A stretch of DNA of 64,000 bases, from IMG/VR virus record IMGVR_UViG_3300045988_141150. The stretch is one strand, 5' to 3'. Origin of the DNA: a virus. Below the pieces are notes generated by a model, which was not told the DNA's origin, did no database searches, and worked only from the letters and a program-made list of their open reading frames with translations. Both the position numbers and the translations under genes were made by a program. Below, in pieces: positions 1 to 64,000 of this stretch. How positions within the stretch are numbered: position 1 is the stretch's first letter; the number at the start of each line of letters is the position of its first letter.

Positions 1-1584
1 ATTAGTCCCAGAAGTAGTTATTTGAGTAACACCTTCAGCATTTTTCCACTAATATTCATAAATTCCATTTCCTAACTCACTAGTATTAGTGATATTAACA
101 ATATATTTTCCATTTTCAGTTTTTACTTCACCAGTAGGCACTAAATTGATAGGATCAAAATAATTAGTAAAATTAATTGGACCATAATCTATATTATCTT
201 TATTTTTATACCCATGAACTGTTAAAGTATAATTATCTTCTTGAGTTAAAGTTACAGTTTTTTCATTGCTAAATTCAGACCCATTCTTTGTCCAAAGATA
301 AGTACATTGAACTCCTTCATCATTCTACCCAATAGCAGTAATTGTATTAGAAGAGCCATAATAACATCCATTATCAGGAGAGGGATCAAGAATAATTTTA
401 AAATCTTCACTAATACCTTCCACAACAACACTTAATCCTACCCATTTAACTTCTCTACTTACTTGATTTGCGGTCGTACCATAGGCAGTTACACTATAAC
501 TTCCGCACCCGTCGACTTCACAATATTGGACTTTTAAATAAAGATCATTCTTTTTAGCAACATAATTCTCAAGATTAATATCGCTACTACTATTAATATA
601 AGTATCTCCATTTTTAGTGAAATAAGTCAATTTTTCGTTATAGGCCATATCTCCGCTAAAAATACTATTATCATCAACAATTTTTTTGTATTCATAGCCA
701 ATACCATTTTTTAATTCAGTATTAGTTCCTCTATAATTACAAATCCATTTATATTCAATAGTAGTATTGTCTGGATTGTTTAAAGTATCATTATAAGCTA
801 AAGCATATAATTTATCACCAGTTAAATAAACTGATTTATTATTTAAAATACTTGTCAAGAAAGCCACATTATCAGGGACTCCAAAGCCCGCAGATTTCTT
901 TGAATCAATTAAACTTTCTAAATACCCAGTTAAATAATCAACAGGTTGCGCGGTAATTAAGTCTTCATCAATGTCTAAAGTTTTATTAATAACCATTTGC
1001 GCGGGTAATGTATTAAATACATACATTAAATTATTATTATCTTTTGGATTTTTTTTGAAGAAAATAATAGAAAACTATAAAGTACCAGGTTCACTAGTTA
1101 CTTCATCACTAATTTGCCAACCAAAAATTAATTTTCCAGCAGTACCAATATCGGGGCAAATAGCTTCAGAATAACCTTGAATTTGATCGTTCAAATAATA
1201 CTAAATATAAATTTTAATATCATCAGCTGCTAAATCTTGTAAATCAAAATATCTATCAATTTGGAAATAAATTGTTTCTGCCAAATGATCATTTTCAACA
1301 GTAAGTAGTTGAGTTTTTCCAAATTCTTTAGTTAATTCAATTTGACGAGTATCAGCATTTATATTTATAATAGGCTCATCTAAGGGTATGCGAAGAACAG
1401 ATGGATCTAGTTTCTTCATTTGAACAATACCAGTGATGTTACTATAATAGTCTTCAATAGATTTTATTTCAACGATTTTTCCATTAACGTTTTTTATTTT
1501 ATTATCTTTAGCTAAAGTATTAATTTTCTTTTGAAGTTCTTCCCACTTAGCTTGTTCGATAACACTATCATTTTTAACTATCAA
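1..1584 (-). CDS. large virion/host-interaction protein with in-frame TAG codons, N-terminal part only; C-terminus lies left of the window
   Basis: ORF fragments 325..1026 and 1201..1584 share a frame and both end in TAG (cta on + strand); TTG start at 1584 with AGGAAGAG-like RBS; Gly/Asn/Thr/Tyr-rich beta-type composition. Confidence 0.4.
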
Positions 1585-1606
1585 ATCTATCTCTTCCTTT
1601 CTAAAA

Positions 1607-1650
1607 AAATTAGGTTAAATAGTTTTTTTCCTATTTAACCTAATTTTTTT
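1607..1650. terminator. bidirectional rho-independent terminator (A-tract, 13-bp stem, T-tract)
   Basis: aaaaaaattaggttaaatag-ttttttt-cctatttaacctaatttttttt palindrome directly downstream of minus-strand gene 1680..1880. Confidence 0.55.
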
Positions 1651-1679
1651 TATATTTAAATCAATGTATTCTGGCCTAT

Positions 1680-1880
1680 TTAAACCTCATACCATTCTTT
1701 TAATTCATTTTCAGGAACTAAAGGAGAGATGGAAAAGAATTCTTTTCCATCTCTTGTTAATTTTTTATTGTAATCTGCTATTAATCTATATAAAGTAGTT
1801 GCAGGAATTCCTGTTAATTGAATAGAAGATTCAATAATACCATTAGAACCCATATATCTATAAACAATTTCTTTTTCCAT
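1680..1880 (-). CDS. small protein (66 aa), possible HTH DNA-binding protein
   Basis: intact ORF; ATG at 1880 with GAGGAC RBS 7 nt upstream; TAA stop; segment GIPATTLYRLIADYNKK is HTH-like; no TAG. Confidence 0.5.
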   Translation of the reverse strand: MEKEIVYRYMGSNGIIESSIQLTGIPATTLYRLIADYNKKLTRDGKEFFSISPLVPENELKEWYEV

Positions 1881-1889
1881 AATTTGTCC

Positions 1890-4800
1890 TCACTTTACAA
1901 TAGGCTCTTCTTCAAAATTCGCTCTATTGGATATCATTGCTTCATAAATATTATGTAAAGTATTTTTAACACTTTCACCATAACTAGCCACATAATAATA
2001 TCTAAAACGACCTGTGTATCCATTAGCAACAGTAGGCATACCAGTTTGACGAGGAGTAAAAATATTACCAGAACTATCTGCTGTAATTTGTTTAATTGGG
2101 TGTTTATTAGTACCAATCTATACTTGGATAGCACCAGTATAACCTTTAAACTAATTACCAGACATATTTAAAATTGTCTGGCCAGAAAATGCATTTATAT
2201 CAAAATTAAGAATACCGTCTTTGCATCCCTCTATAATTAAATTATAAGGAGAATAAGAACCCATCTTACTTTGATAAAATGCTTGAGCTCCAAAAGTCAA
2301 ACCTTCAGTAGAAGAAGAATAAGGAATTATGTTATTACGGCTTAAAGGACATTGATAAAATGCTTTAGTGCCAATTTTCTTTAAACAATCACTAAATTGG
2401 AAATATTCTAATCCGCTATCTAAAATAAAGGCATAATCATCTATTACAGAAATTTTATTACTATCTTTTGGAGCAAAGAATATAGCAGTAATATTAGGAT
2501 TTACCTGAATACCAACTGCTGCTGAGGGGTTAACTTGACTATATTTAATTCTTGTAATTGGCTAACCATTATAAGTTGTAGGTAAAGTAATTTTGCCTTT
2601 TAAATTCTTAGCTAAGTCAGTCATTGCAAATGATAATTCTCCATCAGAGTTTATAATATCATAATATTTATGAGTAGCATCATTAGTTAAAATATTATCA
2701 TAAACACTAATCGGCTCTCCAACAGCATAAAATTCGCGGTCAGCATAGGCTAGTTGTTTAGTTAAATCAATTTTAACTCCATCCTTATCCGCCCATCCCG
2801 TCTATCTCCAAGTCCACTCTAATGGGTCTTCGCCTTCTGGTAAATCAGATACTTCTGTATTATTAAAATAATAGAATTCTTTTGGAACAGTAATTTTTTC
2901 ACCATAATTAAATACTTTCTTTACAGTTGAATCATTAATAATGCGGTCACCATTAACGAAAGTGATCGTATAAGATTTACGCTCAAATCTCGCTTTAAAA
3001 ATATAATCCATTTTATTAGGTTGTAAAGACAAAGAATTCCAATCGCTTTTTAAAACAACGTCTTCTTCATTTACATTTTTTCCAACAGTAATTACTAATT
3101 CTCCCGTATCATCTTCCCAACCTTTAAAATCATAAGTTGGCATTTTTTCTTGTAAGCTACCAAAAGAAATATAAGTTTCACTAGAAGAATTTGTTGGATC
3201 ATCAAAGAATTCACTGCTAGATAAGGGTAATTTCTAAGTTTTTAGAACCTCCTAAATTAACACTCCATCAATATCTTCTTTTTCTAAAATAAACTTGGCA
3301 GAACATTCTTGTTTAACGTTTTCTACAAAAATTATTAAATCAGGGTATTTATTCTATAACTCAGTCTAGATAATAGATTCATCAATCTAATTATTATTTT
3401 TTATATACATAACACCAGATATTTCTGGCTTATTAGTATTAAGACCCCTATAATTATTATAAATATCAATTAATAAATTATAATCAGTTATTATACTATG
3501 ATTATTATTGTCTCCATTTATTGTATCTAAATAATAAATCTGATTATTTTTAATATCAGATTTTGTTATTTTATTAACCTAATCTTTTGGAATAGCTACC
3601 AACTAAAAATGTCCATTATCTCTATAATAAGATTTTCTTTCTGGATCAAGAGTTGTTTTAGTGTCAGTCAGAAGTCTATATGGACTCCACTAAACATTAT
3701 TTAAATTAATAATACAATTAGATAAATCTAATTTACTATTTTTACTAGCTGAAATATATTTGCGTAATAATTTATAACTATTATAGCCTAAATTGCCACC
3801 TCGAATATCAAAAGTTCTTATCTCAGTTTTTTCTTTTCCTTCTTCAGCATCGGTAAGACCTTGAATATATAAACCACGATTTTCATCTAAAATCTCAAGT
3901 TTTCCAGTAATCGGATTTTTTTTAGGATATACATAATTAGTTATTAATTTCGTTAATAAATTAGCTTCTATTAAACTTAAATAATTTGTTCGATTAGTTA
4001 AATATAAAGTATTTAAAGCTACTCCAGGAGCGAAATTAACTCTCGGAATATTAGATTTAGTATTTCTAAAGTTTTCAAGTTTTTCACTTTTAGTTAAATC
4101 TAATGCACCCTAGTCTTTTTTAAAGTTAATATTACAAAGATTCATTTCTTTAAGTAAAGGCATTCCACCTTTTGGGAAGGACCAGTCATTTACATCATTA
4201 TTAAAATATTCATTACCGCTTTCATCTTTTCCATCATATCCTAATAATAAATCAGTTAAACGCTCCATTTTTCCTTCAGCTGCAAACTCTTGGAAATATA
4301 ATTTACTTAAATCACCAAGGGATTTCATTTGATCCATTCCATAAATATAATATAATTGTTCTTTATAATTACCGCTACTCATAATTCCTTTTTTAATATC
4401 AGGAGCTACATATTTAACCGGTTCTAAACCATTATATTTTTTTGAAGGAAAATTTTCTCCATCTGTACCAATAGTAACATAGGCATTACGCGCGGGTTCC
4501 ATGTTGATCCAATATTCACCATCAAACATATGATTTTTTTCTTCGAATTCAGCACCATTTTTCCAATACTGAGAATTTGTAATTAATCCTTCCATATTTT
4601 GAGTGTTAGTACCTTCAATCCATTTATCTGATGTATTCTTAGGATTGTTCGCGGAAATACGACTTCTAATATAGCTTCCTCCACCGTTTCTGGCATAAGT
4701 GCCAACAGTCAACCAAGAGTCAATGTAATTAAGACGATTAGCTAAAAATTGCGCGCGATAAAGATTTCTATCTCCTTGCAAAGCATAAAAATATTTATCA

Positions 4801-7800
4801 TCTTCAACCTCATATGAACCTCCATCAGTTAAACGGCCAAATACTGGCATATTTTCAGCTTTAGAATTTGTTGGAATAATATATTTAAATTCTTCATCTA
4901 AGCTTAAAGCAATAATTGGTCGATCTCCTAAAGCGGCATAACTATCAAGAAATACTGATGGATCAGTACGATACCATTTATCTACAATATCGCTCTTTTT
5001 AGCCCCTGCTCCTGCGCCTTTAGTAAAAATTTTATTTACTCTTGAATCATTTGGGCTATAAGAATTATTTTGAGTTCCCATTAATTGCTTATATTTATCT
5101 ACCATTTTATTCTTAAAGAAAGTATAAAAATTATTCCAAAGAACACTATCATTAGTCGAAAAACTTCCTTCTTCAGTAGCATCAATATAATATTCAAAAG
5201 ATGGGATACCGGTATTATTAATACCTAGTTGAGTATCAATATCATAAAAGATAGGATACCAAATATAATGCTATTTACCGGTAGATTTTTGAACATTGCC
5301 TTTTTGCGGACCCCAAGAAGCAAACATTGCATTTTTTCCACGAGAATCATAACATTCAAAAATTTCCGTCATCAAAAGATAAGAAGCCAAATATTCGATA
5401 TCAAAGAAATTACTTAATTCATTTTTAAATTTAGCTTGACGGTATTCTTTACTATCTTTAGTATAAGTAATAGAATCATAAGTTACTGGTTTAGGCAATC
5501 TCCATCTTTCATCAATAAGATCTTCATTTTTAACAAAAGAATAATAATCTAAAGAAGAATTAAATTTATCAGAACTTAATACATAAATTTCATTTTTACT
5601 ATCAACTAAAAGGTAGTAAGTATTTGTTTTATATACTTTACTCAAATCATTTGTAAGTTTTATACTTATATAATTTACTTTATTATTTTCATTAATCTAT
5701 TTATAATACCTTAATTCAGGATTATAATCTTCAGAAGCTAATTTATAAATAATTTTTCCATCTTTATTAACCCCATCTTCGATGTAATATTCATTAGGGG
5801 TGTATATAGCTGCTGCAAGTCCTTCAACTTTAGTATAAGTACCCATAGATTGAAGCTCTAATTTCTATCCATCCTCAAACTCAATCTTACCACAATCTAA
5901 ACAGGTACTCCATACCCAACTAACTGCATCTTCCCAGTTAGACATTAAAGCTAAGAGCAATTCTTGTTTACTTGTATTATTACCAACATTAAATTCTATT
6001 TCTTCTCCATCTGGATTTTTTATAATCCATTTAATAGATTTTACACCAGTAATTTCATCAATTATTTCTTTTTTAATAAGCCTATCAGGAGCTACATTTT
6101 TTAATTCTTCTCCAACAATCTTAGTCTATGTTCCATCTGGGTCATCCCAGTCTTTTAAATTAAATAACTATTCAGCAATTAAATCATCATTTGGATTATA
6201 TCTTGGTTCAAAAGAATCAACAACTTTTGGAGCGCCTTTAACTAATTCAGGATTATCTCCATCTGGAGGAATTACCATATTAGGATTCCTAAATGATAAT
6301 TTATAACGATTCCAAGGGTCGCGGAAAGAACAATATGTTCTTGAATTATTCTAAAATTCCCAACATTCAGCAATATCTCTTACTTTTGGAGTTCCATTAA
6401 TTTGATTCTATAAAACCTTTTTATCAGGCTTAAATCCATAGCATTCATCTGACCCTTTGTCTAATAGCATATTATATTTACCAATAAAAATACAATTACT
6501 GCTATTTTCTTTAGAATATGTATTATCATCATTAGACATATAATGGAAAGCTAAAACTGGGAATCCTTTCACTGAAGTACGATAATCTTCTAAATTTCCA
6601 TATAAATTATAATTATCAAAAGAATCTTTATAATCTTCTACGGGATGTTTAGAATAAATTTCATTAACTAAATTAGCAAACCCTCTATTATAATCTCCTG
6701 AAGATTCCATAAAATCTATTTTTAAAGTAAACTTAGTAGTACCAACTGTTTTATTATCCATATAAAACCATTCTAAATAACAAGGATGTTTAGTTATATC
6801 TTCATTATACTAATCTCCTGCTTTTTTATAAGCCTCAGCAAATGGGCCTCTATTTAAAAGCATTGATTTTTTACATTTAGCCTTATAATTACGACGAGGA
6901 TAAAATTGTGAAGAAGTGCCTTGGACTTGAAAAGTACATCCATTAAGAACAGTTATAAAACTAGGGCAATGATGTATATAATAATTCTATACAGCAGTAT
7001 ATTTTATTGTTTCTATCCCAGTCTCTTTATTTTTTTCAATTACAGGTTTCCATCCTTCTTTTATAGCAACTTTTTCTAATTCGCCACTATTATAAGCAGC
7101 ATCTAAAGCCGTATTAACAAATTCTAAAGTTCCTTCCTAACTTCCTTTTGCTTTAGAATAAGGTAATCTATTATCTGTGTTGTTTTTATTATTTTTAGTA
7201 GTTCTTAAAATAATATAAGGCATTAAAGGATCAGTAGGATGATTATCATTATACTTTTTCATTTTAGTATAAGAGAATACATCATCTTTTAATACCGTGT
7301 TATTCTCGTAAAGGTCTTTTTGATCCCATTGTTTTATACTTCTTTTATCAAAAGCATAATTTTGGACTATTTCAGGAATAGTTAAATCTGTATCATAAAC
7401 TCTAATACTATAAATATCAATATCACAAGTATTAGACATAAATTTAATGGAATCAGAATCAATATTCCAAACATCACTATTACAACGTACAACACTAGTT
7501 AAAACGCCATTCATAAAAATTTCTAATAATTTAGAATTTCCGCCTTCTATATCGCTTTTCTTTTTAGTATAAACAAATGAAAGATTTAGCATTTCATTTT
7601 CAATAAAATCAACTGAAACTGTTTCTTGAGCGCCATTAGCCGTAAATACAGCATCCTATGGACTAAAATAAATACCAGGAGAAACGGAACTTCCTAATTT
7701 ACCATACACACAAACTAAATTCTTTAAATTAAAATCTTGTTCTATTTTATTATACTCTAAATCATCATAACTATAATTAGTTGTCGGTAAATATTCTTTA

Positions 7801-9638
7801 ATTAAAAACTCATCATAATTAAGATATTTATTTTGAGCTTTAAATTTATCCCAAGCATCATCATCTTCCCAATTATCTTTACTTACTTTATATCTAGTAT
7901 ATTTAGTTATAACTTTAGCATAATTTTGAGGATTTTTTATTTTAAATTGAACCTCAATAGTAGCAGATGATGATCCATCTTTAAAAGCCATTTTCCCAAT
8001 TGGGATAGACACCTCGGCACCATTACTTACTCGCAAACAAGTCGTATTGTTTTCATCGAAAATCCAGCCATTATTATACCAATTAAAATTTTTAAATTCT
8101 ACGTATTTATTATTATTAATTAAATAAGTTTCACGACCTAATTTTCCCTCTGAGTTAGAACGACCAGTAGCTATAAAATTAACTTTTAAATTATCTTTTT
8201 TTGCTAATTTCATATCTCTTAAAGGATCAATTAAAATTGTAAAATTAAAATTACGAGAATAAGAATAAGGATCAGTACCAACTTTAATAGTATAATAAGA
8301 ACTATCATCTACAGTTAAATTAGTAATTTCCCAATATTGCCATTCTCTAACTTGTGAACTATCTAATTCTCTAGTTCCTACTTGGACGCCATTCTTATAA
8401 AGAGTTATAAAAGCTCCATTATTATTTGGGTCTAATACTTTAAAAGGAATTCTTATTGTCTCATAAGTATAATATTCTGTCTTAAAATCTTGCACCCAAA
8501 TTAAAGGCATTTTATTGCCTGGTTCTTGAATAACAATTTCCTTTTGAATAAAATCTGTTCCCGCGCCTTTTTTAGAATTATTCATTAAATATAACTTTGC
8601 TTTTATTATATGCTCACCATGAGTAAAATAATTTTTTAAAGTAGAAACTTTGTCAATCCCTAATATATTTGTATCAGGAGTAATAACAAAAGAATCTTCA
8701 GAAGAAGAATCAGTATCACTATAAGTTCTATCTAAAACTAAATAGTCATCAAAATAAACTTCAACAGATCTAGCGATATCTTCAGACATTAACCAGCTAA
8801 CAGATATTTGTCCGTTATCAATTGGACTATCATTACTAAAACTACTTTCTTTCCAACTGAAAGAAAGATGGTGCTTATTAATATTAATAGTGTCAGAGTT
8901 TTTCTAAAATCTATTATTTTCTTCATCAGGATTATAATAAATGCTAAAATTAATCTCACTAGAACATGAATTTCTTAAAATATTAGTTAAATCAATTTCT
9001 TGTGGAACATTATGTTCATAAGTAGTAGGAGGAGAAGTATAATATACTTCTTTTTCTGTAGCACTTTTAATTTCACTTATAGTTATAATTCCTTGCACAG
9101 AAGAAGATTGCGGAATACCACCAACAGTTCTACATTTAACCAAAACTTTTACTTTAACATTTTCTTCATTTAAGATATCAACAGGGCTGTCAGATGGAAT
9201 TCTTGTTAAAGAAACAGTTCCTAAAACTTTTTGTTCAGAGTCTCCTTCTCCGCCACCGCCCGCCCCGGCGACAGTTAATTTTTCACATCTCGCACATTCT
9301 TCGCGGTTTTCATTTAAAGCAAAACCTAAAATTCGATAAAAACATCCATCTAAATTTAAAATTAAATCATCTATATGACAATTTGTTATAGATAATTTTG
9401 ATAAAAGAATTAAATAAGCCACTGGGTTTTCATCCGCATCATATTCAATTTCCACAGTATTATCTGTACCGTAAATTACCTGAACACCACTAGACCCTAT
9501 TGGCATTTTATTTTCAGTTGCTGTATCTAAATAAACTCGGCCTGTATCTGTTGCAACATAAAAATATCCATCGCTTTGAGGATATTCTTTTATTTTTTCT
9601 TCTGGGCCCTATACAGGACGAAAACGTATTTTAGACAT
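1890..9638 (-). CDS. tail fibre / host-specificity region: one or more very large TAG-dense CDS in a single frame (up to about 2,580 codons); internal boundaries unresolved
   Basis: ATG at about 9638 with CTCC RBS 7 nt upstream; ORF fragments 8904, 7656, 7137, 6408, 5271, 4110 and 2802 are all in the same frame and all end in TAG; the gaps I translated (5106-5270, 6762-7136, 7593-7655, 8790-8903) hold no TAA or TGA; TGA stop at about 1890. Confidence 0.35.
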
Positions 9639-9666
9639 AATTTACTCCTTTCTATCCTAAAAAAAA

Positions 9667-9700
9667 TATGGGGAAAGAATATTTCATCTTTCCCCATAAA
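9667..9700 (-). terminator. rho-independent terminator after the fibre gene
   Basis: minus-strand hairpin tggggaaag..ctttcccca followed by a T-run, just downstream of the TAA at 9757. Confidence 0.55.
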
Positions 9701-9756
9701 AACATTCTTCTATATAAAATAGAAAAAATTATATTTATTATTAAATAGTATTGCCC

Positions 9757-11418
9757 TTAGAATGTTCCCCACTCTAGCTCAAAATTAACTTTAGCATCAT
9801 CAGTCTTAGTTGCCGCGGAAACATTAACCTTTAGACTATTACTTGCGAAAACAAGCGGTTTACCTTCAAGAACAGCACCCGCAACTTTAAGATTAGGAAT
9901 TAAAGTATTAGTACCATTTACCGTATAATCTGCATTAGCAATTTCTTGATGAGTATTTTTTACAGTAAAAGTTTTTTGAGTAGATTTAATTACATGCCCT
10001 TGAGCATCAATTTCAGTTGGCTCATTAATAGTAATAGTTTGTTCATCAGCATAAGATTGAGAAACTGGATCATTTACAGTTAAAGTATTACTATGTTTAA
10101 TAGTAACAACTTTAGAATTAGTAGGTTGACCTTTTGAATCTGTTAAAACTTCTGTTTCTAAAACAATACCACTTTCACCATGAAGAGCATAATCTAAAAG
10201 TTTTCTGGTAGACCCAAGTTTAATAATAAAACCAGCAGTACTATTATCATTGGCTCCTTCAATTTCAGTAACAGGATCATTAGCAGAAGGAACATAAGTC
10301 CAATTAATAGTACCAGTAATAACGCCATTAACCTCTTCCCCAGAAGCAATAATTAAATCACCAGGGCGTAAATAATGACCATTCCAAAGAGTATCTTCAG
10401 CTCCAGTATAAATAAAGGTATTACCTTCAGTAATTTCAGCAATATCAGAATTATCATAGGCAATAGCTCCATCTTTAACTTGGAATCCGCCACGGAATAC
10501 CATAGCATTAATAGTTCTAAGTTGATTATCAATATCTTGCTTACTATAAACAGGAAGAGTTAAAACACCATCTTTAAATTTGTAGCTACCAGTTTTACCT
10601 TCTAAAGCAATTTCCGGATCAATATCAGCAGATAAAGTTGTATTATTACCAGCCCCTTGAACACCAGGACCACTAATAGAAGCAGTAAAACCAGTACCAG
10701 TAGCATGATTAGCTACATCAATACTATCAACAGCTTTATTTACACTTAAAGTATAATTTCCAGTAGAAGTTTCAGCAATATTAACATTACTACCGGCGGT
10801 AATATTAAAATTACCTGCACCAGTATCGCCATTATTTAAATTAACATTTAAAGTTTTTTCGTTTAAAGAAGAATTTAATTGATAATTAATTCCTTTTAAA
10901 CTCAATTTAACAGTGTCTACACCGTTATCACCAATAGCAGGAACTGCTTCAATTTGGATATAATCGCTACCTATAATATCATAAGTTTCAGTAATAATAT
11001 TACCACTACTATCAGCAATAGTATTAGTTATAGAAGCTCCATTAGGTCTTTCAGGATTGTTATTTACTGATACATTACTATTCTCTTTTCTAGTATCTAA
11101 AACAGTATCAGTATTAGTTTGAATCCAATTTTTACCATTATTGATACATAAAATATTTTTATCTTTTATATAATAAAATTCGCCAGCAGTATTTTGGTTA
11201 AAACTTTGAGGTAAATCTGCGGTAGTATCAACTACATTAATGCCTTGATTTACAGGGACGCAATTATTTTCATCTACACCATAATAAAGACGGCTTGGTT
11301 TTTTATAGTCTTCGGCGGACTTATTGTCATTAATTACTAAATAAAACGCACCAGGTTTATATCTACCTGCCACCTTTTCAAATTCGGCTTGAGAGCCTTT
11401 TAAAAACTTAACGTTCAA
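9757..11418 (-). CDS. tail fibre / receptor-binding-like protein (553 aa), TAG-free
   Basis: intact ORF; TTG start with GGAGTG RBS 7 nt upstream; TAA stop; Gly/Asn/Thr-rich repetitive beta-type sequence typical of fibres. Confidence 0.6.
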   Translation of the reverse strand: MNVKFLKGSQAEFEKVAGRYKPGAFYLVINDNKSAEDYKKPSRLYYGVDENNCVPVNQGINVVDTTADLPQSFNQNTAGEFYYIKDKNILCINNGKNWIQTNTDTVLDTRKENSNVSVNNNPERPNGASITNTIADSSGNIITETYDIIGSDYIQIEAVPAIGDNGVDTVKLSLKGINYQLNSSLNEKTLNVNLNNGDTGAGNFNITAGSNVNIAETSTGNYTLSVNKAVDSIDVANHATGTGFTASISGPGVQGAGNNTTLSADIDPEIALEGKTGSYKFKDGVLTLPVYSKQDIDNQLRTINAMVFRGGFQVKDGAIAYDNSDIAEITEGNTFIYTGAEDTLWNGHYLRPGDLIIASGEEVNGVITGTINWTYVPSANDPVTEIEGANDNSTAGFIIKLGSTRKLLDYALHGESGIVLETEVLTDSKGQPTNSKVVTIKHSNTLTVNDPVSQSYADEQTITINEPTEIDAQGHVIKSTQKTFTVKNTHQEIANADYTVNGTNTLIPNLKVAGAVLEGKPLVFASNSLKVNVSAATKTDDAKVNFELEWGTF

Positions 11419-11432
11419 TTTTTTTCACTCCT

Positions 11433-12014
11433 TTAAATATCAGCCCAAGAAACAGTTTGTTCAACCGCTTCAACACGAGTTACCAAATTATCAGGACCCT
11501 TATCTACTAAATATTTATTAGCTATACTAATTGTTTCAATATCTCCCTAAGTTAATGTTCCTACTGGCATATCAATCCATGTACCAGCATCAGTGAGGAT
11601 ATGTTTTCCTTTAGTTTCATGCAAAGAAACTGGAACTAAACCTGGAACTCTACCCTTAAAAACAGGAGCTAATTTAGCTAAATTTTCTTCTGTAGATAAT
11701 TTTTCAACAATAGAATTAATTAAAGTCTCATTATTTTCTAAACTCTAATTAACCCATTTTTTTTGTTCTTCATTATAAGTTAAAACTTGATTTGTCTTAA
11801 CTTCATTGAGGACAATATCGCTTAAATCACTTAACTTACCTGCGGAACTAATTCCACCACAAATTAGACGACTACCTAAATAAAGTTCTCCAGAAGAATC
11901 ATTTTCCCCATAAATAAAATATAAAGTATCATTGTCTCTTTTTGTTCCTAAACTTTCAAAAGCAGTTTTAGAACCTCTGACAAATTTTACATATTTATTT
12001 AATGTATTAGGCAA
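11433..12014 (-). CDS. hypothetical virion protein (about 193 aa, 3 in-frame TAG)
   Basis: TTG start at 12014 with GGAAGGAG RBS; frame followed by hand through TAGs to TAA at about 11433. Confidence 0.45.
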
Positions 12015-12063
12015 GATAATCGACTCCTTCCTATTATTTATAAAATCTTTTTAATCAATACTA

Positions 12064-12096
12064 AAAGGGTTTGGCCTGTTAAGACCAAACCCTTTA
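12064..12096 (-). terminator. rho-independent terminator
   Basis: aagggtttgg..ccaaaccctt hairpin followed by a T-run on the minus strand, directly after the TAA at about 12103. Confidence 0.5.
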
Positions 12097-12102
12097 TTTA
12101 AA

Positions 12103-14376
12103 TTAAGTCGTCTCAGATGGAGTATCAGTATTATTTGAGCTATTTTTTAAAGCATCAACATCAGTTCTTAATCCAACAATTAAATTATTTAATTCAATGT
12201 CTTTATTCTATAATGCTTTGATGGTTGTATTTAACTACGTATTTTTATTCTATAATTCTACAATTAAATCAAACATTTCTGCTATTGTTTTAGCTCCATT
12301 ATTTCCAGAAGTCGCATTATATGTAAGACTGCGCACCGCGCTTTCATTTAATTTACTATTTGCTAAAGTATTTACATCAGCTAATGTGCCAGTATAACCA
12401 CCTAAAAGATTTGCTTTTAAAGTATTTAAACTACTCATAGTAGCAACTTTATTACTATTACTATAAGTTCCATCAAAAGTAATAGGCAAATCACTTTCTT
12501 GTAAAGCACTTCTTGAAACAGTTATTAAACCATCTTTTTCTTCTACCGCCGTAACAAATTGTTTATCTACCTTGTTATCAGCTTTATCTAATTTATCAAT
12601 AGCCTATTTAATACTATAAGCAACAGAATTAGTAGTAGATACATCTCCATTTAAAATATCAATTTTACTACTTAAATTACTAATACTAGTTCTATCACTA
12701 TTAATTCCTTGTCTTAAACCATAAAGAGTTGGGACAGTATCTTTACCAAAACTATTATTAGTTTGACCTAATAAAGTATTATATTTACTATCGCTATTAT
12801 CAATCAATTTAGTAATACTATCATTAAGAGTTGTATCTTTAGTGATAGTATTTAATTTATCGTTAGTAATATATCCAGTTCCTAATGTTAAAGTACCTAA
12901 ATAAGATTTCTCACTACTTAAAGCTCCAGTAGTATCAATAAAACTTAAAGAAGTAAGAACATTACCTTCTTTAGTATTTTCATAAGAGCCTTTTGGGATA
13001 CTAATTGAGAATGTTTCTTCTTTTACAACATGCCCAGCTCTATCAGTAAACAATTTAGGTAAATTAATGGAAGAACCAAAAGTATTAAAATCAACATCTT
13101 TACCATAACTTTTTGATGCTTTATTTACATCTAAATTATTATGGGTAATTATAATAGCTCCACCATTTTTTTCAATATCTGCATCTATTGAAATTAGATT
13201 ATCTCCCTAAATAGTTGCAGATTTCATATAATTATCATTAATATCATTGTCAGTTTCAGTAGAAAAGTAAATAAGTTTATTGGTCTCTAATTTTTCTAAA
13301 TTCATTTTTTTATTAAGAGTATTTAAAGCTCCCTTAACATTAGTTTTATCAAAATTAGTAACAGAATCATTACGATTTTGACCATAAAGTAAATCATAAG
13401 TTTCACATACCGCATTACCAAGAGCAGGAAGCTTTACTACAAGTGATTTGCGATCATAGCCATCTTCAATCGGTTCACCAACAACATTATCCTATTCTAC
13501 ATTATAATAAAATTTATATCCTGACTAACTTAATTTATAATTAATACTATTTTCTGTAATATTATCATAAGAGCGTTTTGTTTTACTAAATCCTTCTTTA
13601 TTATAATAAATATTATTATTATCTAAATCAAGTTGAAAATTAGTAGGAACTCTTAATTTATAAAGTAAATTTGTACTACTTTGATCAGCAGTTATTGCTG
13701 GTCCAAGTTCGCTTTCTAAATAATAAACGCGCCCTTCAGTTTTAGTATCATTATTATCTAATTTATAATGACTGTCAGCTTCATCGTAATAATAATACCT
13801 ACCTGGCTGATATACAATATTAGTACTATCAACCGCAACATATGGGTCTTGAGGAAGTAATGGATAAATTGAAAAATTCGGAACAACAGTATTTAATTCA
13901 GCAATCTAAATATAAGTTTCTTGGTTATTAACATATTGTTTTATCCAAACTGTAGAATCATATCCTCGTCCATAAACTGGATAATCTATTTGATAATTTT
14001 TATTATACTATTCATCATCAACTCTGTCATTAGTGATTCTAGTAAGATATCTCCAATATGGAGACCCATCAGATTTGGTATCTCCGGTATATAAATACCA
14101 ATATCTATTTCTATTAACCTTTACCATTTTACCTTTTTCACATAAAATAATGTGAGAATCACTTCTATCAACAGGATCATCATACATAATCTCATTATTG
14201 TCAAGGTAGCCTATTATATACTAAGAAGCCGGAAGGCCATACTCAACTAAAACATAGCGACCTAAAAATACTCCATCGCTTGCGCAATTGTTATCCATTT
14301 GAAGTCTATTATTATAAATCCTATCAAAAGTGAAGGTCGTTTTTGAAGTATTACTTATATTACCATAAAAACCCAT
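12103..14376 (-). CDS. baseplate / tail-associated protein (about 757 aa, multiple TAG)
   Basis: ATG at about 14376 with GAGGAGGG RBS; same frame as ORFs 12604..13053 and 12250..12489; I translated the whole frame by hand and found no TAA or TGA before the TAA at about 12103. Confidence 0.45.
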
Positions 14377-14378
14377 TA

Positions 14379-14723
14379 TCAACCCTCCTCAAATAAATAA
14401 TCTATAATAAGATATGCTTCTTTATTTTGATTAATCAAATTCATAGAACTTCTATCAAATTTAATTAAATTAATAGTAGAAATACCTTCTAAATCTAACT
14501 CATAAATACCAGTATTCCCAACAATAATAGCATTAGCACTATCATTCAAATAAAATTTTGTTCCTGGTAAAGTCTAAATACCCAACTGAGTAATCAACAC
14601 ATTTTGATTATTATTTTTAAATGCAGTTCCTGTAATTAGTTTACTCATATTGACATCACTTGGATAGTTCTTAGAATTAAGACCTTCACCATAATATCGA
14701 ATTTGTCTTATCTTTCTTGCCAT
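14379..14723 (-). CDS. small tail/baseplate protein (about 103 aa); the start-codon frame and the evident coding frame differ
   Basis: perfect GGAGGA-7nt-ATG at 14723 opens a 26-codon frame ending in TGA; the evident coding frame (ending TGA at about 14379) is -1 and has no start codon before an internal ATG. Confidence 0.3.
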
Positions 14724-14736
14724 TTAGTGATCCTCC

Positions 14737-17043
14737 TTAATATACTCTTGATATTGCTTTGGTGGCACTAATAGACATTAAACCATTATAAGTTAATGGA
14801 ATAGTTATTTTATTAACTAAATATTCTCCTTCAACGCCACTTCTTTTATCTTCAATATAAATTCTATTATTAGGTTCTAAATAATAAACTGGAATAGTAG
14901 AAATTGAAACACTTTCCGTACAATAGGCTGTTGTATAAAGCAAATCTTCAATTTCATCAACTGCGCTCTTACCTTTAGGACTAATTTTAAAATAATTATC
15001 ATATCCAGAAGGAATATTAATCCAAATATACCCACTTTCTGTTGGATAATTATTCTAAATAATAGAATCATAATCTGTCTATGTCATAAATAATACATCA
15101 GGTGTATCTCTATAACATATAACTTTTATATTAGTATCATTAATTGCTTTTGTTCTATCTCCAATTAATTGAACTGAGTATTTAGCGATATCCGCGTTTT
15201 CTTCCCCAATAAAATCAAACCAAAAATTTAAATTCTCAGGATTATTCTTTACTTCTTCTTTAAAATCTAATTTATCATAATCATAGATATCTCTCCAAAA
15301 AGAAAATAAATCTACATAATAAGTTTCATAGCCAGTTATTCCAGAAGGATAAAAATCAGGATTCGCGGCTGCCACTTTACTAGTAAAATCATCTGCATAA
15401 TTATATTGGTAATAATCTACAGCCATACGATATAAAACTTCACGCCAATCGCAATAAATAACTCCCGGCTCATTTTCACTTTGATACCATTTGTTTTTAT
15501 AAGTTTTTTGCTCTAATTGTGGATTCATAGTATCAAAAATATCATTATTATACATTGTAGATTTATACCTATTTATATCATTATCATTCACAATAATTGT
15601 AGTATATTGAATAGGTTTTTGATCTATTGCATATCTTAAATGAATAGGAATTTCCGCCCCACTGGCGCTTTCTCTCTATCCCCAAATAGAAAAATCATTT
15701 CTTAGATTAGCAATCTATGGAGTATTATTAAAAGAAATAACCGTCTATCCATCTCTAAAAGAATAAATTGAAGAAGAAGAATAAACCGCAGGCTCAATAT
15801 AATTATCTCCATTAGAATTCTTTACTATATTATTCCAAGATTGGTATTCATAAAATTTCTTTCGCTAAAAAATGAATCTACCATCTATATCATAGTAATA
15901 CTCAAAACAACTTAACATATTTTTAATTTTGTCTAATACGCTAGTTATATTTTCACCAACACTTGTAATAAGTTCTCCTGCATAGACTAAATCACAAATA
16001 CGATAACCAACTGTTTCATTAGTTACTCGACTTATAATAGTGTAAATAGTTCCATTATTTACCAGCCTTACTTTAGTCGGTTCAGAAACGTCATCTAATA
16101 ATTTATTACTATCTAAATTATCAAATTTAATACTACTTATATCAGTTATTTCATTATTGTTTATATCTAATAAAGTAGGCATTGTCCCTATCGAAGCATT
16201 AACTATTCTATTCGTTTGCGCATCTTTAAAGAAATACATAGTTTCATCACATTTATTAGCTAATAACTCATAACCATATTGATCTAAATCATTAATAATT
16301 ATATTACTTTCTTTTTCTTTGCCATAAACTGTAAGAAGTTTTTTAATAATAGTCTAAATAGGGATTGAAATTAAATTCAAATGACTCTCCCTTAAATAAT
16401 ACTCTTTATTACTAAACTCTTCTTCATCTAAAACATAATAAGTAGTTCGTTTATTCTAAGTAGAAATATAATAAATATTATGTTTTTTAGCTTCTTCTTC
16501 ACTATTAACAATATAACAATATTTACCTTTTATATAATTATCTTTAGTTATATTATTTTGTTTATTATAGCTATAAGTAATTACTTCTTCTTTTCCAAAA
16601 TCTACAGAAGCAGGTAAATCTCCTCCTAAGTCTCCGTTTAATAGACACATCTTATCTTTACCTTGGATAGAAATATTATATGAGCTAGCACTTTGAGAAG
16701 TATTAAAAGACGTAATTAAATAAATGCCTTGATTAAACCAAATAATATCTGGATATTTATTATCAATTTTATTTTCTAATCCAATAGCCAAACTAAATTT
16801 AGAATTTAAACCCCAAGAATATTGTTTATATAATTTCTCATTCGTGACCATAGTAAGAGAACAAGACCGGCGGACCGCAGATGTCCCATCAATATTAATT
16901 GATCCGCCGGTTATCTTACCCTCTATACTTTCTATTGGTAATTCATCAAATGTTAGTAGTTCAATACGAGCATAAACTACTTTATGTTTAAATTCATCTA
17001 ACTTTTTAAGAAAATCGGTATCATATTGTCTTTGAGTTTTCAT
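14737..17043 (-). CDS. tail/baseplate protein (about 768 aa, at least 4 TAG)
   Basis: ATG at 17043 with AGGAG RBS; ORFs 16456, 15865, 15079 and 14737 share one frame; gap 14944-15078 translated with no true stop; TAA at 14737. Confidence 0.45.
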
Positions 17044-17152
17044 ACTCCTCTACCGCCTTTCTTAAAGTATCAATAAATAAAGTATAAGTTTCATCTATAG
17101 TCTTTTGTAATTCTACTACTCTTCTATTGTATTTTTTTATACAATCCTGAAT

Positions 17153-19900
17153 ATTACTTTGATTTACATTATAAAATGGATCATCATTAGAAAAATCAGG
17201 ATTGCTTTTATCTTGTTCTAATTCTTTAAAATCTTTTAAAGCCTTTTTAGCTCTTAACCAATTTTGCTTTAATTGATAAATAGTTGTTGTAGTATAAGTC
17301 TAACCATTAAAAATTCTATAAGTAGTTTGATTATCATTTTCAAAAGAATAAACTATTTCTTGACGTTGTACTGATAATTCACATAAAACGCCAGGATCAA
17401 TTTCAATAGAAGTAATATCAGTCAAATCTTTTATTTGATATTCATTTTTATGGTCTATACCAATAATCTATTTATTATCTTCATTTATTCTAATATTACA
17501 TGCCCAGTTTTTCTCATCTACTAAAATACCTGAATCATAAATTTCCTTTTTAGTATAACCATCAATATAATAATCTCTTTCTTCATTTTCTTTAACTACA
17601 TACACATGATAAATTAAGGTTGGATCAAAATCTTCGCGCTTAATCTCCATGGTATAATTATTATCTTCCAATGCCCTATCAGGAGCTATATAAAAATTAA
17701 TTCTATTATTAGTATATAGTTTCTATACTTCGCGTTTCGTAAAACGTAAGAAATAAATTTTTGTGATTTTATATTTGAAATTATCATTATAAAGATTTAA
17801 AATATTACCTTCAGTACCATAATATTGTTCTAAAGGTAAATCAGCAACTTGAATATCACTAACGGTATCAAATTTACTTGCTTGTTTACCATAATAAGAA
17901 TATACAATAGTTCCTTGCTGTAATCCTATGTCGGATAATTCAATTATTTTTACACTATGAATAGGAGCTACATGATCTATTAAATAAGCTCCTGTAATAC
18001 CAATAACAATTTCTTCTCCATCAACATTAAATTTATCTCCAGGAGCAAAACCTTCAAATCGAATAGTTATCGCAGGAGAATTAGCCAAGATATCTTTAGT
18101 CTATAAACTATAATGATCTCCATTATAAAGTAACTCAAACATAGGATAAAAACTTAATGTTTGTAATAAATTGTCTAAACAAGTTTGTTTATTCGCTTGT
18201 AATTTCTTAATTTCTGCCTAAGTTAAATTTTCATTTTTTAAATTATCAATATAAGTATTTACATCATCAATATAGCCATTAATTTTATACCATCCATCAA
18301 AAGATACACTATCCCATTTAAGAATTTCACTTTCAGGCGGGTCCGCATCAATAAATCCATAAGTAGTAAGATTATCAAAACTAACTTTATCAATTTCATA
18401 TGCGGTTCCACTAAATGTGTGAAGCATACGACCTAATTTATCTTCTGGACTTAAACTCACATTCAATAAACGTACAATGAAATTTCCTTCTGTTGGAGAT
18501 TTAAATAATTTAGGTTCTCCATCAGTTAAAAACTCTAAAGCCTTAGTTTTAAATTGACGTTCTATATTAATATTATAATCAGTCAAATCAGTTGATGTAA
18601 AATCTTTAATTTCATCATCGCCCAATTTGTCCATAAATAAATGATCTTCATCCATAAGGTAAGAAATTAAACCACTTATAGGAAATTCGTGATAATAAGT
18701 ATTTCCATTTCTAAAAATATAAGGATATTGACTTCCAATAGTATCAGTTTTACTTTCAAGAGTATTGATTTTAAAACTACTTACTTTTGGATTAAATCTT
18801 ATTTTTAATAACTGCCCATTACTGTATAAAAAACTATCTTCAAAAATACTATATATCGTATTAGAAAAAATTTTATTACTGCGGATAGCGGTTTCATCGC
18901 TATATTGCTACACCGCATATTGATAACTAAATCCATGCTCAACAGTAAAATCTTTATACAATTCTCTTGAAGGAGTTTCACCAATTAATTTAAACTTTAA
19001 TATTGTATTCCAAGTATTAAAATCATCTTCGCTACTGGCTCTTAATAAAGCAAAAGCTCCTGTCGCGGGAATTTCTAATCCTGTCTTTTTATCACGAATT
19101 CCGTTTAAATTAATTTTTACATATCCATTATTTTCATCCATAATCGCAGAAAGAGTTGCTTGTAATTCTGGGTTAATAGTTTCTCTATTAATAATTTGAT
19201 AACGAATACTTTCTGCTTCATAGTTATTAATAGTGGTTATAGAATATTGAATAAAATAATTTTTATTCTTTTGTAATTCTTTATTTAATTCAAAACTATC
19301 ATAACTTTCATTTAATTCTGTATCATTAATTGAATTATGTAATTGCTCTCCGCTATCAGCAAAAATATTACCATTTTCATCATATACTTTAAATCTATAT
19401 GAATAAACTTTTTCAGTAATATCATCATTTTTTTCTTTTTGACTATATACTCCAATAAAATTTGTTTTATTTATTCCTACTAAATTATCTTCAAAACCTT
19501 TTATATAAACTGCGGGCTTAGTCGTGCATTTAGCAATACCAACCGTAGAATAATATCCAACTACTCCATTAGTATTAATATATGCTAACTGAACTTTGTA
19601 AGACTATCCTGGATTTAATTTATATTGGATAGGTTTTCCGCTATTAGTAATTGATTTAAGATTTATATTGAAAGTAATAGACCCTTGTTCCAAACAACCG
19701 CGGACTTTGCTTGGAGTAAAATCCGCGGTTGTCCCCTAAGCAATTACGACATTGCTTGACACTGTTTTAATTATATAACATAATCCTGAAACTTCTACCA
19801 TACTAACTGCACGATTCATTTGAAATGGAATAGTAATTTCCTATCCAACAAATGCTGGTAAAGTTCCAGGTATAATAGGTGGATATAATTTATTAACCAT
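17153..19900 (-). CDS. tail protein (about 915 aa, multiple TAG)
   Basis: ATG at about 19900 with GGAGGG RBS; ORFs 18908, 18218, 17723 and 17468 are in frame; frame followed to TAA at about 17153. Confidence 0.45.
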
Positions 19901-19915
19901 TTTATCCCTCCTAAT

Positions 19916-20078
19916 TATTTTCGTTATTCTTCTCCTCTTGAAGACTTACTAATCTATTTGTAAAATCTCTTAATTGTTTTAAACATTCTCCCATAAGAAT
20001 AGTATCTTCTCCTTTAGTTGTCACTAAAGAAAGAGTATTATATAAAACTTTTAAAAAATTAATATCTCGCTCATTCAT
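19916..20078 (-). CDS. small protein (about 55 aa)
   Basis: ATG with AGGAG RBS at about 20078; one TAG; the TAA abuts the ATG of the next gene. Confidence 0.3.
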
Positions 20079-20095
20079 TTTCCTTTTTCTCCTTC

Positions 20096-23000
20096 TTATT
20101 ATATTTAACCTGTTATGTCTCGTCCATTAAGAGTTAATGAACCATTTATTACAACAGGGCCGTCTAAATAAATAGAGTTATTAGTTACATTTAAATAATA
20201 TCCTGAACCGCCCATCATACCAACTGTTCCATTTCCCTAAACAATAAATTTAGCGCCTTCTTCATTATTCCAATAATGTAAATAAACATTTCCTGACCCC
20301 TATTTATAATTAAGGATTTGGCTTACATATGCTAATTGGCTAATAGCGTCGTCCGCCCTTGCCTAAGCATTAGCTATATCTTGAGTCCATGTGATAGAAG
20401 CCGTTGCCAAATCACTAGCTTCTTTGGCGGCTTTTCCAATCTAATTTAAAATATAACTTAAACTTCGATCGCCATAAGTCCATTCATCACCCGTGCTACC
20501 GGTATAATTAATTATAATGTCGCCTTTAAATGTACCAGTATTGGCAGTAATAGAACCATCATTTAAATTTATATACATTCCTGTAGTTCCATCTGTAGTA
20601 TAATTTTTAGACTTTAAATAATAACTATTATCTCCTACATTCATTAAAGTAGTATTACTAACAGGGTCTTTAATTGTTAAATATGGACTAGATTTATTTA
20701 ATAAAAAAGCACTATAATTATTACTTTTACCATCTATTTTACTTTCTTTTAAATCAATTAAAAGACCATTACCGCTATCATAACCAGCGGATTTTATTTT
20801 CCCAGAATCGCCTTTAATTTCAATCTAACCATTTCCAGATTTACCAAATGTCGCAGTACCATCATCTTTTAAAGCATAAACCTATTTACCTTGGTAATAT
20901 CCATAAACACCAGTATTTTTACTAAGACTACTATCTGATTTATTATCACCAAAAGATCCCATTAAGACACCAGTAAATGTATTATTATTTTCTTTTTTAC
21001 CAGCCGCGATCTGAGCAACACCAATAAAATTATTATCACTATCTATATTTAACTATCCGTCCCACTTATTTACCATTGCTGATGGATATTTATTCTAAAT
21101 GACTAAAATAGGTTGACTCCAAACTATCTTGCTTCCCTATTTTCCTTGAACTCCATAAGTGCTTACTCCATCAACATAAAAGTTCATAGGACTTAATCTA
21201 TATTCTTTTTTCTTATCATTATATTTAATCTATCCAATAAATTTATCGGTAGATCCAGTGGGATAAATACTCCAAGCCGCAGTTTCATCTACTTCGCCAT
21301 CTATAAATAATTTATAAGGCTCTTTAGAAAATGTAGGTTCACCATTACTTAAATAAATTACCTCTGTTGGACCATTTATATAAGCATTATCTAAAATCGT
21401 AATAGGAACTGGATAATAAGCAGTTAAATCATAATCTCCCCACCCAGATAACTTTACCTATAAAATAATTAAATTATTCATTATAGAATTTGTGGTATTA
21501 ACTCTTAACACGCAATTCTAATTATTAGTATTCTATAAATCAACATTATTAACCGTTGATCCAGACATAAAGCTCCAAGTCCAATTACATTTTTTAAAAT
21601 CAGTAATTTCCTTACCTTCATTATCATATAGCTAAGCTCTAAAAGTATAATTATCTCTTACACCACTTTTTATAGCAGTAAATACTTTATTATTTAAATT
21701 CTCGTGAGCTATCATATCAATTACTAAAGTACAGTCAGTACCATTAGTTCCTGCCTATCCAAAAGTGAAATCTTTAATGGCGGTATAAACAATACCATCT
21801 TTTTCCACCTTGGCAATTACGGTATTATTAGATTTATTACTACTATAAAAAGTATTAATAGTATAATTTAAAGAAAATTCTCCAGGAGAAACATTGACGT
21901 TTTCATTAGTTAAATCAATAATAATTTCTTTATAAGTAGCATCAGTTTCATCATCTTTAACACCAAAATTAAGCATAGTATTTTTAATAGGAATTTGCCA
22001 AATTACTCTCTAAGCTTCAACTAATTTACTTTCTCCATCCTAATTTTTACCAATTATACCATTATTAATAGCATAAGTCTTAGAATCAAAATGTAAAGTT
22101 AATTTACGACTAATCTTTCCATCTGATCTATTCATCAAATAATTAGCCTAATTATAAATTAAATAATTACCGTTAGTCTAATCTCCACAGTGAATAGACA
22201 AAGCATTTAAACTATCAATAGTCGCATCATTAGGAACTTGTTTTTCATTATTAAAAGTAATTATATTACTTCTATAAACTTTTCCATTATATAAAATAAT
22301 TACTTTAACCTATTCTTGATTTTTATTAGAGCGCGGTTTTAGCTAATAATAAAAATTATTTTTATTATCTTCAATCGCAGTCCAATAGACACCAGAATAT
22401 TCGTCTGCGGACGGCGCTCCAAATTCATACCTATACCAACGGACTTCAAAAGTATCATCTTTTTTATGCTCGGTTATTTGAGTTCTATTGCCATCTTCAT
22501 CAAAATGAACCCATTTTAATCTAATAATTTTAGAATCAATCTAACCTTTATCATCAATTACGTAAGTACTTCCATCTAATGAATATAATCTTACATATTC
22601 ATTTTCAATTTCGTCCGCGGAAATACCTAATCCCATATATATATCTTTTACAAAGATATTATTAGGCGGAATTGACATATTAAAATCATTGGCATAACTA
22701 ATTAAATTATTATTACTATCTTTAAAATTACCTTTTTGATATAAAAATATTTTTATATTATATATTTTAGCTACTGCGCTAGTATCAATAACAATTTCTT
22801 GAGAATAGTATCCTTCAAAATTATAAGGATTGCCATACATATCATTAGTATCTAAATCAATAGATGCAATTAAAGGGATTTCTCCATTATTTTTAATACT
22901 ATTTTCTATTTTTTTAATATTATCCGCAGTATCATCTTTAATACCATATATATTTAATTTTAATCCATAATTACCACTTACTACGCCGAGCGTTTCAAGC

Positions 23001-23503
23001 CAGGCGCGGAAATCGGCACGCAGCCCTAACCGCGTAAATCCCTATTGCTCATCAGTAAAAGTAATTCCGCCATTTGGGGTAATCTCAATTTCCTCTTCAT
23101 TGCCATTAGCTAAGATACTCCAAACTTCTTTATTATTATCTTTGGCAATAAAGAAATTACCAGTTAAATCAATAAAAGTATTAAAAGGATTGACAAAATT
23201 ATATGGCTTATCTTCATTTTTATCTGTCTTTTTACCGACAATAAATTTAGTGCTATTATAATCTCCTTTTGGGATCTATACATAGACTTTATCGCCTTTA
23301 TTATAAGTGGTTATTTGGGAATAAGCATAAAATTCCGCATAAGATTCATTTTTAACCTTATACTTACCAATAAGTTTATCAGTTGCATCAATAATGGTAC
23401 ATTCAATGGTACTATCAAATTTAACTTTATCAACACTTGAATTAGCAATAATACTCATTGCTTGACATAAACTTTCTTGAATATTTAGTGCCTTATCAGC
23501 CAA
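20096..23503 (-). CDS. tail tip region (distal-tail / tail-associated-lysin-like), at least one CDS of up to about 1,135 codons with many TAG
   Basis: ATG at 23503 with AGGAGGG RBS; ORFs 23276, 22541, 21755 and 20441 are all in frame and all end in TAG; TAA at about 20096; internal boundaries not checked. Confidence 0.4.
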
Positions 23504-23584
23504 AATAATCCCTCCTTTTACTCATTACTCTATAATTTTCTAAAAAATTAATTAGTTTTATTCAATATAATTACCCAAAAAGAA

Positions 23585-23620
23585 AAAGGGTGAAGCCTAT
23601 AAGACTTCACCCTTAATTTT
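23585..23620 (-). terminator. rho-independent terminator after the tape measure gene
   Basis: agggtgaag..cttcaccct hairpin plus T-run on the minus strand immediately after the TAA. Confidence 0.5.
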
Positions 23621-23623
23621 ATT

Positions 23624-26600
23624 TTCTATTGGCATACTAAGAAGCTACATTAACTAATGTATTAAATGCTTCTTGAATTTCGTATCTATCAGTAGCGTTC
23701 GGGAAACTAGCTTCAATTCTAACATTCTGCTCTAATGTTCCATCTTGAGAATTAACAGTAAATCCAGAAGAAGAAAGAGTAGAGATTTGTTGACTATTGA
23801 AGTCTAATTGTTTTGCGATCTATCTAACTAATTGAATAGAAGCTAACATATTTTCCGTGTCATCAGCATTAAGAACTAATTCTTTCTAATGTAAGAACGC
23901 TAATTTTCCATCATCATTCCAAGTGCCAGTATAACCACCACTTCTAAATCCAACTAATTGTTTCCAAACATTATCAGGAATATCAGTAAAATGACTATAA
24001 GTTTTTCCATTATAACTAATCGGCAATGCTAATCCTTTACGATAAAAAGCATCAACACGGGCGGTAGTAGCAGCTTCAACGTCATATCCTCCCCTAATAA
24101 CGTCTTCACGATTCTAATAATATTCATTATATTTGTCAGAACCATATTCAACTTGACCCATTTTTTCAGACCAATCAACTCTTGTTAAAGAATTACTACT
24201 TCCACTACCAAATCCGCTCTAAGCGCGCAATGTTGCTTGAATAGCGTTCAAAAGCTCTTCATAAGCTCTAATAGTATCAAGTAATTGCTGACGATGTTGT
24301 GCCCAAGCTTCAGTAGCACTACGAACGGAACTTAACTCGTTTTCAAGAGCAGGAATAACTCTATTAGATACTTCTTGATAAAGTTTATTACTTTCATCAG
24401 TAACATCTTTAACTTTCTATTGAGTGTCTTTTAAATCATCCCCAACAATTTTACTAATTTCATCCATACTATCTTGCCATTCTTTAAATGTATCATTGAT
24501 AATATTAGTATTTTCAGTAATAGTGTCTTTCCAACTATTACTGTTATCTTTGATAATATCAAAAGAATTTACCCAAGCATCTTGAACTACTCTACTGTCT
24601 TCTTCTTGCGCTTTCGCATAAAGATTTCCAGCAGTAGTAATTAAATCAGTATATTGTTGAATTACTAATGCGCGTTCTTGCTGATATGTAGTCTCGCGGT
24701 AAACGGCATCTTCCGCGGCTTTCTAATCAAGTTCCGCAAGCTTTTCAGCCAACTCTTTCTCATATTGAAGTTTTTGTTGACCATATTTATTTGTCGCATC
24801 AAGGCGAATATTATATAAGTCATTTTCCGCGTCTGCCAAAGCCTATTGCGCGTCATTTACTTTCTCTTGGTCTGCGGTATACACATAACCAAAATTACCC
24901 TCATTATCACGTTGCAGTCTAACTGTAGACTTTGCGTTTTGAGCTTCCTCTAATGCAATTTGTGCTTCAAGCACTTTATATTTAGCCTAAGCAATTTCTA
25001 ATTCTAATTGACTTAATTTATCTTTATCTCTTAACTACTCAATTTCTTTAGTAAATTGCTGGTATCTATTTTTAGCTGCTTGATTATTTGTCTTATCAAT
25101 AGCCTAATTAACATTATTAAGTAGTTTATTCATTTCATAAATCTAATTAGTCTTTGTTAAATATTCATCTTGATAAGAAGACATTCTATCCAAAGCATCA
25201 TTTAAAGCATCCCAACCAGAAATATTAAAGTTATTACCATTAATACTCACTTTAGTAGTGCTCAATTGCTTATTCATTTCATCCGCAGCTTGTTCCATCT
25301 TTGTAGTAAGAATTTCTTTTAATGCTTCACCATATTCTTCCGCTTTAGAAAGCATATCCTCTTCCGCTTCATCGAACGCGGCTAATATAGCATCATAATT
25401 CTTTTGAAGCACTTCACGCTCAGCCTCATCAGTTGAACTGGCTAAAGCCGCGGCCGCTGCATCACGTTCACGTTTCAAACTTTCATACCATTGTTTAGAA
25501 GCATCAAAATTATTTTTCTTAGTCTAAGCAGTTCCATTTAAAACTGATAAAACTTTATCATAATCTTTATCTTTACCTAACAAAGTAATAATAGAACGAT
25601 AATGATCCAATACACTAGTCAAATGCTCCATATGATCTGTATATTTAGATAATTCATCATTTGCTAAATCTATAGTATTACCATAATATTCAAGCATTTC
25701 TTTATCTAAATCCTATAAAGCATTTAAATTATCTAATGTATTATCATATACATCTTGTAAGCCTTCAATATAATTTTCTTGAGAAATTTCTCCATTAGAA
25801 TAAGCATTATTTAACTGACCATAGAAATTTTCGTAAGTTCCTAACTGACTAATTACTGGATCAAATTGACCTTGTAAATATCCAAGAGCTTCAGCAGCTT
25901 TATAAATATTATCACTTAATTTATCAAAATAATATTCTAATTTCTTAGTATCATTTTCATCTAATTGGACTTTTACTTCAACTTCATAAGTAAGCATTTG
26001 ATAATTTTTATCTTGCCACTCATTTATTTTATCTTGAATATTATCAGTTAATTCTTCGACTAAATCTCTTGTATCTTCATATTGACTAATGGCGTCTTTT
26101 AACTCATCAATTTTCTTTTGAATCGGATCTAAAGTTGCTTCTTTATAAGCATCTTGAGCGTCTTTTGTAGAAAAAGAATTTGCTTTATCCTAAGCGGCTA
26201 CAAGCTAATTATAAAGTTTAGTCATCTAATCAGTATAATTAGAAATATCACCATCTTCATCAAATGTGAAAGTAATTCCAGCTTTTTTCGCAGCTTGCTA
26301 TAAAGTAGCTTTATCTGTCTTTAAATAAGCCTAAGCTTCTTTTTGCTTTTGTTTTAATAAATCAACTTCCTTAAGAGTTAATTTATTACTTTTAGCCATT
26401 GCATCAAGATGAGCTTTGCCCCAAAGCCTATCGGCAGATTTATTAGCTTTATCTAAAGCACGAGTAGTATCATTGATGCTATCAGTTATTTCTTTATATC
26501 TATCAACGACATCAGATTTTTTAGATTTATCAATTTTAGAAGGCTTAGAAGAAGAAGAACCACCACTTGATTTGCTTCCTCCTCCTGACCCTCCAGAATT

Positions 26601-29600
26601 AGTAGAAGAATGATTGTTCGAACTGCCGGTAGCTTTTCGATGAAATCCCTAAATTTTAGGAGGAGTTTTTCCGCCGCTAAAAGATACTAAACGCATACCG
26701 CCAGGAGATTTTGTAGGTTCCTCAGCTTTTGTTTCTGTTATTGTTGAAATTGAAGGTAAATTAATAGTATGTTTACCTAAGAATCCAAGATCAAAAGTTT
26801 TAGGATTGTCAGCCTTAATATCTACTACGCGAGTAATAGTTTCAGCATTTGGCATTTCCGCAGAGGTATCAATATCTTCTGCGTTATAGACTGGTTCATA
26901 GCCAATTCCTGCAAAATAAGCATTAGCTTCATCTGCAGTCATCTAAGATTCCTTAACTAAGTTATTAGCTGCTTCTAAGAAATCAGCATCATCAACTTTT
27001 GCTCCAATCTCAATGGTCGGATCAAGTTTAGAGCAAGCATCTTTAACTTTCTAGTCTAAAGAATTTATCTAAGCAGTAAATTCTTCATCTTGTCCTAAAG
27101 TGATTCTAGCAATAATCTCTTCATCCATTGAATTTCTTAAAGAATCAATAGCTTTTTCATCGCCTTTAGCTGCTTTAGCAATTTCATCTAAATGGCTAGT
27201 AACAAAATCATCTGAAATAAACTCTTCTTCAACATCAAGGACATCAGATAAAGCAGAACGGGTTTTAGTTAAAGCATTAAAATATTCTTGACTGCCCTTA
27301 GTACTATTCTTTAAAATATCATTCCAAGTTTCAAAATTACCTGATAAAGTTTCTACTCCTTTATTCATTCGAGTAATCTAAACTGCTAAACGGGCAGCTG
27401 CGTTAGCATTCTAAGAAACACTATCATCAAATTCTGATGAATTTTTAGATACTTCAAGAATATAAGAAGCATAATCTTTCATAGACTAAACTTCATCATC
27501 ACTTAGTCCCATTTCTTTACCGGCATTAGTAAAGAAATCAGACATACTATTTAATTCTCCGATAGCATTTAACTCTTTAAGACCATCTTTAAATTCATCA
27601 ATGGTTACCTATCCATTAGCTAATTGCTATACTAATCTTTGATAAGCTTCGCTTTGTTTGTCTATATATTTAATACTTTCACTAAAATTCTATAAATCTT
27701 CTTCAGAAGTACCATAGGCTTTAACGATTTTATTAAAATACTTAGTACCTAATTCTGTATCACCAAAAGATTCTTGTAAGCTTCTCTAAAAACTATCTAA
27801 ATAATTTAATTGATTTAAATCTAAATTACTTAAATCTATACCGTTTAAAGATTTCTGCAAAGTATTCTATAAAGCTGTAGTAAATTTTTCAGCTACTTCA
27901 GGAGAAGAATAAGCTTCTGCTAACTAACTATAAAATTGATCTGCACTAACTTTTAATTCTTCATCATCGACTTTCAAAATCATATTACCATTACGCTAAG
28001 CAACATAAGATACATCTTCATATCCTTGCTATTTAAGTAACTAAATATAATCTTGAATTTCTTGCTCATTACCACTATAATTTATATGTTTATTCCATTT
28101 AAAATCTTTCTATAATTTAGATTTCTAATCTGCAACAGTTTGACTATAAATATCTTCTCCATTAAATAAGTCATTTATTTCATCAGCAGTCCTATCACTT
28201 CCAAGAGCTGAAAATTCCGCTTCCAATAAATTATTATATAATAATTTTCCCTATTCTTTTAAAGAAGAATTTTTAATTATCTAATCTTTATTTTCTAAAA
28301 TAAATTGATAAAAAGCTTCAGCAGTCTCATCACTAATAGCTCCAATACTAGTTCCAGTGGCATCTACTATAGCAGTTAATAACTCTCTTGCTCCTTCTTT
28401 AGTATATAACATATTACCAAAGTTAGGATTATCAGCAGCATTCTAAATCATTTCACTTATACCTGCTTTAGTAAGAATACTTTTACTTGACACTAAATCA
28501 ATAATATTCTAAATACCCTAATCACTATCTTTAAATTGATTATAACTATTAGTAATTTGCTAATCATTTACCGCAATCTAGTCTCTTATTTTTGTCGCAG
28601 TAAAAATTTTAAGATTTTCTTTTTGAGATTCTCCTAAATATTTTCGCCCTTCATCACTAATATCCATAGCTCCATTTTCATCAATGCTGACGTATTTAGA
28701 TAACTCAGGATATTTCTCTAATAATTTAGTAATTTCAGCATTAACATCAGAAATGGCTTTATACCATTCAATTGTGCCAGGAACTAAATCACCAATTGTA
28801 TCTTTATAAGACTATAATTTTTCTAATGCTGAGTTAGTTTCATCAATATTATTATTTAATTTATCAAAAGCTTCAGAACTCGCTTTTGCATTCTCTTCTA
28901 ACTTTTTTAATTTTGCTTCTGGAGTGCTTTCCTGCATTTTTTTAAATCCAATAGCAATTAAAGTTACAGCTCCCGCTAAAGCAATAAAAGCTCCAGCCGC
29001 AATAAGCGCAGTTGCGGCAACTAAACTTATACCCATTTTTGCTGCTAATAAAGCTGCCGTCTAAATTAATAAACTATTAGCAAATTTTGTTGACGCAAGA
29101 GCAGCCTAAATCTCTGCTAAAGTCATCTCTTTAGTAATAACTATTTTGCCTTTTCCCGCTGCAGTATTAGCATTTATAGCAATAGTTTCAAGTAATGTCT
29201 ATGCTGTTGATTTTAATTGAGCAGCAGTTTTCTTTAATTCTGCTTGTTTAAATTGATTTACAGCAGAAGTTAAAGAAACTAAAGCCATACTTAAAGACAT
29301 AGTAATAGATAATAGTTTATCTCCAATACTCATATCTTCATCTTGTAAGGTATCAATAGCTCCTTTTAAAGACATTAACCCCATTGATAAAGAAGAAAGG
29401 GCTGTAAAACTCTAAGTAATTGATTTACCAAAATCATTTAAAGCACTTTGATATCCGCTAATAGCACTTTTTATCTCGACAAACTAATTACGTAATCCTT
29501 CGTGACCTTTTTTTACAATTTCAATTTTTTCTTTTAATTTTAATAGAGTATTTCCTAAAGCTTCAGCCAAATCGTCAAATTCTTTAGCAGCTTTACCAGT

Positions 29601-31877
29601 TATTCCAAACTATTCTTTTAAAAATTGTACTCGAGCACTTATTTCAATCGCAGTATCAGATAATAAATCCCCCGCATTTACATTTTCTAACTTTTCGAAT
29701 TCTTCTCTAAAAGCTTTGACATCTAATTCTCCATTTTCAAAACGAGCTGATAAATTTCTCACTGCTTTAGCGGATTCTGTTAAATGTACCTAATCTAATG
29801 CTTTAGCTAATATTTCAAACTCAGCATGAAGCTCGGTAGATCTATTTTTTAAAATCCCAATTTTTTCATTAATGGTATTTAAAGCAGCCGCTCCTTGGTA
29901 TCCTGTATCTACGACACCATTTAAACTTTGTCTTATTTGTGAATAACTTTTTAAATTATTTTCTATACTACCATTTTTAGAATCATTTCTTATAATTGAT
30001 CTTAAATCAGTATTAATGCTCTATAACTCTTCAGTTACCTAGTCTTTAGCCTAAGCCGCCTTAATAACCTAATCTCCATAAGCCTAATTAATTTTAATTA
30101 AATTTTCTAACTATTCTCTTTCTTGTGAAGTTATATCACCAGAAATTTTCTAAATTTCTTTTTTTAATTCTAAAGTATATTTTAATTGTTCACCAGAAAC
30201 AGCATCTGCTTCAGTAACATTATCAAAAGCCATATTAGATGCTCTAGTATAAGCTTCTTCTTTCATCTACTCAGCAGAGCGTTTAGTGTATCCTACCAAA
30301 GACTATATACCAAATCCAACATTACTTAATCCCTAAGCGATTTGCTTATTAAAAACTTTGGTAAATATAATTCCAACAGCAGCAATTACTCCTGGTAAGC
30401 CACCCATACTTTCTATTAAATCATTTATTTTATCTAAAACGTCGGCTAATAAATCGTTTAATGTAATAAAAAATTTATCATTAATCAGCTCAGCATAGAC
30501 GCTCTATGCAGCTGCTTTTACTCTGTTACTAGCAGCTTCCCAAGATTCCGCATAAATATCAGCTTGTTTTTGAAGAGATCCATCAGCACTCTATGCTCTA
30601 GCAAGATTTTCTTTATAATAATCAAAATGGTCCATCAAAGCAATTAATTGAGTATATTGACGGACACCCGCAACCTATTGTGCTAAAGCCACTTGCTAAT
30701 CTTTATTAATACTCTGCCATTTATTACCCATTTCTTCGATGATGTTATCCATATCTTTTAATTCACCATTAGAATCTTTGATATTAATTCCAACTTTTTC
30801 AAGAGCCTATGAGTATTGATTTAATGTAGTACCATCTTCTAAAGTTTCGCCAAGCTTCAAGCCTTGAATACGAGCAAAGATAGTTTTTAAAGCTGTACCT
30901 ACGACATCTTCACTTTGACGAGTAGTAGCAGTAATAGTAGCTAACGCGGCAGCTGCGTTATCAAAGCTTAAACCAATAGTATCAGCGACAGCGGCGAATT
31001 TTTCAAGACCGCCAGCAATTTCGTCAGAGCTAGATGCGGTATCTACACCTAAGCGCACCATCGCATCAGCGTAATGCTCTAATGATTGACTTCCATCATA
31101 AAAGTTATTCCAAACAGCAGTCATCTGATCTGAAACTATTTCAGCACTTTCACGAGCTACATTTGCCATTTTAATAGTAATATCAGTGCGTTCTTTTACC
31201 TATTCATCATTTAAACCCTATTGATAATAAATTAAAGCAGCGTCAGTATATTCAGTAGTAGTTGTGCTTAAAGTTCTGGCCGCGATATTTGCCTATTTAG
31301 CAAATTTAGCCATCTAATCAGAGCTCTAACCTGTAACAATACGGATATTATTTAAAGATTTATTTAAATCTTGAGCGTATCCATAAGCAGTCTAAACTGC
31401 TCCCATAAAACTATGAATTGCACTTGAAGAAATCTGCCAACGAACTGTATTCTTCATAACAGTCCACATTTCAGATACTAAAGCACTTGTTCTTTTTAAT
31501 GGAACGTCAGCCTCAATAATAGATTGAGATAAAGTCATAAAGGCCTTTTGGCCTTCTGGTCCTAATTCCATTAAATTACTCTATAATTTTTCTAAGTTTA
31601 AATTACTCTATCTTAAAGACTAAGAGAACTTAGTCAAATCCATTTTCCCAGTTTTTATATTTACCGTTTGAGATAAAATAGTCTATAACTTAGAAGCGGC
31701 TATTTGTGCTTCCGTCAATTCTTTTGTTATAGGTAATTTTTGAGTTTGAACTTCATTTATTGAAGACTTCAATAAATTATCTAACTAAAATTGCAAATCT
31801 CTAATTTGATTCTAAGCTGATTTAGCATCAGTAGTAAATTGTAAATTAACCTAATAACTATTTAATTGTTTAGCCAT
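23624..31877 (-). CDS. tail tape measure protein (about 2,750 aa, TAG about every 80-100 codons)
   Basis: ATG at about 31877 with AGGAG RBS; N-terminal segment (ORF 30807..31169) resembles the TP901-family tape-measure core; Ala/Gln/Glu-rich helical repeats; transmembrane segment (ORF 28812..29036); same frame from 30807 to 25143, then followed by hand to TAA at about 23624. Confidence 0.7.
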
Positions 31878-31924
31878 AGAAATCTCCTTTCTCTCCAAGT
31901 TTTATCTTTATATAAAAATAAAAC

Positions 31925-31953
31925 GGGGATAAGAGCAATTATACTCTTATCCC
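31925..31953 (-). terminator. rho-independent terminator
   Basis: ggggataagag..ctcttatcccc hairpin followed by gttttattttt on the minus strand after the TAA at 32000. Confidence 0.5.
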
Positions 31954-31999
31954 CATCACTCTATTATTTTTCAAAAAATAATATTATTAACTAATTTAA

Positions 32000-32533
32000 T
32001 TAGCCCAATTTAGTAAGCACATCTTTCAATAAAGCCATATTATCTGGATCATTTAACTTCTTTTGAATGTCTGTCGCATCCAAATCTAAATTACTGTAAT
32101 CTGCGGAAATTGCTTCCATAATACCCATAGCAGAATTGCGATATGTCACAATATTATTAGCCATTTCATGAGTCGTTTTATTTAAATAATAAAATTCTCC
32201 ATCTGGCACAAGACCAATAATAAGATTAAGCACTTTAGAAGCATTAAGCATATCATAAAGCTTCATTGGATCTTCCTTTTGTTTTTCAGTAAATGAAATA
32301 TTACTATAAGCATAAACAATCTCTAAACCAAGATTCATATCTAACTTTAAAAGATTATAATATCCAGTATTTTCATCCACTGAGTTATTCAATACACGAG
32401 TAATCAATTCACTCTTTTCCGCAATGGGAAGATATTGCTTTACTTCAATAGTCTAATCATTGTATTCAACAGTTTGAACTTTATTAAGTTCATCCTTAGT
32501 AATTCCTAATTTATTATATGAAATTTTAGCCAT
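32000..32533 (-). CDS. tail assembly chaperone-like protein (about 178 aa, 1 TAG)
   Basis: ATG at about 32533 with GGAGG RBS; in frame with ORF 32000..32407; TAA stop; position between major tail and tape measure. Confidence 0.4.
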
Positions 32534-32596
32534 AATTAGCCTCCTTTTACTCTTTATTATATTATACAAAAAATTTTTTATTTAGTCAAAATTCAA

Positions 32597-33622
32597 TTAT
32601 TTTTTATTAAATAATAATTCTTCAGTTAATTTTTCGCCATGATAGCGGACTAATCCATCAATACTTTTTTGACTTAATTCTCTTATCTAACTAATTCTTT
32701 TTTCTTTTTCTTCAATAGTGAAACGATTTATGAAATCAGCAAAACTTTGAGGTGAAAACTATTTATCTCTTAAAATTTTTAACCATTTTATTATAGTAGT
32801 ATATTTCTATGGAGATCCGCCTTCACCCTTAACTGCATATTGGATTTTCCCTCCAGATACATCTCCAATTAAAAATCCATTCATATTATCAGCATTAATC
32901 GCACCCATAGTAGGATCTAACATAAAATAATCAATATTTGTTTCAAGATCTGAATTAAATTTAATATTATTTATATAAAAAGATACAAATGCTTCATTAA
33001 TAGGACCACGAGTAGACATTGTATATCCTTTCCACGAATCTTTATACCATAATATTCTCTTTTTATATTTATTATATCTTAATTCTACTTGCATTGCTGT
33101 ATTCTATAATCCTTTATTATCATCATCCGGCAAAGCATTTTTTAAATTTTCATAATGCTAATTCATATCATATTCTAATTTAGCATAATTATAACCCTAT
33201 ACAGACGTTTTTTTAACTGCTTGAATATTTTTTATATCATTATCCATTAATCTAATTTCTCTTTGGCCTGTAATTGGATCGACATAGACAGCAGTAATTT
33301 TTATTTCTTGATTTAAAAACTCATTAATTAAATTCTATAAATTAAAAAATTCCTAATAGATTAATATTTTTTTCTACTCTAATAGATTTAAAGTCATAGT
33401 CATTGATTTATTTATTTTACTATTATACTTTTTCTAAATATTATCAAAAATAGTAAAATGATTAATTAATATTTCTGATGATTTTCTTATTTTTTCATAT
33501 AATTCTTTAAAATGTTCCTACTATAACTACTCTTTTACCATATCTTCAGTCCAATAAATAAAATCTTCGGCAATTTTCTAACTTTCTTGACTATTATCGC
33601 TATAATTATTTTTAATTACCAA
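32597..33622 (-). CDS. hypothetical tail protein (about 341 aa, about 10 TAG including a TAG-TAG pair)
   Basis: TTG start at about 33622 with AGGAGGA RBS 7 nt upstream; frame followed by hand through ORF 32807..33094 to TAA at about 32597. Confidence 0.4.
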
Positions 33623-33642
33623 ATTTAATCCTCCTTTTCCGC

Positions 33643-33675
33643 ATAACAAAAAAATGGGAGAGAATATTTTTATTC
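33643..33675 (-). terminator. rho-independent terminator
   Basis: atgggagagaata..tattctctcccat hairpin plus T7 on the minus strand after the stop at 33687. Confidence 0.5.
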
Positions 33676-33686
33676 TCTCCCATTAA

Positions 33687-33869
33687 TTAATCTTTTTTAT
33701 CTAATTCAGATAAAATCTTACTTACCTCATCTTCCTCTTGAAGAATTACTTCCTCAATAGGTTCGATAAGCTCTTTCTTTACAGCCTTTTCTACTTTTGG
33801 CTGCTTTTTAGTAGATTCTTTTTTAGGCTGTTTTGGTGGAGTATATTTTACTGGACCTTTTACAACCAT
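33687..33869 (-). CDS. small Lys/Glu-rich protein (60 aa)
   Basis: intact ORF directly downstream of the major tail gene; TAG-free. Confidence 0.45.
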   Translation of the reverse strand: MVVKGPVKYTPPKQPKKESTKKQPKVEKAVKKELIEPIEEVILQEEDEVSKILSELDKKD

Positions 33870-33874
33870 ATTAA

Positions 33875-34858
33875 TTAGCCTCCAATAGCAATGGTGCTAT
33901 TAGCAGCGGTCTTTCTACGAATATCGTTGTCAACAGTTTCGTCTTCTTCAATAATCTGAATAGCAGCCAAAACTTTCTTACTATGATCGAAACGAGTATA
34001 ATCAGGGAATGCGTCCATAGTAAAAGTGAAAGTGGAAGGATCACCAGAAGAAGCCATTGTAAAGTTAAAGTTGGATTGAATCTTGCAGTTAGGAATAATA
34101 AATTCAGCAGGCATATCTACGCCGTCTTGATTGCGGAATAAGGTAGAAGCTTCAAGATAGTAGTTACCACCGAACTTATCAGCAGTAATTTCAATCTGCT
34201 TAGCGCCAGATTCACGCTCAGTATAATAATCAACCATTACGGAGTCGCATTTAGCATAATCATTCTCTAAATCGTTAGTGGTATAAGCCACTCCACTAGC
34301 ACGATCAAATCCTTTTACGGTAATACTAAAACCAGTCTCTCCCGTAGTAACTCCTTCATGCGCCAGATAAGGCTCAGAAATAATTTCGCCATCTTTCATA
34401 AAGAAAACATAAACATAATCGTCATCTTTATGCTCATTATCAAGATAAGGGGCATAAGAAACAGGAACGATTAGTCCATCAGTCTTAATGTTTTTTCCAG
34501 CGTTAGCAGGGACAATGTCTTTAGTCTTATCAACAGTTTGAGTAATATGTTGCTTAATCTTATTATCAGCAGAAGCCTCAACAAGACCAGCACCGGAAAG
34601 AATCATGAAACCTTCAGGAGAAATAAGAGCATCTTCCATTGTGAAGGTAACAGTACGCTCGCCTTCCCATGCGACTAAGTTAGTATTACCACGACCACCT
34701 TGTGCGTATACGGTGGTAGCAGCGCCTTCCATACTGGAAGTCTTTAAAGTGTCGAAATAAATAACTGGCTCATTCTTATAAAATTGCTTATTACCAATCT
34801 TTTGATTAGCCTTTGCCTTTAAAACGACATCGCAAATTTCGCGTACACCAAATTTCAT
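33875..34858 (-). CDS. major tail (tube) protein candidate (327 aa), TAG-free and GC-richer
   Basis: intact ORF; position upstream of the chaperones and tape measure; roughly 40% GC against roughly 28% for its neighbours; TAA stop. Confidence 0.5.
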   Translation of the reverse strand: MKFGVREICDVVLKAKANQKIGNKQFYKNEPVIYFDTLKTSSMEGAATTVYAQGGRGNTNLVAWEGERTVTFTMEDALISPEGFMILSGAGLVEASADNKIKQHITQTVDKTKDIVPANAGKNIKTDGLIVPVSYAPYLDNEHKDDDYVYVFFMKDGEIISEPYLAHEGVTTGETGFSITVKGFDRASGVAYTTNDLENDYAKCDSVMVDYYTERESGAKQIEITADKFGGNYYLEASTLFRNQDGVDMPAEFIIPNCKIQSNFNFTMASSGDPSTFTFTMDAFPDYTRFDHSKKVLAAIQIIEEDETVDNDIRRKTAANSTIAIGG

Positions 34859-34882
34859 AGGTTTTTTTCCTCCTTAAAAAAT

Positions 34883-35605
34883 TTAATGGATATTTTTCAT
34901 CCAGTTATCCGGCTTATTATCAGGCTTTGCGCCTGCTAATCTAGACCGGATATCAATATCCCAATTAATATAAAGTTGATATCTTTCAACAAGGTCATAG
35001 AGTTGGAACATTGTTAAATCCATTAAATCCTGTAAAGACATTGAATCAAGACCTATAGTAAGCATTGAAAGATACTAACTAAATATACTAGCATTAGCCG
35101 TGCCGTTTAATTCAGCGACACGTTGTCTACCTCGCATTAATTTATCGGCTATCTTTTTCGCGGCCGCACTTCCAGGATTAAATCCCATTTCTTGCGAAGC
35201 ATTAGATTTAAAACAAAATATTTCTTTAATATATTCCTATAATATATTAAAATTGCTTTCGTCAATCATTATTTGTGGGTCACCTTGTAAAACAATTGAC
35301 CTAGGGGTAAATAAAACATTTTGCTTTGGAAACAATAATGTAAGAACCTACATAGATGCTTGTTTTTTATCGGCCATCTCTTTTTCTTTCATCATTGTCA
35401 TAAATATCTAAAAATTATTTGTTTCTCTTAAAAGACTTTCGCCCGAATTCTCTATTATGTTTTTATCAATACATAAACACTAAATCCCCAAGAAAAGATC
35501 TTTTTCACCTATAAAAGAAATTTCTTTTATAGATGGCTAATGAATAGTGACTTCTAATTCAGGTATTGGTAAATCAATACCTGTCATTAATCCAAGTCTG
35601 ATATC
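34883..35605 (-). CDS. hypothetical neck/tail completion protein (about 241 aa, about 7 TAG)
   Basis: ATG overlaps the stop of the upstream gene (TAATG); frame followed by hand into ORF 34883..35065; TAA stop. Confidence 0.4.
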
Positions 35606-35607
35606 CA

Positions 35608-36189
35608 TTACTCTTCAGTTCTTTTTTTAAAATCTTCTATAAATCTTTCCTCGTCATTAGGATTTGGCATAGATTTTTTATCTTCTTCACCATGAACTGC
35701 CTGATACATAAGACACAAACCCGCATATTCATCAGTTAAAATAATTTGATTTGCTCCAAGAAATTCTAACTTACCAATACCGGTTAAATGCGTTTTATCT
35801 ATCATGCTATCAATTTCTGCGGCAATACGATAAGGGCGCAATTGGTAATCTTTTAAATGCCATTGATCAAAATGACAAATAATATCGAATTCAATAATAT
35901 TGTCTCTAAACTCAGGATTTCCACTTTGTGTAAAATTATCAAAATTAATAATTAAATAATTTAATACACTTCCATCAACATAAAGCTTAGGAATTAATTT
36001 AATATTTTTATTAAATAATTGAATCATTTGTTCATCATTTAGATCTGGCTTATCAATAGCATCTTTTGTTGTATAATACAATAATCGCTTTAATCTCTCA
36101 TTTTTACAGAGATGTCTTACAATAATTTCTAAATCTTTTTCAACAGAAAGAAAACTTGATTTAGGTAAATTTACACCATTAATTTTCAT
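35608..36189 (-). CDS. hypothetical head-tail joining protein (193 aa), TAG-free
   Basis: intact ORF; TAA stop. Confidence 0.5.
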   Translation of the reverse strand: MKINGVNLPKSSFLSVEKDLEIIVRHLCKNERLKRLLYYTTKDAIDKPDLNDEQMIQLFNKNIKLIPKLYVDGSVLNYLIINFDNFTQSGNPEFRDNIIEFDIICHFDQWHLKDYQLRPYRIAAEIDSMIDKTHLTGIGKLEFLGANQIILTDEYAGLCLMYQAVHGEEDKKSMPNPNDEERFIEDFKKRTEE

Positions 36190-37550
36190 AACACCTTTTA
36201 CTCCTTAAAACAATGATTGAACTACAATCGTTTTCTTATAATCTCCATAACATAAATCGAACTATCCACTATATCCAGAAGTCCAACTTATTTCAACTGT
36301 TGGCTTTTTTGCTTCTTTAATAACTTTTAAAGAAACTGGCAACTTTTTATTATTCTTTATTTTCCATTCTAGAACAACTTCACCATCAAAATAATAAGTA
36401 TAAGTTTTCTTTGGGAAAATAAATGTTTCCCCTATAATATCAGTTGTCGTAGGATTTGGATCAATTGGTTCCGCAATTAAAGAACCAACAGTCTTATTAT
36501 CTAAATTATCTTCCTACTCATTAATATAATATTCAGTCGCATTAACTTCTAAAATACCTGGCATACTTATTGAATCTACAGCTTCAACACGCCAACAAAT
36601 TAAATTGTCTCCCTCATCCTAACCATCTAAATAAAATTTAGTATAACGCCTAAAATAACTTAAAGTATCTTTATTTTTTGGCATTAAAATATTTAATGAA
36701 TAATTAGGATTATCTACACTAATTTCATGTTTCTAAATATAATTAATTTTCGTTTCTACCGGACCGCGGATTGCTGCATAAGTAGATTTTTTCTCTCCAT
36801 TATCTACCCAATTTATTTTATAAGAGCATTTTCTAATATCTCCTCTAAAATAAGCCAATTCAGTTAAATCCTAAAGATAACAAATCCAATAGGTATTAGT
36901 TCCGCACCATTCAAAGATATCTCCCGGTTTAAACTAATACTCATTTCCAACAGACAAAATCTTGTCATCATAATCCTATTTTAATTTATTGGGATTAATT
37001 AAACACCTAATAGGTTTTTTATATTCCGCATCCTATTTAATAATTTCTGCGGCTTGATATGAATTCCATACTGCTCTATCCAAGCTTCTGCGCTTAGATA
37101 AAATCATACGCTCTTGTTGGCGGTTTCCGCCCATTTGACCGAGCCGAACCGCCATATAATTAACGCCTTCAACAGGGCTACCTTCAAAGGGTGGTTTATC
37201 ATAAATTCCTAAGCGACCTTGCTATAATCTAAAAGGTTGCTTACTACTATAATCAAACCCTGACGCCATAATTTATCTCCTATAAAAGACTGATCGTTTC
37301 AAATACAGTCTTACGATAAAAATTAAAATCAGTATCTCGATTCTACAATCCCTCAAGTTTATTTAATAACTATAAATAAAGGGGTTCAGCGTTAAAAATC
37401 ACACTAAACCCCACAATTTCATTTATAACAGTTTCTAGCTATTTATGCCAATCTTCATTATTTTCGCGCATTGGAATTAATTTCCATAATTGATTGGTTA
37501 AGCGCAAACAATTTACCTTTATACTCTCTATTGGAATATCAAAATTATAT

Positions 37551-38124
37551 TTAGTAATCATATCGACTTTTAAACACATCCCAATTAGATTCATACTCAC
37601 CTTTGTCATTTAGACGTCTGCGTTTATATAAACGCTACATATGGTGAGATTGTCTTTGGCATTCACTTAACAAACTTAACAGCTTTGATAGATGATTTGC
37701 CTAAGAAGTAAATTTAAAATCAGAGCCACTATATTTCATTCGAGTATTCTCAATTGAAGTGACTTGCCTTTGCGTCCAACCGCACATCATTAAAATAGCT
37801 AAAATATTAATTTCTTCTTCAGTTAGATCACAATTAAAACTAGATCTATCAACTAAAACTTGAGGTTCTTCACCCGGTTCTGGAAGTTCTCCCCATACCG
37901 TTCCTACAATAAAATCATCCGGCATAGCATCAGATTCATTAATAGTAGCAACATCTAAATTATAATCTAAAAGATTTTTTCGCGGAAATTCAAATCCAGG
38001 AATAGCATCTATTATAAGATTCTATAAATCTCTTAAAGTATCTTCAGGAGTCAACTCCAGATACATGTCATCAGTAACCTTGTTTAGAAAGCGATTATAA
38101 ACAGCTGAGAATAATGTTCCCACT
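37551..38124 (-). CDS. head completion / connector-like protein (about 191 aa, 3 TAG)
   Basis: GTG start with GGAGGG RBS 6 nt upstream; frame includes ORF 37701..37925; TAA at about 37551. Confidence 0.35.
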
Positions 38125-38142
38125 TAATCGCCCTCCTATAAA

Positions 38143-38736
38143 TTATTTCTTGGAGGAAGTTTCCTCGGTTTTATTAATTACTTTATATCCAGAACCGCTT
38201 GTGCGACGACCTTGAGTAGTAGGTTCTTCTCTTACTACACGGCGCTTAGCTGCTGGTTCTTTCTCTACAATAGTATCTTCTTCTTTACTAGCGATATCAT
38301 TAGCAATAGCTTTATCAACATCAAACCCAGTTTTTTCCTTCAAAGCTCTACGCTTATTAATATCAGTAATAGGAAGGCTAACAGATAAATTCTTGATTAA
38401 GTCAATAATTCCAATAGGAGCAAAATCAAGAGCATCTAAGAAAGCATCTAATGAGCCATTAAGAATTAAATCAGCAACTTGTTGCTCTGACATATTATAT
38501 TCAGGTTCAGTATGAACATTAAGAGTATGAGTTACTTCTGGCTCTAAAATTTGTAAAAAATTAGCAATCAATTCGCGGCCGCCTGCCTGATAAGTTAACT
38601 TCTCTAACTCACCAAATGGAATACGTTTAGTTTCACCGGGCGCAAATTCACGACGCAAATTAGTATCAGGAATAGTATAAACAACTACGCTAGTGCTTCT
38701 ATTTTTTACATTATAAATATCTTCATTATTAATCAT
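38143..38736 (-). CDS. hypothetical head protein (197 aa), TAG-free
   Basis: intact ORF with RBS; follows the terminator after the capsid gene. Confidence 0.45.
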   Translation of the reverse strand: MINNEDIYNVKNRSTSVVVYTIPDTNLRREFAPGETKRIPFGELEKLTYQAGGRELIANFLQILEPEVTHTLNVHTEPEYNMSEQQVADLILNGSLDAFLDALDFAPIGIIDLIKNLSVSLPITDINKRRALKEKTGFDVDKAIANDIASKEEDTIVEKEPAAKRRVVREEPTTQGRRTSGSGYKVINKTEETSSKK

Positions 38737-38771
38737 TATTCAATTTCTCCTTTTACTCATAAAACAAAAAT

Positions 38772-38804
38772 ATGGGGAGAGGGAGTTTAATCCCTTCTCC
38801 CCAT
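38772..38804 (-). terminator. rho-independent terminator after the capsid gene
   Basis: atggggagagggag..tcccttctccccat hairpin plus T-run on the minus strand. Confidence 0.5.
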
Positions 38805-38822
38805 GGAATAATTTATATTAAA

Positions 38823-39929
38823 TTAGACATTGCCATCAAGACGGCCATCATAAGTGACAACCTTACCGGTGACTCCATCATAATTCCAAGTATACATCTG
38901 ACCGAGAAGTGAAGTATCAACATAGGCACAGATGTTATTAGCAAGCATACAAACTACGCCAACCTTCTTGTAAACCTGAATCTCACGAGAACGATCATAA
39001 TTGTTAAACTCGTCAACAATAGTGCCGCCTTCGAAAGCAATCTTTACAGGCTTACCATCAGCGCCCGTAGGAATAACCCAAGCATAACCAGGATCAATAA
39101 CCTTACGAGTATTGGTTTCATCTTCAAAGCCCTGCTCAAGAATAATAACCTTAGTGCCCTTGTAAGTAGCAAGACGACCATTATTCCAAAGCTCGTTCTT
39201 CATAGCTTCAGTATATCTCCAAGCCTCATGAGGAATCATCTTAACAGCGAACTCATAAGTGCAATAAATAGTAGGAGTACCATAAGCAGAAGCAATAGTA
39301 ATCAAACGATCCATAGCCGCTTCATCAAATCCGGCAGCCGCAACGCGGTTAGCAGGAGGAAGTTGATTGATAGAAGATCTAAGAGCAGCAGCAACTTCTT
39401 TATAAATAAGTTCATCCATACCATCCATGATGATCTTGGTTACTTCACCAAAATCAACACGACCATCAAGGAACTCTTCGAAGCCAATCTGAGCAGCTCC
39501 GCCGATAGCGCTAGTACGTACCTCGAAGGCTTCATTCTCTTTAGGTCCGAGCTTGAAGACTTCATAAATACCAGCAAGACCAACGCGAGTTACAAACTGT
39601 TTAGCACGAGCACGATTATTAAGAGGACGACGGAAGACAGGCTTATCACCCTGAGCGAAAGTCTTAACCTCAGCAAACTGATCATATTGCTGAATAACTT
39701 TCTTAGGAAGAACCTCATCAAGAGTCTCCTCAATCATAGAGAAAATAAGATTCTTATTTTCACGATAAAGAGCGTAAGTACCAGCCAACTCATTCATTTC
39801 ATTACGAAGAGTTTCATTTAAGGCTTCATAACTAAGATTTTTTCCCTCATAACTATAAGCAACAGGAGCAGAAGGATCAGCCTTAGCAACTTGCTTCATA
39901 AGAGCAACTAAATTATTTTTATCTAACAT
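38823..39929 (-). CDS. major capsid protein candidate (HK97-fold-like, 368 aa), TAG-free and GC-richer
   Basis: intact ORF; size, composition and a helical N-terminal segment typical of HK97-type capsid proteins; follows the scaffold; roughly 42% GC. Confidence 0.5.
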   Translation of the reverse strand: MLDKNNLVALMKQVAKADPSAPVAYSYEGKNLSYEALNETLRNEMNELAGTYALYRENKNLIFSMIEETLDEVLPKKVIQQYDQFAEVKTFAQGDKPVFRRPLNNRARAKQFVTRVGLAGIYEVFKLGPKENEAFEVRTSAIGGAAQIGFEEFLDGRVDFGEVTKIIMDGMDELIYKEVAAALRSSINQLPPANRVAAAGFDEAAMDRLITIASAYGTPTIYCTYEFAVKMIPHEAWRYTEAMKNELWNNGRLATYKGTKVIILEQGFEDETNTRKVIDPGYAWVIPTGADGKPVKIAFEGGTIVDEFNNYDRSREIQVYKKVGVVCMLANNICAYVDTSLLGQMYTWNYDGVTGKVVTYDGRLDGNV

Positions 39930-39946
39930 TATCCTTTTCTCCTTTC

Positions 39947-40864
39947 TTACTTAATACGCATTACCTTGACGCCCTTTTGACCATCAGGCATAGTATAAAC
40001 TTTAACAACCTGCCAGATCATTGAATCGTCACCAGTTTTGCTAAGAATACCCTTTGTAGCAGCAGAAGGAGAAAGTTTATCTCCAACAGCAAGAGTCTCT
40101 TCATTAATCATATTAGTAGTGTAAAGATCACCAATCATGGTCTTAAATACACGAGGAACCATAGAAGTGCCAGATTCCATGAACTTCTCATGATAGATAC
40201 CTAACTTATGATATGGATCATTGGTCCAATTTGCTTCATATATATCAGGAACATCAGTAAGAAGTTTATCATAGTAATACTTTACAGGAACATTAGCAAC
40301 CTGATGATTACTATCAAGAGTATATTCATTACCATCATAAGTAAACTTGCCAGTTTCATCAACATCATAAACACGGCCAGCAATAGTAACAGTCTTTAAA
40401 CCCTGATCAGCGGAAACGGTCTGATTGATCAATTTATAAGTTTGACCCTTATCATCAACGCCGTTCCAGAAACGACCACCATATTCAACCTCGGTATGCT
40501 CCCAATCATAAGGGCTATAAACACGAGCCTGATAGTCATCCTTAAGCATAGCAAATTCGCAATCCCACTGCTTACTGCCATCAGAATGATCACGATAAAG
40601 CTTAATCTCGTTATAAACGAGCATCCATTCACCTTCGCCAGTAAAGTTGACTTCGCCGATACCATTACCATTAGCAGCATAGTCATACTTTACAAACTGA
40701 CCGTTTTCAAGAATCTCAATGTCTTTATTGGCGGGAAGTTGAGCATAGATTTGAGCATTTCTTTGTGCGGAAAGGTGATTAGGCTCGACCTGACCGTAAC
40801 CAAACTCAACATACTTTGCCTGAGACTTAATAGGAAGATTCTTATTCAAAAAGTCTTTAAACAT
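39947..40864 (-). CDS. abundant head protein of unknown function (305 aa), TAG-free
   Basis: intact ORF between the scaffold and the capsid gene; higher GC. Confidence 0.4.
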   Translation of the reverse strand: MFKDFLNKNLPIKSQAKYVEFGYGQVEPNHLSAQRNAQIYAQLPANKDIEILENGQFVKYDYAANGNGIGEVNFTGEGEWMLVYNEIKLYRDHSDGSKQWDCEFAMLKDDYQARVYSPYDWEHTEVEYGGRFWNGVDDKGQTYKLINQTVSADQGLKTVTIAGRVYDVDETGKFTYDGNEYTLDSNHQVANVPVKYYYDKLLTDVPDIYEANWTNDPYHKLGIYHEKFMESGTSMVPRVFKTMIGDLYTTNMINEETLAVGDKLSPSAATKGILSKTGDDSMIWQVVKVYTMPDGQKGVKVMRIK

Positions 40865-40881
40865 TTAGTATGTCCTCCTTA

Positions 40882-42471
40882 TTAATTTTTGTTGGCGGTA
40901 GCAAAAGCCGCCTTCACCCAAGCGGGCATATCATCATCTTCTGAACCATTATTGTTCAAATTAAAAGTAGTAGCACCATTGGGCTTATTATTTTCGTCAA
41001 GGTCGAAACTCACCTTGTTGCGAACACAAATAACAGATAATTTAGCTTCAATATCATCAAGAGAATATTTATCAATATTTTTAACAACATCAGCCTTATC
41101 TTCATCAGAAAGCATATAGAATTTAGCAATCATATCTTCTTTATCTTTCTTCTCAGCAGCATTTTTAAATTCAGCAAGTGGAGCAATTTGCTCTTTCAAG
41201 CTATTATTTTCAGTTTCAAGAGCCGCGAATTTAGTCTGTAATTCATCATACTGAGCTTTAAGTTCAGTATATTCAACGACATCTTCAAGAGAATAATTTT
41301 TCTTTTTCTTTTTATCATCGTCATCATTCTCGCCTTTGTCGCCTTTGTCAGACTTATTAGAGGGTTCTCCATTATCAGGATTCTTCTTATTATCATTGCC
41401 CTCTGATTTATTATCAGGGTTTTGGCCATTAGATTTATTATTTTTGTCCTCTTCCTCAGCCTTTTTCTTTGAAGCATAATTAGTCTCAAAAGCTTCAATA
41501 TCAGCAAGAGCAAACTGAGGCTCTGCTGCCGGAGTATAAGACTTAGTTACTTCAGTTAAAGCGTCAGAAGGAACAAAGCCTTCTGCATCGGTAAGAGAAA
41601 AGTCCATGCGATAATATTTTTGATCTTGTCTATTTTGAAGAATAGCAAACTTTTGTCCAGCATCTTCATAAACGCCTTCAATGCGATAAATAGAACAATA
41701 ACTACTAGGCTCGCCAGGATACTTAGTCTCAATATAAGACCAGAGAGAATTCCACAAACTATCGCCAATTTCAACAGCATATTGTGTAAACACTTTGGGT
41801 CCTCCTTCTTTCATAAATTCTTTAAGTTCATTCATCATGGAGAACAAAGTGTTCTTAAAACCATCATCGAATGAAAAATTCACATTGATTTGGGAGCCTT
41901 CGAAACAAGGTTCATTTTCTTCTCCCAAAATACAAAGTTTAGAAATAATTGCCTTATTTATAATAAAAAACTAAGGCTTTCCATTACTATCTTTTGCCCA
42001 CGTAGCATTTAATGTTTTTTCATCAAGCTCCATAGAATGATTATTCCCTTTATCAACTACACGTTTACATTCAGGATACTAACCAGTCCACAAATAACCT
42101 TCAGTCATTAAATATTCACGTTCGACAACACCATCATCCAAAAATTTCTAGAACCAAACTTTAGCTCCAAGATCAACAAAACCATAAGGGCGAGTATTAT
42201 CTCTCATTCTAAATTCGCCATTAGATAATTCAATTATCCTATTATGTTCTTCAAAATCTTCGGTATTTTCGTTAAAAAAGCCAACAATAGGACTGCCTGG
42301 AAGACTATTAGCCATCTCAGTCGCTACATCTTTAGTGATTACGCTTTTATTACGATTAGGCTTATCATCTACATAGCAAACCTTAATTTGGCATTTAGAA
42401 ATTAAAGGATTTACAGGAGTTATATTTATAAACTCACAAGGTGTATTTAATTTAATACTTGTATGTTTCAT
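40882..42471 (-). CDS. scaffolding protein, possibly with an N-terminal protease-like domain (about 529 aa, 3 TAG in the N-terminal third)
   Basis: ATG at 42471 with GGAGG RBS; frame followed by hand through 3 TAGs into ORF 40882..41928; acidic, Lys/Asp/Glu-rich coiled-coil C-terminus typical of scaffolds. Confidence 0.45.
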
Positions 42472-42480
42472 AAATCCTCC

Positions 42481-44130
42481 TTATTTCATTGCTTCTTTAT
42501 TTTGAATAGTTTTTTCACTTTTCTAATCATCAGGTTTTTCCGGACGTCCTGCTTCGCCATTAGAAACTTTAGCAGTTCCAGAACCTGAGCTTCCTGAATT
42601 ATTTTGAGTTTTATTATTAGATGATGAACCTTTTAAACCCAAAATATCTTCACTACCCATAGTAGAACTCATAAGAGGAGGAATCATAATTTCACTTAAA
42701 TGTAAAATCTCATTTTCAAAATGAGCTGCATTAAGAATAAAACTCTATGAATGTCCAAGAGCAATCTAAGACAATAGTTTTGATTGTCCCATTTGCGCTT
42801 GTTCTTTATACATTTTAGAAAGTGTTTGATAATTATTCTGAGTAGTTTCTAATAAATAAAATCTAAAATTATATTTCTTATTACTACTCTTTTTTTCAAT
42901 AATTCTATTAAAGAATATATTAAACTATAAAATTAAACTTCTTATTGTAGATTCATCATTTAATACTGATTTTTCTAAAGCCATATTGCCATCAGTATTA
43001 AACAAATTCTATGAAATACCTAATGAATTATAAACACTACGTTCAACTTTAGCTAAATCATCTGTCGTTGTAGTAGTATTTTTATCAGACATATCAATAG
43101 AATCTACATCAGTAAATGTAGTTAAAACATCTACTCCAATAGCCCTCTATAACATCTAAACGGCATTATTATGGATATCTCTGGCTTCATCAACATCAAA
43201 TATCAAATCACCATTTTTATCCATTGGGAGCTTTTGGACTAAAATTTTAAGCAACTTCTACATTTGTTTCTTGCGGTCAAGATCTTGCGCTGCATCTAAA
43301 TCCATAATAGTAGGAATGGAATTTACAAAAATAGGAACATCACTATTATTAATATTAAATTTAATACAATTTTCTGGCTCAAGAACATACCAACTACCAG
43401 TATGCTAGCATCCAACCGCATCTTCTAAAGCAAGTTTTCCTTGCTTATATAAAACATAACCTTTAGCAAATTCTTCTGGGAATAATTTTAATACTTTTAA
43501 GCGATAATTCATATCTTTAAAAGTATCAAAAAATCGCATATCAAATTCGACAACTGGGATATTATTTACACTATAACGTGTTCTACAATATCTAACTGGC
43601 AATTCTTGTAAAATTAGATTTTTCTCTGAAGGAACTATATATCCATAATAGCATCCATTTTTAACAACTTGCAAAGCAATATCTCCACAAATCTTTTTAA
43701 TATAACTATTATCAAAATAATTCAACATTCTATAAAAATCTTTTAAAACTTTTTCTTCTTTTACATTATCATCATAAGTTTCGGCTGCAATATACCAATC
43801 ATAGCGGTATAAAAAAGCAACATAATTACAAACTCGTTGATATACACCACTTATATCATAATAAAAATTAGAAATGTATCGCAAAGTATTTAAATCTCTT
43901 TCTGCGAGTGCGCGAAGCACATCAGGTTTCGTAATAATACGATTTTGACCTGGGTATCTAATCTTACTATAATCACCAAGTTTTAAAATAGCATCATCTA
44001 AAGTTTTTGTGCCAACTTTTATTTTTCTATTGGCATAATCCGTAGCATCATTATAATTATATTCACAACGACCATTATAAATATCAAAACCTTTAGCATG
44101 AATCTAATCATTACGATCTTGCGTATCCAA
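42481..44130 (-). CDS. portal protein (about 549 aa, multiple TAG)
   Basis: TTG start with GGAGG RBS; frame followed by hand into ORF 43405..43920; TAA at about 42481; size and position between terminase and scaffold. Confidence 0.5.
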
Positions 44131-44143
44131 AGTTCCACCTCCT

Positions 44144-44500
44144 TTAATAACCTGCTAATTTCATTATATAATCATAAGAAATAAGGTTTTCGTCGGTATA
44201 TGGAATCTCTATTAATCTAAAATCATGTAAAGCGCAAAAACGTCTTTTTTGATTATCATTATATTGCTACTGGTATAAACCGCGTTTTCCGCCAAATTTA
44301 GAACTGGCTTCATAATGCTATTTTCCCTAATACTCAATAATGAAATCAATTTTTCCATCATCATCAAATATAACAAAATCAAAACGAAGCGGACGCCCGC
44401 TGGGGCTTTTTAAATCTGGAAAGATATATTCCATTTTAAAAGGTAGTCCTGCTTCTTCTAAGATTTCTTCAATTTTAATTTCTCCTCTTGAAGCACGCAT
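44144..44500 (-). CDS. small PD-(D/E)XK-type (Vsr/DUF559-like) nuclease-fold protein (about 118 aa, 3 TAG)
   Basis: ATG at 44500 with GGAGGG RBS; motif RFDFVIFDDDGKIDFIIEY*GK*HYE resembles the DUF559 core (vDF..iElDGgqH) when TAG is read as a sense codon; TAA stop. Confidence 0.35.
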
Positions 44501-44512
44501 TTTCCACCCTCC

Positions 44513-46066
44513 TTAATTTAAAAAGCACCAATCAGCTGCATTAAACTTTTTACGTTTTTTCTTTTTATCTTCTTCAAGTTTTAAATAATATAATCCATAT
44601 TCAAAAGCCGAAAATTTATCTTTACGAATTCCGCGATTTGCTTGTTTTAGAATAATATTAATACCTTCATTTTCTTCGCGTAAATTCATCATTTCTTCTT
44701 TTAATATGGAGGTTAAAGTAAATGGTTTTAAATAATCTGCCCTTTGTTCAGGAGTCATTTTTGAACCTTTTTGAGTAGCTAATAATTTTTCTTTAGCCGT
44801 TCTCTCATCTATTAAGAATTTTACCTTACCCGCTTGTAATTGAGTCTGAGCATTAGCATGACATTCAGTATTTATTGGAGCATTTGCTTTAATAACATAC
44901 ATAGCATCAAATTGAGTATTTGGTGTGCGATATTTTTTATAATATCCATCATCATCATTCTCAACGCCAAAATCAGGTAAAAATTCACCATCTTCATCAT
45001 TTTGAGATTTTACCATATAATCTAAAAGCCCAATACCTAAACCATTACCGTCTATAACTAAAGTTTTAGCTTTATATTTATAAAATAATTTCTTTAATTT
45101 AATAGCCTAATCTTCAAAATGATCATCTGACATAGTATACATATTTACTAATGATTTAATAGCTGGACCTTGAGCTTGTGGTGTTACTTTAAATACACAA
45201 ACTACTGAATCGCATCCCTTACGGCCTACATCTACAGAAAGCACATAATAAGCTTGCGCGCCCGCACGTCCAGAAGCTTCATACTCAGGCTATAATAATT
45301 TTCTATTTCTATCAAAATGCTCTCCATTAAAGAAAGCATCTTCAACAGTTCCTGACCACTTAGATTCATATTCACGCTCAAATGAGGCCTCGTTATAAGT
45401 TCCTTCATTCTTTTGGTCAGTAATAAATGTCTTACTTTGTAATCCTACCGCAACAGGAGTTCGCCATGTTCCGCCTAATACCATACAACGATCGGGCTAA
45501 GTTACCATACGAACTAAGAAACCAATAAGTCTATCATAAGGGAACGTGCCCTTATAACCAGCAGTAGTAATATAGATTTGTGATTTATTTAATGGCTCTT
45601 GCTCATTGGTAGTGCCATCTTTAGCTCTACGGGAAATTGCCATAACAGGAATAATAACTTCACGAAGGATGGCATCATCAATACCAACACACTCTTCCAT
45701 TAGTCCACCATGACGACGCTGACCACGAGTGCTTTCACGAGCTGCGAGGTTATCTAAAACTGAACCATTTTTAAATACATATCTAACTTTATCTTTTCCT
45801 TCAAGAGTTTTTCCTCGGCTCCAATCAATTTCTCGATTAAAACTTGGAATAAGTTCACATATTTCTTGAACTTTATCATGAAGAATACTAGCACCTTGTT
45901 CTTTACCTCCAGAAGTAACGAATAGATGCGCACCAGGATACAAAATACATCTAATCATTAATGCCATAACAGACAAAAATGATTTAGAATAAGCACGAGG
46001 AAAAACCGCGTAAACATACTAATAACGCATAACAGAACGGAGAAATACTCTCTAATAAAAATAAAA
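44513..46066 (-). CDS. terL: terminase large subunit (about 515 aa, at least 4 TAG)
   Basis: ORFs 45497..45976, 45290..45484 and 44513..45016 share one frame; ATPase-like N-terminal region and nuclease-like C-terminus; position upstream of the portal; TAA at 44513; start not resolved. Confidence 0.55.
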
Positions 46067-46251
46067 ATTAAATTCTCCATCTTTTATTTCAGTGCGTCTT
46101 CCTCGCACCATAAAATCTACAAATAAATCAGGATATTCTCTCCAAAAAGCAACGTATTTTCGGATGATGGGCATTACCGCCTCTACTCGCTCCGGTGATA
46201 AACCTATTTTTCTACGGCTATCACTTAACTACAGTAAATCTTGTAATGCCA

Positions 46252-47439
46252 TTATTTATTCAAACCCTATAAGAACTCATTATCTTGCGCGGACTCCTAT
46301 TCTTTAAATTCCTCAAAGTCCGCGTAATCACTATCTTTAATAGTTTTTTCAAGTTCTTCAATACTTAAATCAGCATCATCAACGATATCACTTTCCACGT
46401 TCTTTGCTTTCTCTTCATCTTCTTTAGCATTTTCGCGTAAAGCCTTTTCTACCATTGTGCTAATATTAGTTTCATCTTCAATAAGAGTGCGAGTATAACG
46501 TTGCATATCTTGAATAGTTAAATCCACTTTATCATGTGGCTATTCAACATAATATCTTTCAATATATCCTTCTTTTTCACACAATTCAATTAATTCACCA
46601 ATTGAATCAACAAATTCACCTGATTCTGCTTTATTTTGAGCAGCGGTAAATTTACCAGACTTCATTAAGCTATCGTATACTTTGCTCATCTTTTGGAAAC
46701 CTTCAATATCACCAATATCGATCAATTGATTTGCCTTTAAAGATGTCTTACATATTAATTTTAGCGTATCTTTGTGTCCGGCACCTTGAATATCATAAGA
46801 AGCCATCATTTCTTCATACAACTATTCAAGCTTAACCCATTCTTCAGGCTTATAAGTTTTGCCCCATTTAAGTCTTAAATAAGTGCGGTCTTCATCAGTT
46901 AAATCTAATTCTTGTTCCACTTCACCACTCTATTGTGCGAAATAATCTTCCGTAGGAGCATTAGGTGGTGGAGCATAAACCGGCTCTTTTAGTTCTCCTT
47001 CTGGAATAGCGATAGAACTTTTTTCAATAGCAGTTGCAATCTATTGAGCGTCATATCCTTGGCGTTTCATAGTTTGCTCTAATTTATTATTTGCCATCTA
47101 CTGTAAAAATTCTGTATCTTTCCAACGATAATCTTTAAACTATTTGAGTTTCATTTTTGACAAATAACGTCCAAGAATTGTCATACCGGTCATAGACTGC
47201 GGATCGCGCCCATATTTTTCCATTAATTTATTCCATTCGTCTGGGACATAAGGAACATCCGCTTCTTGTAAAATCCATAAATAAGTATCTGGATTCCAAT
47301 TATCGACGTGCATTGTCATACATTTTTTGCACACAGGGAATTTACCATCATTAGGATATTTTTCTAAATTATTAGATGAATAAAATTCCGTGCCATTCAT
47401 TGTGCGGTTACATTTTTCGCAATAATATGTTTCAGCCAT
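46252..47439 (-). CDS. hypothetical protein with N-terminal zinc ribbon (about 395 aa, about 9 TAG); possible small-terminase position
   Basis: ATG at 47439 with AGGAG RBS; CxxC..CxxC; frame followed by hand through ORFs 46540..46821 and 46297..46527 to TAA at about 46252. Confidence 0.35.
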
Positions 47440-47488
47440 AAATAAGATATTCTCCTTTCAATTATTTATTATAAACAAAAGGACAATA

Positions 47489-48544
47489 TTAAGATTTTTT
47501 GGCCTTAGAATTTCGACAACTTTTACAAATACTATAAAAGCCATCTTTACTTGTTTTATTTTTACTAAAATATTTATTGTGAGCTAATTTTATTTTGCCA
47601 CAACGACTACATTTTTTATATTTACCTTTTTCAACATTTAAATAATAATTATCTAAGTATTCATCTTCCGCAGTCGAAGCAATTAATTTTGGAATTTTAT
47701 TACGCCATAAACTTGAAATATATTCAAGGCTGTGCTTAATACCAAATTCCATTTGTATTTTCTCTTGAATGTCAATATTTTGTAAACCATCAATTTTATA
47801 TTCAACGATTCTATCATAAAGAGGATAATTAGCTAAAGCTTTATCACAAAGTTTATCAAAATCCTCCATTAAATACCATAAATCTTTATCATATTCGCCC
47901 CAACTATCTTGCTTTAATCGGGAATAATTACATAAAATCGCAGAACATATCTCAGGTCTTAATAAACTAATTCCATCAGGAATGGGAAAACCATCATCAT
48001 CAAAAATAAATGTTTCATCATCTAATGGAATATAAGACTTTGATCTGGTTAATTTTGTAGGCACTATTGGACGACGATAAGCATTTTTTATAACATACTA
48101 ATCTTTACGCATTTCAATAAGAGCCTTTTTAATAACAAAAGCATCTTTACCTTCTGTTACTTTTAATTTAGCCTCCCAAACATTAATGGCTTCTCTTAAC
48201 TAATTTAAACTTGGTATCTCTTCTAAATCTTTTTTTGTAATTGTAATATGTGGTTGAAATATTGTATTTCTATTATCTGTAATTAAATTATAAATTCCAT
48301 CTTCGCCATTTTCGAGTTGGGAAACAAGACCTTCAAAAGAAGTCTCACGTTTATTAACTGTAGCCATACGATTATCAGTTAATAATTTTTTCTCCTTTTT
48401 TTCTTGTTTCTCCATACAAAGAACCAAATAGTCTGCTAAAATTTCTAAATACTTTTCAGGCGGATCTGGATTATCAGCCAAAATTTGTTCGACTAATTGA
48501 TTTCTTTCTTCTGGAGTTTGTAAAGAATAATCAAGTTTTATCAT
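47489..48544 (-). CDS. first late-operon protein (351 aa if both TAG are read through; 114 aa if TAG terminates), C-terminal zinc ribbon
   Basis: ATG at 48544 with GGAGG RBS; TAG at codon 115 (48200) and a second TAG (48098); same frame continues into ORF 47489..48064; TAA stop. Confidence 0.5.
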
Positions 48545-48568
48545 TTTTTACCTCCAGTCTATGTTTAT

Positions 48569-48597
48569 ATTATACTCGAAAAAATTTTTTTTGTCAA
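48569..48597 (-). promoter_or_regulatory. sigma70/sigmaA consensus promoter for the late operon
   Basis: minus-strand TTGACA (48592-97), 17-nt spacer, TATAAT (48569-74), about 20 nt upstream of the RBS and ATG of gene 47489..48544. Confidence 0.55.
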
Positions 48598-48679
48598 GTT
48601 TCATTTAAAAATTTTTCTTTTTATATTTAAAAATTTTTTTAACAAAACAAATAACTTTTGCCCAATCACGCCCTACGAT

Positions 48680-48708
48680 TTGACATTTTTTATTTTTTAT
48701 TTTATTAT
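48680..48708 (+). promoter_or_regulatory. promoter for the first plus-strand gene
   Basis: TTGACA-17-TATTAT. Confidence 0.4.
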
Positions 48709-48736
48709 TATTATAAGAAAAAGAAAAGGAGTATTT

Positions 48737-49129
48737 ATGGAAATTATTTTTATTGTATTATTGAGTTGTGCGTTAGTAGTATCCCTCCTTTTTTTATGGT
48801 TATACAGAAAAGCCTTTTGGGTATTATACCAAAAAATGGCAAATCAGCAAAAAGAATTAAATAAATGGCCAATCGCGCAATATGAGTGTATGTTATTATT
48901 AAATATATTTTATAATTATGACTTTGAGGGAAGAGCAGTAGATTTTTCGCGATATGAAACGCAAGGACTAATTGTTTATAATTGTTTTCATGAAGCGAAA
49001 AATAGTCCAAAAGGAATTACAAATGATGGAATTGTTTCATCATTTTATAAACAAGCATTTGTATATGAATTAGATGATGGAACATTTGAATGGGAGGATA
49101 TTGAAAATGGGTCGGAACCAGCCTTTTGA
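48737..49129 (+). CDS. small membrane protein (131 aa)
   Basis: ATG with AAAGGAG RBS; N-terminal transmembrane helix; standard code; AT-rich. Confidence 0.55.
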   Translation: MEIIFIVLLSCALVVSLLFLWLYRKAFWVLYQKMANQQKELNKWPIAQYECMLLLNIFYNYDFEGRAVDFSRYETQGLIVYNCFHEAKNSPKGITNDGIVSSFYKQAFVYELDDGTFEWEDIENGSEPAF

Positions 49130-49502
49130 AGTAAGAGGAATAGATGCGGTAATATTTAGATTAGAACAAGAATATTCTAACGCAACAAGAGATAAAGATC
49201 CTTTTGTAAGAGATTGGAAATTATTTAAAACAATACGTATTGAGAAAAAGGATAATGGGTCAAGAACAATTACTTACAGACCTTTATCAGACGCGGAAAA
49301 GGCTCAATTAAGCACCAAAGAAGAACAAGAAGAATATCAGTTAAACAAATACAAATATGTATTAGAGCACTTAATGGAAAAATATGATATAAATACTATT
49401 AATAGATATATTGATAGTTGTAAATATAAAGATAAATTAATTGAATATATTGAGAAAAAATTAAATGCGGAAACCACTCAGCCCTTTGAAGGCAATTGCT
49501 AA
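49107..49502 (+). CDS. hypothetical protein (131 aa)
   Basis: ATG at 49107 with GGAGG RBS; overlaps the end of the upstream gene. Confidence 0.5.
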   Translation: MGRNQPFEVRGIDAVIFRLEQEYSNATRDKDPFVRDWKLFKTIRIEKKDNGSRTITYRPLSDAEKAQLSTKEEQEEYQLNKYKYVLEHLMEKYDINTINRYIDSCKYKDKLIEYIEKKLNAETTQPFEGNC

Positions 49503-49596
49503 AAAGTGTCAGCAGAAAGTCACTTATTCTGTTACTTCTGGATTATACACTCTTATGCAGGGTGAGAAACCTAAAAGAGGTAGAAAAAAGAAATCA

Positions 49597-49707
49597 TGAT
49601 TTGAAATTAAAAATTGATTTGTTGTTTTAACCGTATTCTGAAATTGAAAATTGATTTAGATAAATTTAAATTATTCTTCGTGATTTGAAATTGAAAATTG
49701 ATTTAGA
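49597..49707. repeat. three iteron-like direct repeats (tgatttgaaattgaaaattgattt), spaced about 42-45 bp apart
   Basis: copies at about 49597, 49637 and 49682 in the non-coding stretch where GC content switches. Confidence 0.6.
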
Positions 49708-49739
49708 TTGCGTTTTGACCACGCAAAAGGAAAAACACA

Positions 49740-50079
49740 AATAAAAAAAAATTTTTTCCCGAAATACACCCCCGCCCTATAAGGTTCTAACTTGTTTATT
49801 CTCTGAGAGTATACCAGCCTTACTCTCGCTCTTTTGCGGAACGCAAGACCCCATCCCGCATAAATGCCCCGGTAAACGTTGCTCGGCTCGCTGGCGGTAG
49901 TGGCGAGCCGAGTTTTATAAAAATCAGCAGTTTGCACAAATTTCTCGCCGAAACTTCGTCATAATGCACAAACATCAAAATGCCCGAAACTACGCCATCA
50001 CATTTGGGTAAAATGACTATTGACAATCCAGTAGCCATGTGCTATACTTGTATCATCAAAAAGAAAGAGGTAAATCAAA
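49740..50079 (+). repeat. partial, diverged copy of the early intergenic cassette (TTTTTTCCC box, GC hairpin, GCACAAA box, promoter)
   Basis: hairpin gctcggctcgc..gcgagccgag (49881-49913) followed by gagtttt; ttgcacaaattt box; ttttttccc at 49751. Confidence 0.4.
50020..50048 (+). promoter_or_regulatory. consensus promoter
   Basis: TTGACA-17-TATACT with TG extension (tgtgcTATACT). Confidence 0.55.
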
Positions 50080-50445
50080 ATGAAGAACATTTCCAAAATC
50101 ATCACCATGGCCATTGCTATCATTCTCTCCGTGTCTTTCTTTGGCCCGTTCCACGACCACACAACCGCGGAAGCCTGTGAGGAAGCGCCCCAGTCCTACG
50201 ACCTCTCGGTCATTGAGAATTGGTGCGGTTCAGGCACGGAGCGCGGAAGTATCCGTTTCGTCGGCGCAGAGGTCTATGAGCGCGAGGGCGATACACTGAC
50301 GCTCATTGATGAGCAAGGCAATCTGTGGGACGTGGAAGCACTCAACATTGATGACAACGACTTCTTGCTCTTGTGGATTAACGACAATGACACTGACACT
50401 GTGGAAGATGATACAATCATTAAGGTATGGAGAGAGGCTTACTAA
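50080..50445 (+). CDS. secreted or membrane-anchored protein with an N-terminal signal peptide (121 aa)
   Basis: RBS AAGAGG; hydrophobic N-terminus MKNISKIITMAIAIILSVSFF; acidic. Confidence 0.55.
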   Translation: MKNISKIITMAIAIILSVSFFGPFHDHTTAEACEEAPQSYDLSVIENWCGSGTERGSIRFVGAEVYEREGDTLTLIDEQGNLWDVEALNIDDNDFLLLWINDNDTDTVEDDTIIKVWREAY

Positions 50446-50476
50446 GTCTCTCTCTTTCTTGCGGATCGGCGAAGAT

Positions 50477-50494
50477 TGTTAAAAAATTAACAAG
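50477..50494. promoter_or_regulatory. perfect 18-bp palindrome TTGTTAAAAAATTAACAA (candidate operator or activator site)
   Basis: centre lies 29.5 bp upstream of the -35 box at 50515; identical copy at 50899 with identical spacing. Confidence 0.45.
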
Positions 50495-50514
50495 CAAAGA
50501 AGAGTAAAAAACTC

Positions 50515-50543
50515 TTGACAAATGCGCAATGATGTGCTACAAT
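50515..50543 (+). promoter_or_regulatory. consensus promoter
   Basis: TTGACA-17-TACAAT (tgtgcTACAAT). Confidence 0.55.
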
Positions 50544-50573
50544 GTAGATACAATAAGAAAGGGGAATACTCAG

Positions 50574-50864
50574 ATGACTAATAAGAATTTTTATAATGCT
50601 CTCAAAGCAGAAAAGGAACGGTTGATGAACGAAAGCAAGCAGGCATCCCGCGACTGCCAGATTAAGCATGGTGAGATGTCAAAGGCATGGAACATTGTCA
50701 ATGCCCTTGAAAGCTTGGGTAAGTTTGGCACGCAGGAACTCAGCAACGCGTATGATAACTATGAGGAAGCCAGCTACGCAAGTATGTTAGCAGACAACCA
50801 CTTCGATGACATTGATGAAGCCATTGATAAGATAAATGGATTGATGGGTCTTTACGAAGAATAA
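50574..50864 (+). CDS. small acidic protein (96 aa)
   Basis: ATG with AAAGGGG RBS; TAA stop. Confidence 0.55.
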   Translation: MTNKNFYNALKAEKERLMNESKQASRDCQIKHGEMSKAWNIVNALESLGKFGTQELSNAYDNYEEASYASMLADNHFDDIDEAIDKINGLMGLYEE

Positions 50865-50888
50865 GGGAGCAGTAATGCTCCCTTTCTA
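50865..50888 (+). terminator. rho-independent terminator
   Basis: gggagc-agtaat-gctccc then ttt. Confidence 0.5.
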
Positions 50889-50898
50889 ACGGCGTAGA

Positions 50899-50916
50899 TT
50901 GTTAAAAAATTAACAA
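50899..50916. promoter_or_regulatory. second copy of the palindrome TTGTTAAAAAATTAACAA
   Basis: identical sequence; centre 29.5 bp upstream of the -35 box at 50937. Confidence 0.45.
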
Positions 50917-50936
50917 AGATTTTTCTCAAAAAGGTC

Positions 50937-50970
50937 TTGACAAATCAGTTAGAATGTGGTATTCTATAAT
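50937..50970 (+). promoter_or_regulatory. consensus promoter
   Basis: TTGACA-17-TATTCT overlapping TATAAT. Confidence 0.5.
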
Positions 50971-50994
50971 CACAAAGGGAAAGGGGAAAGAAAA

Positions 50995-51204
50995 ATGATT
51001 TATGGCATTGTTTATTATACTAAGGGCGGTCAGGGCTATCTCTTCCAGCAAGCGTTCGAAGAACAGCGCGCTATGGAGATTGCAGGTAAGATGAACGACT
51101 TACTCGCGACAGGTGCTACGATGTATAATGATAAGTCCTATGGCAAGCTCGACTTGCGGAACGTTGAGTATTTCACAGTTGAACCCAGTAGCGAAATGTA
51201 TTAA
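50995..51204 (+). CDS. small protein (69 aa)
   Basis: RBS AAAGGGGAAAG; TAA stop. Confidence 0.5.
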   Translation: MIYGIVYYTKGGQGYLFQQAFEEQRAMEIAGKMNDLLATGATMYNDKSYGKLDLRNVEYFTVEPSSEMY

Positions 51205-51208
51205 GGGC

Positions 51209-51236
51209 GGGAGCGGGCTCCCCGCTCTTTCTCTTG
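51209..51236 (+). terminator. rho-independent terminator
   Basis: gagcggg-ctcc-ccgctc followed by tttctctt. Confidence 0.5.
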
Positions 51237-51327
51237 CGCCGTGGGGCGCGTGTAGAGCGTCCCAGCCCGAACTTTATCACAGTAAAGCATTAAAGCAAAA
51301 TTTTTTCCATTTTTTGCCAAAAACCAC

Positions 51328-51356
51328 TTGACATTCCTATCCCGAAATGCTATAAT
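51328..51356 (+). promoter_or_regulatory. consensus promoter
   Basis: TTGACA-17-TATAAT (tgcTATAAT). Confidence 0.55.
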
Positions 51357-51389
51357 AGTATCATCAAAAGAAAGAAAGAGGTAAATCAA

Positions 51390-51512
51390 ATGTCTATTCA
51401 CGATGGTCTTGTTCTTCTCGCTATCTATGTTGGTGTTATCGGCGCGGGCGCGCTCATCGAATACGTGGAGCACCGCGTAAAGAGAGCGGTTCATCGCAGA
51501 AAGAGAAGTTGA
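51390..51512 (+). CDS. hydrophobic micro-protein (40 aa, single transmembrane helix with basic tail)
   Basis: RBS AAGAGG; MSIHDGLVLLAIYVGVIGAGALIEYVEHRVKRAVHRRKRS; below the ORF-track size cut-off. Confidence 0.4.
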   Translation: MSIHDGLVLLAIYVGVIGAGALIEYVEHRVKRAVHRRKRS

Positions 51513-51530
51513 AAAACTTCTCTTTTTTTA
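51502..51530 (+). terminator. rho-independent terminator
   Basis: agagaagtt-gaaaa-aacttctct then T7. Confidence 0.5.
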
Positions 51531-51540
51531 TAAAAAACAC

Positions 51541-51574
51541 TTGACAAATCCAACAGCCGGTGCTATACTATAAT
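51541..51574 (+). promoter_or_regulatory. consensus promoter driving a transcript of about 140 nt with no convincing ORF
   Basis: TTGACA-17-TATACT/TATAAT; transcript begins tTGTCAAGAGGGG. Confidence 0.5.
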
Positions 51575-51726
51575 TGTCAAGAGGGGAAGAGATAAGTTAC
51601 TTCCCAAAGGGTGTGTGGCAAGTAGCCATTTCCTTTGATAAAACGCTTAGTTGGAGCGACCAGACAGGGCGCGCACTGTCCGCAAAAGTAGAGAATAAAA
51701 AAATTCCAACTTCTCAAAAAAACCTC

Positions 51727-51755
51727 TTGACAGACCCCTTAGAGTGTGATACAAT
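51727..51755 (+). promoter_or_regulatory. consensus promoter flanked by the 9-bp inverted repeat CTCTTGACA ... TGTCAAGAG
   Basis: cCTCTTGACAgacccc..TACAAT..aTGTCAAGAGg. Confidence 0.5.
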
Positions 51756-51759
51756 AAGG

Positions 51760-51813
51760 ATGTCAAGAGGCAGACAGGAGCGAACAACCTCTCCCCAATG
51801 CGTAGTTGGGTGA
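51760..51813 (+). CDS. leaderless micro-ORF MSRGRQERTTSPQCVVG (17 aa)
   Basis: ATG 5 nt after the -10 box with no RBS; one of a family beginning MS(R/G)G. Confidence 0.25.
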   Translation: MSRGRQERTTSPQCVVG

Positions 51814-51859
51814 AGTAAAACAAAATCTCCCTACCGAACAAAAAAGTTCAAAAAACCTC

Positions 51860-51888
51860 TTGACAAACCCCTTAGAGTGTGATACAAT
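51860..51888 (+). promoter_or_regulatory. consensus promoter driving the tRNA-like RNA
   Basis: cCTCTTGACAaacccc-17-TACAAT. Confidence 0.5.
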
Positions 51889-51900
51889 AAGGGTACAGAT

Positions 51901-52012
51901 GGCGGTGAGGTAGAACGGTTCTACTTCCACAAAGATGGCTGAGATACAAAAGTGTCGCTCACTTGGAAACGTTCGCTATTGGAAAATGTGGGTTCAACTC
52001 CCACCACCGCCT
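51901..52012 (+). ncRNA. tRNA-like small RNA (about 112 nt): 7-bp acceptor stem, D-arm with GG, canonical TTCAACT T-arm, but an aberrant 34-nt anticodon region
   Basis: ggcggtg pairs with caccgcc; D-arm gtag-aacggtt-ctac; T-arm gtggg-ttcaact-cccac; own promoter; no ORF; stem ttcca/tggaa (25-29 with 64-68) encloses 34 nt; no CTA triplet in the loop. Confidence 0.35.
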
Positions 52013-52032
52013 CAAAATTTTTTGAAAAAACA

Positions 52033-52061
52033 CTTGACAAATCCAAAAGTAGATGTTATAA
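52033..52061 (+). promoter_or_regulatory. consensus promoter
   Basis: TTGACA-17-TATAAT (tgtTATAAT). Confidence 0.55.
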
Positions 52062-52093
52062 TGTAGATACAATAAGAAAGGGGATAAAAACCA

Positions 52094-52356
52094 TGACTAC
52101 TTACAACATTCTCACTATTGGCCCTTCTCGTGAACCGAAGCTCGCGGGCAAGTTCAACGTTGCGGATACTGAAAACTTCCTTGACCGGTTAGAGGAAACG
52201 CTCTACATTCTCTTTGAATTAGAGCCGAAATCCCGCGAATGGAAACGCGAATTTCTCAAACATCTTTTTGCGGAATTCACTTATCACTTTTGCGAAGATT
52301 CCCGCGTTGAAAAGCAAGGCAACAATATTATCGTTTATGAAGAAAATGAGGGCTGA
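52094..52356 (+). CDS. hypothetical protein (87 aa)
   Basis: RBS AAAGGGG; TGA stop. Confidence 0.55.
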
Positions 52357-52375
52357 AAAAGCCCTCATTTTTTTT
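52348..52375 (+). terminator. rho-independent terminator
   Basis: gagggct-gaaaaa-gccctc then T8. Confidence 0.55.
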
Positions 52376-52396
52376 CAAACTTTTTTCAAAAAACTA

Positions 52397-52428
52397 TTGA
52401 CATTTACTGCCCTAAGTGGTATTATAAT
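52397..52428 (+). promoter_or_regulatory. consensus promoter
   Basis: TTGACA-17-TATTAT/TATAAT. Confidence 0.55.
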
Positions 52429-52472
52429 ATCAGAAAGGGAAAGGAAAATCCCGAACACCAGAAAGGTTAGCT

Positions 52473-52664
52473 ATGGATACTTTCGAAATGTATTACGAGA
52501 AATTCATGAAGATGCGCAAGGCTGACATTATTCGCGAGGGTCAGACTTGGGATATTTGGGCAAACTGCCAAAGCACTGCCGATAGCCTGATGAAGTGGAC
52601 AAAGCCCGTTCTTGCGAGAGTTCTTGCTGGACGCCTGGACCGTTTGGAAAAGCGGGGCTACTAA
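52473..52664 (+). CDS. hypothetical protein (63 aa)
   Basis: RBS AAAGG; TAA stop. Confidence 0.5.
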   Translation: MDTFEMYYEKFMKMRKADIIREGQTWDIWANCQSTADSLMKWTKPVLARVLAGRLDRLEKRGY

Positions 52665-52680
52665 GCCCCGCTTCTTTCTT
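52650..52680 (+). terminator. rho-independent terminator
   Basis: aagcggggc-tacta-gccccgctt then ctttctt. Confidence 0.5.
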
Positions 52681-52691
52681 GAAAAAAGTTC

Positions 52692-52720
52692 TTGACAAAT
52701 CTCGAATCTATGGTATAATA
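52692..52720 (+). promoter_or_regulatory. consensus promoter
   Basis: TTGACA-17-(tgg)TATAAT. Confidence 0.55.
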
Positions 52721-52749
52721 AGAGTATAAAAGGAAAGGGGATAAACAAA

Positions 52750-52989
52750 ATGACTTTGGACATGATTAAAAATGTAATTGGCACGGTAAAAGGCGCGCTG
52801 ATGTTCTATGAGGGGAATGGCGTCGAAGTGATAAACGAAAACACTTGCGGTCGCTATCTCAAAGACCGCAAAGGTCGCATGACTTTGAATGGTGATGTGT
52901 TAGACGCAAGCGAAGAGTGGGTGCTGGGATTGCCGGTCAGCGATTTGAAAGCCAGAGATAACGTTCTCATTATTTATGTTGATGGCTAA
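52750..52989 (+). CDS. hypothetical protein (79 aa)
   Basis: RBS AAAGGGG; TAA stop. Confidence 0.5.
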   Translation: MTLDMIKNVIGTVKGALMFYEGNGVEVINENTCGRYLKDRKGRMTLNGDVLDASEEWVLGLPVSDLKARDNVLIIYVDG

Positions 52990-53004
52990 AATTAAATTTT
53001 TTGA

Positions 53005-53250
53005 ATTAAAAATCTCCCCAAAAATGGGGAGATTTTTTTGTACATTTTATCTATTGACAATCCCAAAACTTCATGGTATAATCGGCCGGCGCGCGAACGG
53101 ACCTGGCGCGCCGAGTTTTTGTCAATAGGCGGGTTGCACAAATTTTTGGGGCAAATCTTTGTGCATAATGTCAATAGACAGAATCCCGAATTGGTGCTAT
53201 ACTATAATCACAGTAAGGGAAGGAAAACCTACCAAACCGGAAAGGGATAA
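53005..53250 (+). repeat. early intergenic cassette, short type: terminator, promoter P1, GC hairpin plus T-tract, GCACAAA box, promoter P2
   Basis: terminator 53009-53040; P1 TTGACA 53045 with TATAAT 53068; hairpin cggcgcgc..gcgcgccg 53078-53104 then agttttt; P2 TAGACA-17-TATACT 53166-53194. Confidence 0.6.
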
Positions 53251-53254
53251 CAAC

Positions 53255-53563
53255 ATGATTAACATTCGTTCTATTCTCAAACTCGCTGAAAATGACGGTC
53301 TGACCCTCAAACATGGCAAGAAGGTCAATTACAAGTCCGGCTGGCAGGTCGCCACTAATGGCGTTGAATGTAAGACCGCCCGCGAAGCCATTAACGCGGT
53401 CAAGGAATATGGCGGCAACTGCGGCGTGTGGTTTGCGAACGGCATTTATTATGTTGACAAGTCCAAGAGGGTGCAGACCAAGAAGCAGGCGCTTGAAATC
53501 GGCAAGGCGTGCAACCAAATCAGTGTATATGGCTGGGCGCGCGGCAATCTGGCTTACTGCTAA
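53255..53563 (+). CDS. hypothetical protein (102 aa)
   Basis: true start at the internal ATG 53255 with AAAGGGA RBS; TAA stop. Confidence 0.5.
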   Translation: MINIRSILKLAENDGLTLKHGKKVNYKSGWQVATNGVECKTAREAINAVKEYGGNCGVWFANGIYYVDKSKRVQTKKQALEIGKACNQISVYGWARGNLAYC

Positions 53564-53573
53564 AAAATTAAAT

Positions 53574-53609
53574 AGAGGGCTTGACAAAACAAGCCCTCTA
53601 TGCTATAAT
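53574..53609 (+). promoter_or_regulatory. promoter whose -35 box sits in the loop of a 7-bp hairpin (agagggc-TTGACAAAACAA-gccctct)
   Basis: TTGACA 53581-86, 17-nt spacer, TATAAT 53604-09. Confidence 0.5.
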
Positions 53610-53641
53610 AAAGGCACAATAAAGGAAAGGGAGAAAACAAC

Positions 53642-53911
53642 ATGGAAATTAAATATGCTCACGAAATGGCGGCTATCGCTAAGGACATCCGCACCGCCAA
53701 GCGCGCCAAAGATACTGCTACGGCCCGCGCCTATCTTGAAGAAAACCTGATGAAAGATATTGAAGACCACGCGGAAAAAGGCGAGAATTATCTGTCTCGC
53801 TGTCTCGTTGCCATTGAAGATGAAGCCGTGAAAGAAGCCTTAAAAAATCTTTTGCGGAATTATGGCTATACAACTTCTTATTCAAACGGCGTTCTCACCG
53901 TAAGGTGGTAA
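53642..53911 (+). CDS. hypothetical protein (89 aa)
   Basis: RBS AAAGGGAG; TAA stop. Confidence 0.55.
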   Translation: MEIKYAHEMAAIAKDIRTAKRAKDTATARAYLEENLMKDIEDHAEKGENYLSRCLVAIEDEAVKEALKNLLRNYGYTTSYSNGVLTVRW

Positions 53912-53916
53912 GGTAA

Positions 53917-53946
53917 AAGAGGGAAAATTTTTCCCTCTTTTTCTAA
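53917..53946 (+). terminator. rho-independent terminator
   Basis: agagggaaaa-ttttt-ccctcttt then ttc. Confidence 0.5.
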
Positions 53947-53954
53947 AAAACTTC

Positions 53955-53983
53955 TTGACAAATCCAAAAGCAGATGTTATAAT
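53955..53983 (+). promoter_or_regulatory. consensus promoter
   Basis: TTGACA-17-TATAAT. Confidence 0.55.
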
Positions 53984-54015
53984 AAAAGCACAATAAAGGA
54001 AAGGGGAATAAATTA

Positions 54016-54087
54016 ATGGAATGTCCTTATTGCGATGGAAAGTGCGGAACACATGCTCAATGCGTTAAATGCGGAAAAGGGAAATAA
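54016..54087 (+). CDS. zinc-ribbon micro-protein MECPYCDGKCGTHAQCVKCGKGK (23 aa)
   Basis: RBS AAGGAAAGGGG; four Cys arranged as CxxC..CxxC; overlaps the RBS of the next gene. Confidence 0.35.
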   Translation: MECPYCDGKCGTHAQCVKCGKGK

Positions 54088-54089
54088 AA

Positions 54090-54446
54090 ATGGGAACGGA
54101 ATTCTTAATTATTGGCGGAATTTTTAGCGCAGTCCTTGCGCTGTTTGTCTGCCTTGTCTGTTGGTGCCGCATGGAAAAGTCTCACCCAATAGTCAGATTG
54201 TTAGTTGGTATCCTTATTTCGTGCGCCATCGGTTATGGCATGACGGGCGCGTTAGTCGCAGAACATAATGCCGATAGAAAAGCATGGAACAACGGCTATT
54301 GCTCCATTTGCGGAAATGAAATGGAATTTGTAAATGCTTCTCATGGTCGGCATGGAACAGTTTATTACTATTGGTATTGCGATGAGTGCGGTCATACGTT
54401 AGAGTTAACTTCTAACTTTGCAAAGGGGGAAACAGATAATGAATGA
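54090..54446 (+). CDS. membrane protein with two transmembrane helices and a C-terminal zinc ribbon (118 aa)
   Basis: internal ATG 54090 with GGGAAATAAAA RBS; CSICGN..CDECGH. Confidence 0.5.
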   Translation: MGTEFLIIGGIFSAVLALFVCLVCWCRMEKSHPIVRLLVGILISCAIGYGMTGALVAEHNADRKAWNNGYCSICGNEMEFVNASHGRHGTVYYYWYCDECGHTLELTSNFAKGETDNE

Positions 54447-54645
54447 AAAAACTATCCCACAGGCTTTGAGAGAACAGGCAGACGCCATTGAAAAGTTAGC
54501 TCAAAGAATTGCGAAAGAAAGCAAGGAATTTCCAGACGAGGAAGACCGCAGAGACGGCGGAGAACTTGCGGACGCTTTATTTGCGATTCAATCAAAGCTC
54601 CGCTATGAGTACTCTTGGATTGCGGAAACCATGTGGGACGTGTAA
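54439..54645 (+). CDS. small acidic protein (68 aa)
   Basis: ATG 54439 overlaps the upstream gene by 8 nt (operon); TAA stop. Confidence 0.5.
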   Translation: MNEKTIPQALREQADAIEKLAQRIAKESKEFPDEEDRRDGGELADALFAIQSKLRYEYSWIAETMWDV

Positions 54646-54646
54646 T

Positions 54647-54688
54647 TTTCAGGCGAGATTTAATTATCTCGCCTGAAAATTTTTTTCA
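54647..54688 (+). terminator. rho-independent terminator
   Basis: ttttcaggcgagat..atctcgcctgaaaa then T7. Confidence 0.55.
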
Positions 54689-54729
54689 AAAAACTATTGA
54701 CAAACTCACCCCGTTGTGGTATTATAATC

Positions 54730-54798
54730 ATGTCAAGAGGAAGTGGTAAGCCTCTTGAAGTAGTGAACAAATTTCTCATACTATGGTTTGCGCGGTAG
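54730..54798 (+). CDS. leaderless micro-ORF MSRGSGKPLEVVNKFLILWFAR (22 aa) that ends in TAG
   Basis: ATG immediately after the -10 box; one of only two early-region reading frames terminated by TAG. Confidence 0.25.
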   Translation: MSRGSGKPLEVVNKFLILWFAR

Positions 54799-54830
54799 CC
54801 GATAATTACCGCGCCCTTTCTATTTCATTT

Positions 54831-54848
54831 TTGTTAAAATTTTAACAA
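54831..54848. promoter_or_regulatory. third palindrome TTGTTAAAATTTTAACAA (variant of the 50477 and 50899 site)
   Basis: perfect 18-bp palindrome; same half-site TTGTTAAAA. Confidence 0.35.
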
Positions 54849-54893
54849 TGATTGTTCGGCCGGGCGCGCACGGACCACGCGCCCGGAATTTCA

Positions 54894-54922
54894 ATTATAT
54901 CACAGGGCCAGCAATTTGTCAA
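54894..54922 (-). promoter_or_regulatory. reverse-strand consensus promoter firing leftward into the GC hairpin
   Basis: plus strand reads ATTATA-17-TGTCAA, which is TTGACA-17-TATAAT on the minus strand; the only minus-strand signals in a plus-strand region. Confidence 0.5.
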
Positions 54923-55048
54923 GCAAAAAGTCGCGAAAATTTGCATAAATTATTTTTCCCAATTTTGTGCGATCCGTCAATAGACAAATCTCTAAGAGTG
55001 TGTTATATTATAATTGTTCCAAGGGAACAGAAAGATGAGGTAAATAAA

Positions 55049-55255
55049 ATGACTAACTACAACATTCACTCTTTTATCAAGACCCAGCTTCTCCATGCCG
55101 AGCAGATGCCCAGCGATGCCGAACTTTTCAAGCATAACGCCTATGGCGCAGTCTCGTGGGAGTTATATCGCACGAATGACCATGCCCTTGAAGAACAGTG
55201 GGCAAATGTATATGCTCCCAAGTTCGACGCCATCATCAGAAATTATCATTTCTGA
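55049..55255 (+). CDS. hypothetical protein (68 aa)
   Basis: internal ATG 55049 with GAGG RBS; TGA stop. Confidence 0.5.
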   Translation: MTNYNIHSFIKTQLLHAEQMPSDAELFKHNAYGAVSWELYRTNDHALEEQWANVYAPKFDAIIRNYHF

Positions 55256-55261
55256 TAAAAA

Positions 55262-55296
55262 GGGCTTGACAAAAGCCCTTTCGCATGATATAATAC
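55262..55296 (+). promoter_or_regulatory. promoter with its -35 box in a hairpin loop (aagggc-TTGACAAA-gccctt)
   Basis: TTGACA 55268-73, 17-nt spacer, TATAAT 55291-96. Confidence 0.5.
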
Positions 55297-55324
55297 ATAT
55301 ACAATCAAGAAAGAGGTAAAACAA

Positions 55325-55663
55325 ATGCTTATCAAAATGTCAAAACACGCCACGCAAGACCGCATTGACCGCCTGCTCTTCATCTACGATAATGTAGGAA
55401 TCGGCGAACCGTATATCGACAGTGTTGAGGACGATGTTCTCTACACTATCACTACAACAGGTATTCTTCTTGTTCGTAGTGCTAAGGACGGAACACTCAT
55501 TACAGCCTATATCGCGGATATTGATAAAATCACCGCAATATGGAGAAATAAGCACGGCGAGCGCCCTATGCCTGATAACCTTTACAAGCGGGTTCTCGCA
55601 AACGCGTTCTTTGATAGAATGTGGAATAAGCAAGAAAAGGAGAAAAAGAAAAATGTTCGGTAA
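55325..55663 (+). CDS. hypothetical protein (112 aa)
   Basis: RBS AAGAGG; TAA stop; first gene of a 3-gene operon. Confidence 0.55.
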   Translation: MLIKMSKHATQDRIDRLLFIYDNVGIGEPYIDSVEDDVLYTITTTGILLVRSAKDGTLITAYIADIDKITAIWRNKHGERPMPDNLYKRVLANAFFDRMWNKQEKEKKKNVR

Positions 55664-56006
55664 GAAAAAGAAGCCTTTCAATCCATATGAAAAACGCGCG
55701 GACGATGCGCTTTATGAAGTATGGGAAACGCGCGACCGCCTTTATGAAAAGACAAGGCAAGTCATTACGCGCGTAGGGGTGATTAACCTTTACCCCAATG
55801 GCGCTGACCGCGAGAAAGCCGTCTCTGACGCCGAAGAAGCGAAGCACGCTTTGCTTGTAGCTATTGGAGCATACGACACCGCGCGCATGGAATACAATGA
55901 TTATGTTGAAAAAAACGCGGAAAAGTTTGACAACCATAAAGAAAAATGGACTACCACGAGCCATGAAATTATCGAATGGGCTTACAAATACTATTATAAA
56001 GGGTGA
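55653..56006 (+). CDS. hypothetical protein (117 aa)
   Basis: internal ATG 55653 with AAGGAG RBS; overlaps the upstream gene by 11 nt. Confidence 0.5.
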   Translation: MFGKKKKPFNPYEKRADDALYEVWETRDRLYEKTRQVITRVGVINLYPNGADREKAVSDAEEAKHALLVAIGAYDTARMEYNDYVEKNAEKFDNHKEKWTTTSHEIIEWAYKYYYKG

Positions 56007-56011
56007 ATAAA

Positions 56012-56245
56012 ATGAAGATTACTATTAAGAATAATAAACTCGCCCCCTTTGGAGAAATTGCCAAGGGCGTAGTTTTCAAAGACCCGACCGCCGAAGATTA
56101 TTACATCAAAATCGCCGCAGAGGTCGATGAAAATACCGGTGATGATGAATGGAATTGTCTCCATTTGGACAATTACGCTCTCGACTGTTTCGGCCTAAAA
56201 GATATGGTTCTCCCCATCTACGATGCGGAACTGATTATTCCCTGA
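56012..56245 (+). CDS. hypothetical protein (77 aa)
   Basis: ATG 56012 with AAAGGG RBS; the ORF-track start at 56003 is GTG. Confidence 0.45.
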   Translation: MKITIKNNKLAPFGEIAKGVVFKDPTAEDYYIKIAAEVDENTGDDEWNCLHLDNYALDCFGLKDMVLPIYDAELIIP

Positions 56246-56358
56246 TAAAACCGGACTTTGTCCGCGTTTCTCTCCCCCTTTCCTATGGCTTTGGCGGTTG
56301 TACCCCAAAAAACAACCGCCACCCTTTCCAAAAAATAAATTGAATGGAGATAAAAAAG

Positions 56359-56535
56359 ATGAAGAATGAGAAACTTAGTGAGGTTGTTAAAACTGTGTGC
56401 TTGATGGCACGATACGGCATTCAGAAGGGATATCCCTCGGGCGGGACAGAAGCAAATGACATGATTGAACGTGTCGCGCTTCTTGAAAACAAGCTCGTTC
56501 CCATTCTCGTCGACCTTGAAGCCGTAGAAAACTAA
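56359..56535 (+). CDS. hypothetical protein (58 aa)
   Basis: ATG 56359 with GGAG RBS; the alternative ATG at 56344 lacks an RBS. Confidence 0.4.
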   Translation: MKNEKLSEVVKTVCLMARYGIQKGYPSGGTEANDMIERVALLENKLVPILVDLEAVEN

Positions 56536-56757
56536 ATGAAAAATCACCCAATTTGGGTGATTTTTTTTGTTTACTTTCACTATTGACAAAGTTCCTTGAA
56601 TGTGATAAAATCGTCGGCGCGCGGACGATTGTGGCGCGCCGAGTTTTTTGTCAAGAGGTAAGTTCAACAAATTTTCGCACGAATTTTTGTGTAAAATGCC
56701 AATAGACAAAAATCCTATAATGTGGTAAGATGTATACAACAAATAGAGGGGGCTAAA
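56536..56757 (+). repeat. early intergenic cassette, short type (terminator, P1, GC hairpin plus T-tract, GCACGAA box, P2)
   Basis: terminator 56540-68; P1 TTGACA 56583 with TAAAAT 56606; hairpin cggcgcgc..gcgcgccg 56615-41 then agtttttt; P2 TAGACA-17-TAAGAT 56703-31; same stem sequence as the copy at 53078. Confidence 0.6.
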
Positions 56758-57105
56758 ATGATGGTTGCATGGTATTGGTTAATTCTCGCGTTTTGCGTGG
56801 GTATTGCGTTCGCTACAATCACTGATGAGTGGTATGATTGGGAAAACACTTTAACTGACATTCTTGCATGGATTGCTCTGATTATCGGCTTCGTTCCTTT
56901 GACTTTCTATTGCATATTTCTCAAACTGACGGTTTTCCACCCCACTACGCGAGAGAAGTTTGAGGAAGTCAAAAAGGTTAGCGAAGAAACTTGTAAAATC
57001 TATCGAGTATGCGGAAACGTGTATTTCTGGATTGACCTTAAAGCAACAAAAATCTATAACAAGGTATTCTTTATTCGAGTAAAGGAAACTGAAAACAATG
57101 GGTGA
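56758..57105 (+). CDS. membrane protein (115 aa, two transmembrane helices)
   Basis: internal ATG 56758 with AGAGGGGG RBS. Confidence 0.5.
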   Translation: MMVAWYWLILAFCVGIAFATITDEWYDWENTLTDILAWIALIIGFVPLTFYCIFLKLTVFHPTTREKFEEVKKVSEETCKIYRVCGNVYFWIDLKATKIYNKVFFIRVKETENNG

Positions 57106-57256
57106 AAGAGTTAATGTTTTATGTTTAATTGAGTGGTTGCGCGCTTGGACGGAAACCTTTAATGACTGCGCTTGTTGTCCTTTGTCCAACGAGTGCGACC
57201 GCCGGAGCATCAGTTATGAATGTGCTGATGACCTATTAGAAAAATTAAAGGAGTAA
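57098..57256 (+). CDS. Cys-rich micro-protein (52 aa)
   Basis: ATG overlaps the end of the upstream gene; 6 Cys; weak RBS. Confidence 0.25.
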   Translation: MGERVNVLCLIEWLRAWTETFNDCACCPLSNECDRRSISYECADDLLEKLKE

Positions 57257-57271
57257 ATTAAAAACTCTCTA

Positions 57272-57306
57272 TTGACATTTTTGTTATAATATGATATTAT
57301 TATAAT
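57272..57306 (+). promoter_or_regulatory. consensus promoter
   Basis: TTGACA-17-TATTAT/TATAAT. Confidence 0.5.
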
Positions 57307-57329
57307 AGAAAAAGGAAAGGGTGATAATA

Positions 57330-57803
57330 ATGAATACAATTCTTCTGTTCGCGCTTTGCACGGCGGTGAATGTTATTCTGTCAACTATCAAAAGCATTTT
57401 GACTGTTAAGGGCGGAAAACTTAGCGCGTCTTTCATCAACGCTCTCACTTATGGTTTTTATTCCTATGTGATTGTGCTGACTTCTGCGGACGGTATGCCT
57501 ATTTGGTTAAAAATGGCTATTACTGCCATTTGTAATTTCGTAGGCGTTTACCTTGTCAAGTGGATTGAAGAAAAAGCGCGTAAAGATAAATTATGGAAAG
57601 TCGAGCTTACCGTACCGACAAGATACACTAATACCATTGACTTTGACTTACATGATGTTCCACATTCTTACATTGAATTGAGCGATAAACATACGCTTTT
57701 CAATTTTTACTGCGCGACCCAAAAGGAAAGCGCAAAAGTCAAGGCTATCGCTAATCAGTATGAAGCAAAATATTTTGTTGCGGAAAGCAAAAATCTTGAA
57801 TAA
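57330..57803 (+). CDS. membrane protein (157 aa)
   Basis: ATG 57330 with AAAGGGTG RBS; multiple transmembrane helices; TAA stop. Confidence 0.5.
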   Translation: MNTILLFALCTAVNVILSTIKSILTVKGGKLSASFINALTYGFYSYVIVLTSADGMPIWLKMAITAICNFVGVYLVKWIEEKARKDKLWKVELTVPTRYTNTIDFDLHDVPHSYIELSDKHTLFNFYCATQKESAKVKAIANQYEAKYFVAESKNLE

Positions 57804-57837
57804 AGGGCTTGACAAAAGCCTTTTATTCTGCTATACT
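57802..57837 (+). promoter_or_regulatory. promoter with its -35 box in a hairpin loop (aaagggc-TTGACAAA-gcctttt)
   Basis: TTGACA 57809-14, 17-nt spacer, TATACT 57832-37. Confidence 0.5.
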
Positions 57838-57867
57838 TAACGTATCAAGTGAAAGGGGAAAATTAAA

Positions 57868-58320
57868 ATGAAAGCTACTGGTATCGTTCGCAGAATTGAT
57901 GACCTTGGACGTGTGGTCATTCCGAAAGAGATTCGCCGGACTTTGAAGATCCGCGAGGGCGACCCGCTTGAAATCTTCCTTGGAGAGGACAACTGCGTTT
58001 GCTTCAAGAGGTATTCAGTGCTTGGTTCGTTGACCGAAGAGGCTCTGCGAACCGCTATTACAATGGCGTCAAATTCCGGTCTACGCCCTATCGCAATTTA
58101 TGATACTACTGTAAAACTGCGGGGCATGGAAAACTTTTCGGCCTATGTCCCGACCCAGTGGGAATTTGAAAGAAAGCCATTTGTTTTCAATAATACCTAT
58201 GGCGTTTATCCGGTTTGCGCGGACGGCGACCTTGTGGGTTATGCGGTTTGCGACCAGCAAGACATGGGGTGTGAAATGGACATGATTGTTCGCTACCTCA
58301 GCATTGTGTCTGAACGTTAA
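57868..58320 (+). CDS. abrB-like: AbrB/SpoVT-family swapped-hairpin transcriptional regulator (150 aa)
   Basis: N-terminus MKATGIVRRIDDLGRVVIPKEIRRTLKIREGDPLEIF closely matches the AbrB/SpoVT N-domain (MKSTGIVRKVDELGRVVIPIELRRTLGI...); about 100-aa C-terminal extension. Confidence 0.7.
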   Translation: MKATGIVRRIDDLGRVVIPKEIRRTLKIREGDPLEIFLGEDNCVCFKRYSVLGSLTEEALRTAITMASNSGLRPIAIYDTTVKLRGMENFSAYVPTQWEFERKPFVFNNTYGVYPVCADGDLVGYAVCDQQDMGCEMDMIVRYLSIVSER

Positions 58321-58327
58321 AAAAATA

Positions 58328-58367
58328 GCACAAGGGGCTTGACAAAACAAGTCCCTTGTGCTATAAT
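58328..58367 (+). promoter_or_regulatory. promoter with its -35 box in the loop of a 9-bp hairpin (gcacaaggg..cccttgtgc)
   Basis: TTGACA 58339-44, 17-nt spacer, TATAAT 58362-67. Confidence 0.5.
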
Positions 58368-58396
58368 AAAACCATCAAAGGAAAGGGGCAAATAAA

Positions 58397-58573
58397 ATGG
58401 AAATTGAAAAGAAATTCCAGGTTGATTATAGCGGTAAAAATCCTTGGGACCAGTATTACGACAATCGGGTTAATTTTGATTCCGAAGAAAAAGCCGATGC
58501 TTTTATCCAAAAGTTGATGGAAGATGAAAATATCTATCAAATTTTCAAAACCATTACTGCCAGATACAGATAA
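58397..58573 (+). CDS. hypothetical protein (58 aa)
   Basis: RBS AAAGGGG; TAA stop; below the ORF-track size cut-off. Confidence 0.45.
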   Translation: MEIEKKFQVDYSGKNPWDQYYDNRVNFDSEEKADAFIQKLMEDENIYQIFKTITARYR

Positions 58574-58811
58574 AATTTGAGGTGAAAATTCACCTCATTT
58601 TTTTGGTTATTTTGCCTATTGACAAAAATCCAATAGTGTGATAAAATGGCCGGCCGTTTACGTATGCCACGGCCGGAACTTCAATTATACCAGAAGCCAG
58701 CAAATTTGTCAATCGGCAAAATGCACAAAAATCTAATTAGTTTTTTTCCCAAAATGTGCTTGACAAAATCCAGCAGATGCGCTATAATGTATTTAGAAAG
58801 AGGTGAAAAAC
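58574..58811 (+). repeat. early intergenic cassette, long type: terminator, P1, GC hairpin, reverse promoter, GCACAAA box, TTTTTTCCC box, P2
   Basis: terminator 58576-58606; P1 TTGACA 58619 with TAAAAT 58642; hairpin ccggccg..cggccgg 58650-76; reverse promoter 58684-58712; P2 58760-58788. Confidence 0.6.
58684..58712 (-). promoter_or_regulatory. reverse-strand perfect consensus promoter converging on P1 across the hairpin
   Basis: plus strand ATTATA-17-TGTCAA; the predicted minus transcript is hairpin plus UUUUAU (about 40 nt). Confidence 0.5.
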
Positions 58812-58970
58812 ATGGATAATTTCAAGAAAGCCACTGTAAAAGATTATACTGCTTGGGATTTGAATTGTAGAAACATTTGCCCTCACGATAAATCTTCTAA
58901 TAAACTGGAAAAGCGTATCAAGCGCAAGGCTCGCAGAAGTCTTAAACAAAATTTGAAAAAAAAGTATTGA
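58812..58970 (+). CDS. basic micro-protein (52 aa)
   Basis: RBS AAGAGGTG; its stop codon overlaps the -35 box of the next promoter. Confidence 0.4.
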   Translation: MDNFKKATVKDYTAWDLNCRNICPHDKSSNKLEKRIKRKARRSLKQNLKKKY

Positions 58971-58995
58971 CAAAATACAGCAAATGCGCTATAAT
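58967..58995 (+). promoter_or_regulatory. consensus promoter
   Basis: TTGACA-17-TATAAT (gcgcTATAAT). Confidence 0.55.
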
Positions 58996-59027
58996 GTAAG
59001 TACAGTAAAGGAAAGGGGTAAACACCA

Positions 59028-59528
59028 ATGAAAATCACTTACATCAAGTCTCACGTTGTGACCACTCGACGCTCTATCAACTTTGACATGGACGGCACTA
59101 TCGCTGACCTCTACGGCGTCAAGGATTGGCTCGCGCTTCTCCGTTCGGAAAATCCCACACCCTATCGGACTGCCGCTCCTATGTGCGATATGGCTGAATT
59201 GAATGAGGTTTGCGAACTTCTCCGCGCCGAGGGTTGGGAAATCAACATCATCACTTGGCTTTCCAAAGATTCGAGCGAGGAATACAAAAACCTCGTGCGT
59301 AAAGCAAAGCGTGCGTGGCTTGAAGAACAGGGCTTCCACTATGACCACTTCCACGGCGTCCAGTATGGCGCGACCAAAGCCGACAGCGTGCGCGACCGCT
59401 ATGACGTGTCCATCTTGGTTGACGATAATGAAAAGGTTCGGAATGGTTGGCACTTGGGCGCTACCATTGACCCGACCGCAGTAAACATTATCGAAAAACT
59501 TTCGGAACTTTTGGAGAAAAGGGCTTGA
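59028..59528 (+). CDS. HAD-superfamily 5'(3')-deoxyribonucleotidase-like phosphatase (166 aa)
   Basis: motif I INFDMDGTIADLYG (DxDGT); size and layout of the NT5C-type dNMP phosphatases common in phages. Confidence 0.55.
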   Translation: MKITYIKSHVVTTRRSINFDMDGTIADLYGVKDWLALLRSENPTPYRTAAPMCDMAELNEVCELLRAEGWEINIITWLSKDSSEEYKNLVRKAKRAWLEEQGFHYDHFHGVQYGATKADSVRDRYDVSILVDDNEKVRNGWHLGATIDPTAVNIIEKLSELLEKRA

Positions 59529-59553
59529 CAAAGCCCTACTCCAATGGTATAAT
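59520..59553 (+). promoter_or_regulatory. promoter with its -35 box in a hairpin loop (agggc-TTGACAA-agccct)
   Basis: TTGACA 59525-30, 17-nt spacer, TATAAT 59548-53. Confidence 0.5.
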
Positions 59554-59582
59554 AAATACATCAAATGAAAGGGGAAAATAAA

Positions 59583-59792
59583 ATGTTTGTTCTTTTAATT
59601 CTGCTGTCTCTCACAATTTCGTTCCTGCTTATCTCTGGTTTAGTTTGGCTTCTCTGTTGGCTTCTCCCTGCCATTGGTATCACCGCAATCGGCACTTTCA
59701 CCATCGTGTTCTCGTGGAAGCTGGCACTCGCAATTTGGATTATTCTCCTGCTTCTGAGCACTATCTTCCCGAGCGGTAGTAATAGGGGGTGA
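59583..59792 (+). CDS. small membrane protein (69 aa, two transmembrane helices)
   Basis: ATG 59583 with AAAGGGG RBS. Confidence 0.5.
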   Translation: MFVLLILLSLTISFLLISGLVWLLCWLLPAIGITAIGTFTIVFSWKLALAIWIILLLLSTIFPSGSNRG

Positions 59793-59795
59793 AAA

Positions 59796-59939
59796 ATGAT
59801 GCCTTATTTTTGGCTTACTCTTGGCGTTCTCGCCAAAGTGACCGGACGAACTGCCGGTGGTAATTATCGCTATGAAACGGTTGTCTCTAAGGAAATCGGA
59901 CTTGTGACCGCAGACTGGGTCAATACTCATCTGCTGTAA
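59796..59939 (+). CDS. micro-protein (47 aa) with a hydrophobic N-terminus
   Basis: RBS AGGGGGTG; TAA stop. Confidence 0.3.
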   Translation: MMPYFWLTLGVLAKVTGRTAGGNYRYETVVSKEIGLVTADWVNTHLL

Positions 59940-59957
59940 AAGAAAGGGGAAACAAAA

Positions 59958-60215
59958 ATGAAAGTAAATTTTGGCACTAAGGGTCAGGTTCAGATTATTA
60001 ACATTCTCAGCGGTGGCACATTCACCGACCCGCGCACCAATGGTAACGGTATGGGAATGTATCTCAAAATTGACAGCCATAACAACACGCCGTTTGTCCG
60101 GTCGAGAGGTTCGCAGTTTTGCTATGCTGTGAATCTTGAAACGGGTCAGATTCGCGAGTTCCCGCGCGAAAAGATGGTAACGCCAGTCAAGACCGAGGTC
60201 AATGTAATTGGCTAA
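59958..60215 (+). CDS. hypothetical protein (85 aa)
   Basis: RBS AAAGGGG; TAA stop. Confidence 0.55.
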   Translation: MKVNFGTKGQVQIINILSGGTFTDPRTNGNGMGMYLKIDSHNNTPFVRSRGSQFCYAVNLETGQIREFPREKMVTPVKTEVNVIG

Positions 60216-60451
60216 AAGAAAATCTCCCCAAAAATGGGGAGATTTTTTTGTTTACTTTGACTATTGACAAAGTTCCTTGAATGTGATATAATGGGCCGGC
60301 CGTTTCCGCGCGCTACGGCCGGAATTCACCATTATACACCCTGCCAGCATTTTTGTCAAGAGAAATTTCGCACAAATTTCAATTTTATTTTTTCCCGTTA
60401 TTTGGTCATTTTACCAATAGACAAATCAAGACCAATCTGTTATACTACATA
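60216..60451 (+). repeat. early intergenic cassette, long type; its terminator is identical to the one at 53009..53040
   Basis: terminator 60219-50; P1 60264-92; hairpin ccggccg..cggccgg 60296-60322; reverse promoter 60331-59; P2 TAGACA-17-TATACT 60418-46. Confidence 0.6.
60331..60359 (-). promoter_or_regulatory. reverse-strand consensus promoter
   Basis: plus strand ATTATA-17-TGTCAA. Confidence 0.5.
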
Positions 60452-60571
60452 ATGTCAGGAGGAAAGAGTAAGACCTACGGAAAGGCAGTTCCCTTGACCA
60501 TTATACCAGAAGCCGACACAAGGAATGTTCCAAGCGTGGCATGCCGAACAAACTTTCAAAAAAAAGTTTGA
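60452..60571 (+). CDS. leaderless micro-ORF MSGGKSKTYGKAVPLTIIPEADTRNVPSVACRTNFQKKV (39 aa)
   Basis: ATG 5 nt after the -10 box; related in sequence to the micro-ORF at 62767. Confidence 0.3.
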   Translation: MSGGKSKTYGKAVPLTIIPEADTRNVPSVACRTNFQKKV

Positions 60572-60579
60572 AAAACCCC

Positions 60580-60608
60580 TTGACAAACCGCTCGACTTAT
60601 GGTATAAT
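60580..60608 (+). promoter_or_regulatory. consensus promoter
   Basis: TTGACA-17-(tgg)TATAAT. Confidence 0.55.
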
Positions 60609-60639
60609 GAATACATCAAATGAGAGAGGTAAAAACAAG

Positions 60640-60669
60640 ATGACTTCTAATGCTCGCCCACCGCCTTAA
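60640..60669 (+). CDS. 9-codon micro-ORF MTSNARPPP ending Pro-Pro-Pro-stop (candidate leader peptide)
   Basis: RBS AGAGGTAAAAACAAG; a tandem related copy follows at 60721. Confidence 0.25.
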   Translation: MTSNARPPP

Positions 60670-60720
60670 AAACTGATTTGATTTCTTGACTTAAAGATTG
60701 TAGATAGAGGTATAAACAAG

Positions 60721-60753
60721 ATGTATAGTAATAAAGCTCGCGACCGCCCCTAA
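60721..60753 (+). CDS. 10-codon micro-ORF MYSNKARDRP ending Pro-stop
   Basis: RBS AGAGGTATAAACAAG; same context as the 60640 micro-ORF. Confidence 0.25.
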   Translation: MYSNKARDRP

Positions 60754-60771
60754 AAAAATTCGCAAAACCTA

Positions 60772-60800
60772 TTGACAACCTGCTCCGCATATGATATAAT
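60772..60800 (+). promoter_or_regulatory. consensus promoter
   Basis: TTGACA-17-(tga)TATAAT. Confidence 0.55.
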
Positions 60801-60851
60801 AACTACATCAAAGACAAGGACAGTCTCAAAAACCAGAAAGGAATTGATACT

Positions 60852-61226
60852 ATGGCTACTTCTACTACTAAGAAGCTCACTAAGCGTGACCGTTTCGAGG
60901 CTCTGCTCAAAATGTCCGAGGTTCAGGCAAATCCTGATATGGTGGCGTTCATCGAGCATGAGATTGAACTGCTCGCCAAGAAGAACGCGGGCGACAAGAA
61001 GCCCACGGCTAAGCAGATGGAGAACGACGCCGTGAAGCAGGTCATTCTGGACGAGATGATCGCAAACCCTGACAAGCTCTACACTGTAACCGAACTCATC
61101 AAAGGCGTTCCCGAACTTGCGGAGTATTCCAATCAGCGCGTTTCCGCTCTTCTGCGCCAGATGATTGACGCCAACGCGGTTGTCAAGACGGTTGACAAGC
61201 GCAAGTCCTACTTCTCCCTCGCGTGA
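60852..61226 (+). CDS. hypothetical protein, paralogue A (124 aa)
   Basis: RBS AAAGGAATTGATACT; about 70% identical to the protein at 63203..63580. Confidence 0.55.
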   Translation: MATSTTKKLTKRDRFEALLKMSEVQANPDMVAFIEHEIELLAKKNAGDKKPTAKQMENDAVKQVILDEMIANPDKLYTVTELIKGVPELAEYSNQRVSALLRQMIDANAVVKTVDKRKSYFSLA

Positions 61227-61233
61227 GGGCAAG

Positions 61234-61262
61234 GGCAGGGGATAAAAAAAATCCCCTGCCCT
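61234..61262 (+). terminator. hairpin with an A8 loop (gggcaggggat-A8-tcccctgccc), atypical terminator
   Basis: follows the paralogue gene; no 3' U-tract. Confidence 0.3.
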
Positions 61263-61274
61263 ATAAAAAAACTG

Positions 61275-61303
61275 TTGACAAACCAATAGCAAAGTGCTAT
61301 ACT
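61275..61303 (+). promoter_or_regulatory. consensus promoter
   Basis: TTGACA-17-(tgc)TATACT. Confidence 0.55.
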
Positions 61304-61325
61304 ATTATCAGAGGTTGAGAGAACG

Positions 61326-61355
61326 ATGGTAAATCTCAATCTACTTTTCCAATAG
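61326..61355 (+). CDS. upstream micro-ORF MVNLNLLFQ terminated by TAG inside the RBS of the exonuclease gene
   Basis: the TAG at 61353-55 overlaps the AGGAG RBS of the gene starting at 61367. Confidence 0.25.
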   Translation: MVNLNLLFQ

Positions 61356-61366
61356 GAGATGGTAAA

Positions 61367-62143
61367 ATGGGTATTGATAGGCGCAAAAACTACGGCATTA
61401 TGCTGGACACGGAAACCGCAAACACCATTCAAGACGGCGATAAGCTGGATATGTCAAATGTGCTTCCATACGACTTCGGCTGGGCGGTCATTGATTCCAA
61501 GGGAAATGTTTATGAAACTCATTCTTTTGTGAATCGCGATATTTTCTGCTACGAGCGCGACCTCATGCAGTCTGCCTACTACGCCGACAAAATTCCCCGC
61601 TATGTCGAGGATATTAAGAACGGCACTCGCATTATGGCTGACCTTTACGAAATTCGTCTTGCATTCTGTGAATGTGTCGAGCGTTATAACTGCTCTTTTG
61701 TCTGCGCTCATAATATGCGGTTCGACCTTAACGCCTGTAATAACGCGCAAAGATGGGATACGAAAAGCAAGTATCGCTATTTTTTCCCCTACGGCCTTGA
61801 AGTTTGGGACACGCTGAAAATGGCGCGACAGGTTATTGGCAAAATGCCCACTTACCGCGACTATTGCGAAAAGAATGGCTACAAGACCAAAAACGGACAG
61901 CTCCGTTTTACAGCAGAAATTCTTTACCGCTTTATCAGCGGTGAAGATAGTTTTGATGAGTCCCACACGGGACTTGAAGATGTCCTCATTGAAGTTGAGA
62001 TTTTGCGCTATTGCGTCCGACAGCACAAGAAAATGGAAAAGTCCCTTTTCAAAAATTCCACGGTGGAACGCCCTAAGCCTACCGAGTTTCAGCGCGCGCT
62101 CATGCGAAACATTAAGGAAAATCCTATGATAAACATGAGCTAA
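61367..62143 (+). CDS. DEDDh 3'-5' exonuclease (DnaQ / RNase T-like, 258 aa)
   Basis: Exo I motif IMLDTETAN, Exo II motif FVCAHNMRFDLN, Exo III motif SHTGLEDVLIEVEIL. Confidence 0.6.
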   Translation: MGIDRRKNYGIMLDTETANTIQDGDKLDMSNVLPYDFGWAVIDSKGNVYETHSFVNRDIFCYERDLMQSAYYADKIPRYVEDIKNGTRIMADLYEIRLAFCECVERYNCSFVCAHNMRFDLNACNNAQRWDTKSKYRYFFPYGLEVWDTLKMARQVIGKMPTYRDYCEKNGYKTKNGQLRFTAEILYRFISGEDSFDESHTGLEDVLIEVEILRYCVRQHKKMEKSLFKNSTVERPKPTEFQRALMRNIKENPMINMS

Positions 62144-62149
62144 AAAAAT

Positions 62150-62190
62150 AGGGAATAGGGCTTGACAAGTCCTATTCCCTATGGTATAAT
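62150..62190 (+). promoter_or_regulatory. promoter with its -35 box in the loop of a 10-bp hairpin (agggaatagg..cctattccct)
   Basis: TTGACA 62162-67, 17-nt spacer, TATAAT 62185-90. Confidence 0.5.
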
Positions 62191-62219
62191 CAATACATCA
62201 AATGAAAGAGGTGTTCCAC

Positions 62220-62498
62220 ATGACTGCTAAACAAGTCCTTTTTGTAGTCCCCGATGAAAATGACCCTCACATGGGCATTTTAATCAACCATGACTATGTT
62301 ATCTGCGCTGAATGCGGTGGCGTCTTTGAAGTCGATGAGGTTTTCATCATCAAGACCTATGACGTTTGGGTAAACTTTGAAGACGAAATTGCGGACGAGC
62401 TTGACCTGCTGACCGCAAAAGACATTGGCAAAGAGCTGAATAGCAAGGGAGAATCCGGTCGTTACGCATGGAAAGAAGCAATTAAGAGGGAGTTTTGA
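62220..62498 (+). CDS. hypothetical protein (92 aa) with a CxxC pair
   Basis: internal ATG 62220 with AAGAGGTG RBS; TGA stop. Confidence 0.5.
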   Translation: MTAKQVLFVVPDENDPHMGILINHDYVICAECGGVFEVDEVFIIKTYDVWVNFEDEIADELDLLTAKDIGKELNSKGESGRYAWKEAIKREF

Positions 62499-62520
62499 AA
62501 ATGGATTTGGATTTCCACCT

Positions 62521-62766
62521 GCTGGAATAAATAAAAAACTGCCCAAAAATGGGCAGTTTTTTTTTGTCTATTTTGCCTATTGACAAATGCGGATTTTTGT
62601 GATAAAATGGTCGGCCCGCTAACGCCCAAAGCGGGCCGAACTCACCATTATACCACGCCCCGCCAATTTTGTCAAGAGAAAAGTTGCACAAAAATGAAAA
62701 AAATTTTTTCCCGTAATTTGGCTATTCTGTCAATTGTATTCTGTGGGCAATCTGCTATAATAGATA
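62521..62766 (+). repeat. early intergenic cassette, long type
   Basis: terminator 62536-66; P1 TTGACA 62579 with TAAAAT 62602; hairpin tcggcccgc..gcgggccga 62610-38; reverse promoter 62646-74; TTTTTTCCC box; P2 with extended -10 tgcTATAAT 62756-61. Confidence 0.6.
62646..62674 (-). promoter_or_regulatory. reverse-strand consensus promoter
   Basis: plus strand ATTATA-17-TGTCAA. Confidence 0.5.
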
Positions 62767-62865
62767 ATGTCAGGAGGGAACAGTGAATTGCCGAACGGCT
62801 TCGCTGATGGGTGTGATAACTCGGTAACTGACCCGTTTTCAAAGAAATTTGAAATTCCCTCTTGA
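62767..62865 (+). CDS. leaderless micro-ORF MSGGNSELPNGFADGCDNSVTDPFSKKFEIPS (32 aa)
   Basis: ATG 6 nt after the -10 box; related to the micro-ORF at 60452. Confidence 0.3.
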   Translation: MSGGNSELPNGFADGCDNSVTDPFSKKFEIPS

Positions 62866-62890
62866 CAAACCCCTGCGAGTGTGCTACAAT
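62862..62890 (+). promoter_or_regulatory. consensus promoter flanked by the inverted repeat CTCTTGACA ... TGTCAAGAG
   Basis: TTGACA-17-TACAAT; aTGTCAAGAGgg at the start site. Confidence 0.5.
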
Positions 62891-62895
62891 AGAAA

Positions 62896-63009
62896 ATGTC
62901 AAGAGGGAGTAGCCCAAGAAATCCGAGGGCGCGCGACCTTGAGAAAGTACAGGAAGTAAACATAATACACCACGTTGTAAAGCCAAACGTTGAACGCGAA
63001 AGTGAGTGA
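62896..63009 (+). CDS. leaderless micro-ORF MSRGSSPRNPRARDLEKVQEVNIIHHVVKPNVERESE (37 aa); alternatively the 5' end of a small RNA
   Basis: ATG 5 nt after the -10 box; followed by about 90 nt of structured non-coding sequence. Confidence 0.25.
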   Translation: MSRGSSPRNPRARDLEKVQEVNIIHHVVKPNVERESE

Positions 63010-63123
63010 GAGTGAGCCAGCTATACTTGAAGCGATTTTCGCTGACAGATAGACTGAGCCAACGGGCAATACCTTATCCGTCAGGTCGGGGTAGTAATTC
63101 GTGTAAAAAGTTTGCGAAACCTC

Positions 63124-63152
63124 TTGACAAACATTTCAAAGTGTGGTACACT
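63124..63152 (+). promoter_or_regulatory. promoter
   Basis: cTCTTGACAaac-17-(tgg)TACACT. Confidence 0.45.
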
Positions 63153-63202
63153 TAATATATCAAAAGGGTAGCGACCTACCGCCAAAGAAAGGAATTGATA
63201 CT

Positions 63203-63580
63203 ATGTCTACTTCTACTACTAAGAAGCTCACTAAGCGCGACCGTTTCGAGGCTCTGCTCAAGATGTCCGAGGTTCAGGCTGACCCCGCCATGGTTGAGTT
63301 TATCAATCACGAGATTGACCTGCTGGCTCGCAAGAATGCCGGTGATAAGAAGCCGACCGCGAATCAGATTGCCAACGATGGTTACAAGGACATTATCTTT
63401 GCCGAGCTGTCCGCCAATCCTGACAAGCTCTACACTGTGACCGAACTCATTAAGACTGTGGACGGTTTGGGTGACCTCTCCAATCAGCGCGTCTCCGCTC
63501 TTCTGCGTCAGATGATTGAAGCGAACGGTGTCGAGAAGATTGTCGACAAGCGCAAGTCCTATTTCCGTCTCGCCCACTGA
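63203..63580 (+). CDS. hypothetical protein, paralogue B (125 aa)
   Basis: internal ATG 63203 with the same RBS context as 60852; about 70% identical to paralogue A. Confidence 0.55.
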   Translation: MSTSTTKKLTKRDRFEALLKMSEVQADPAMVEFINHEIDLLARKNAGDKKPTANQIANDGYKDIIFAELSANPDKLYTVTELIKTVDGLGDLSNQRVSALLRQMIEANGVEKIVDKRKSYFRLAH

Positions 63581-63586
63581 TTCAGC

Positions 63587-63616
63587 GGGAGCGCCTAAAA
63601 AAAATTAGGCGCTCCC
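63587..63616 (+). terminator. hairpin with an A6 loop (gggagcgcctaa-A6-ttaggcgctccc)
   Basis: same architecture as the hairpin after paralogue A. Confidence 0.3.
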
Positions 63617-63627
63617 AAAAATTTCTC

Positions 63628-63656
63628 TTGACATTTGCTAACGGCGGTGTTATAAT
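63628..63656 (+). promoter_or_regulatory. consensus promoter
   Basis: TTGACA-17-(tgt)TATAAT. Confidence 0.55.
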
Positions 63657-63680
63657 CATACTTGAAAGGGGGCAAAGAAA

Positions 63681-64000
63681 ATGCCTAAAATGAGTGAAAA
63701 AGACTTTCAGGCAAAGATTGATAATCTGATGAAAAAGTTGGATTGTACTGCCGAGGAAGCAAAAGAAATTCTCATGGACGATGATGACATTGACCATGGA
63801 ATTGCCAAAGATTTTGACCTGTCCGCGGAAAAGCTCAAAGAAGCTAACAAGTACTCTAAGACTGGAACGCGCAAAGCGCCGACCGCTTATAAGTTTGAGA
63901 AGCGACAGCGCAAGGAAAATCCCACAAAACGCTCGATTATCGCTGAACTTGCAACTTTTTTGCGTGAAAACAGCGAAAATGCGTGTGAAAACGTGGAAAT
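63681..64000 (+). CDS. hypothetical acidic protein, 5' part only (runs off the right end of the window)
   Basis: ATG 63681 with AAGGGGG RBS; open to the window end; absent from the ORF track because no stop is reached. Confidence 0.5.
   Translation, partial: MPKMSEKDFQAKIDNLMKKLDCTAEEAKEILMDDDDIDHGIAKDFDLSAEKLKEANKYSKTGTRKAPTAYKFEKRQRKENPTKRSIIAELATFLRENSENACENVE

Follow-up and report, generated by a model that had tools for sequence, protein, structure and literature searches.

The window, that is, the whole stretch of 64,000 nt that was analysed, belongs to a ~191-kb human-gut phage. Its left 48 kb carries a TAG-recoded structural module (portal, large terminase, virion and tail proteins), and a gene assigned by PHROG as 'sigma factor' (47489-48547, minus strand) contains two in-frame TAG codons and lies behind a perfect promoter. 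At 49.7-50 kb the GC content makes a jump, about 0.29 before and about 0.43 after, and an island of about 16 kb starts abruptly; the jump adjoins three 30-nt direct repeats, and the first copy of a GC-rich hairpin (49872-49918, followed by GAGTTTT) lies at the left island edge, just past it. The island extends beyond 63656, to about window position 65,500 as read in L001, and only 65% of it is coding. The island genes are in the standard code: all 31 complete ones are without TAG, with 18 TAA and 13 TGA stops.

To the sequence-only reading, this region held about 38 near-perfect promoters in 14 kb, counted by eye, and it had proposed a promoter scan. When the scan was run, 39 sites were obtained in 50020-63656, not fewer than the eye count and far above chance, comprising 20 perfect (12/12) sites, 14 sites at 11/12 and five at 10/12 with TG. 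Sixteen of the perfect sites lay on the plus strand and four on the minus strand, against an expectation from base frequencies of about 0.013 perfect sites; the 11/12 sites were all on the plus strand and all of the form TTGACA-17. Over 50000-64000, 76 promoter-like sites were found versus 25.5 ± 5.0 in shuffles. Positions 1-48,500 of the window were without such sites, the exception nearby being a divergent pair at 48597 (minus) and 48680 (plus). Our list of sites comprises 41 promoters, 37 of them co-directional: 39 with a 17-nt spacer and two additional ones, a perfect site with a 16-nt spacer (52692) and a weak site with an extended -10 (62734-62761). The spacer, described earlier as invariant, is therefore nearly so. 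Among the 39, the -35 box was TTGACA in 35 and TAGACA in four, and 36 had TG at -15/-14, in line with the TGn extension that had been called usual. Promoter count, quality and regularity thus held, and the earlier observation as a whole was confirmed in part.

The claim of one promoter per small gene was right in part at most and was not confirmed as such: about 25 promoters precede 33 protein genes, in operons of one to four. About 40% serve no protein gene, a point against the host-takeover reading given below, and nine of these reach only a hairpin, which a plain model of many early genes leaves unexplained. All promoters of protein genes are on the plus strand. Perfect ones precede single genes at 51328-51356 (gene 51390-51512, 40 aa), 52034-52062 (52093-52356), 52692-52719 (with the sole 16-nt spacer; 52750-52989), 53581-53609 (53642-53911), 58339-58367 (58397-58573), 58760-58788 (no TG; 58812-58970), 58967-58995 (no TG, its -35 overlapping the preceding stop codon; HAD-phosphatase-like gene 59028-59528), 60772-60800 (60852-61226, 124 aa), 62162-62190 (62220-62498) and 63628-63656 (a gene running from 63681 past the window end). 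Perfect promoters also head operons at 53955-53983 (54016-54087, 54090-54446 and 54439-54645), 55266-55294 (four genes, 55325-56535) and 59525-59553 (three genes, 59583-60215), and another at 60580-60608 is followed by two mini-ORFs of 9 and 10 aa or a leader (60640-60753). The remaining ones are 50020-50048 (TTGACA-17-TGcTATACT; 50080-50445, 121 aa), 50515-50543 (TTGACA-17-TGcTACAAT; 50574-50864), 50937-50965 (TTGACA-17-TGgTATTCT; 50995-51204), 52397-52425 (52473-52664), 57272-57300 (57330-57803), 57809-57837 (SpoVT/AbrB-like gene 57868-58320), 61275-61303 (exonuclease-like gene 61367-62143) and 63124-63152 (extended -35; 63203-63580, a paralog of 60852), together with three module promoters P2 with a TAGACA -35 at 53175-53203 (53255-53563), 54981-55009 (55049-55255) and, weaker, 56703-56731 (TAGACA-17-TGgTAAGAT; 56758-57105 and 57098-57256). 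Among bacteria, the SpoVT/AbrB-like gene has its closest relatives in Clostridia; this one gene and the type of signal point to gut Clostridia (Bacillota) as the probable host. For a host-shutoff role the island proteins are candidates only.

The promoter logo consists of an A-tract, cTTGACAaa, the -16 motif TRTG and TAtAAT with variable spacer sequence, and by these letters the signal reads as a complete Gram-positive sigma-A promoter with every known strength element present. Across 14 genomes with 267 orthologous promoter copies in all, the -35 box was 99.6% identical, the -10 box 97.3% and TRTG 93.4%, versus 83.6% for the spacer and 91-93% for the flanks, a pattern that indicates purifying selection on the hexamers and not on the spacers. 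The distance from the -10 box to the ATG was fixed at 29-34 nt in most units. AAAGGGG and GAGGT ribosome-binding sites were found, as the sequence-only reading had stated, and a repeat finder returned, unprompted, a promoter-leader-RBS cassette of 59-85 nt in 13-16 copies. A stem-loop terminator of its own, claimed for almost every gene, was present as a stem-loop with a T-rich tail in 18 of 23 protein units; it did not hold for the other five, two of which (ending at 61226 and 63580) have, by eye, a hairpin without a T tail. In six promoters the -35 box lies within the hairpin of the preceding terminator, as inside the stem-loop 53573-53600 for the promoter at 53581 and in the loop for those at 55266, 57809, 58339 and 62162; such an arrangement is a described PeSL subclass (PMC2839356). 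There is good sequence-based support for a sigma-A/sigma-70 type of promoter serving early genes, namely the strength elements, the fixed -10-to-ATG distance, the selection on hexamers and the high density; promoter activity, timing and strength are predicted from consensus and conservation.

Seven promoters, all on the plus strand, precede non-coding RNAs. The promoter at 51541-51569 leads to a unit at 51575-51732 flanked by TGTCAAGAGG...CCTCTTGACA, and that at 51727-51755, with the extended -35 box CCTCTTGACA, to a unit at 51761-51865. The next one (51860-51888, extended -35) precedes a tRNA-like RNA (51901-52012, plus strand) with acceptor, D, anticodon-stem and T arms, an Rfam tRNA match of 37 bits and a fold z-score of -2.97; its anticodon-loop region is 50 nt versus 9 expected, and ARAGORN made no call. 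Further units are an RNA at 54731-54814 (promoter 54697-54725), consisting of a 5' hairpin TCAAGAGG/CCTCTTGA and a terminator, one at 60453-60585 (TGTCAGGAGG...CCCCTTGACA; module promoter P2 with TAGACA, 60418-60446), and one at 62897-63129 (promoter 62862-62890, extended -35). The weak site 62734-62761 (-35 TTGTAT, extended -10 TGcTATAAT) precedes a conserved structured RNA (62768-62867, plus strand) with a 13-bp closing stem, whose 3' arm takes in the -35 box of the promoter that follows, with two stems inside it and with the invariant 12-nt loop AACUCGGUAACU. This RNA family was found in 11 viral contigs, some with proteins less than 50% identical, with compensatory pairs and with G-U wobbles that fit only a plus-strand RNA. 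The other non-coding units showed little covariation because the relatives are too similar, and had only a 5' motif in common; TGTCARGAGG occurred 11 times versus 0.07 expected. In the Rfam search the tRNA model was the only family matched.

Several promoters had been said to share an extended -35 box. This was borne out by CCTCTTGACA at 51723, 51856, 62858 and 63120 and CCCCTTGACA at 60576, but there is more to the extension than a stronger promoter: it is one half, the 3' one, of an inverted repeat of 10-13 nt. The 5' half, TGTCAAGAGG, starts the upstream non-coding transcript, and from these letters the extension is read as the 3' arm of long-range stems closing the upstream RNAs.

Nine strong promoters, four of them on the minus strand, serve no gene and fire directly into a stable GC-rich hairpin that lies about 35-40 nt downstream. 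A perfect plus-strand promoter P1 of an intergenic module (53054-53082) fires into the terminator-like hairpin 53084-53117, followed by T5 (GAGTTTTTG); a perfect minus-strand promoter (54894-54922) fires into the hairpin 54851-54895 (stem about 54860-54886) in the module 54800-55020; and a plus-strand P1 with TAAAAT (56583-56611) fires into the terminator-like hairpin 56614-56642, then T6. The other six form three convergent, face-to-face pairs: P1 58619-58647 (plus) and the perfect 58684-58712 (minus) around the hairpin 58650-58676; the perfect P1 60264-60292 (plus) and perfect 60331-60359 (minus) around 60296-60322 (CCGGCCGT...ACGGCCGG); and P1 62580-62608 (plus) and the perfect 62647-62675 (minus) around 62611-62640 (TCGGCCCGCT...AGCGGGCCGA). 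The arrangement recurs about every 2 kb and is conserved with covariation: 98.7% of cells were paired, with 44 double changes versus 14.8 ± 2.7 in shuffles.

Independent assemblies, as well as 22 related viral contigs, contain both the junction and the island. Sequence comparison shows the signals to be under selection and conserved in the clade, with a cargo that turns over. Promoter density is retained at 54-56% marker-protein identity (30 perfect sites in L023, 29 in L024), and of the 31 island proteins no more than 3-5 are matched by a homolog in L023, L024, L026 and L027. Homology breakpoints cluster at promoters, 27 of 49 being no more than 30 nt away from such a core versus 12.4 ± 3.0 expected; this enrichment fits 'at promoters' and 'in intergenic DNA' alike, since nearly all intergenic DNA here is near a promoter.

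We consider it likely that this is an immediate-early host-takeover island made of promoter-terminator cassettes that are, in addition, exchanged among relatives. Within about 16 kb, the sigma-A RNA polymerase of the host, unmodified, would find about 40-45 promoters of maximal strength, most of them in a standard ~85-nt cassette of UP-like tract, promoter, ~25-nt leader, strong Shine-Dalgarno and ATG, and most units would close with a stem-loop that often overlaps the next -35 box. DNA entry would be followed by an immediate burst of many short independent transcripts for small proteins, about 35 in number and mostly orphans, in the standard TAG-free code and for small structured RNAs, with a later handover of transcription to the sigma-like factor of the phage and to its recoded late genes. 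Promoter and terminator repeats may serve as homology patches through which cassettes are swapped, lost and gained among related phages. Early timing, host polymerase use, the takeover role and the recombination mechanism are what we infer from these features.

A tentative reading, which would complement the host-takeover explanation and not replace it, is that bracketed non-coding units and dead-end promoters serve to produce small structured RNAs in abundance: GC hairpins of 35-45 nt (sense and antisense at convergent promoters), stem-closed RNAs of ~100-230 nt and the tRNA-like RNA. These might act on host or phage targets, e.g., RNA decay, defence or the TAG code switch. The covariation of the GC hairpins, the compensatory pairs, plus-strand wobbles and invariant loop of the 62768-62867 family and the recurrent TGTCARGAGG argue for it, as do the promoter-driven stable and tRNA-like RNAs annotated in the T5 early region, with function unassigned there; the tRNA-only Rfam result argues against it, as do the low covariation of the other units and their having only a 5' motif in common.

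Titration of host RNA polymerase, a consequence raised by the sequence-only reading, is a conjecture that we regard as unlikely, and the interpretation offered there was partly supported as a whole. Capturing and recycling host sigma-A holoenzyme would be what the array, above all its nine dead-end units, is mainly for, so that host promoters were starved and polymerase was concentrated on phage DNA. Near-maximal, very dense promoters, nine of which reach only a conserved hairpin and yield no gene product, are compatible with such a sink and not proof of it. However, a cell contains thousands of RNA polymerases, and with about 45 sites per infecting genome the genome would have to be amplified. 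The covariation in the stems, moreover, points to selection on a folded nucleic acid and not only on polymerase binding, and SPO1-type phages accomplish shutoff with proteins (PMC6873191).

Transcription-driven genome entry, modelled on the T7 promoters A1-A3, appeared quite improbable. Host polymerase would pull the genome in from co-directional strong promoters at its leading end, and the common direction of 37 of 41 promoters and the abrupt island start beside the direct repeats agree with this; however, the long contigs are permuted and their ends coincide with repeats, a terminator after nearly every unit would keep polymerase from going far, and the reverse promoters run against the entry direction. 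That the island was joined in by mistake from another genome, or that its motif is a selfish repeat merely resembling a promoter, is suggested by the GC jump and the repeat-like behaviour of the motif but is extremely improbable, given the identical junction in three independent assemblies, the position of the island within 160-197-kb contigs from many samples, the same promoter and RBS style on the low-GC side (48597, 48680), the varying spacers beside fixed hexamers, TG and spacing, and the fixed distance of every site 5' of an RBS and ATG.

Comparison with other phages, also proposed earlier, showed promoters here to be 3-7 times as dense per kb as in SPO1, T5 or RB49, and denser than in the other viral stretches compared. 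None of the island proteins was homologous to an early protein of SPO1, T5 or RB49. The HAD 5'-nucleotidase-like gene and the exonuclease-like gene, both conserved, parallel the annotated pre-early dmp gene of T5, and the promoter-terminator cassettes are similar to T4-type PeSLs, which are likewise shuffled between relatives. With its many promoters driving small early genes, structured RNAs and dead-end hairpins, the island therefore looks like an extreme form of a known host-takeover region.

A promoter scan of positions 50000-64000 found 76 sigma-70-like sites, against 25.5 ± 5.0 in dinucleotide shuffles. Perfect sites (TTGACA and TATAAT separated by 16-18 nt) numbered 20, where about 0.013 were expected by chance as calculated from the base frequencies; 14 more sites matched at 11 of 12 positions, all of them on the plus strand and all with TTGACA and a 17-nt spacer, and a further 5 matched at 10 of 12 with a TG extension. 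When the sites were listed by exact coordinates, 39 had a 17-nt spacer, the -35 hexamer being TTGACA in 35 and TAGACA in 4. Two extra sites, a perfect one with a 16-nt spacer at 52692 and a weak one at 62734-62761 which relies on its extended -10, brought the full list to 41, with 37 on the plus strand. The sequence-only reading had claimed about 38 near-perfect sigmaA promoters in 14 kb, one per small gene; the count held both in the scan against shuffles and in our own list (39-41 sites, 20 perfect), the 17-nt spacer it had called invariant proved nearly so (39 of 41 sites, the exceptions being the two extra ones), and its TGn extension was present at -15/-14 in 36 of the 39 sites with that spacer. 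More chance hits would be expected in the remaining 48.5 kb of the window because it is AT-rich, yet only weak matches were obtained there, except for a divergent pair at 48597(-) and 48680(+).

The aligned promoters read, from 5′ to 3′, as a T-run, an A-tract, c.cTTGACAaa, an unconserved spacer, TRTG (conserved at T67, G64, T92 and G97 %) and TAtAaT. The A-tract of this A/T-rich upstream stretch lies at -10 to -5 relative to the start of the -35 box, and the T-run ahead of it is the tail of the preceding terminator. Together, these predicted elements make up the set known to confer strength on Bacillota sigma-A promoters. A cassette of 59-85 nt was independently recovered in 13-16 copies by a repeat finder; it begins at the A-tract and takes in the promoter, a leader of about 25 nt, GAAAGGGG/AGAGGT and the ATG, so that the type of ribosome-binding site noted earlier was also recovered, and the distance from the end of the -10 box to the start codon is 29-34 nt in most units. 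Terminators predicted from the sequence, that is, a stem-loop with a T-rich tail, end 18 of the 23 protein units, and among the other five, those ending at 61226 and 63580 show by eye a hairpin without a tail. The register of the stem-loop varies: the -35 hexamer lies inside the predicted terminator hairpin of the preceding unit in 6 cases (e.g., aaagggcTTGACAaaagccc), and the hairpin comes just after the -10 box in 9 units.

To assess selection on these signals, 267 orthologous promoter copies, drawn from 14 genomes, were compared. Identity reached 99.6% in the -35 hexamer, 97.3% in the -10 hexamer and 93.4% in TRTG, against 83.6% in the spacer and 80.5% at the base between the TG and the -10 box, with flanks and coding sequence at 91-93%. 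Such conservation of hexamers over spacer is the footprint that would be expected of working promoters. The relatives are mosaics in which blocks of 75-94% identity are interrupted by replacements, and 27 of 49 distinct breakpoints fell no more than 30 nt from a promoter core, where 12.4 ± 3.0 were expected, a comparison in which promoter and intergenic position are confounded. The breakpoint test was run with one promoter placed at 56695 instead of 56703 (8 nt to the left); the promoter logo recomputed with 56703 showed no material change. Four related viral stretches (L023, L024, L026 and L027) have only 3-5 of the 31 island proteins in common with it; in two of them, L023 and L024 (marker 54-56% identical), perfect promoters nevertheless number 30 and 29, respectively, within about 12 kb. 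The predicted regulatory scaffold is kept and its cargo is turning over.

The benchmark for density comprised three reference phages and two samples of about 1 Mb each, arbitrarily chosen. In counts per 13.6 kb by the same scan, the island gave 20 perfect sites and 34 at 11/12 or better; the corresponding numbers were 0 and 5 for the 14-kb host-takeover module of SPO1, 4 and 11 for the best window in the first 50 kb of the PeSL phage RB49, and 0 and 5 for the first 50 kb of T5. The IMG/VR sample consisted of 115 arbitrary stretches (0.92 Mb), each with at least one exact TTGACA-N14-TGnTATAAT; one such site was present in 99 stretches, two in 12, three in 3 and five in 1. The maximum of this sample was 0.53 per kb, against 16 sites (1.17 per kb) in the island and 25 (2.07 per kb) in L023. 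The extreme density read from the sequence thus stood up to a comparison of counts per kb, the island lying above SPO1, RB49, T5 and all 115 stretches, and it is the densest case in the comparisons made here.

The left boundary of the island coincides with a step in GC content at about 49.7-50 kb, from 0.27-0.34 to 0.40-0.45 (about 0.29 versus 0.43), and the GC3 of the island is 0.53; one possibility is that early genes are tuned to host codon usage. In the source contig, a human gut sequence of 190,948 bp which contains the window, the promoter-dense, GC-richer stretch continues to about 65,500 with three more promoters, after which GC drops. The junction of low and high GC was also present in two further independent assemblies, and the island was found in 22 related IMG/VR contigs, several of them 160-197 kb long, so a chimeric assembly was rejected. 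Just left of the island, at 49595-49708, a direct repeat of about 30 nt (CGTGATTTGAAATTGAAAATTGATTTAGAT) stands in three copies, with spacings of 37 and 47 nt; the copies may represent iterons, a regulator site or a site connected with packaging.

The two sides of the boundary also differ in their code. Few standard ORFs exist in the left 48 kb. Reading TAG as sense yields long minus-strand ORFs, the longest having 2584 codons (26 in-frame TAGs) and 2761 codons (80), and among the proteins encoded are the portal, the large terminase, and virion and tail proteins. The 31 complete genes of the island contain zero TAG, sense or stop, and end in 18 TAA and 13 TGA; the coding share of the island is only 65%. 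The last gene of the left block, at 47489-48547(-), is sigma-factor-like (phrog_5767, PHROG 'sigma factor', E = 9e-55), has two in-frame TAGs and is preceded by a perfect promoter at 48597-48569(-). Its synthesis would hinge on TAG suppression, and the timing of the late switch could be set thereby. Pfam hits to the SPbeta-type domains YonD_N and YonG_N were obtained in the late module at 803-2392 and 6173-7360 of L028, another assembly (window about 40,900-47,450), which suggests a distant link to SPbeta-like phages. As for the host, a scan of genome contigs placed the nearest bacterial relatives of a SpoVT/AbrB-like island gene among gut Clostridia (Oscillospiraceae, Ruminococcus and Faecousia). 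The result agrees with signals of Gram-positive style, and is only a hint of Clostridia as the host class.

Behind about 25 of the promoters lie 33 protein genes, in operons of 1-4 genes. Nearly all are orphans, family matches being limited to AbrB/MazE-type domain, HAD-phosphatase/5′-nucleotidase-like and exonuclease-like proteins, and a single Pfam domain was on record among the called genes of the source contig (L001) and L028 in an orphan-gene test. The SpoVT/AbrB-like, HAD nucleotidase-like and exonuclease-like genes give weak hints of host-shutoff products. Across the clade, the part of the island that is conserved as its core consists of a HAD 5′-nucleotidase/PNKP-phosphatase-like gene (59028-59528) and an exonuclease-like gene (61367-62143). 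Two paralogs of 124/125 aa, at 60852-61226 and 63203-63580, are 77% identical, and upstream of each are non-coding units followed by a long leader with a conserved small hairpin. Their family, whose C-terminus resembles by eye a winged helix, is one of only three kept in distant relatives, and a 125-aa gene just past the window (L001 14170-14547) may be a third copy. Between a perfect promoter and the next promoter there are two mini-ORFs, 60640-60669 (MTSNARPPP) and 60721-60753 (MYSNKARDRP), each with a good RBS, which could be leader peptides or a piece of a non-coding unit.

A module of about 220 bp recurs between genes, with seven copies in the window (49850-50060, 52995-53215, 54800-55020, 56530-56745, 58570-58795, 60210-60460 and 62525-62775) and two more beyond it, at a spacing of about 2 kb. 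The module starts with a bidirectional-looking terminator, followed by a first promoter, P1, of the form ctaTTGACAa-17-TA(T/A)AAT, and a GC-rich hairpin starts 1-5 nt past the P1 -10 box. The hairpin is followed by GAGTTTTT and a lone reverse -35 box, or by a complete perfect reverse promoter, which is optional; the module ends with a spacer and a weaker second promoter, P2, whose -35 box is usually TAGACA and which drives the next unit. Where the reverse promoter is complete, convergent maximal pairs are formed (58619/58712, 60264/60359 and 62580/62675), with the -10 boxes only about 36-38 nt apart and nothing but the hairpin between them. Judged as a possible intrinsic terminator after P1, the hairpin has a U-run directly behind its GC-rich stem (GAGTTTTT) in the copies at 53084 and 56614, and only AAUUU or AUUUUA in the convergent copies. 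Rare-cutter palindromes (GGCCGGCC, GGCGCGCC) occur in the module stems.

Of the 702 strict promoters counted over the relatives, 119 run directly into a hairpin of this kind. When 29 distinct hairpin copies were aligned, the 8-bp stem was paired in 98.7% of cells; double-change cells numbered 44 against 14.8 ± 2.7 in shuffles, 0 of 500 of which reached 44, and pairing dropped to 27-46% when the partner columns were slid. From this covariation and pairing it follows that the hairpin fold is under selection. The theme is kept in L023, L024 and the viral stretch L151 with different, longer hairpins, mostly behind reverse promoters. L151 (IMGVR_UViG_3300021387_000036, 1-4600) is part of a viral contig of about 130 kb and has 12 perfect promoters in 4.5 kb; its opposite-facing promoters have 18-nt spacers and fire into GC hairpins, and the architecture therefore reaches beyond the relatives found by protein similarity. 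A CRISPR-repeat mimic (an RNA anti-CRISPR) was also considered for the hairpins and set aside, for the stems covary and are not the same from copy to copy, and their flanks do not seem to match known CRISPR repeat layouts.

Seven promoters start transcripts without a credible ORF. One of these is a tRNA-like gene at 51901-52012(+), the only match among the non-coding units to reach the Rfam gathering threshold; it has all four arms, and its anticodon-loop region is 50 nt long versus 9 in the model. ARAGORN did not call it, nor any other tRNA in the window or in the majority of the relatives, the gene is missing from some close relatives, and inspection by eye found no convincing CUA anticodon loop for the idea of an amber suppressor. 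The other Rfam hits were sub-threshold terminator look-alikes (STnc230, Phe/Leu leaders), which were taken as chance.

The six other non-coding transcripts start at the 5′-end with UGUCA(A/G)GAGG, a decamer which occurs 11 times against 0.07 expected. In five of the six units it forms the 5′ arm of an inverted repeat whose 3′ arm, CC(T/C)CTTGACA, is the -35 box of the next promoter (decamer and -35 arm at 51575/51723, 51761/51856, 60453/60576, 62768/62858 and 62897/63120). The extended -35 box that the sequence-only reading had seen shared by several promoters is indeed present, only at promoters downstream of a non-coding unit, and it is explained by its place as the 3′ arm of the stem closing that upstream unit. 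A single alignment of the six units revealed no common structure, the 5′ motif alone being common, and the 219-nt unit at 62897-63115 showed almost no covariation among the relatives compared, which are too similar. The RNA at 62768-62867(+) was recovered by pattern search in 11 viral contigs (L034-L044) with nine distinct sequences. In the consensus of these, the closing stem is 13 bp long and shows one A-U to G-C compensation as well as G-U wobbles that work solely in the plus-strand RNA; the fold also has two inner stems, one of them with four compensatory pairs, and an invariant loop, AACUCGGUAACU. This RNA remains about 80% identical in relatives whose marker protein is less than 50% identical, and in those relatives too the 60852/63203 gene family lies directly downstream of it. 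The RNA family, which had no match in Rfam, is often accompanied in tandem by further RNAs bracketed by TGTCAAGAGG...CCTCTTGACA, and precedes the family of 124-aa genes. A MITE-like reading of these bracketed units was set aside, as their interiors are unrelated and the G-U wobbles indicate pairing in RNA.

Phage early transcripts are processed by RNase III in T7, and in SP82 with the Bacillus enzyme, and SD-like 5′ stabilisers are known from SP82 early RNA and from the STAB-SD of cryIIIA. As in the RNase III-processed RNAs, the predicted early RNA units of the island are flanked by long-range or local stems, and, as in the stabilised ones, the SD-like AAGAGG/AGGAGG stands at the extreme 5′-end of its untranslated transcripts. 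By analogy, the closing stems may be explained by RNase III processing and the 5′-ends by stabilisation of this kind. Unlike in T7 and SP82, the 3′ arm of the stem in the island is the -35 box of the next promoter.

We consider it probable that this is an immediate-early island, read by the unmodified host sigma-A polymerase and built from promoter-terminator cassettes which double as recombination patches. The host polymerase would produce a burst of many short, independent transcripts in the standard code, and the recoded late programme with the phage sigma-like factor would take over afterwards. Whereas the signals, their selection and conservation and the turnover of cargo are shown by the sequences, its timing, its polymerase and a function in host takeover are what we infer from them. 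The dead-end promoter-hairpin units and the stem-closed RNAs, which are new, conserved elements, are left unexplained by this early-island model alone. Both would fit a small-RNA factory, which is complementary to the main reading and a serious possibility without being the favoured one. More tentatively, the island may go beyond gene expression and represent a new type of 'RNA launch pad' for the early phase, its promoters being built into the structure of the RNAs themselves. Small RNAs in tandem would each have a closing stem with the next -35 box as its 3′ arm, and maximal promoters of the dead-end type, many of them convergent, would point into covarying hairpins at intervals of about 2 kb. 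The output would be very abundant short (and complementary) RNAs, or else polymerase traps or insulators, and the RNAs could serve host takeover or prepare for the TAG-recoded late programme. As such, a sink or insulator for polymerase fits the same two kinds of element and is unlikely; a T7-like entry motor is very unlikely, and an artefact is scarcely credible for what is a real, strongly non-random and conserved feature.

With the immediate-early reading, the window divides cleanly into an early programme that is GC-richer and lacks TAG and a late programme that is AT-rich, recoded and includes a TAG-containing sigma-like gene; this division makes the idea of a code switch as timer directly testable. 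It also offers as a resource about 40 natural, predicted near-maximal Gram-positive promoters with matched leaders and terminators, and about 35 candidate host-takeover proteins.

Among known systems, the PeSLs of the T4-type phages RB49/phi1, PST and nt-1 are the closest design, and most of their defining features were found here. PeSLs are described as composites in which a stem-loop, variable in its register, accompanies an A/T tract and an early promoter of consensus type; they sit upstream of orphan genes in plastic regions where they mediate shuffling, and number about 52 per 165-kb genome, with 8 in 5 kb (Arbiol et al., 2010, PMC2839356; Comeau et al., 2014, PMC4122927). The island likewise has composite cassettes of a sigma-70-type consensus early promoter, an upstream A/T tract and a stem-loop, the latter overlapping the -35 or lying just past the -10 box; the cassettes stand ahead of small orphan genes, clustered in plastic regions. 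Indels between close relatives fall at the PeSLs, and may fall at the cassettes of the island too, where breakpoints near promoter cores are confounded with intergenic position. The PeSL descriptions compared here contain no convergent pairs around a covarying hairpin and no RNAs closed by a stem that includes the next -35. The island further differs in its Gram-positive TRTG/extended -10 promoter and strong SD, in its unrelated lineage and host type, in its density (20 perfect sites per 13.6 kb versus at most 4 in the scanned RB49 stretch) and in its many units that drive RNAs or nothing. Megablast of both window halves against deposited phages gave no match, no RB49 protein matched the island, and the structural module, with its SPbeta-type YonD/YonG domains, is different; because of this we regard the island as an analogue of PeSLs and not a member by descent.

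The pre-early and early part of phage T5 (AY543070 annotation) resembles the island in its many strong host-type promoters with terminators, its promoter-driven stable RNAs and tRNA-like RNAs and its early 5′-deoxyribonucleotidase-type gene; the HAD 5′-nucleotidase-like and exonuclease-like pair recalls the T5 pre-early dmp gene and host-DNA degradation. T5 differs in having about one annotated promoter per kb or fewer, none perfect in the scan of its first 50 kb, another host type and no hairpin modules of the island kind.

The closest functional parallel would be the host-takeover module of Bacillus phage SPO1, genes 37-60 in the terminal redundancy (PMC6873191). Common to both are a block of about 12-16 kb of small early genes, promoters and ribosome-binding sites typical of highly expressed genes and, as predicted for the island, reading by host sigma-A and a later takeover by phage-encoded sigma factors. 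The contigs that carry the island are permuted, and when 31 island proteins were compared by tblastn with SPO1 1-14000, no hit to gp37-gp60 was obtained. SPO1 has about a dozen operons on both strands, whereas the island has a separate code regime, TAG-free beside recoded late genes, and a large RNA component. The island is an extreme Gram-positive-style version of a known kind of early region in phages, to which RNAs and dead-end promoters add an unexpected component, and it would extend the PeSL/host-takeover principle, in which self-contained promoter-gene-terminator cassettes run on the host polymerase and are shuffled, to uncultured large TAG-recoded gut phages, probably of Clostridia.

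Follow-up and report, generated by a model that had tools for sequence, protein, structure and literature searches.

Two strong promoters in the early region of a human-gut phage are each preceded by the same 18-bp inverted repeat, and the locus raises the question of what reads it. The DNA analysed here (the window) is a 64-kb stretch that matches part of a human-gut metagenome contig of 190,948 bp at 100% identity. The portion from 1 to 48.5 kb has 29% GC and carries - strand structural genes, whose ORFs open only with TAG as a sense codon: long ORFs then cover 47 kb, versus 18.8 kb with the standard code. The portion from 49.9 to 64 kb has 43% GC and ~37 near-consensus sigma-A-type promoters, each of which heads one or two small + strand genes; two of these ~37 promoters have the repeat. 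The window is part of a TAG-recoded human-gut phage of ~190 kb, large and apparently lytic. Because its major-capsid-like protein matches that of Phass-1 (50% identity; ~40% to those of large Enterococcus phages) and its promoters and ribosome-binding sites are of Firmicutes type, the phage host is probably a member of Clostridia. Phass-1 is itself a TAG-recoded gut phage, for which its authors predicted a host among the Clostridia/Eubacteriales. Megablast searches of GenBank phages, run with early and late segments of the window and with the related loci L007 and L040, returned no useful relatives.

The repeat is found at three places in the window, which we call boxes 1 to 3:

50476-50493, no strand: box 1, TTGTTAAAAAATTAACAA, matching 14/14 specified positions of a Rex-type operator
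50899-50916, no strand: box 2, TTGTTAAAAAATTAACAA, matching 14/14 specified positions of a Rex-type operator
54831-54848, no strand: box 3, TTGTTAAAATTTTAACAA, a perfect palindrome, matching 14/14 positions

The repeat is genuine and occurs far more often than chance allows. The window contains two exact copies of TTGTTAAAAAATTAACAA, and TTGTTAAAATTTTAACAA makes a third site; the general form TTGTTAANNNNTTAACAA has three exact matches in the 64 kb versus 0.00 expected from 100 shuffles, and a scan of the same 64 kb at up to two mismatches returned no further site of this type. The initial annotation, made from the sequence alone, had likewise seen only three sites in the window. It placed the second copy at 50899 and the variant at 54831, as we do, and the first at 50477, where the true start is 50476. 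Its description of a perfect 18-bp palindrome applies to box 3 only: boxes 1 and 2 are built of 7-bp arms, TTGTTAA/TTAACAA, around AAAA, and are not perfect palindromes because their reverse complement is TTGTTAATTTTTTAACAA. The concern that the motif might be frequent simply because the late region is AT-rich can be set aside, as the window scan shows the motif to be missing from the 29% GC part; the boxes lie not in a late region, as that label had it, but in the 43% GC early region with its ~37 consensus promoters.

Rex is a dimeric winged-helix repressor of Gram-positive bacteria that is bound to DNA at low NADH/NAD+, and its site is TTGT(G/T)AA-N4-TT(C/A)ACAA. Boxes 1 to 3 all match the Clostridiaceae Rex box consensus TTGTTAANNNNTTAACAA (Ravcheev et al. 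2012, as cited in PMC5367854, PMC9600882 and PMC4600107) at 14/14 positions. DAP-seq with Rex of C. thermocellum recovered this consensus, and EMSA confirmed it (PMC8457756). Rex acts as an NADH/NAD+-sensing repressor that comes off DNA when NADH rises; activation by Rex has never been demonstrated (PMC8457756). The earlier view of the repeat as an anonymous palindromic operator thus keeps its operator anatomy and loses its anonymity, since the motif is the Rex consensus box.

The ways in which the sites vary point in the same direction. The looser, CRP-like frame TTGTKA-N6-TMACAA describes 119 distinct phage sites, 90% of which keep A7/T12; across these sites the N4 centre is variable and 94% A/T, and the arms are fixed. 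At position 5 the only swap is T to G, seen in box 3 of relatives and in L007, which yields the canonical Rex arms TTGTGAA/TTCACAA. Site variation follows Rex degeneracy. In addition, 92 phage sites show a flank preference for G at -2, A at -1 and GC-rich sequence further out, which the bacterial matches do not have.

Bacterial usage of the exact 18-mer is in keeping with a Rex site. In 185,579 genomes of bacteria and archaea we found at least 120 loci, which are a mix of chance and real Rex sites and show bacterial usage rather than the phage host. Among the matches listed, Bacillota loci have the 18-mer directly upstream of genes for an AdhE-like aldehyde dehydrogenase, thiolase, NuoE-like 2Fe-2S hydrogenase subunits and a CCG-domain protein. 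At such loci there is one site per 8 kb, often adjoining or past the -10 element, and the genes are textbook members of the Rex regulon.

Boxes 1 and 2 have the following surroundings:

~50430-50459: hairpin ahead of box 1, the counterpart of the gene 1 terminator
50467-50475, + strand: 5' flank of box 1, cggcgaaga, GC-rich and conserved
50494-50514, + strand: spacer from box 1 to the -35 element, 21 nt, A-rich and UP-element-like
50515-50543, + strand: promoter P1, TTGACA, 17 nt, TGcTACAAT
50574-50864, + strand: gene 1, 96 aa, the first gene behind a box-bearing promoter
50863-50888, + strand: intrinsic terminator of gene 1, aagggagcagtaatgctccctt plus a T tract, 10 nt ahead of box 2
50890-50898, + strand: 5' flank of box 2, cggcgtaga, conserved
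50937-50965, + strand: promoter P2, TTGACA, 17 nt, TGgTATTCT, 20 nt past box 2
50995-51204, + strand: gene 2, 69 aa, downstream of P2

P1 and P2 are strong promoters of the form TTGACA-17-TGnTAnnnT. Their -35 elements at 50515 and 50937, and the string cggcg(a/t)aga before both identical copies of the repeat, are as first described. If transcription is assumed to start ~7 nt past the -10 element, the box centres lie at ~-65.5 (P1) and ~-64.5 (P2), which agrees with the position of about -65 given earlier. The spacing, by comparison, had been reported as identical, with the box centred 29.5 bp upstream of each -35 element; the gaps are in fact 21 nt at P1 and 20 nt at P2. Both boxes are found 10-16 nt downstream of an intrinsic terminator, and no divergent promoter on the - strand that would overlap either box was seen among the strong matches. 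Gene 1 is found in this phage lineage only; its product is confidently predicted to form a two-helix antiparallel hairpin, for which a fold search returned coiled-coil matches only. Genes 1 and 2 have no PHROGs or Pfam match, and no family or fold match that points to NAD(H)-linked fermentation or respiration.

Box 3 has a different setting. It begins 16 nt past a + strand terminator (54790-54814), and no + strand promoter lies downstream of it at the spacing of boxes 1 and 2. On the - strand, a consensus promoter (54922-54894) gives a transcript in which box 3 spans ~+40 to +57, just beyond a GC hairpin (54860-54886). This location within the - strand transcript fits the position of a roadblock-type Rex site, whereas the locations of boxes 1 and 2 do not.

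Conservation of the boxes was assessed in relatives recovered by the gene 1 protein, by the 121-aa protein encoded upstream and by exact-protein look-ups, and not by the motif. Gene 1 identity across these protein-found relatives is 69-80%. In 11 distinct P1 regions, none of the 18 columns of box 1 is variable, compared with 33/111 columns outside it (Fisher p=0.003), a sign of purifying selection on box 1. For box 2, the P2 regions have 1/18 variable columns versus 16/106 outside, which is not significant; the sole variant, TTAACGA, is found in L184 and L253. The AGA adjoining box 1 is invariant in relatives, and the ggc(g/a)n of its 5' flank varies. Box 3 is kept with changed flanks, and within its arms only position 5 differs, G replacing T (TTGTGAA). 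The spacer between box and -35 element varies among relatives in both sequence and length, so that the gap ranges from 21 to 23 nt at P1 and from 20 to 21 nt at P2.

These comparisons bear on the initial annotation's proposal of a dimeric regulator that activates from a fixed distance. The anatomy of the sites and their conservation in relatives are consistent with the operator of a dimeric regulator. The position at ~-65 is as proposed, and the distance is only approximately constant, with a gap of 20-23 nt in relatives. This weakens a strictly stereospecific activator model.

The boxes are widespread and often abundant in related phages. Forty-one IMG/VR contigs, most of them of 97-197 kb, contain the 20-mer GATTGTTAAAAAATTAACAA. 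Close relatives have the same two sites, 424-425 bp apart, and a second promoter family in relatives has a box 20-21 nt ahead of TTGACA. Some loci are box-rich: L007 has 18 boxes in 12.4 kb, with TTGTTAA arms mixed with TTGTGAA/TTCACAA arms, L040 has 10, and there are 9 apiece in L004 and L010. We counted 103 distinct box contexts in a sample of ~360 kb, the window included, and 50 of these contexts have a promoter within 120 bp; the gap to the -35 element is 20-23 nt in 31 of these 50 promoter-linked boxes. Adjacent boxes are mostly 32-36 bp apart and, given this spacing and the strongly preferred 20-23 nt gap, boxes and -35 elements fall on a ~33-bp lattice. In L191-L193 the upstream gene is 80% identical and the unit of box, P1 and gene 1 is wholly missing; boxes therefore travel with the cassette they precede.

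Relatives also carry palindromes that match the consensus boxes of two other global regulators. In 296 kb of relatives there are 118 Rex-type, 41 LexA-type and 22 CodY-type boxes, where 2.8 LexA-consensus and 0.02 CodY-consensus palindromes are expected. The LexA-box consensus GAAC-N4-GTTC is paired with the boxes 16 times in L007 and 13 times in L010, and the CodY-box consensus AATTTTCWGAAAATT 10 times in L030 and 11 times in L040. The window has neither a LexA-type nor a CodY-type box. The pairing suggests that these phages tend to carry operators for the host's global regulators.

We conclude with moderate confidence that boxes 1 to 3 are Rex-type operators and that host Rex is the binder which tunes two early promoters from ~-65, tying them and the short - strand transcript at box 3 to the NADH/NAD+ ratio. 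Host Rex is named as the occupant because no Rex was found encoded in the phage DNA searched: the window, the 41 motif loci, the complete Phass-1 genome and 57 further loci, ~1.5 Mb in total, contained no Rex homologue. For this phage the search covered the 64-kb window of the ~190-kb genome; the 530 kb of motif loci were searched with a Rex profile with TAG read as Gln, and ~1 Mb of related early regions was added. A Rex-profile scan of IMG/VR, with a sensitivity limited to two peptide patterns, returned four small unrelated contigs without the motif. Hits from a tblastn search of GenBank phages with B. subtilis Rex look bacterial and were set aside; L042 and L043 have long operons, and no boxes or phage-type promoters.

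Upon DNA entry, host Rex of the Clostridia type would occupy the perfect-consensus boxes. A Rex dimer at ~-65 would lie about three helical turns upstream of the centre of the -35 element and abut the A-rich, UP-like tract, from where it could modulate the interaction of the RNA polymerase alpha-CTD with the UP element at P1 and P2. The most likely effect would be damping of these otherwise consensus promoters. At box 3, a Rex dimer would act at a roadblock-type operator inside the short - strand transcript. When NADH builds up, in a metabolically active or an NAD+-depleted cell, Rex would leave and genes 1 and 2 would be fully expressed. The identity of the motif, its non-random occurrence, conservation and position, and the lack of a Rex gene in the phage DNA searched are observations; the identity of the binder and the sign of its effect are what we infer. 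Damping that is relieved by NADH is the effect we favour at ~-65, because of the analogy to Rex elsewhere and to the upstream repression of strong promoters by phi29 p4.

Known systems resemble this arrangement in part. The phage boxes share with the Rex operator (ROP), in its Clostridiaceae variant, the identical 18-bp repeat, the A/T-rich centre and T/G at position 5. They differ in that they are on a virulent-type phage genome, outside a metabolic regulon and ahead of genes for tiny proteins, in their GA/GC-rich flanks, in the phased arrays of relatives and in their position: boxes 1 and 2, at ~-65, neither overlap nor follow the core promoter, which is unusual for a repressor. Regulators that bind upstream of strong sigma-A promoters include phi29 p4 at A2c/A3, and CAP does so at class I promoters. 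The phage arrangement is similar, with a dimer site 60-80 bp upstream, by the place of the alpha-CTD and about three turns from the -35 element; however, it has no sequence relation to these systems, and no p4-like protein was identified. Since box spacing varies by up to 3 bp between orthologous promoters, strict dependence on the face of the helix is doubtful. Further points that count against host Rex are that nothing visible connects the regulated genes with redox metabolism, that the flank preference is missing from the bacterial matches and that some relatives have boxes laid out like the operator of a Rep gene. In favour of host Rex, the candidate regulators that the phage encodes do not follow the distribution of the boxes.

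These last points concern the main alternative, that the boxes are operators of a phage-encoded DNA-binding protein of the winged-helix type and not of host Rex, which we consider somewhat unlikely. The match to the Rex consensus would then be convergence or deliberate mimicry of host Rex sites. Candidates are a Rep-/Crp-like winged-helix protein encoded elsewhere in the genome, the paralogues at 60852-61226 and 63203-63580, and the protein annotated as AbrB/MazE-like at 57868-58320. General features of the boxes are compatible with such a protein: the flank preference extends past the Rex core, and 9-18 boxes per 12 kb, set on the ~33-bp lattice at many early promoters, resemble a phage-wide shut-off circuit. 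On the other hand, an independent match to a host consensus at 14 positions, including the T/G degeneracy, is unlikely by chance.

One case for a phage binder comes from the Rep-like protein. In L201, L212-216, L223, L225 and L234, the palindrome, with fixed arms and a variable centre, is located at the 5' end of a Rep-like gene, between that gene and 4-5 iterons. The iterons, TGTTAAAAnTTAGACAyCTATAT, share the half-site TGTTAAA with the palindrome. The encoded protein, Rep A, has two winged helices, and its HTH, SRQTVSTKFKNL, resembles the recognition helix of Crp (Pfam HTH_Crp_2, 2.5e-6). Iteron-type initiators such as pPS10 RepA and F RepE have an autoregulatory inverted-repeat operator, and the L201/L212-L234 group resembles them in combining a palindrome, iterons with its half-site and a Rep-like gene with two winged helices. 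The layout looks like the autoregulatory operator of an iteron-type initiator, so a phage protein that reads TTGTTAA probably exists in the clade. The boxes of the window, unlike those operators, precede unrelated small genes, and the window plus L044 contain no iteron and no homologue of Rep A or Rep B. At the Rep locus, GGAAC-N5-GTTCC repeats are found in the window contig, and Rep B with GGTCAAAATTTTCT iterons, in place of Rep A, in L199, L206 and L207; all of them keep the three boxes. The window phage and its closest relatives thus have all three boxes yet no Rep A, and no Crp-like HTH was found among the early ORFs of the window.

The other two candidates are not associated with the boxes. 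The winged-helix family is conserved in these phages, in 2-3 copies with an almost invariant recognition helix; its fold, however, is a generic MarR/ArsR-like one, and of the 57 loci with 2-3 copies, 23 are free of boxes for 10 kb to either side. We rejected this family as the binder, as its presence is uncorrelated with the boxes and its fold is generic. The AbrB-like protein, which the initial annotation had put forward for gel-shift tests, shows no co-occurrence with the boxes across 98 loci. The relative 110853 argues against both candidates: it has no box in ~25 kb of homologous early region yet retains the two winged-helix genes at 93% identity and the AbrB-like gene at 83%.

Host Rex could also bind the boxes without regulating the promoters next to them. 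The boxes could be a decoy, or sponge, by which the replicating genome titrates Rex and derepresses the host's fermentation regulon; in relatives, LexA- and CodY-like boxes would be titrating too, with derepression of the SOS and nutrient regulons. We regard this as improbable. The sites match the consensus perfectly and surpass most sites of the host, bacterial loci have one site each where relatives of the phage have the dense arrays of Rex-, LexA- and CodY-type boxes counted above, and positions of ~-65 or ~-98 are poor for direct repression, all of which would suit a sponge. However, the three boxes of the window phage would make a weak one, the preference for a gap of 20-23 nt among promoter-linked boxes argues for a promoter-linked role, boxes are gained and lost together with the downstream gene cassette, and we found no precedent in the literature searched.

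It is highly improbable that the boxes are merely a structural part of a duplicated promoter cassette (a bent A-tract or UP extension) kept by common descent with no partner in trans: P1 and P2 do have a 27-bp block, cggcgNagaTTGTTAAAAAATTAACAA, in common, and close relatives show good conservation throughout their intergenic regions, but the sequence from box to -35 element is completely different between P1 and P2, the arms recur with other centres and flanks in the 103 contexts and stay fixed where N4 varies, and ~35 of the ~37 consensus promoters of the window operate without a box.

For regulation by host Rex, a parallel in logic is the control of phage genes by LexA boxes, as in GIL01 and CTXphi. 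In both cases the operator of a host global repressor on phage promoters would read the state of the host, and relatives of the window phage add GAAC-N4-GTTC. The phage boxes differ in that the signal would be NADH/NAD+ rather than DNA damage, in that the phage is large and apparently lytic and in that the window has no LexA box. We further propose, tentatively and as a rather doubtful extension, that the clade wires the operators of host sensors (Rex, and LexA and CodY in relatives) into a phased ~33-bp lattice at early promoters, so that host physiology decides which take-over genes are fired. Such a circuit could include the sensing of NAD+ collapse caused by NAD-depleting defence systems. 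If the lattice reading is true, the three boxes of the window would be its minimal form.

Searches of the full-text literature, whose coverage is incomplete, brought up no description of Rex boxes in the genomes of phages. If host Rex binds, a lytic-type phage of anaerobic gut Firmicutes reads NADH/NAD+ through a borrowed operator. This would give a handle on how gut phages match infection to the metabolic state of the host, on why the early regions of relatives are packed with Rex-, LexA- and CodY-type boxes and on whether phages sense NAD+-depleting immunity; the boxes would also supply promoter parts for Clostridia that already respond to redox state. A phage protein as the binder would mean a new regulator, of phage origin, with a DNA specificity copied from a global repressor of the host. 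As a separate observation, relatives such as Phass-1 carry NAD salvage genes.

The genome of the window phage holds a sharp internal boundary, in both composition and coding, between its late and early parts. GC content is 29% in window 1-48500, where the structural genes lie on the - strand, versus 43% in the early region (49900-64000). Read-through of these late genes needs TAG as a sense codon: on the - strand of 1-48500, ORFs of at least 150 aa total 47 kb with TAG read as sense versus 18.8 kb under the standard code, and the longest late-region ORF with TAG as sense reaches 2760 aa. For the early region (49900-64000), the standard code suffices.

The early region is dense in promoters: we counted about 37 near-consensus examples in 14 kb (window 49900-64000), approximately one per small gene, of the form TTGACA-17-TGnTATAAT with A-rich upstream tracts. 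In locus L044, the promoter-dense region is seen to extend to about 66 kb. Several terminator hairpins (e.g. 53561, 55250, 57789, 58319, 59506 and 62143) hold the next -35 box inside their loop. A recurring unit consists of two face-to-face consensus promoters ~95 bp apart with a GC-rich hairpin between them, e.g. ggccggccgtttccgcgcgctacggccgg.

Face-to-face promoter units, by window position and strand of the promoters
53054 (+)
54922 (-)
56583 (+)
58619 (+) and 58712 (-)
60264 (+) and 60359 (-)
62580 (+) and 62675 (-)

The third Rex-type box (54831-54848) occupies the place that the + strand partner promoter takes in other units. Short transcripts from such a promoter pair would be expected to show full mutual complementarity. 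Non-coding-looking transcripts beginning GTCAAGAGG follow the promoters at 51541, 51727, 54697 and 62862, and a further promoter, at 51860, belongs to a tRNA-like element.

Further features of the window
51901-52015, + strand, tRNA-like element with its own promoter at 51860
47489-48544, - strand, sigma-factor-like gene (PHROG match phrog_5767)
57868-58320, + strand, AbrB/MazE-like protein of 150 aa; Pfam (5e-10) places a SpoVT/AbrB domain, which is MazE antitoxin-like, at its N terminus, and the PHROG annotation is 'antitoxin'
60852-61226 and 63203-63580, + strand, paralogous winged-helix proteins of 124 and 125 aa

The tRNA-like element has the acceptor stem GGCGGUG/CACCGCC and the T-arm GUGGGUUCAACUCCCAC, with a 76-nt insert replacing the D and anticodon arms. 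Rfam scores it as tRNA at 37 bits and its ends as tmRNA at 16.8 bits; ARAGORN found no match in it.

The sigma-factor-like gene, whose N-terminal part is interrupted by TAG, has its consensus promoter on the - strand at 48597. This gene diverges from the early region and probably acts as the middle/late transcription switch. The winged-helix paralogues share 77% identity. In both, the N-terminal part is helical and the C-terminal part forms a winged helix, with SNQRVSALLRQM as its recognition helix; their family occurs only on phage-like metagenome contigs, at 2-3 copies per genome. The AbrB-like protein is kept in relatives both with and without Rex-type boxes.

Early regions of relatives are crowded with other palindromes: GAAC-N4-GTTC, the consensus operator of Firmicutes LexA (L007, 16 copies; L010, 13; L004, 5), or AATTTTCWGAAAATT, that of Firmicutes CodY (L030, 10; L040, 11). 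The LexA-like or CodY-like boxes of these five loci are found upstream of promoters, with ~27-37 bp separating them from the Rex-type boxes. Near the left end of Phass-1, a related TAG-recoded gut phage, a single Rex-type box (OQ749652 893-910) is followed by a LexA-like box. Phass-1 also encodes nicotinamide phosphoribosyltransferase, ribose-phosphate pyrophosphokinase and nicotinamidase (OQ749652 98196-101298), which form an NAD salvage route.

Just past the early region, a hypervariable cassette looks like a replication origin.

Origin-like cassette, by locus
L044, 15800-16050 (window-equivalent about 67.2-67.4 kb)
L201, 14270-14450
L206, about 14950-15150

In some relatives its Rep-like gene is TAG-recoded. 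Adjoining this gene are lineage-specific repeats, which are TGTTAAAAnTTAGACAyCTATAT, GGTCAAAATTTTCT or, in the window phage, GGAAC-N5-GTTCC.

Follow-up and report, generated by a model that had tools for sequence, protein, structure and literature searches.

A tandem promoter array ahead of a tRNA-like RNA gene in an uncultured gut phage, with transcript 5′ ends predicted to pair with the next −35 box

Introduction

Tandem promoters read by the host RNA polymerase are familiar from the early promoters A1, A2 and A3 of phage T7 and from the P1-P2 promoters of bacterial rRNA operons. We know of no case, among the T7 or the rrn promoters, in which the 5′ end of a transcript is complementary to the next −35 box. 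The locus described here lies on the plus strand, as do all features given below by coordinates, of a 64,000-nt stretch of viral DNA (IMG/VR record IMGVR_UViG_3300045988_141150; the whole of this stretch is called the window). It resembles the T7 and rrn arrays in that its promoters share one orientation, stand ~100 to 190 bp apart with gene-free gaps, and precede one downstream early unit. It differs from them in that the predicted product is a small tRNA-like RNA and in that the spacers between the promoters are swapped as modules among relatives.

A second set of precedents concerns RNA stability. A helix near the 5′ end blocks pyrophosphate removal and the entry of 5′ exonucleases; in Bacillus subtilis, the pyrophosphohydrolase RppH requires at least two unpaired 5′ nucleotides, RNase J1 acts from a free monophosphorylated 5′ end, and mRNAs are stabilised by 5′ stem-loops such as that of the aprE leader (PMC3997798). 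As in the leaders of E. coli ompA, B. subtilis aprE and T7 gene 10 (PMC3997798), the helix that we predict at this locus lies 0 to 1 nt from the 5′ end. Unlike in those leaders, its 3′ strand is up to ~220 nt away and doubles as a −35 box, and its 5′ strand is a fixed sequence common to many unrelated phages. The Stab-SD element of cryIIIA and the SP82 polypurine element (cited in PMC3997798) also carry, close to the 5′ end, a purine run that resembles a Shine-Dalgarno sequence but does not serve translation start; the purine run at this locus differs from theirs in being predicted to be paired and in having a flanking UGUC that is equally conserved.

Finally, non-translating tRNA look-alikes have been described, among them tRNA-Other of B. 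cereus (PMC3399842), the tRNA-like domain of tmRNA, and the bacterial Y RNA YrlA (PMC4201824). Like tRNA (RF00005), the RNA predicted at the end of our array has its termini in an acceptor stem of 7 bp, GG in the D arm and UUC..A in the T arm. It departs from tRNA in that the anticodon loop has given way to ~50 nt, which form two additional helices, an internal loop that hardly varies and a hairpin at the tip, and in that position 8 is A rather than U, from tmRNA in having neither the G3-U70 pair nor a tag reading frame, and from YrlA in that its ends lie outside the long arm.

Results

Genome context of the array

From position 1 to ~48.5 kb, the window carries minus-strand genes at 28 to 30% G+C, in which ORFs of at least 200 aa amount to 17,470 aa when TAG is read through, compared to 5,937 aa under the standard code. 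Between ~49 kb and 64 kb, plus-strand genes with ~43% G+C follow, and these use the standard code. The large terminase is 45 to 47% identical to the terminases of large Enterococcus and Geobacillus phages, and the nearest deposited genome is that of phAss-1, a phage from the human gut that reads TAG as Gln and for which Clostridia have been guessed as hosts (PMC10607447). Given these terminase identities and phAss-1 as the nearest genome, the host is almost certainly a Gram-positive member of the phylum Bacillota. As one part of the joint explanation that we favour below, and with the same guarded preference, we take the window to come from a phage of Gram-positive gut bacteria in which TAG is a sense codon and positions 51541-52030 form a non-coding early cassette.

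The region between 48 and 64 kb holds 87 promoter-like sites compared to 33 expected, and 21 of these are perfect (12/12) promoters; they are near-consensus, TTGACA-17-TATAAT with a TG extension. When deposited phages were searched at the DNA level with positions 50000-54000, no match was found. A search with the promoter array alone returned only a 51-nt promoter match in phAss-1, where a three-promoter array of like design stands upstream of a protein gene.

Three tandem promoters precede an RNA gene

An initial annotation of this DNA had placed promoters at 51541, 51727 and 51860, and all three positions proved right. Promoter 1 (51541-51569; TTGACA-17-TATACT), promoter 2 (51727-51755; TTGACA-17-TACAAT) and promoter 3 (51860-51888; TTGACA-17-TACAAT) each match the σ70/σA consensus at 11 of 12 positions and carry a TG extension. 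Promoters 2 and 3 lie in 43-nt segments that are duplicated copies with 98% identity, and the start-to-start distances along the array are 186 and 133 bp. The hexamers, the 17-bp spacing, the shared orientation and the lack of any intervening gene or terminator are those of a tandem σA promoter array: no conserved ORF lies between the promoters, and the sole terminator-like match there, at 51615-29, is weak and falls within a longer hairpin. The predicted transcript start of promoter 3 is 5 to 7 nt upstream of a tRNA-like RNA gene at 51901-52012. The annotation's statement that the three promoters drive no real genes therefore fails for unit 3.

Downstream of the tRNA-like gene, a further promoter (52034-52062) precedes a gene for 87 aa (52093-52356), and a strong terminator is found at 52339-52375. 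Since there is no canonical terminator between the tRNA-like gene and this cassette (52034-52356), the transcription unit may reach into the 87-aa gene. The slot between a 40-aa gene (51390-51512) and the 87-aa gene is mosaic among relatives, and ten relatives have zero to two small protein cassettes in it.

A conserved tRNA-like RNA with an extended arm in the anticodon position

The gene at 51901-52012 scores 37 bits against the Rfam tRNA model (gathering score, 29), while ARAGORN reported no tRNA at these positions. The acceptor stem pairs 51901-07 with 52005-11 over 7 bp, and both the D arm (51910-24) and the T arm (51988-52004) of a cloverleaf are present; across the homologues, the acceptor stem is 100% paired and five of its seven pairs covary. 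A canonical 5-bp anticodon stem with a 7-nt loop presenting an anticodon was not found. Where the 7-nt loop belongs, a structured insert of ~50 nt stands instead, and the resulting long arm (51925-51984) is built from an outer stem that pairs 51925-29 with 51980-84 and, beyond a 5-nt bulge, an inner stem that pairs 51935-39 with 51975-79; these enclose an internal loop made up of UGAGAUAC (51940-47) and GGAAACGUUC (51965-74), and a terminal hairpin at 51950-64.

A pattern drawn from the insert served to find homologues, and 11 distinct sequences, belonging to about six gut-phage sequence lineages, support a single structure. The homologue in viral contig L001 is 85% identical and has the same promoter upstream; in ~20 phage contigs of ~150 kb, the gene lies inside a tRNA array, ~370 nt from a skipping-rope RNA; others were found in metagenome contigs L152, L160, L165 and L167 and in metagenome-assembled genomes L181 and L183. 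The consensus long arm has a 5-bp outer stem, a bulge of 5 to 7 nt, a 5-bp inner stem, the internal loop and a hairpin of 4 to 5 bp. Paired positions make up 93.8% of the cells in the alignment, and 16 of its 31 pairs vary on both sides, a result that none of 500 shuffles equalled, and sliding the partners sideways left only 44 to 52% pairing. The internal loop UGAGAUAC/GGAAACGUUC appears near-invariant, a conservation that is biased by the way in which the sequences were retrieved; a search anchored elsewhere found the variant CUAAGAUAC. Most members have a terminal 7-nt loop of the form NUCGCWN, and L152 has CUCAUUA, which is like a methionine anticodon loop. In some members, CCA is encoded after the discriminator base.

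Searched against deposited phages at the DNA level, the tRNA-like gene gave only T-arm matches to phage tRNA-Met genes. Rfam at the gathering threshold reported tRNAs only in 14 related loci, and a covariance model of the tRNA-like RNA returned ordinary tRNAs only, and no further members, from 975 kb of collected loci. The complement of the GGAAACGUUC block was not in excess elsewhere in the window. There is no dedicated family for this RNA in Rfam 15, and the literature that we searched contained no tRNA-like phage RNA with a matching extended anticodon arm. As judged from sequence and alignment, the tRNA-like RNA is a conserved, uncatalogued structured RNA, undescribed in the literature searched.

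Four more familiar identities were considered and rejected. An amber suppressor tRNA does not fit, as no CUA is conserved in any loop. The score against tmRNA was 16.8 bits (gathering score, 47), the third acceptor pair is C-G or A-U rather than G3-U70, and the 112 nt hold no tag frame. A tRNA containing an intron, which we weighed on sequence alone, would call for features that are absent: there is no bulge-helix-bulge, the insert falls far short of the length of a group I intron, and removal of the inner arm leaves a bulge that forms no conserved anticodon loop. Regarding a self-cleaving ribozyme, CUGAGAU mismatches the hammerhead core CUGANGA, and no Rfam ribozyme matched.

A start-site motif shared by many phage promoters

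The initial annotation had listed ATGTCA(A/G)GAGG at 51760, 54730, 60452, 62767 and 62896. These five positions are exact, and the number is well above expectation (0.06 matches expected; none of 100 shuffles reached 5). The 10-mer that remains when the leading A is removed also occurs at 51575, after promoter 1, and at 56649. Six of the seven copies begin 5 to 6 nt past a −10 hexamer, that is, at the predicted transcript start. We then scanned viral contigs for a promoter followed by TGTCARGAGG and obtained at least 120 loci; the counts below refer to 122 unique motif promoters, which comprise all loci collected at that stage plus the window. The base before TGTCA was A in 44, G in 38, T in 31 and C in 9 of these. 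Transcripts headed by the motif are of three kinds, namely ordinary mRNAs, tRNA genes and spacers free of ORFs, and in the ordinary mRNAs the real ribosome site lies 30 to 60 nt further downstream. A literature search with the 10-mer gave unrelated primer matches only. An antisense promoter formed by the reversed −35 at the start site was also considered and rejected, since the −10 that it needs would be TCTAAG.

Predicted transcript 5′ ends are complementary to the next −35 region

Part of this motif had been recognised in the initial annotation as one arm of an inverted repeat that brackets the promoter core at 51727 and 62862. The repeat does exist: CCTCTTGACA and TGTCAAGAGG around promoter 2 are 100% complementary over 10 nt, the promoter at 62862 is flanked by the same repeat, and promoter 1 has the right arm only, as the annotation had said. 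The two arms, however, had been paired with the wrong partners. CTC stands before a promoter's own −35 in 13.1% of motif promoters and in 12.5% of other promoters, and this lack of excess indicates that the two arms are unlinked and that the bracket around a single promoter is not a unit. Instead, the predicted start of one transcript (UGUCAAGAGG) is complementary to CCUCUUGACA, which is the −35 of the next downstream promoter with the four bases upstream of it, in the same transcript. In transcripts from promoters 1 and 2, CCUCUUGACA follows ~100 to 150 nt downstream of UGUCAAGAGG. Pairing of the 5′ end with the next −35 explains the layout of the array, in which both arms are found only at the middle promoter: the first has no CCTC before its −35 and thus the right arm alone, and the last has the left arm alone.

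Closing helix 1 is predicted to join TGTCAAGAGG at 51575-51584, whose first base, 5 nt beyond the −10, coincides with the predicted transcript start, to CCTCTTGACA at 51723-51732, the extended −35 of promoter 2. Closing helix 2 would likewise join 51761-51770 to 51856-51865, the extended −35 of promoter 3. A second array of the same design begins with the unit at 62768-62867, where TGTCAGGAGG (62768-77) can pair, one G-U included, with the −35 of the promoter at 62862, CCTCTTGACA (62858-67); in the next unit (62897-63129), TGTCAAGAGG (62897-906) is complementary to CCTCTTGACA (63120-29), the −35 of the promoter at 63124. This latter unit is conserved in contigs L082, L031 and L065. A further unit at 60453-60585 starts with TGTCAGGAGG and is closed by CCCCTTGACA of the promoter at 60580 with 9 of 10 pairs. 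For the motif at 54731-54758, the partner is a local complement outside any promoter (UCAAGAGG with CCUCUUGA), and the predicted product is a 5′-terminal hairpin in the leader of ORF 54848.

Folding supported these helices. With the partner arm included, U1, the spacer between promoters 1 and 2 (folded as 51575-51734), reached −51.7 kcal/mol and z = −4.4; U2, the spacer between promoters 2 and 3 (folded as 51761-51867), had z = −4.8, the segment 62768-62869 had z = −6.7 and the 62897 unit had z = −3.2. Without the partner, z was between −1.5 and −0.5 (−1.5 for U1 and −1.0 for U2). The pairing probability of the closing helix was ~1.0 in the window units folded with the partner (0.81 to 1.00 for helix 1), and the predicted 5′-terminal helix begins at the first or second base of the motif, within ~1 to 2 nt of the predicted 5′ end.

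To compare promoters with and without the motif, we used de-duplicated tandem pairs, drawn from all loci collected, whose next promoter lay within 40 to 260 nt, the controls being pairs in which the upstream promoter lacks the motif. The next −35 was preceded by CTC in 32 of 52 pairs with an upstream motif and in 25 of 200 controls (Fisher p = 3e-12). When spacers were clustered by content into 33 independent families, full 10-bp closure was seen in 22 families and closure was incomplete in 11. Pairing is also kept in variants: TGTCAAGGGG occurs with the compensatory CCCCTTGACA seven times, and there are several G-U variants. Where no promoter follows, at least 7 of the 10 motif nucleotides were paired downstream in 60% of 108 distinct cases compared to 22% of shuffles. 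By these counts, the predicted helix between the 5′ end and the −35 copy is widespread in gut phage promoter arrays, and we found no description of it.

The arrangement recurs ahead of the tRNA-like gene elsewhere. In L183, a close relative, the order is promoter, U1, promoter and tRNA-like gene, with U2 absent, and L165 has U1, U2, an extra closed RNA of ~85 nt and then the tRNA-like gene. A TGTCAAGAGG-type promoter, a spacer and a promoter with a CCTC-extended −35 lead to the gene in L001; the corresponding elements in L167 are a variant TGTCAAGGGG promoter, a spacer and a promoter with a CCCC-extended −35.

Discussion

A proposed role for the paired 5′ ends

On balance, we lean toward a model in which the three promoters serve the one tRNA-like RNA gene, the helices between 5′ ends and −35 copies protect the read-through transcripts, and the yields of the promoters add. 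In this model, all three tandem near-consensus σA promoters would be aimed at 51901-52012. Transcripts from promoters 1 and 2 would start with UGUCAAGAGG and later pair it with CCUCUUGACA, giving a closed domain with no free 5′ end. The paired 5′ end would block 5′-end-dependent decay by RppH and RNase J1, so that read-through transcripts from all three promoters would survive and contribute to a summed yield of the tRNA-like RNA, which would then be excised by RNase P and 3′ processing in the manner of a tRNA. A helix of 10 bp is too short for a typical RNase III site. We propose protection of read-through transcripts because the predicted helix begins at the first or second nucleotide and because of what RppH and RNase J1 need of a 5′ end; the sequences themselves show the promoters, the helix with its covariation, and the conserved structure of the RNA, while the start sites, the read-through, the stabilisation and the processing are inferred. 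The fixed −35 partner explains only partly why UGUCARGAGG is so strictly conserved in at least 120 contigs: if protection were the sole need, any paired 5′ sequence would do.

The spacers as possible RNAs in their own right

U1 (51575-51732) is non-coding and predicted to fold into a closed stem-loop domain that contains three hairpins, one of which shows a compensatory change in L165. U2 (51761-51865) contains an internal hairpin and a conserved UGAAGURAAA block. It has homologues in eight other viral contigs and in metagenome contig L165, its hairpin covaries (CCCAA/UUGGG vs. CACGA/UCGUG), and elsewhere in phages the family precedes protein genes. A relaxed Rfam search of 51300-52100 gave no credible family for either. 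The few compensatory changes of their own suggest that U1 and U2 may be more than spacers. One of the readings offered in the initial annotation, that the units are small RNAs, is firm for unit 3, where there is covariation, and holds for units 1 and 2 in the form of structured closed leader domains.

It is conceivable, although we consider it unlikely, that U1 and U2 act as small RNAs in their own right, for example as regulators or decoys, and that the closing helix defines or protects their ends or marks a processing site for release. The tandem promoters would then each belong to a small-RNA gene and would not boost the tRNA-like gene, which we likewise judge unlikely. The U2 homologues in eight phage contigs, with their covarying hairpin and UGAAGURAAA block upstream of protein genes and not of the tRNA-like gene, speak for such functions, as do the compensatory change in U1, the shuffling of units as modules (U2 missing in L183, the extra closed RNA in L165) and the presence of several further ORF-free, promoter-driven units in the early region. 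However, neither U1 nor U2 is ended by a terminator, most of the 33 families have spacers of unrelated sequence and share the closing arms alone, the thermodynamic signal of both is weak once the closing arm is removed, and covariation in U1 and U2 is thin, with two to three lineages per unit.

What the start-site motif does

A different explanation for the conserved motif would be that its purine run, AAGAGG or AGGAGG, is a 5′ stabiliser of the Stab-SD or SP82 type, which binds the 30S subunit and blocks RNase J1 with no translation start. The variable R position keeps the likeness to a Shine-Dalgarno sequence (A in 74 and G in 48 of the 122 promoters) and is followed by a purine in 105 of 122; the phage genes' own ribosome sites are GAAAGAGG and AAAGGGG; transcripts led by the motif are non-coding or have long untranslated 5′ parts; and stabilisation by polypurine or Stab-SD elements is known in Bacillus, according to work cited in PMC3997798. 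We nevertheless regard this explanation as improbable. The motif is predicted to be base-paired in the window units, with a probability of ~1.0, and so would not present an accessible Shine-Dalgarno sequence; UGUC is just as strictly conserved and is left unaccounted for by binding to 30S; and the covarying partner points to a helix.

Still less probable, in our view, is that the arms act as DNA, either as paired operators at which a dimeric regulator would loop the DNA or as the inverted repeats that end a promoter cassette able to invert or move; the initial annotation had raised the related idea of protein-binding sites flanking the promoter. Perfect 10-bp inverted repeats do adjoin promoters, cassettes are clearly mosaic between relatives, and promoters 2 and 3 are duplicates. 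The arms that flank one promoter, however, show no association (see the CTC frequencies above), and the spacing of those that are associated, 54 to 222 bp, follows no helical phase (Rayleigh p = 0.88). In addition, variants of the G-U type are tolerated in the arms, a complement outside any promoter substitutes near the 5′ end where no promoter follows, and homologous units were observed in one orientation only. The absence of phasing, the tolerance of G-U variants and the equivalence of non-promoter partners lead us to favour an RNA helix over a DNA site, and the idea of flanking protein-binding sites is not supported.

The initial annotation had further suggested leaderless micro-proteins, and ORFs beginning MSRG or MSGG do exist where it had placed them, five in number, ATG-led, 17 to 39 aa long and starting a few bases from the predicted transcript start. 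That the units encode such proteins is very improbable, as ATG is found in only 36% of the 122 motif promoters with GTG, TTG or CTG in the remainder, motif-led ORFs range from 5 to 150 aa with the longest extending into downstream sequence, a 2-nt indel between U2 lineages (window vs. L037) upstream of conserved nucleotide blocks puts these blocks in different frames, ORFs in the family of the 62897 unit have 37, 18, 23 or 29 aa and an ATG or TTG start, and the motif also heads tRNA transcripts and mRNAs with long leaders. Under the model of read-through and 5′-end protection that we lean toward, the ATG within the motif would be incidental. Overall, the annotation is partly supported: what it had observed is real, its coding reading is wrong and its small-RNA reading is right, while what the units do we can only infer.

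Implications

If the proposed pairing occurs, the −35 box would gain a second role as RNA, its transcribed copy hiding the 5′ end of the transcript from upstream. Such pairing would account for a start-site motif common to at least 120 contigs of uncultured gut phages and, if true, would offer a simple way to design transcripts that are stable in Gram-positive hosts. The tRNA-like RNA is found in large gut phages, in one group of which it adjoins the orphan skipping-rope RNA, and tRNA-like molecules of phages are of current interest as possible counter-measures against host defences that target tRNA.

A bolder and rather doubtful proposal is that the early region is an arsenal of promoter-driven non-coding RNA modules, with a new class of tRNA mimic as its centrepiece acting as a decoy or adaptor, and with the helix between 5′ end and −35 as a general packaging or stabilising device. 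If this were so, the mimic would keep the body of a tRNA and would be processed, and perhaps CCA-tailed, like one; its 60-nt arm would display a conserved loop that binds protein or RNA together with an anticodon-like hairpin; and its target could be a host factor directed at tRNA, for instance an anticodon nuclease or some other factor in defence or translation.

The locus also carries a lesson for annotation. The tRNA-like gene is overlooked by ARAGORN, and ORF-calling software would place a spurious ORF of 79 aa across units 1 and 2; this ORF starts with TTG and has a different C-terminus in L183.

Mosaic of cassettes in the early region

Between the genes for a 40-aa and an 87-aa protein, the window carries a slot (51513-52092) occupied by three non-coding units, U1 (51575-51732), U2 (51761-51865) and a tRNA-like gene (51901-52012), whereas in ten relatives (L141-L150) the slot has between zero and two cassettes for small proteins, every one of them equipped with its own promoter and its own terminator. 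Since the contents of the slot differ in this manner, we conclude that the early region is a mosaic of swappable cassettes, with promoter and terminator sequences as their borders.

A TTG-started ORF of 79 aa (51574-51813) spans U1, promoter 2 and U2 and could be reported as a gene by an ORF caller. It is an artefact, because its C-terminus is altered in a metagenome-assembled genome (L183) from which U2 is absent.

Downstream, a leader at 54731-54847 begins with the start-site motif TGTCARGAGG and contains a 5' hairpin and then, at 54790-54814, a terminator-like hairpin whose tail is rich in U; a 135-aa ORF starts directly after it, at 54848. The leader has the look of an attenuator, or else of a short RNA in its own right.

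Repeated promoter module

A module of about 150-250 bp was present as five copies in the window (53054-53210, 56583-56740, 58619-58760, 60264-60450 and 62580-62765). Its parts follow a set order, beginning with a plus-strand promoter whose -10 element is TGTGATAAAAT and a GC-rich palindromic hairpin located exactly at the start site. In three of the five copies, a perfect promoter on the minus strand then follows at a distance of about 65 bp (58712-58684, 60359-60331 and 62675-62647), so that the two promoters stand face to face. An inverted repeat, TTGCACAAA...TTTGTGCAA, and a weaker TAGACA promoter complete the module. The nearest deposited genome, the human gut phage phAss-1, and other relatives also carry this module.

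Composition and recoding

G+C content shifts sharply within 48000-50000: the TAG-recoded block on the minus strand has 28-30%, the early block on the plus strand about 43%. GC skew changes sign at the same boundary. The late and structural genes on the minus strand of 1-48500 form long ORFs only when TAG is treated as a sense codon: with read-through of TAG, the ORFs of 200 aa or more add up to 17,470 aa, vs. 5,937 aa without it. The window contains no tRNA and therefore no suppressor tRNA.

Additional RNAs in relatives

Metagenome contig L165 has two further regions on its reverse strand (about 11290-11420 and 11560-11840). Here an additional closed RNA (a domain shut by a helix at its ends, GGGUGG...CCACCC) of about 85 nt separates the last promoter from the tRNA-like gene, and about 280 nt of GC-rich, ORF-free sequence lie 3' of the next promoter; neither matched any Rfam family. 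In L017, from a phage group of ~150 kb, the tRNA array that includes the tRNA-like gene also contains a skipping-rope RNA (RF02924, 77.9 bits) and a tRNA of 92 nt in which the stretch from the D arm to the T arm is oversized (array features at 4669-4748 and 5354-5445).

Follow-up and report, generated by a model that had tools for sequence, protein, structure and literature searches.

Phages carry tRNAs, and a few phages also encode orphan tRNA-like RNAs, the roles of which have been obscure for decades. Species 1 and 2 of phage T4 (rnaC and rnaD) are small stable RNAs that lie in a tRNA cluster, have acceptor-like ends and undergo maturation by tRNA enzymes. The bacterial Y RNA-like RNAs known as YrlA, which are also found in phages, join a tRNA-like domain to a stem that binds Ro/Rsr.

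A further point of comparison is provided by RNAs that recognize tRNA itself. In RNase P, in T-box stem I and in the ribosomal L1 stalk, a module of two interdigitated T-loops, which form two stacked base triples and a flat platform, stacks on the G19:C56 elbow of a tRNA. The pattern AGNNA...UGNNA is the diagnostic signature of such T-loops (Lehmann et al. 2013), and the platforms formed in RNase P and the L1 stalk are mostly purine:purine (Lehmann et al. 2013, Table 1). Here we describe a phage-encoded RNA that has a tRNA-like body and carries this pattern on the side where an anticodon would be expected.

A structured tRNA-like RNA with its own promoter

The window, by which we mean the whole 64,000-nucleotide stretch of viral DNA that was analysed, contains a tRNA-like gene at positions 51901-52012 of the plus strand, with a G+C content of 50% compared with 33% for the genome. 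A preliminary description of this DNA had proposed at this position a tRNA-like RNA of about 112 nt with a consensus promoter of its own and a non-canonical anticodon region, and had implied a link to a TAG suppressor; the RNA, its strong promoter and the unusual anticodon region stand, and the link to a suppressor does not. The length is 112 nt, and the arms of the tRNA-like body are present as they had been drawn. The 7-bp acceptor stem (GGCGGUG/CACCGCC) pairs GGCGGUG at 51901-51907 with 52005-52011, is 100% paired across the family and has changed on both sides at six of its seven pairs. The D arm with its GG, GUAG-AACGGUU-CUAC, occupies 51910-51924, with its stem at 51910-51913/51921-51924, G18 and G19 in the loop, and three of four pairs covarying, and the canonical T arm, GUGGG-UUCAACU-CCCAC (51988-52004), has a UUCRANY loop and covariation at three of five pairs. 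The 3' strand of the acceptor and the discriminator base, also predicted previously, lie at 52005-52012, where CACCGCC is followed by U and then, in the 3' flank, by CAA. Across the family the discriminator is a pyrimidine; CCA is not encoded in the window copy (UCAA) and is encoded in 8 of 19 variants.

Some details of the body are unusual for a tRNA. Positions 8 and 9, immediately before the D arm, are A8 and G9 and not U8, with the A present in all members but L024 and the G invariant; nucleotide 26 is absent, such that nothing separates the D stem from the next helix (stem A, below); and the variable region, as placed by the alignments, is the 3-nt AAU at 51985-51987.

An Infernal scan of Rfam and ARAGORN were among the searches named previously as ways to identify such an RNA. 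In the first, the Rfam tRNA model RF00005 matches 51901-52012 with 37.0 bits (cut-off 29) and an E value of 3.7e-4 over the full 64 kb, in an alignment that leaves about 50 nt where the anticodon loop belongs, and in the second, ARAGORN called no tRNA and no tmRNA at this locus of the window. The 112-nt RNA has a minimum free energy of -39 kcal/mol (z = -3.6), and none of 200 shuffled sequences folds as well. The RF00005 score, the folding energy relative to shuffles, and the covariation in at least 14 distinct homologues together put the match beyond chance, and 51901-52012 is a genuine structured tRNA-like RNA.

The claim that a promoter drives the element is borne out by a sigma70-like promoter at 51860-51888 on the plus strand (-35 TTGACA, 17 nt, and a TG-extended -10 TACAAT; 11 of 12 matches), the sequence of which recurs 5' of the homologues in L001, L025 and L075. 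From its position, transcription would probably start near 51895, and RNase P would then have about 6 nt of 5' leader to remove. A distal copy is located on the same strand at 51727-51755 (TTGACA-17-TACAAT with TG, again 11 of 12 matches), and the segments 51720-51760 and 51855-51895 form a near-identical tandem promoter repeat that is represented by a single copy in the close relative L025; readthrough from the distal promoter would cover the tRNA-like RNA too. Between the two copies is a putative short leader or small transcript (51762-51855, plus strand) in which a GAGG...CCUC hairpin, the sequence CCCCAAU and a CCCAA-UGCGUAG-UUGGG hairpin can be read by eye, and which has no match in Rfam. 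We note that L029 has a similar GAGG...CCUC-CCCCGAU leader immediately 5' of its RNA. The second promoter said to follow the element directly lies at 52034-52062 (12 of 12 matches), and the absence of an ORF also holds: only mechanical ORFs overlap 51901-52012, and the differences among relatives are compensatory substitutions and indels with lengths not divisible by three.

A conserved arm in place of the anticodon loop

The anticodon side begins with stem A (4 bp), continues through a hinge bulge of 5 nt into helix P1 (6 bp), and ends in an internal loop that is invariant and surrounds a dispensable hairpin, P2. Stem A, a remnant of the anticodon stem, pairs UUCC at 51925-51928 with GGAA at 51981-51984; its four pairs are 100% paired and all four covary, with co-changes to CUCC/GGAG and UCUC/GAGA in relatives. 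The 5-bp ttcca/tggaa stem proposed originally, enclosing 34 nt, joined this 5' strand to the wrong partner, the proximal UGGAA at 51964-51968, which the comparative data place within a strand that is invariant and unpaired. In the window copy, 52 nt are inserted between the strands of stem A, and an equivalent insert is present in all 17 aligned members.

The hinge bulge, ACAAA (51929-51933), is one-sided, with no unpaired nucleotide on the opposite strand. Within the family it conforms to N-NNN-A, is 4-6 nt long (13 nt in one member), and varies in sequence except for a constant final A. Helix P1 pairs GAUGGC (51934-51939) with GCUAUU (51975-51980), is 99.3% paired, and shows heavy covariation at four positions. 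The lengths of stem A (4 bp) and P1 (6 bp) are constant across the family, whereas P2 ranges from 0 to about 6 bp.

Beyond P1 lies the module itself. Its 5' strand, UGAGAUAC (51940-51947), is invariant in all 14 sequences of alignment A1, and its counted positions are invariant in 17 of 17 sequences of alignment A3; it contains AGAUA (51942-51946), matching AGNNA. The 3' strand, U-GGAAACGUUCGC (51964-51976), contains UGGAA (51964-51968), matching UGNNA; GGAAACGUUCGC is likewise invariant in the 14 sequences of A1, and the U that precedes it is kept in 12 of these and replaced by C in L043 and L062 (CGGAA). The two strands are separated by the peripheral hairpin P2, AAGUG-UCGCU-CACUU (51950-51964), which is variable and covaries (GUG/CAC to GGG/CCC, and other pairs) and in L029 is replaced by a 7-nt linker. 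The internal loop thus reads U-G-[AGAUA]-C-R-A ... P2 ... [UGGAA]-ACGUUC and comprises about 20 invariant nucleotides split by P2, while the flanking helices covary. An alternative Watson-Crick pairing of GAG (51941-51943) with UUC (51972-51974) is thermodynamically favoured. Because an arm of rigidly fixed dimensions has replaced the anticodon loop, the RNA cannot decode.

A new family of RNAs in gut phages

At least 14 distinct relatives were identified in gut phage contigs from IMG/VR, metagenomes and MAG contigs. Covariance model R1, which was built from the family in this analysis, scores the window copy at 132 bits, the 17 aligned relatives at 94-134 bits, and the 5'-truncated L068 at 79 bits. 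On a plain MAFFT alignment, RNAalifold reports compensatory changes at 20 of 32 pairs; in the model-fitted alignment 97.2% of cells are paired and 23 of 34 pairs have changed on both sides, a result that none of 500 shuffles equalled, with slid controls reaching 43-49%.

The RNA is common to unrelated gut phage groups. In a third phage group, with genomes of about 150 kb, it is located between tRNA-Thr and tRNA-Phe genes, inside ordinary tRNA arrays. In L037, two copies of both module strands are found between a pair of tRNAs; the copies are nested and inverted, and neither belongs to a tRNA body. A search for such a permuted arrangement, with the 3' strand preceding the 5' strand, returned at least 120 matches that are abundant coding sequences of other phages, and only L037 is real.

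Searches by blastn and megablast of 50,697 phage records gave no match to the window RNA, and exact patterns of its 5' half and of the insert were not found in IMG/VR. At E values up to 10, Rfam 15 matches the locus with tRNA-clan models only and offers no model for the inserted module. A survey of the literature on phage tRNA-like decoys, phage tRNA introns and introns in suppressor tRNAs yielded nothing describing this RNA, and a search with words of its sequence returned only unrelated primers. These phage-encoded RNAs constitute a family of tRNA-like non-coding RNAs that has not been described before and is absent from Rfam 15. Within the window, there are no targets complementary to the invariant strands beyond those expected by chance.

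The insert was also compared with hammerhead, hairpin, twister and pistol ribozymes, and with the TPP/HMP-PP 'CUGAGA' element, the K-turn, the sarcin-ricin loop, the 16S h21 S8 site, the ATP aptamer and SECIS; none of these fits, and none is matched by Rfam at E values up to 10.

The genes adjacent to the RNA include a HAD/PNKP-phosphatase-like ORF directly 3' of it in L001, L075 and L024, and a DEDDh exonuclease-like ORF that adjoins it in L029 and L049. Seven other loci with a DEDDh exonuclease-like ORF lack the RNA within 6 kb, and both types of neighbour are only loosely linked to it. Comparison of the neighbouring proteins with Pfam, NCBIfam and PDB was nearly empty, and the sole identities assigned through PHROGs were those of late structural proteins, one sigma factor and one antitoxin-like protein, together with a weak match of a 258-aa protein to an exonuclease subunit.

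The RNA does not follow TAG recoding

The phage had been described previously as TAG-recoding, and a suppressor tRNA had been expected on these grounds; the window is indeed TAG-recoded in its late genes, with the recoded TAG aligning best with Gln. It had also been observed that no CUA lies in a loop, and indeed the sole CUA of the window copy (51976-51978) belongs to the covarying helix P1, and the relatives lack it. A 7-nt anticodon loop is missing from all 17 aligned members. In L001, the closest relative with shared synteny, the same RNA lies beside late genes, including terminase, portal and sigma-like ORFs, which the standard code reads intact, and the array-type phages show no signs of recoding in the loci examined; the presence of the RNA does not track TAG recoding. 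Set beside a canonical tRNA, the RNA has the cloverleaf core and lacks the 5-bp stem with a 7-nt loop containing U33 and an anticodon. The lack of both a 7-nt loop and a conserved CUA, the occurrence in a standard-code relative, and the membership in tRNA arrays all lead to the same conclusion: on the evidence of its sequence, the RNA is a non-decoding tRNA mimic and not a TAG suppressor.

A candidate T-loop docking module

The invariant loop has the T-loop signature in the proper order, with AGAUA invariant and UGGAA in 12 of 14 sequences of A1, and the two strands flank a hairpin in an arrangement like that of J11/12-P12-J12/13 in RNase P. The Rfam consensus for class A RNase P reads 'AC AGAAA acAgA - P12 - G UGAAA a', with 'AC AGAGA GCAAA' in E. 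coli, and the module of the window RNA aligns with it as 'UG AGAUA CAAAA - P2 - UGGAA A'. The chance of finding the signature on the correct strands is about 1.2%, which is suggestive and not decisive.

We tentatively favour, at somewhat short of an even chance, the interpretation that the RNA mimics a tRNA, owes its maturation to tRNA enzymes, and offers a T-loop docking module to a tRNA elbow or to a tRNA-binding factor. In the window phage it would be transcribed early from its own consensus sigma70 promoter, and in other phages it would be co-transcribed within tRNA arrays. The complete tRNA core and the often encoded CCA suggest that it matures as a tRNA does, through RNase P, 3' trimming and the CCA-adding enzyme. 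The product would presumably be an abundant early RNA in which a docking platform is held at a fixed distance from the tRNA body, and it might then clamp the elbow of another tRNA or, by bending back at the hinge, its own. Alternatively, it might occupy a host factor that recognizes tRNAs, for host takeover or counter-defence.

Several observations argue against this interpretation. In L043 and L062, UGGAA begins with C instead of U; AGAUA overlaps the GAG/UUC pairing, which seems to be needed to stabilise the inner hairpin of L037; the predicted platform is U:G and not purine:purine; and known T-loop modules contain nothing that corresponds to the invariant ACGUUC. No conserved partner gene was found.

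Alternative explanations

It is possible, although we consider it rather unlikely, that the tRNA body is a scaffold for processing and stability and that the invariant loop binds a protein or small ligand, as an aptamer or as a sponge that takes up a host RNA-binding enzyme or a defence protein, with no involvement of T-loops or elbows. This would account well for some 20 invariant nucleotides in an asymmetric internal loop, the flanking helices of which covary freely, and it is compatible with the GAG/UUC pairing; in L037 the module lies outside a tRNA body, in two copies that face each other as if for a dimeric binder, and the presence of the RNA in unrelated phage groups points to a host partner. 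However, the strict 4-bp and 6-bp spacing, the frequently encoded CCA and the near-invariant A8 G9 are not expected of such a scaffold, no Rfam riboswitch or protein-binding family matches at E up to 10, and no co-conserved protein gene was found.

That the RNA is instead a free-standing, trans-acting tRNA-binding device on a tRNA scaffold, with the T-loop platform on the elbow of a target and the hinge selecting that target, strikes us as improbable; such a device would be the phage's counterpart of T-box stem I or of the specificity domain of RNase P. By analogy, the hinge N-NNN-A would then resemble a Specifier codon followed by a conserved purine. The hinge triplet is CAA-A, a Gln codon, in the TAG-to-Gln recoded window phage, and elsewhere is UAA, UGA, CAU, AUA, AAU, AGA or UUA. 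If this interpretation were true, particular tRNAs would be captured, protected or re-routed during infection.

Still more doubtful is the proposal that the RNA is a precursor tRNA with a new type of short intron, of about 45-52 nt, the splicing of which would generate a tRNA, possibly a TAG (Gln) suppressor that times the change of code. TAG recoding is confined to the late genes, the promoter appears to be early, the insert is exactly at the tRNA intron site, and neither the 64-kb window nor its flanks, over a total of about 13 kb (right, 8.5 kb; left, 4.4 kb), contain a canonical tRNA, all of which would be consistent with this. But no register of excision creates a 7-nt loop in which U33 is accompanied by a conserved anticodon, and removal from P1 to P1' leaves a 5-nt loop; the triplet that would result differs even among close relatives (CAA, UAA, CAU, AUA, AAU, UGA and others); and the only CUA is inside covarying P1 in an RNA that a standard-code relative also carries. 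There is no bulge-helix-bulge, and no 3-nt/4-bp/3-nt arrangement, because the sole bulge is one-sided, with 5 nt on the 5' strand and none opposite. At 52 nt the insert is far below the size of a group I intron, it has no Rfam intron match, and it is more conserved than the putative exons. No RNA ligase or splicing endonuclease is present among the proteins scanned, and we see no sign of an intron in this RNA family.

We regard it as highly unlikely that (G/C)U(U)GAGAUAC-hairpin-GGAAAC is a mimic of a CRISPR repeat, which would make the RNA an RNA anti-CRISPR whose solitary repeat unit gains stability from a tRNA scaffold. Many CRISPR repeats are of similar size, with a 5' GUU..., a 3' ...GAAAC and an internal hairpin; several members of the family read GUUGAGAUAC...GGAAAC over 32-33 nt, and strong early expression would suit an anti-defence role. 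Nonetheless, the hairpin, which recognition of the Cas6 type usually needs, varies freely and is missing in L029, and the invariance reaches past the repeat into GUUCGC and the fixed helix lengths. No matching array was seen, and a loose-pattern scan of viral sequences gave collagen-like coding repeats. Finally, a decaying pseudo-tRNA or functionless tmRNA-like relic, as might be suspected from the rejection of the RNA by ARAGORN and its weak tmRNA-clan match (16.8 bits), is effectively refuted by the compensatory covariation and the roughly 20 invariant loop nucleotides across unrelated phage groups, and is further contradicted by the RNA's own consensus promoter, by the lack of a tag ORF, pseudoknots or G3:U70, and by a tmRNA score far under the 47-bit cut-off.

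Discussion

The family provides a clean, covarying case in which the decoding end of a tRNA has been exchanged for an invariant module at a fixed distance from an intact core; it is also unusual in being common to unrelated gut phage lineages and in having a top-strength promoter that is presumably early. If the module does dock on tRNA elbows, as we tentatively propose, it would be the fourth natural context for such a device, with a virus and a trans-acting small RNA both new to the list, and it would offer phages a new route for manipulating the host tRNA pool or tRNA-targeting defences. There is also an annotation hazard, since ARAGORN misses the RNA and Rfam labels it as a tRNA, such that it could be mistaken for a suppressor or an intron-containing tRNA in recoded phage genomes.

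Among known systems, canonical tRNAs (RF00005) share with the window RNA the 7-bp acceptor, the D arm with G18 G19, the UUCRANY T loop, the discriminator, a CCA that is often encoded and, in some phages, a place in tRNA arrays; the window RNA differs in having a 52-nt structured arm instead of the 7-nt loop, U33 and anticodon, and in its A8 in place of U8, its lack of nucleotide 26 and its 3-nt variable region. Like tmRNA, it combines a tRNA-like domain of acceptor and T arm with a long helix that replaces the anticodon arm, but it is 112 nt and not about 350 nt long, has an intact D stem, has no tag frame or pseudoknots, has C-G at 3:70 where tmRNA has G3:U70, and scores 16.8 bits against a cut-off of 47.

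Species 1 and 2 of T4 are likewise small RNAs co-encoded with phage tRNAs; their architecture is different, and there is no sequence similarity (no blastn match in 50,697 phage records). YrlA similarly joins an L-shaped, tRNA-like domain to another conserved helical module. Its ends, however, are at the Ro-binding stem and its acceptor-like arm is closed, whereas in the window RNA the two ends pair as the acceptor stem and it is the anticodon side that is closed, by the module; no Y RNA or YrlA model of Rfam matches the locus, and no TROVE/Rsr gene occurs among the proteins scanned. T-box stem I has a K-turn and a Specifier loop, and its platform lies as far from the Specifier as the elbow of a tRNA lies from the anticodon; no Rfam T-box model matches the window RNA, in which the distance from hinge bulge to module is only about 9 bp.

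The interdigitated T-loops of RNase P differ from the candidate module described here in that ours resides in a tRNA-like RNA and not in a ribozyme, riboswitch or rRNA, and in its extra ACGUUC, possible competing GAG/UUC pairing, predicted U:G platform, and C at the start of the T-loop in two members. The two are alike in having a near-invariant AGNNA...UGNNA astride a variable and dispensable hairpin, with two unpaired nucleotides before the first T-loop.

The tRNA-like RNA and its inserted arm

The RNA at 51901-52012 (+ strand) reads GGCGGUG-AG-GUAG-AACGGUU-CUAC-UUCC-ACAAA-GAUGGC-U-GAG-AUAC-AA-AAGUG-UCGCU-CACUU-GGAAACG-UUC-GCUAUU-GGAA-AAU-GUGGG-UUCAACU-CCCAC-CACCGCC-U. These are the exact coordinates of a match to the Rfam tRNA model (37.0 bits, with a cut-off of 29; E = 3.7e-4 for the window), the only Rfam match across the 64 kb, and the alignment places an insertion of ~50 nt at the position of the anticodon loop. 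ARAGORN reports no tRNA or tmRNA in the whole window. Folded as a single sequence, the RNA reaches -39 kcal/mol (z = -3.6; 0 of 200 shuffles as good), and its G+C content is 50%, versus 33% for the genome. The Rfam score, the folding energy and the covarying relatives bear out the preliminary description of a tRNA-like element here; the stem that it drew between TTCCA and the first TGGAA is a mispairing, as that TGGAA belongs to an invariant strand of the inserted module.

Across the family the tRNA core is complete and covarying, with an acceptor stem of 7 bp, a D stem of 4 bp whose loop contains GG, and a T stem of 5 bp that closes a UUCRANY loop. A8 is present in all members except the one at contig locus L024, G9 is invariant, the discriminator is a pyrimidine (U or C), and CCA comes next in 8 of 19 variants, many more than chance would give. 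The inserted arm begins with stem A, always 4 bp (UUCC/GGAA in the window, CUCC/GGAG and UCUC/GAGA in others). A hinge bulge on one strand only, usually 5 nt long (N-NNN-A; ACAAA in the window), separates it from helix P1, which invariably has 6 bp and shows heavy covariation; one or two U come after the 5' strand of P1. Next is an invariant GAG for which an equally invariant UUC is a possible partner, and then an internal loop in which AUAC(RA) faces GGAAACG without variation in the family. Hairpin P2, at the periphery, covaries freely (GUG/CAC to GGG/CCC); the member at locus L029 has a 7-nt linker in its place. The spacing from core to module is fixed: 4 bp, hinge, 6 bp (+3).

Relatives and covariation

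Pattern scans recovered the RNA from many IMG/VR contigs of 86-158 kb, from human-gut metagenome contigs, and from two MAG-binned contigs, one of which (163,874 bp, 'Mollicutes') encodes proteins 90-98% identical to those of the window. In a third, unrelated phage group (~150 kb) it lies within tRNA arrays a dozen genes long, flanked by tRNA-Thr and tRNA-Phe. There are at least 14 distinct sequence variants, and their acceptor stems are diverse (GGCGGUG, GCAAGUA, GGUGAUA, GGGUGUG, CACGGUG, GGUAAUA).

A covariance model was built from an alignment of these RNAs, and the 17 members of the resulting alignment score 94-134 bits, whereas ordinary tRNAs score at most 29. Standard pairs fill 97.2% of cells in this alignment versus 78% in shuffles, and sliding the partners by 1-3 columns, as a control, leaves 43-49% of cells paired; in 23 of 34 pairs both partners have changed, and none of 500 shuffles matches the real alignment. 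The latter was fitted to the model, but the signal is no artefact of the fitting, since RNAalifold on a plain MAFFT alignment independently returns the same structure, with compensatory double changes in 20 of 32 pairs. The family is not represented in Rfam 15, and the RNA has no nucleotide-level match in 50,697 deposited phage genomes; its assignment to a new family of phage tRNA-like RNAs is well supported.

Recoding, decoding and introns

The phage had been taken to be TAG-recoded, and correctly so: the late genes on the minus strand (1890-48547) can be read only if TAG codes for an amino acid, this reading lengthens the longest frame free of stops from 555 to 2760 codons, and one 2759-codon late ORF contains as many as 80 in-frame TAGs. 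In a standard-code relative the aligned residues are Q, E, K, N and D, and Q where conservation is best. PHROGs assignments on the late genes include terminase, portal, virion protein and a sigma-like factor; the sigma-factor-like late-operon protein (47489-48544, - strand) carries a zinc-ribbon or HNH-like tail at its C terminus (PHROG 5767). In the small early genes of the plus strand (within 48600-64000) TAG does not occur in frame.

The suppressor tRNA that was expected of such a phage finds no support in this element, as a 7-nt anticodon loop is absent from every family member. The CUA at 51976-78 is rejected as an anticodon, since it sits within P1 and changes together with its partner in relatives. 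A syntenic relative (L001, a 114.7-kb contig) carries the RNA, with the same promoter, next to the genes for a sigma-like factor, terminase and portal, whose ORFs are intact in the standard code (439, 595 and 505 codons); because the RNA occurs there and in the tRNA arrays of unrelated phages, it is not tied to recoding. No canonical tRNA, and no tRNA-CUA, was found in the window together with 8.5 kb and 4.4 kb of added flanks (150-190-kb genome). Were the RNA an intron-containing tRNA, some excision register should yield a loop that has both U33 and a conserved triplet, and none does; removal of P1 through P1' gives a 5-nt loop whose central triplet varies even between close relatives. Specific intron types fail too, as the RNA has no bulge-helix-bulge motif, 52 nt is too small for a group I core, and Rfam gives no intron, ribozyme or riboswitch match here at E up to 10.

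Genomic setting

A TG-extended promoter (TTGACA-17-TACAAT) ends 12 nt upstream of the RNA, and a near-identical copy lies at 51727-51755. The two belong to a tandem duplication (51720-51760 and 51855-51895) that encloses a leader of ~95 nt with a GAGG...CCUC hairpin and a second hairpin; a close relative (L025, 1990-2050) has one promoter without the intervening segment, and at L029 a similar leader hairpin is fused straight onto the RNA. A 12-of-12 consensus promoter 22 nt downstream serves the next gene (52093-52356). The surrounding 4 kb (50000-54000), with 22 promoter-like sites versus 6.6 expected, is an early, plus-strand phage region. It is exceptionally dense in perfect or near-perfect TG-extended sigma70 promoters, six of them with 12/12 matches, and almost every small early gene there has its own. 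Another early protein (57868-58320, +) resembles MazE/AbrB-type antitoxins (Pfam E = 5e-10).

Directly downstream of the RNA in L001 (26-283) and in two further contig loci, L024 (3697-4131) and L075 (1606-2037), is an ORF resembling HAD/PNKP phosphatases; its counterpart in the window (59028-59528, +), a HAD-superfamily ORF with a weak PNKP phosphatase domain match (Pfam E = 2e-4, below cut-off), is 7 kb away. The gene at 61367-62143 (+) encodes a 258-aa protein with the invariant DTE, NxxFD and HxxxxD motifs of DEDDh exonucleases and no Pfam match. It adjoins the RNA at L029 and at another locus, L049, and its homologues number over 5,000 (E <= 1e-5), with ~60-93% identity among the best 120 listed; seven other loci with this protein family have no such RNA within 6 kb, and the linkage is at best loose. 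A non-coding gap of ~300 nt precedes this gene in other phages.

The tRNA arrays contain further unusual RNAs. The orphan skipping-rope motif (Rfam RF02924, 77.9 bits) occurs a few hundred bases from the tRNA-like RNA, in L014 (12016-12095, -) and L017 (4669-4748, +). A second, different tRNA-like gene of 99 nt in L013 (9412-9510, -) has normal acceptor, D and T arms and a 7-bp stem around a 31-nt insert instead of an anticodon loop, which suggests that these phages have fitted tRNA bodies with foreign modules more than once. A class II tRNA (long variable arm, Ser-type) has anticodon GCU in L013 (7712-7802, -) and GCC (Gly) in its close relative L004 (2339-2426, +). Oddly long array tRNAs include a Thr of 85 nt with a 14-nt variable arm and a 'Phe' of 92 nt whose anticodon arm is unclear.

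The module and its possible function

Both module strands occur twice at one locus, L037 (7296-7385, -; IMGVR_UViG_3300035698_007203), within a 90-nt spacer between two tRNAs and with no surrounding tRNA body, the sole such case found in IMG/VR. The arrangement is nested and inverted, UGAGAUAC - X - GGAAACGUUC-ACC-GUAA-GGU-UGAGAUAC - Y - AAAACGUUCGC, so that one short helix is common to an outer copy and an inner, inverted one; a GUAA loop caps the inner helix. This double occurrence indicates that the module is a self-contained, portable unit.

The RNA is conserved, tRNA-shaped and unable to decode, and is either driven by an early promoter or embedded in a tRNA array. Its maturation would involve RNase P, 3' trimming and the CCA enzyme, and aminoacyl-tRNA synthetases that ignore the anticodon would probably not charge it, since the RNA lacks G3:U70, A73 and G-1 as well as a long variable arm. 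The module may dock on a tRNA elbow, or the RNA may occupy a tRNA-binding host factor. Docking could involve the RNA's own elbow, with the arm folded back at the hinge (with ~9-10 stacked pairs plus the module, the arm is roughly as long as the D stem plus stem A), or that of another tRNA. The occurrence of the RNA in unrelated phage lineages argues for a partner from the host rather than the phage.

Lehmann et al. (2013) showed that the L1 stalk, RNase P and T-box stem I dock on tRNA elbows through a module built from a pair of T-loops arranged head to tail, and they rate the sequence pattern AGNNA...UGNNA alone a strong indication of it. The invariant strands here are U-G-[AGAUA]-C-R-A 5' of P2 and [UGGAA]-A-C-G-U-U-C 3' of it; the chance of AG..A on the 5' strand with UG..A on the 3' strand is ~1.2%. 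That the module is such a double T-loop is a tentative proposal, and we hold it somewhat doubtful: the first position of UGGAA is C, not U, in two members, and AGAUA overlaps the GAG/UUC pairing, which the inner hairpin of L037 seems to need. Two further caveats are the U:G pair that the platform would have and the invariant ACGUUC, for which no counterpart is known. In RNase P the T-loops occupy the strands on either side of a variable hairpin, P12 (class A, Rfam consensus 'AC AGAAA acAgA - P12 - G UGAAA a'; E. coli 'AC AGAGA GCAAA'), and the phage RNA shares this order and topology, down to the two unpaired nucleotides that precede the first T-loop and the dispensable hairpin that separates it from the second. 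Phage tRNA-like small RNAs are a known kind; what is new is the inserted module, for which the double T-loop offers a plausible structural hypothesis open to test.
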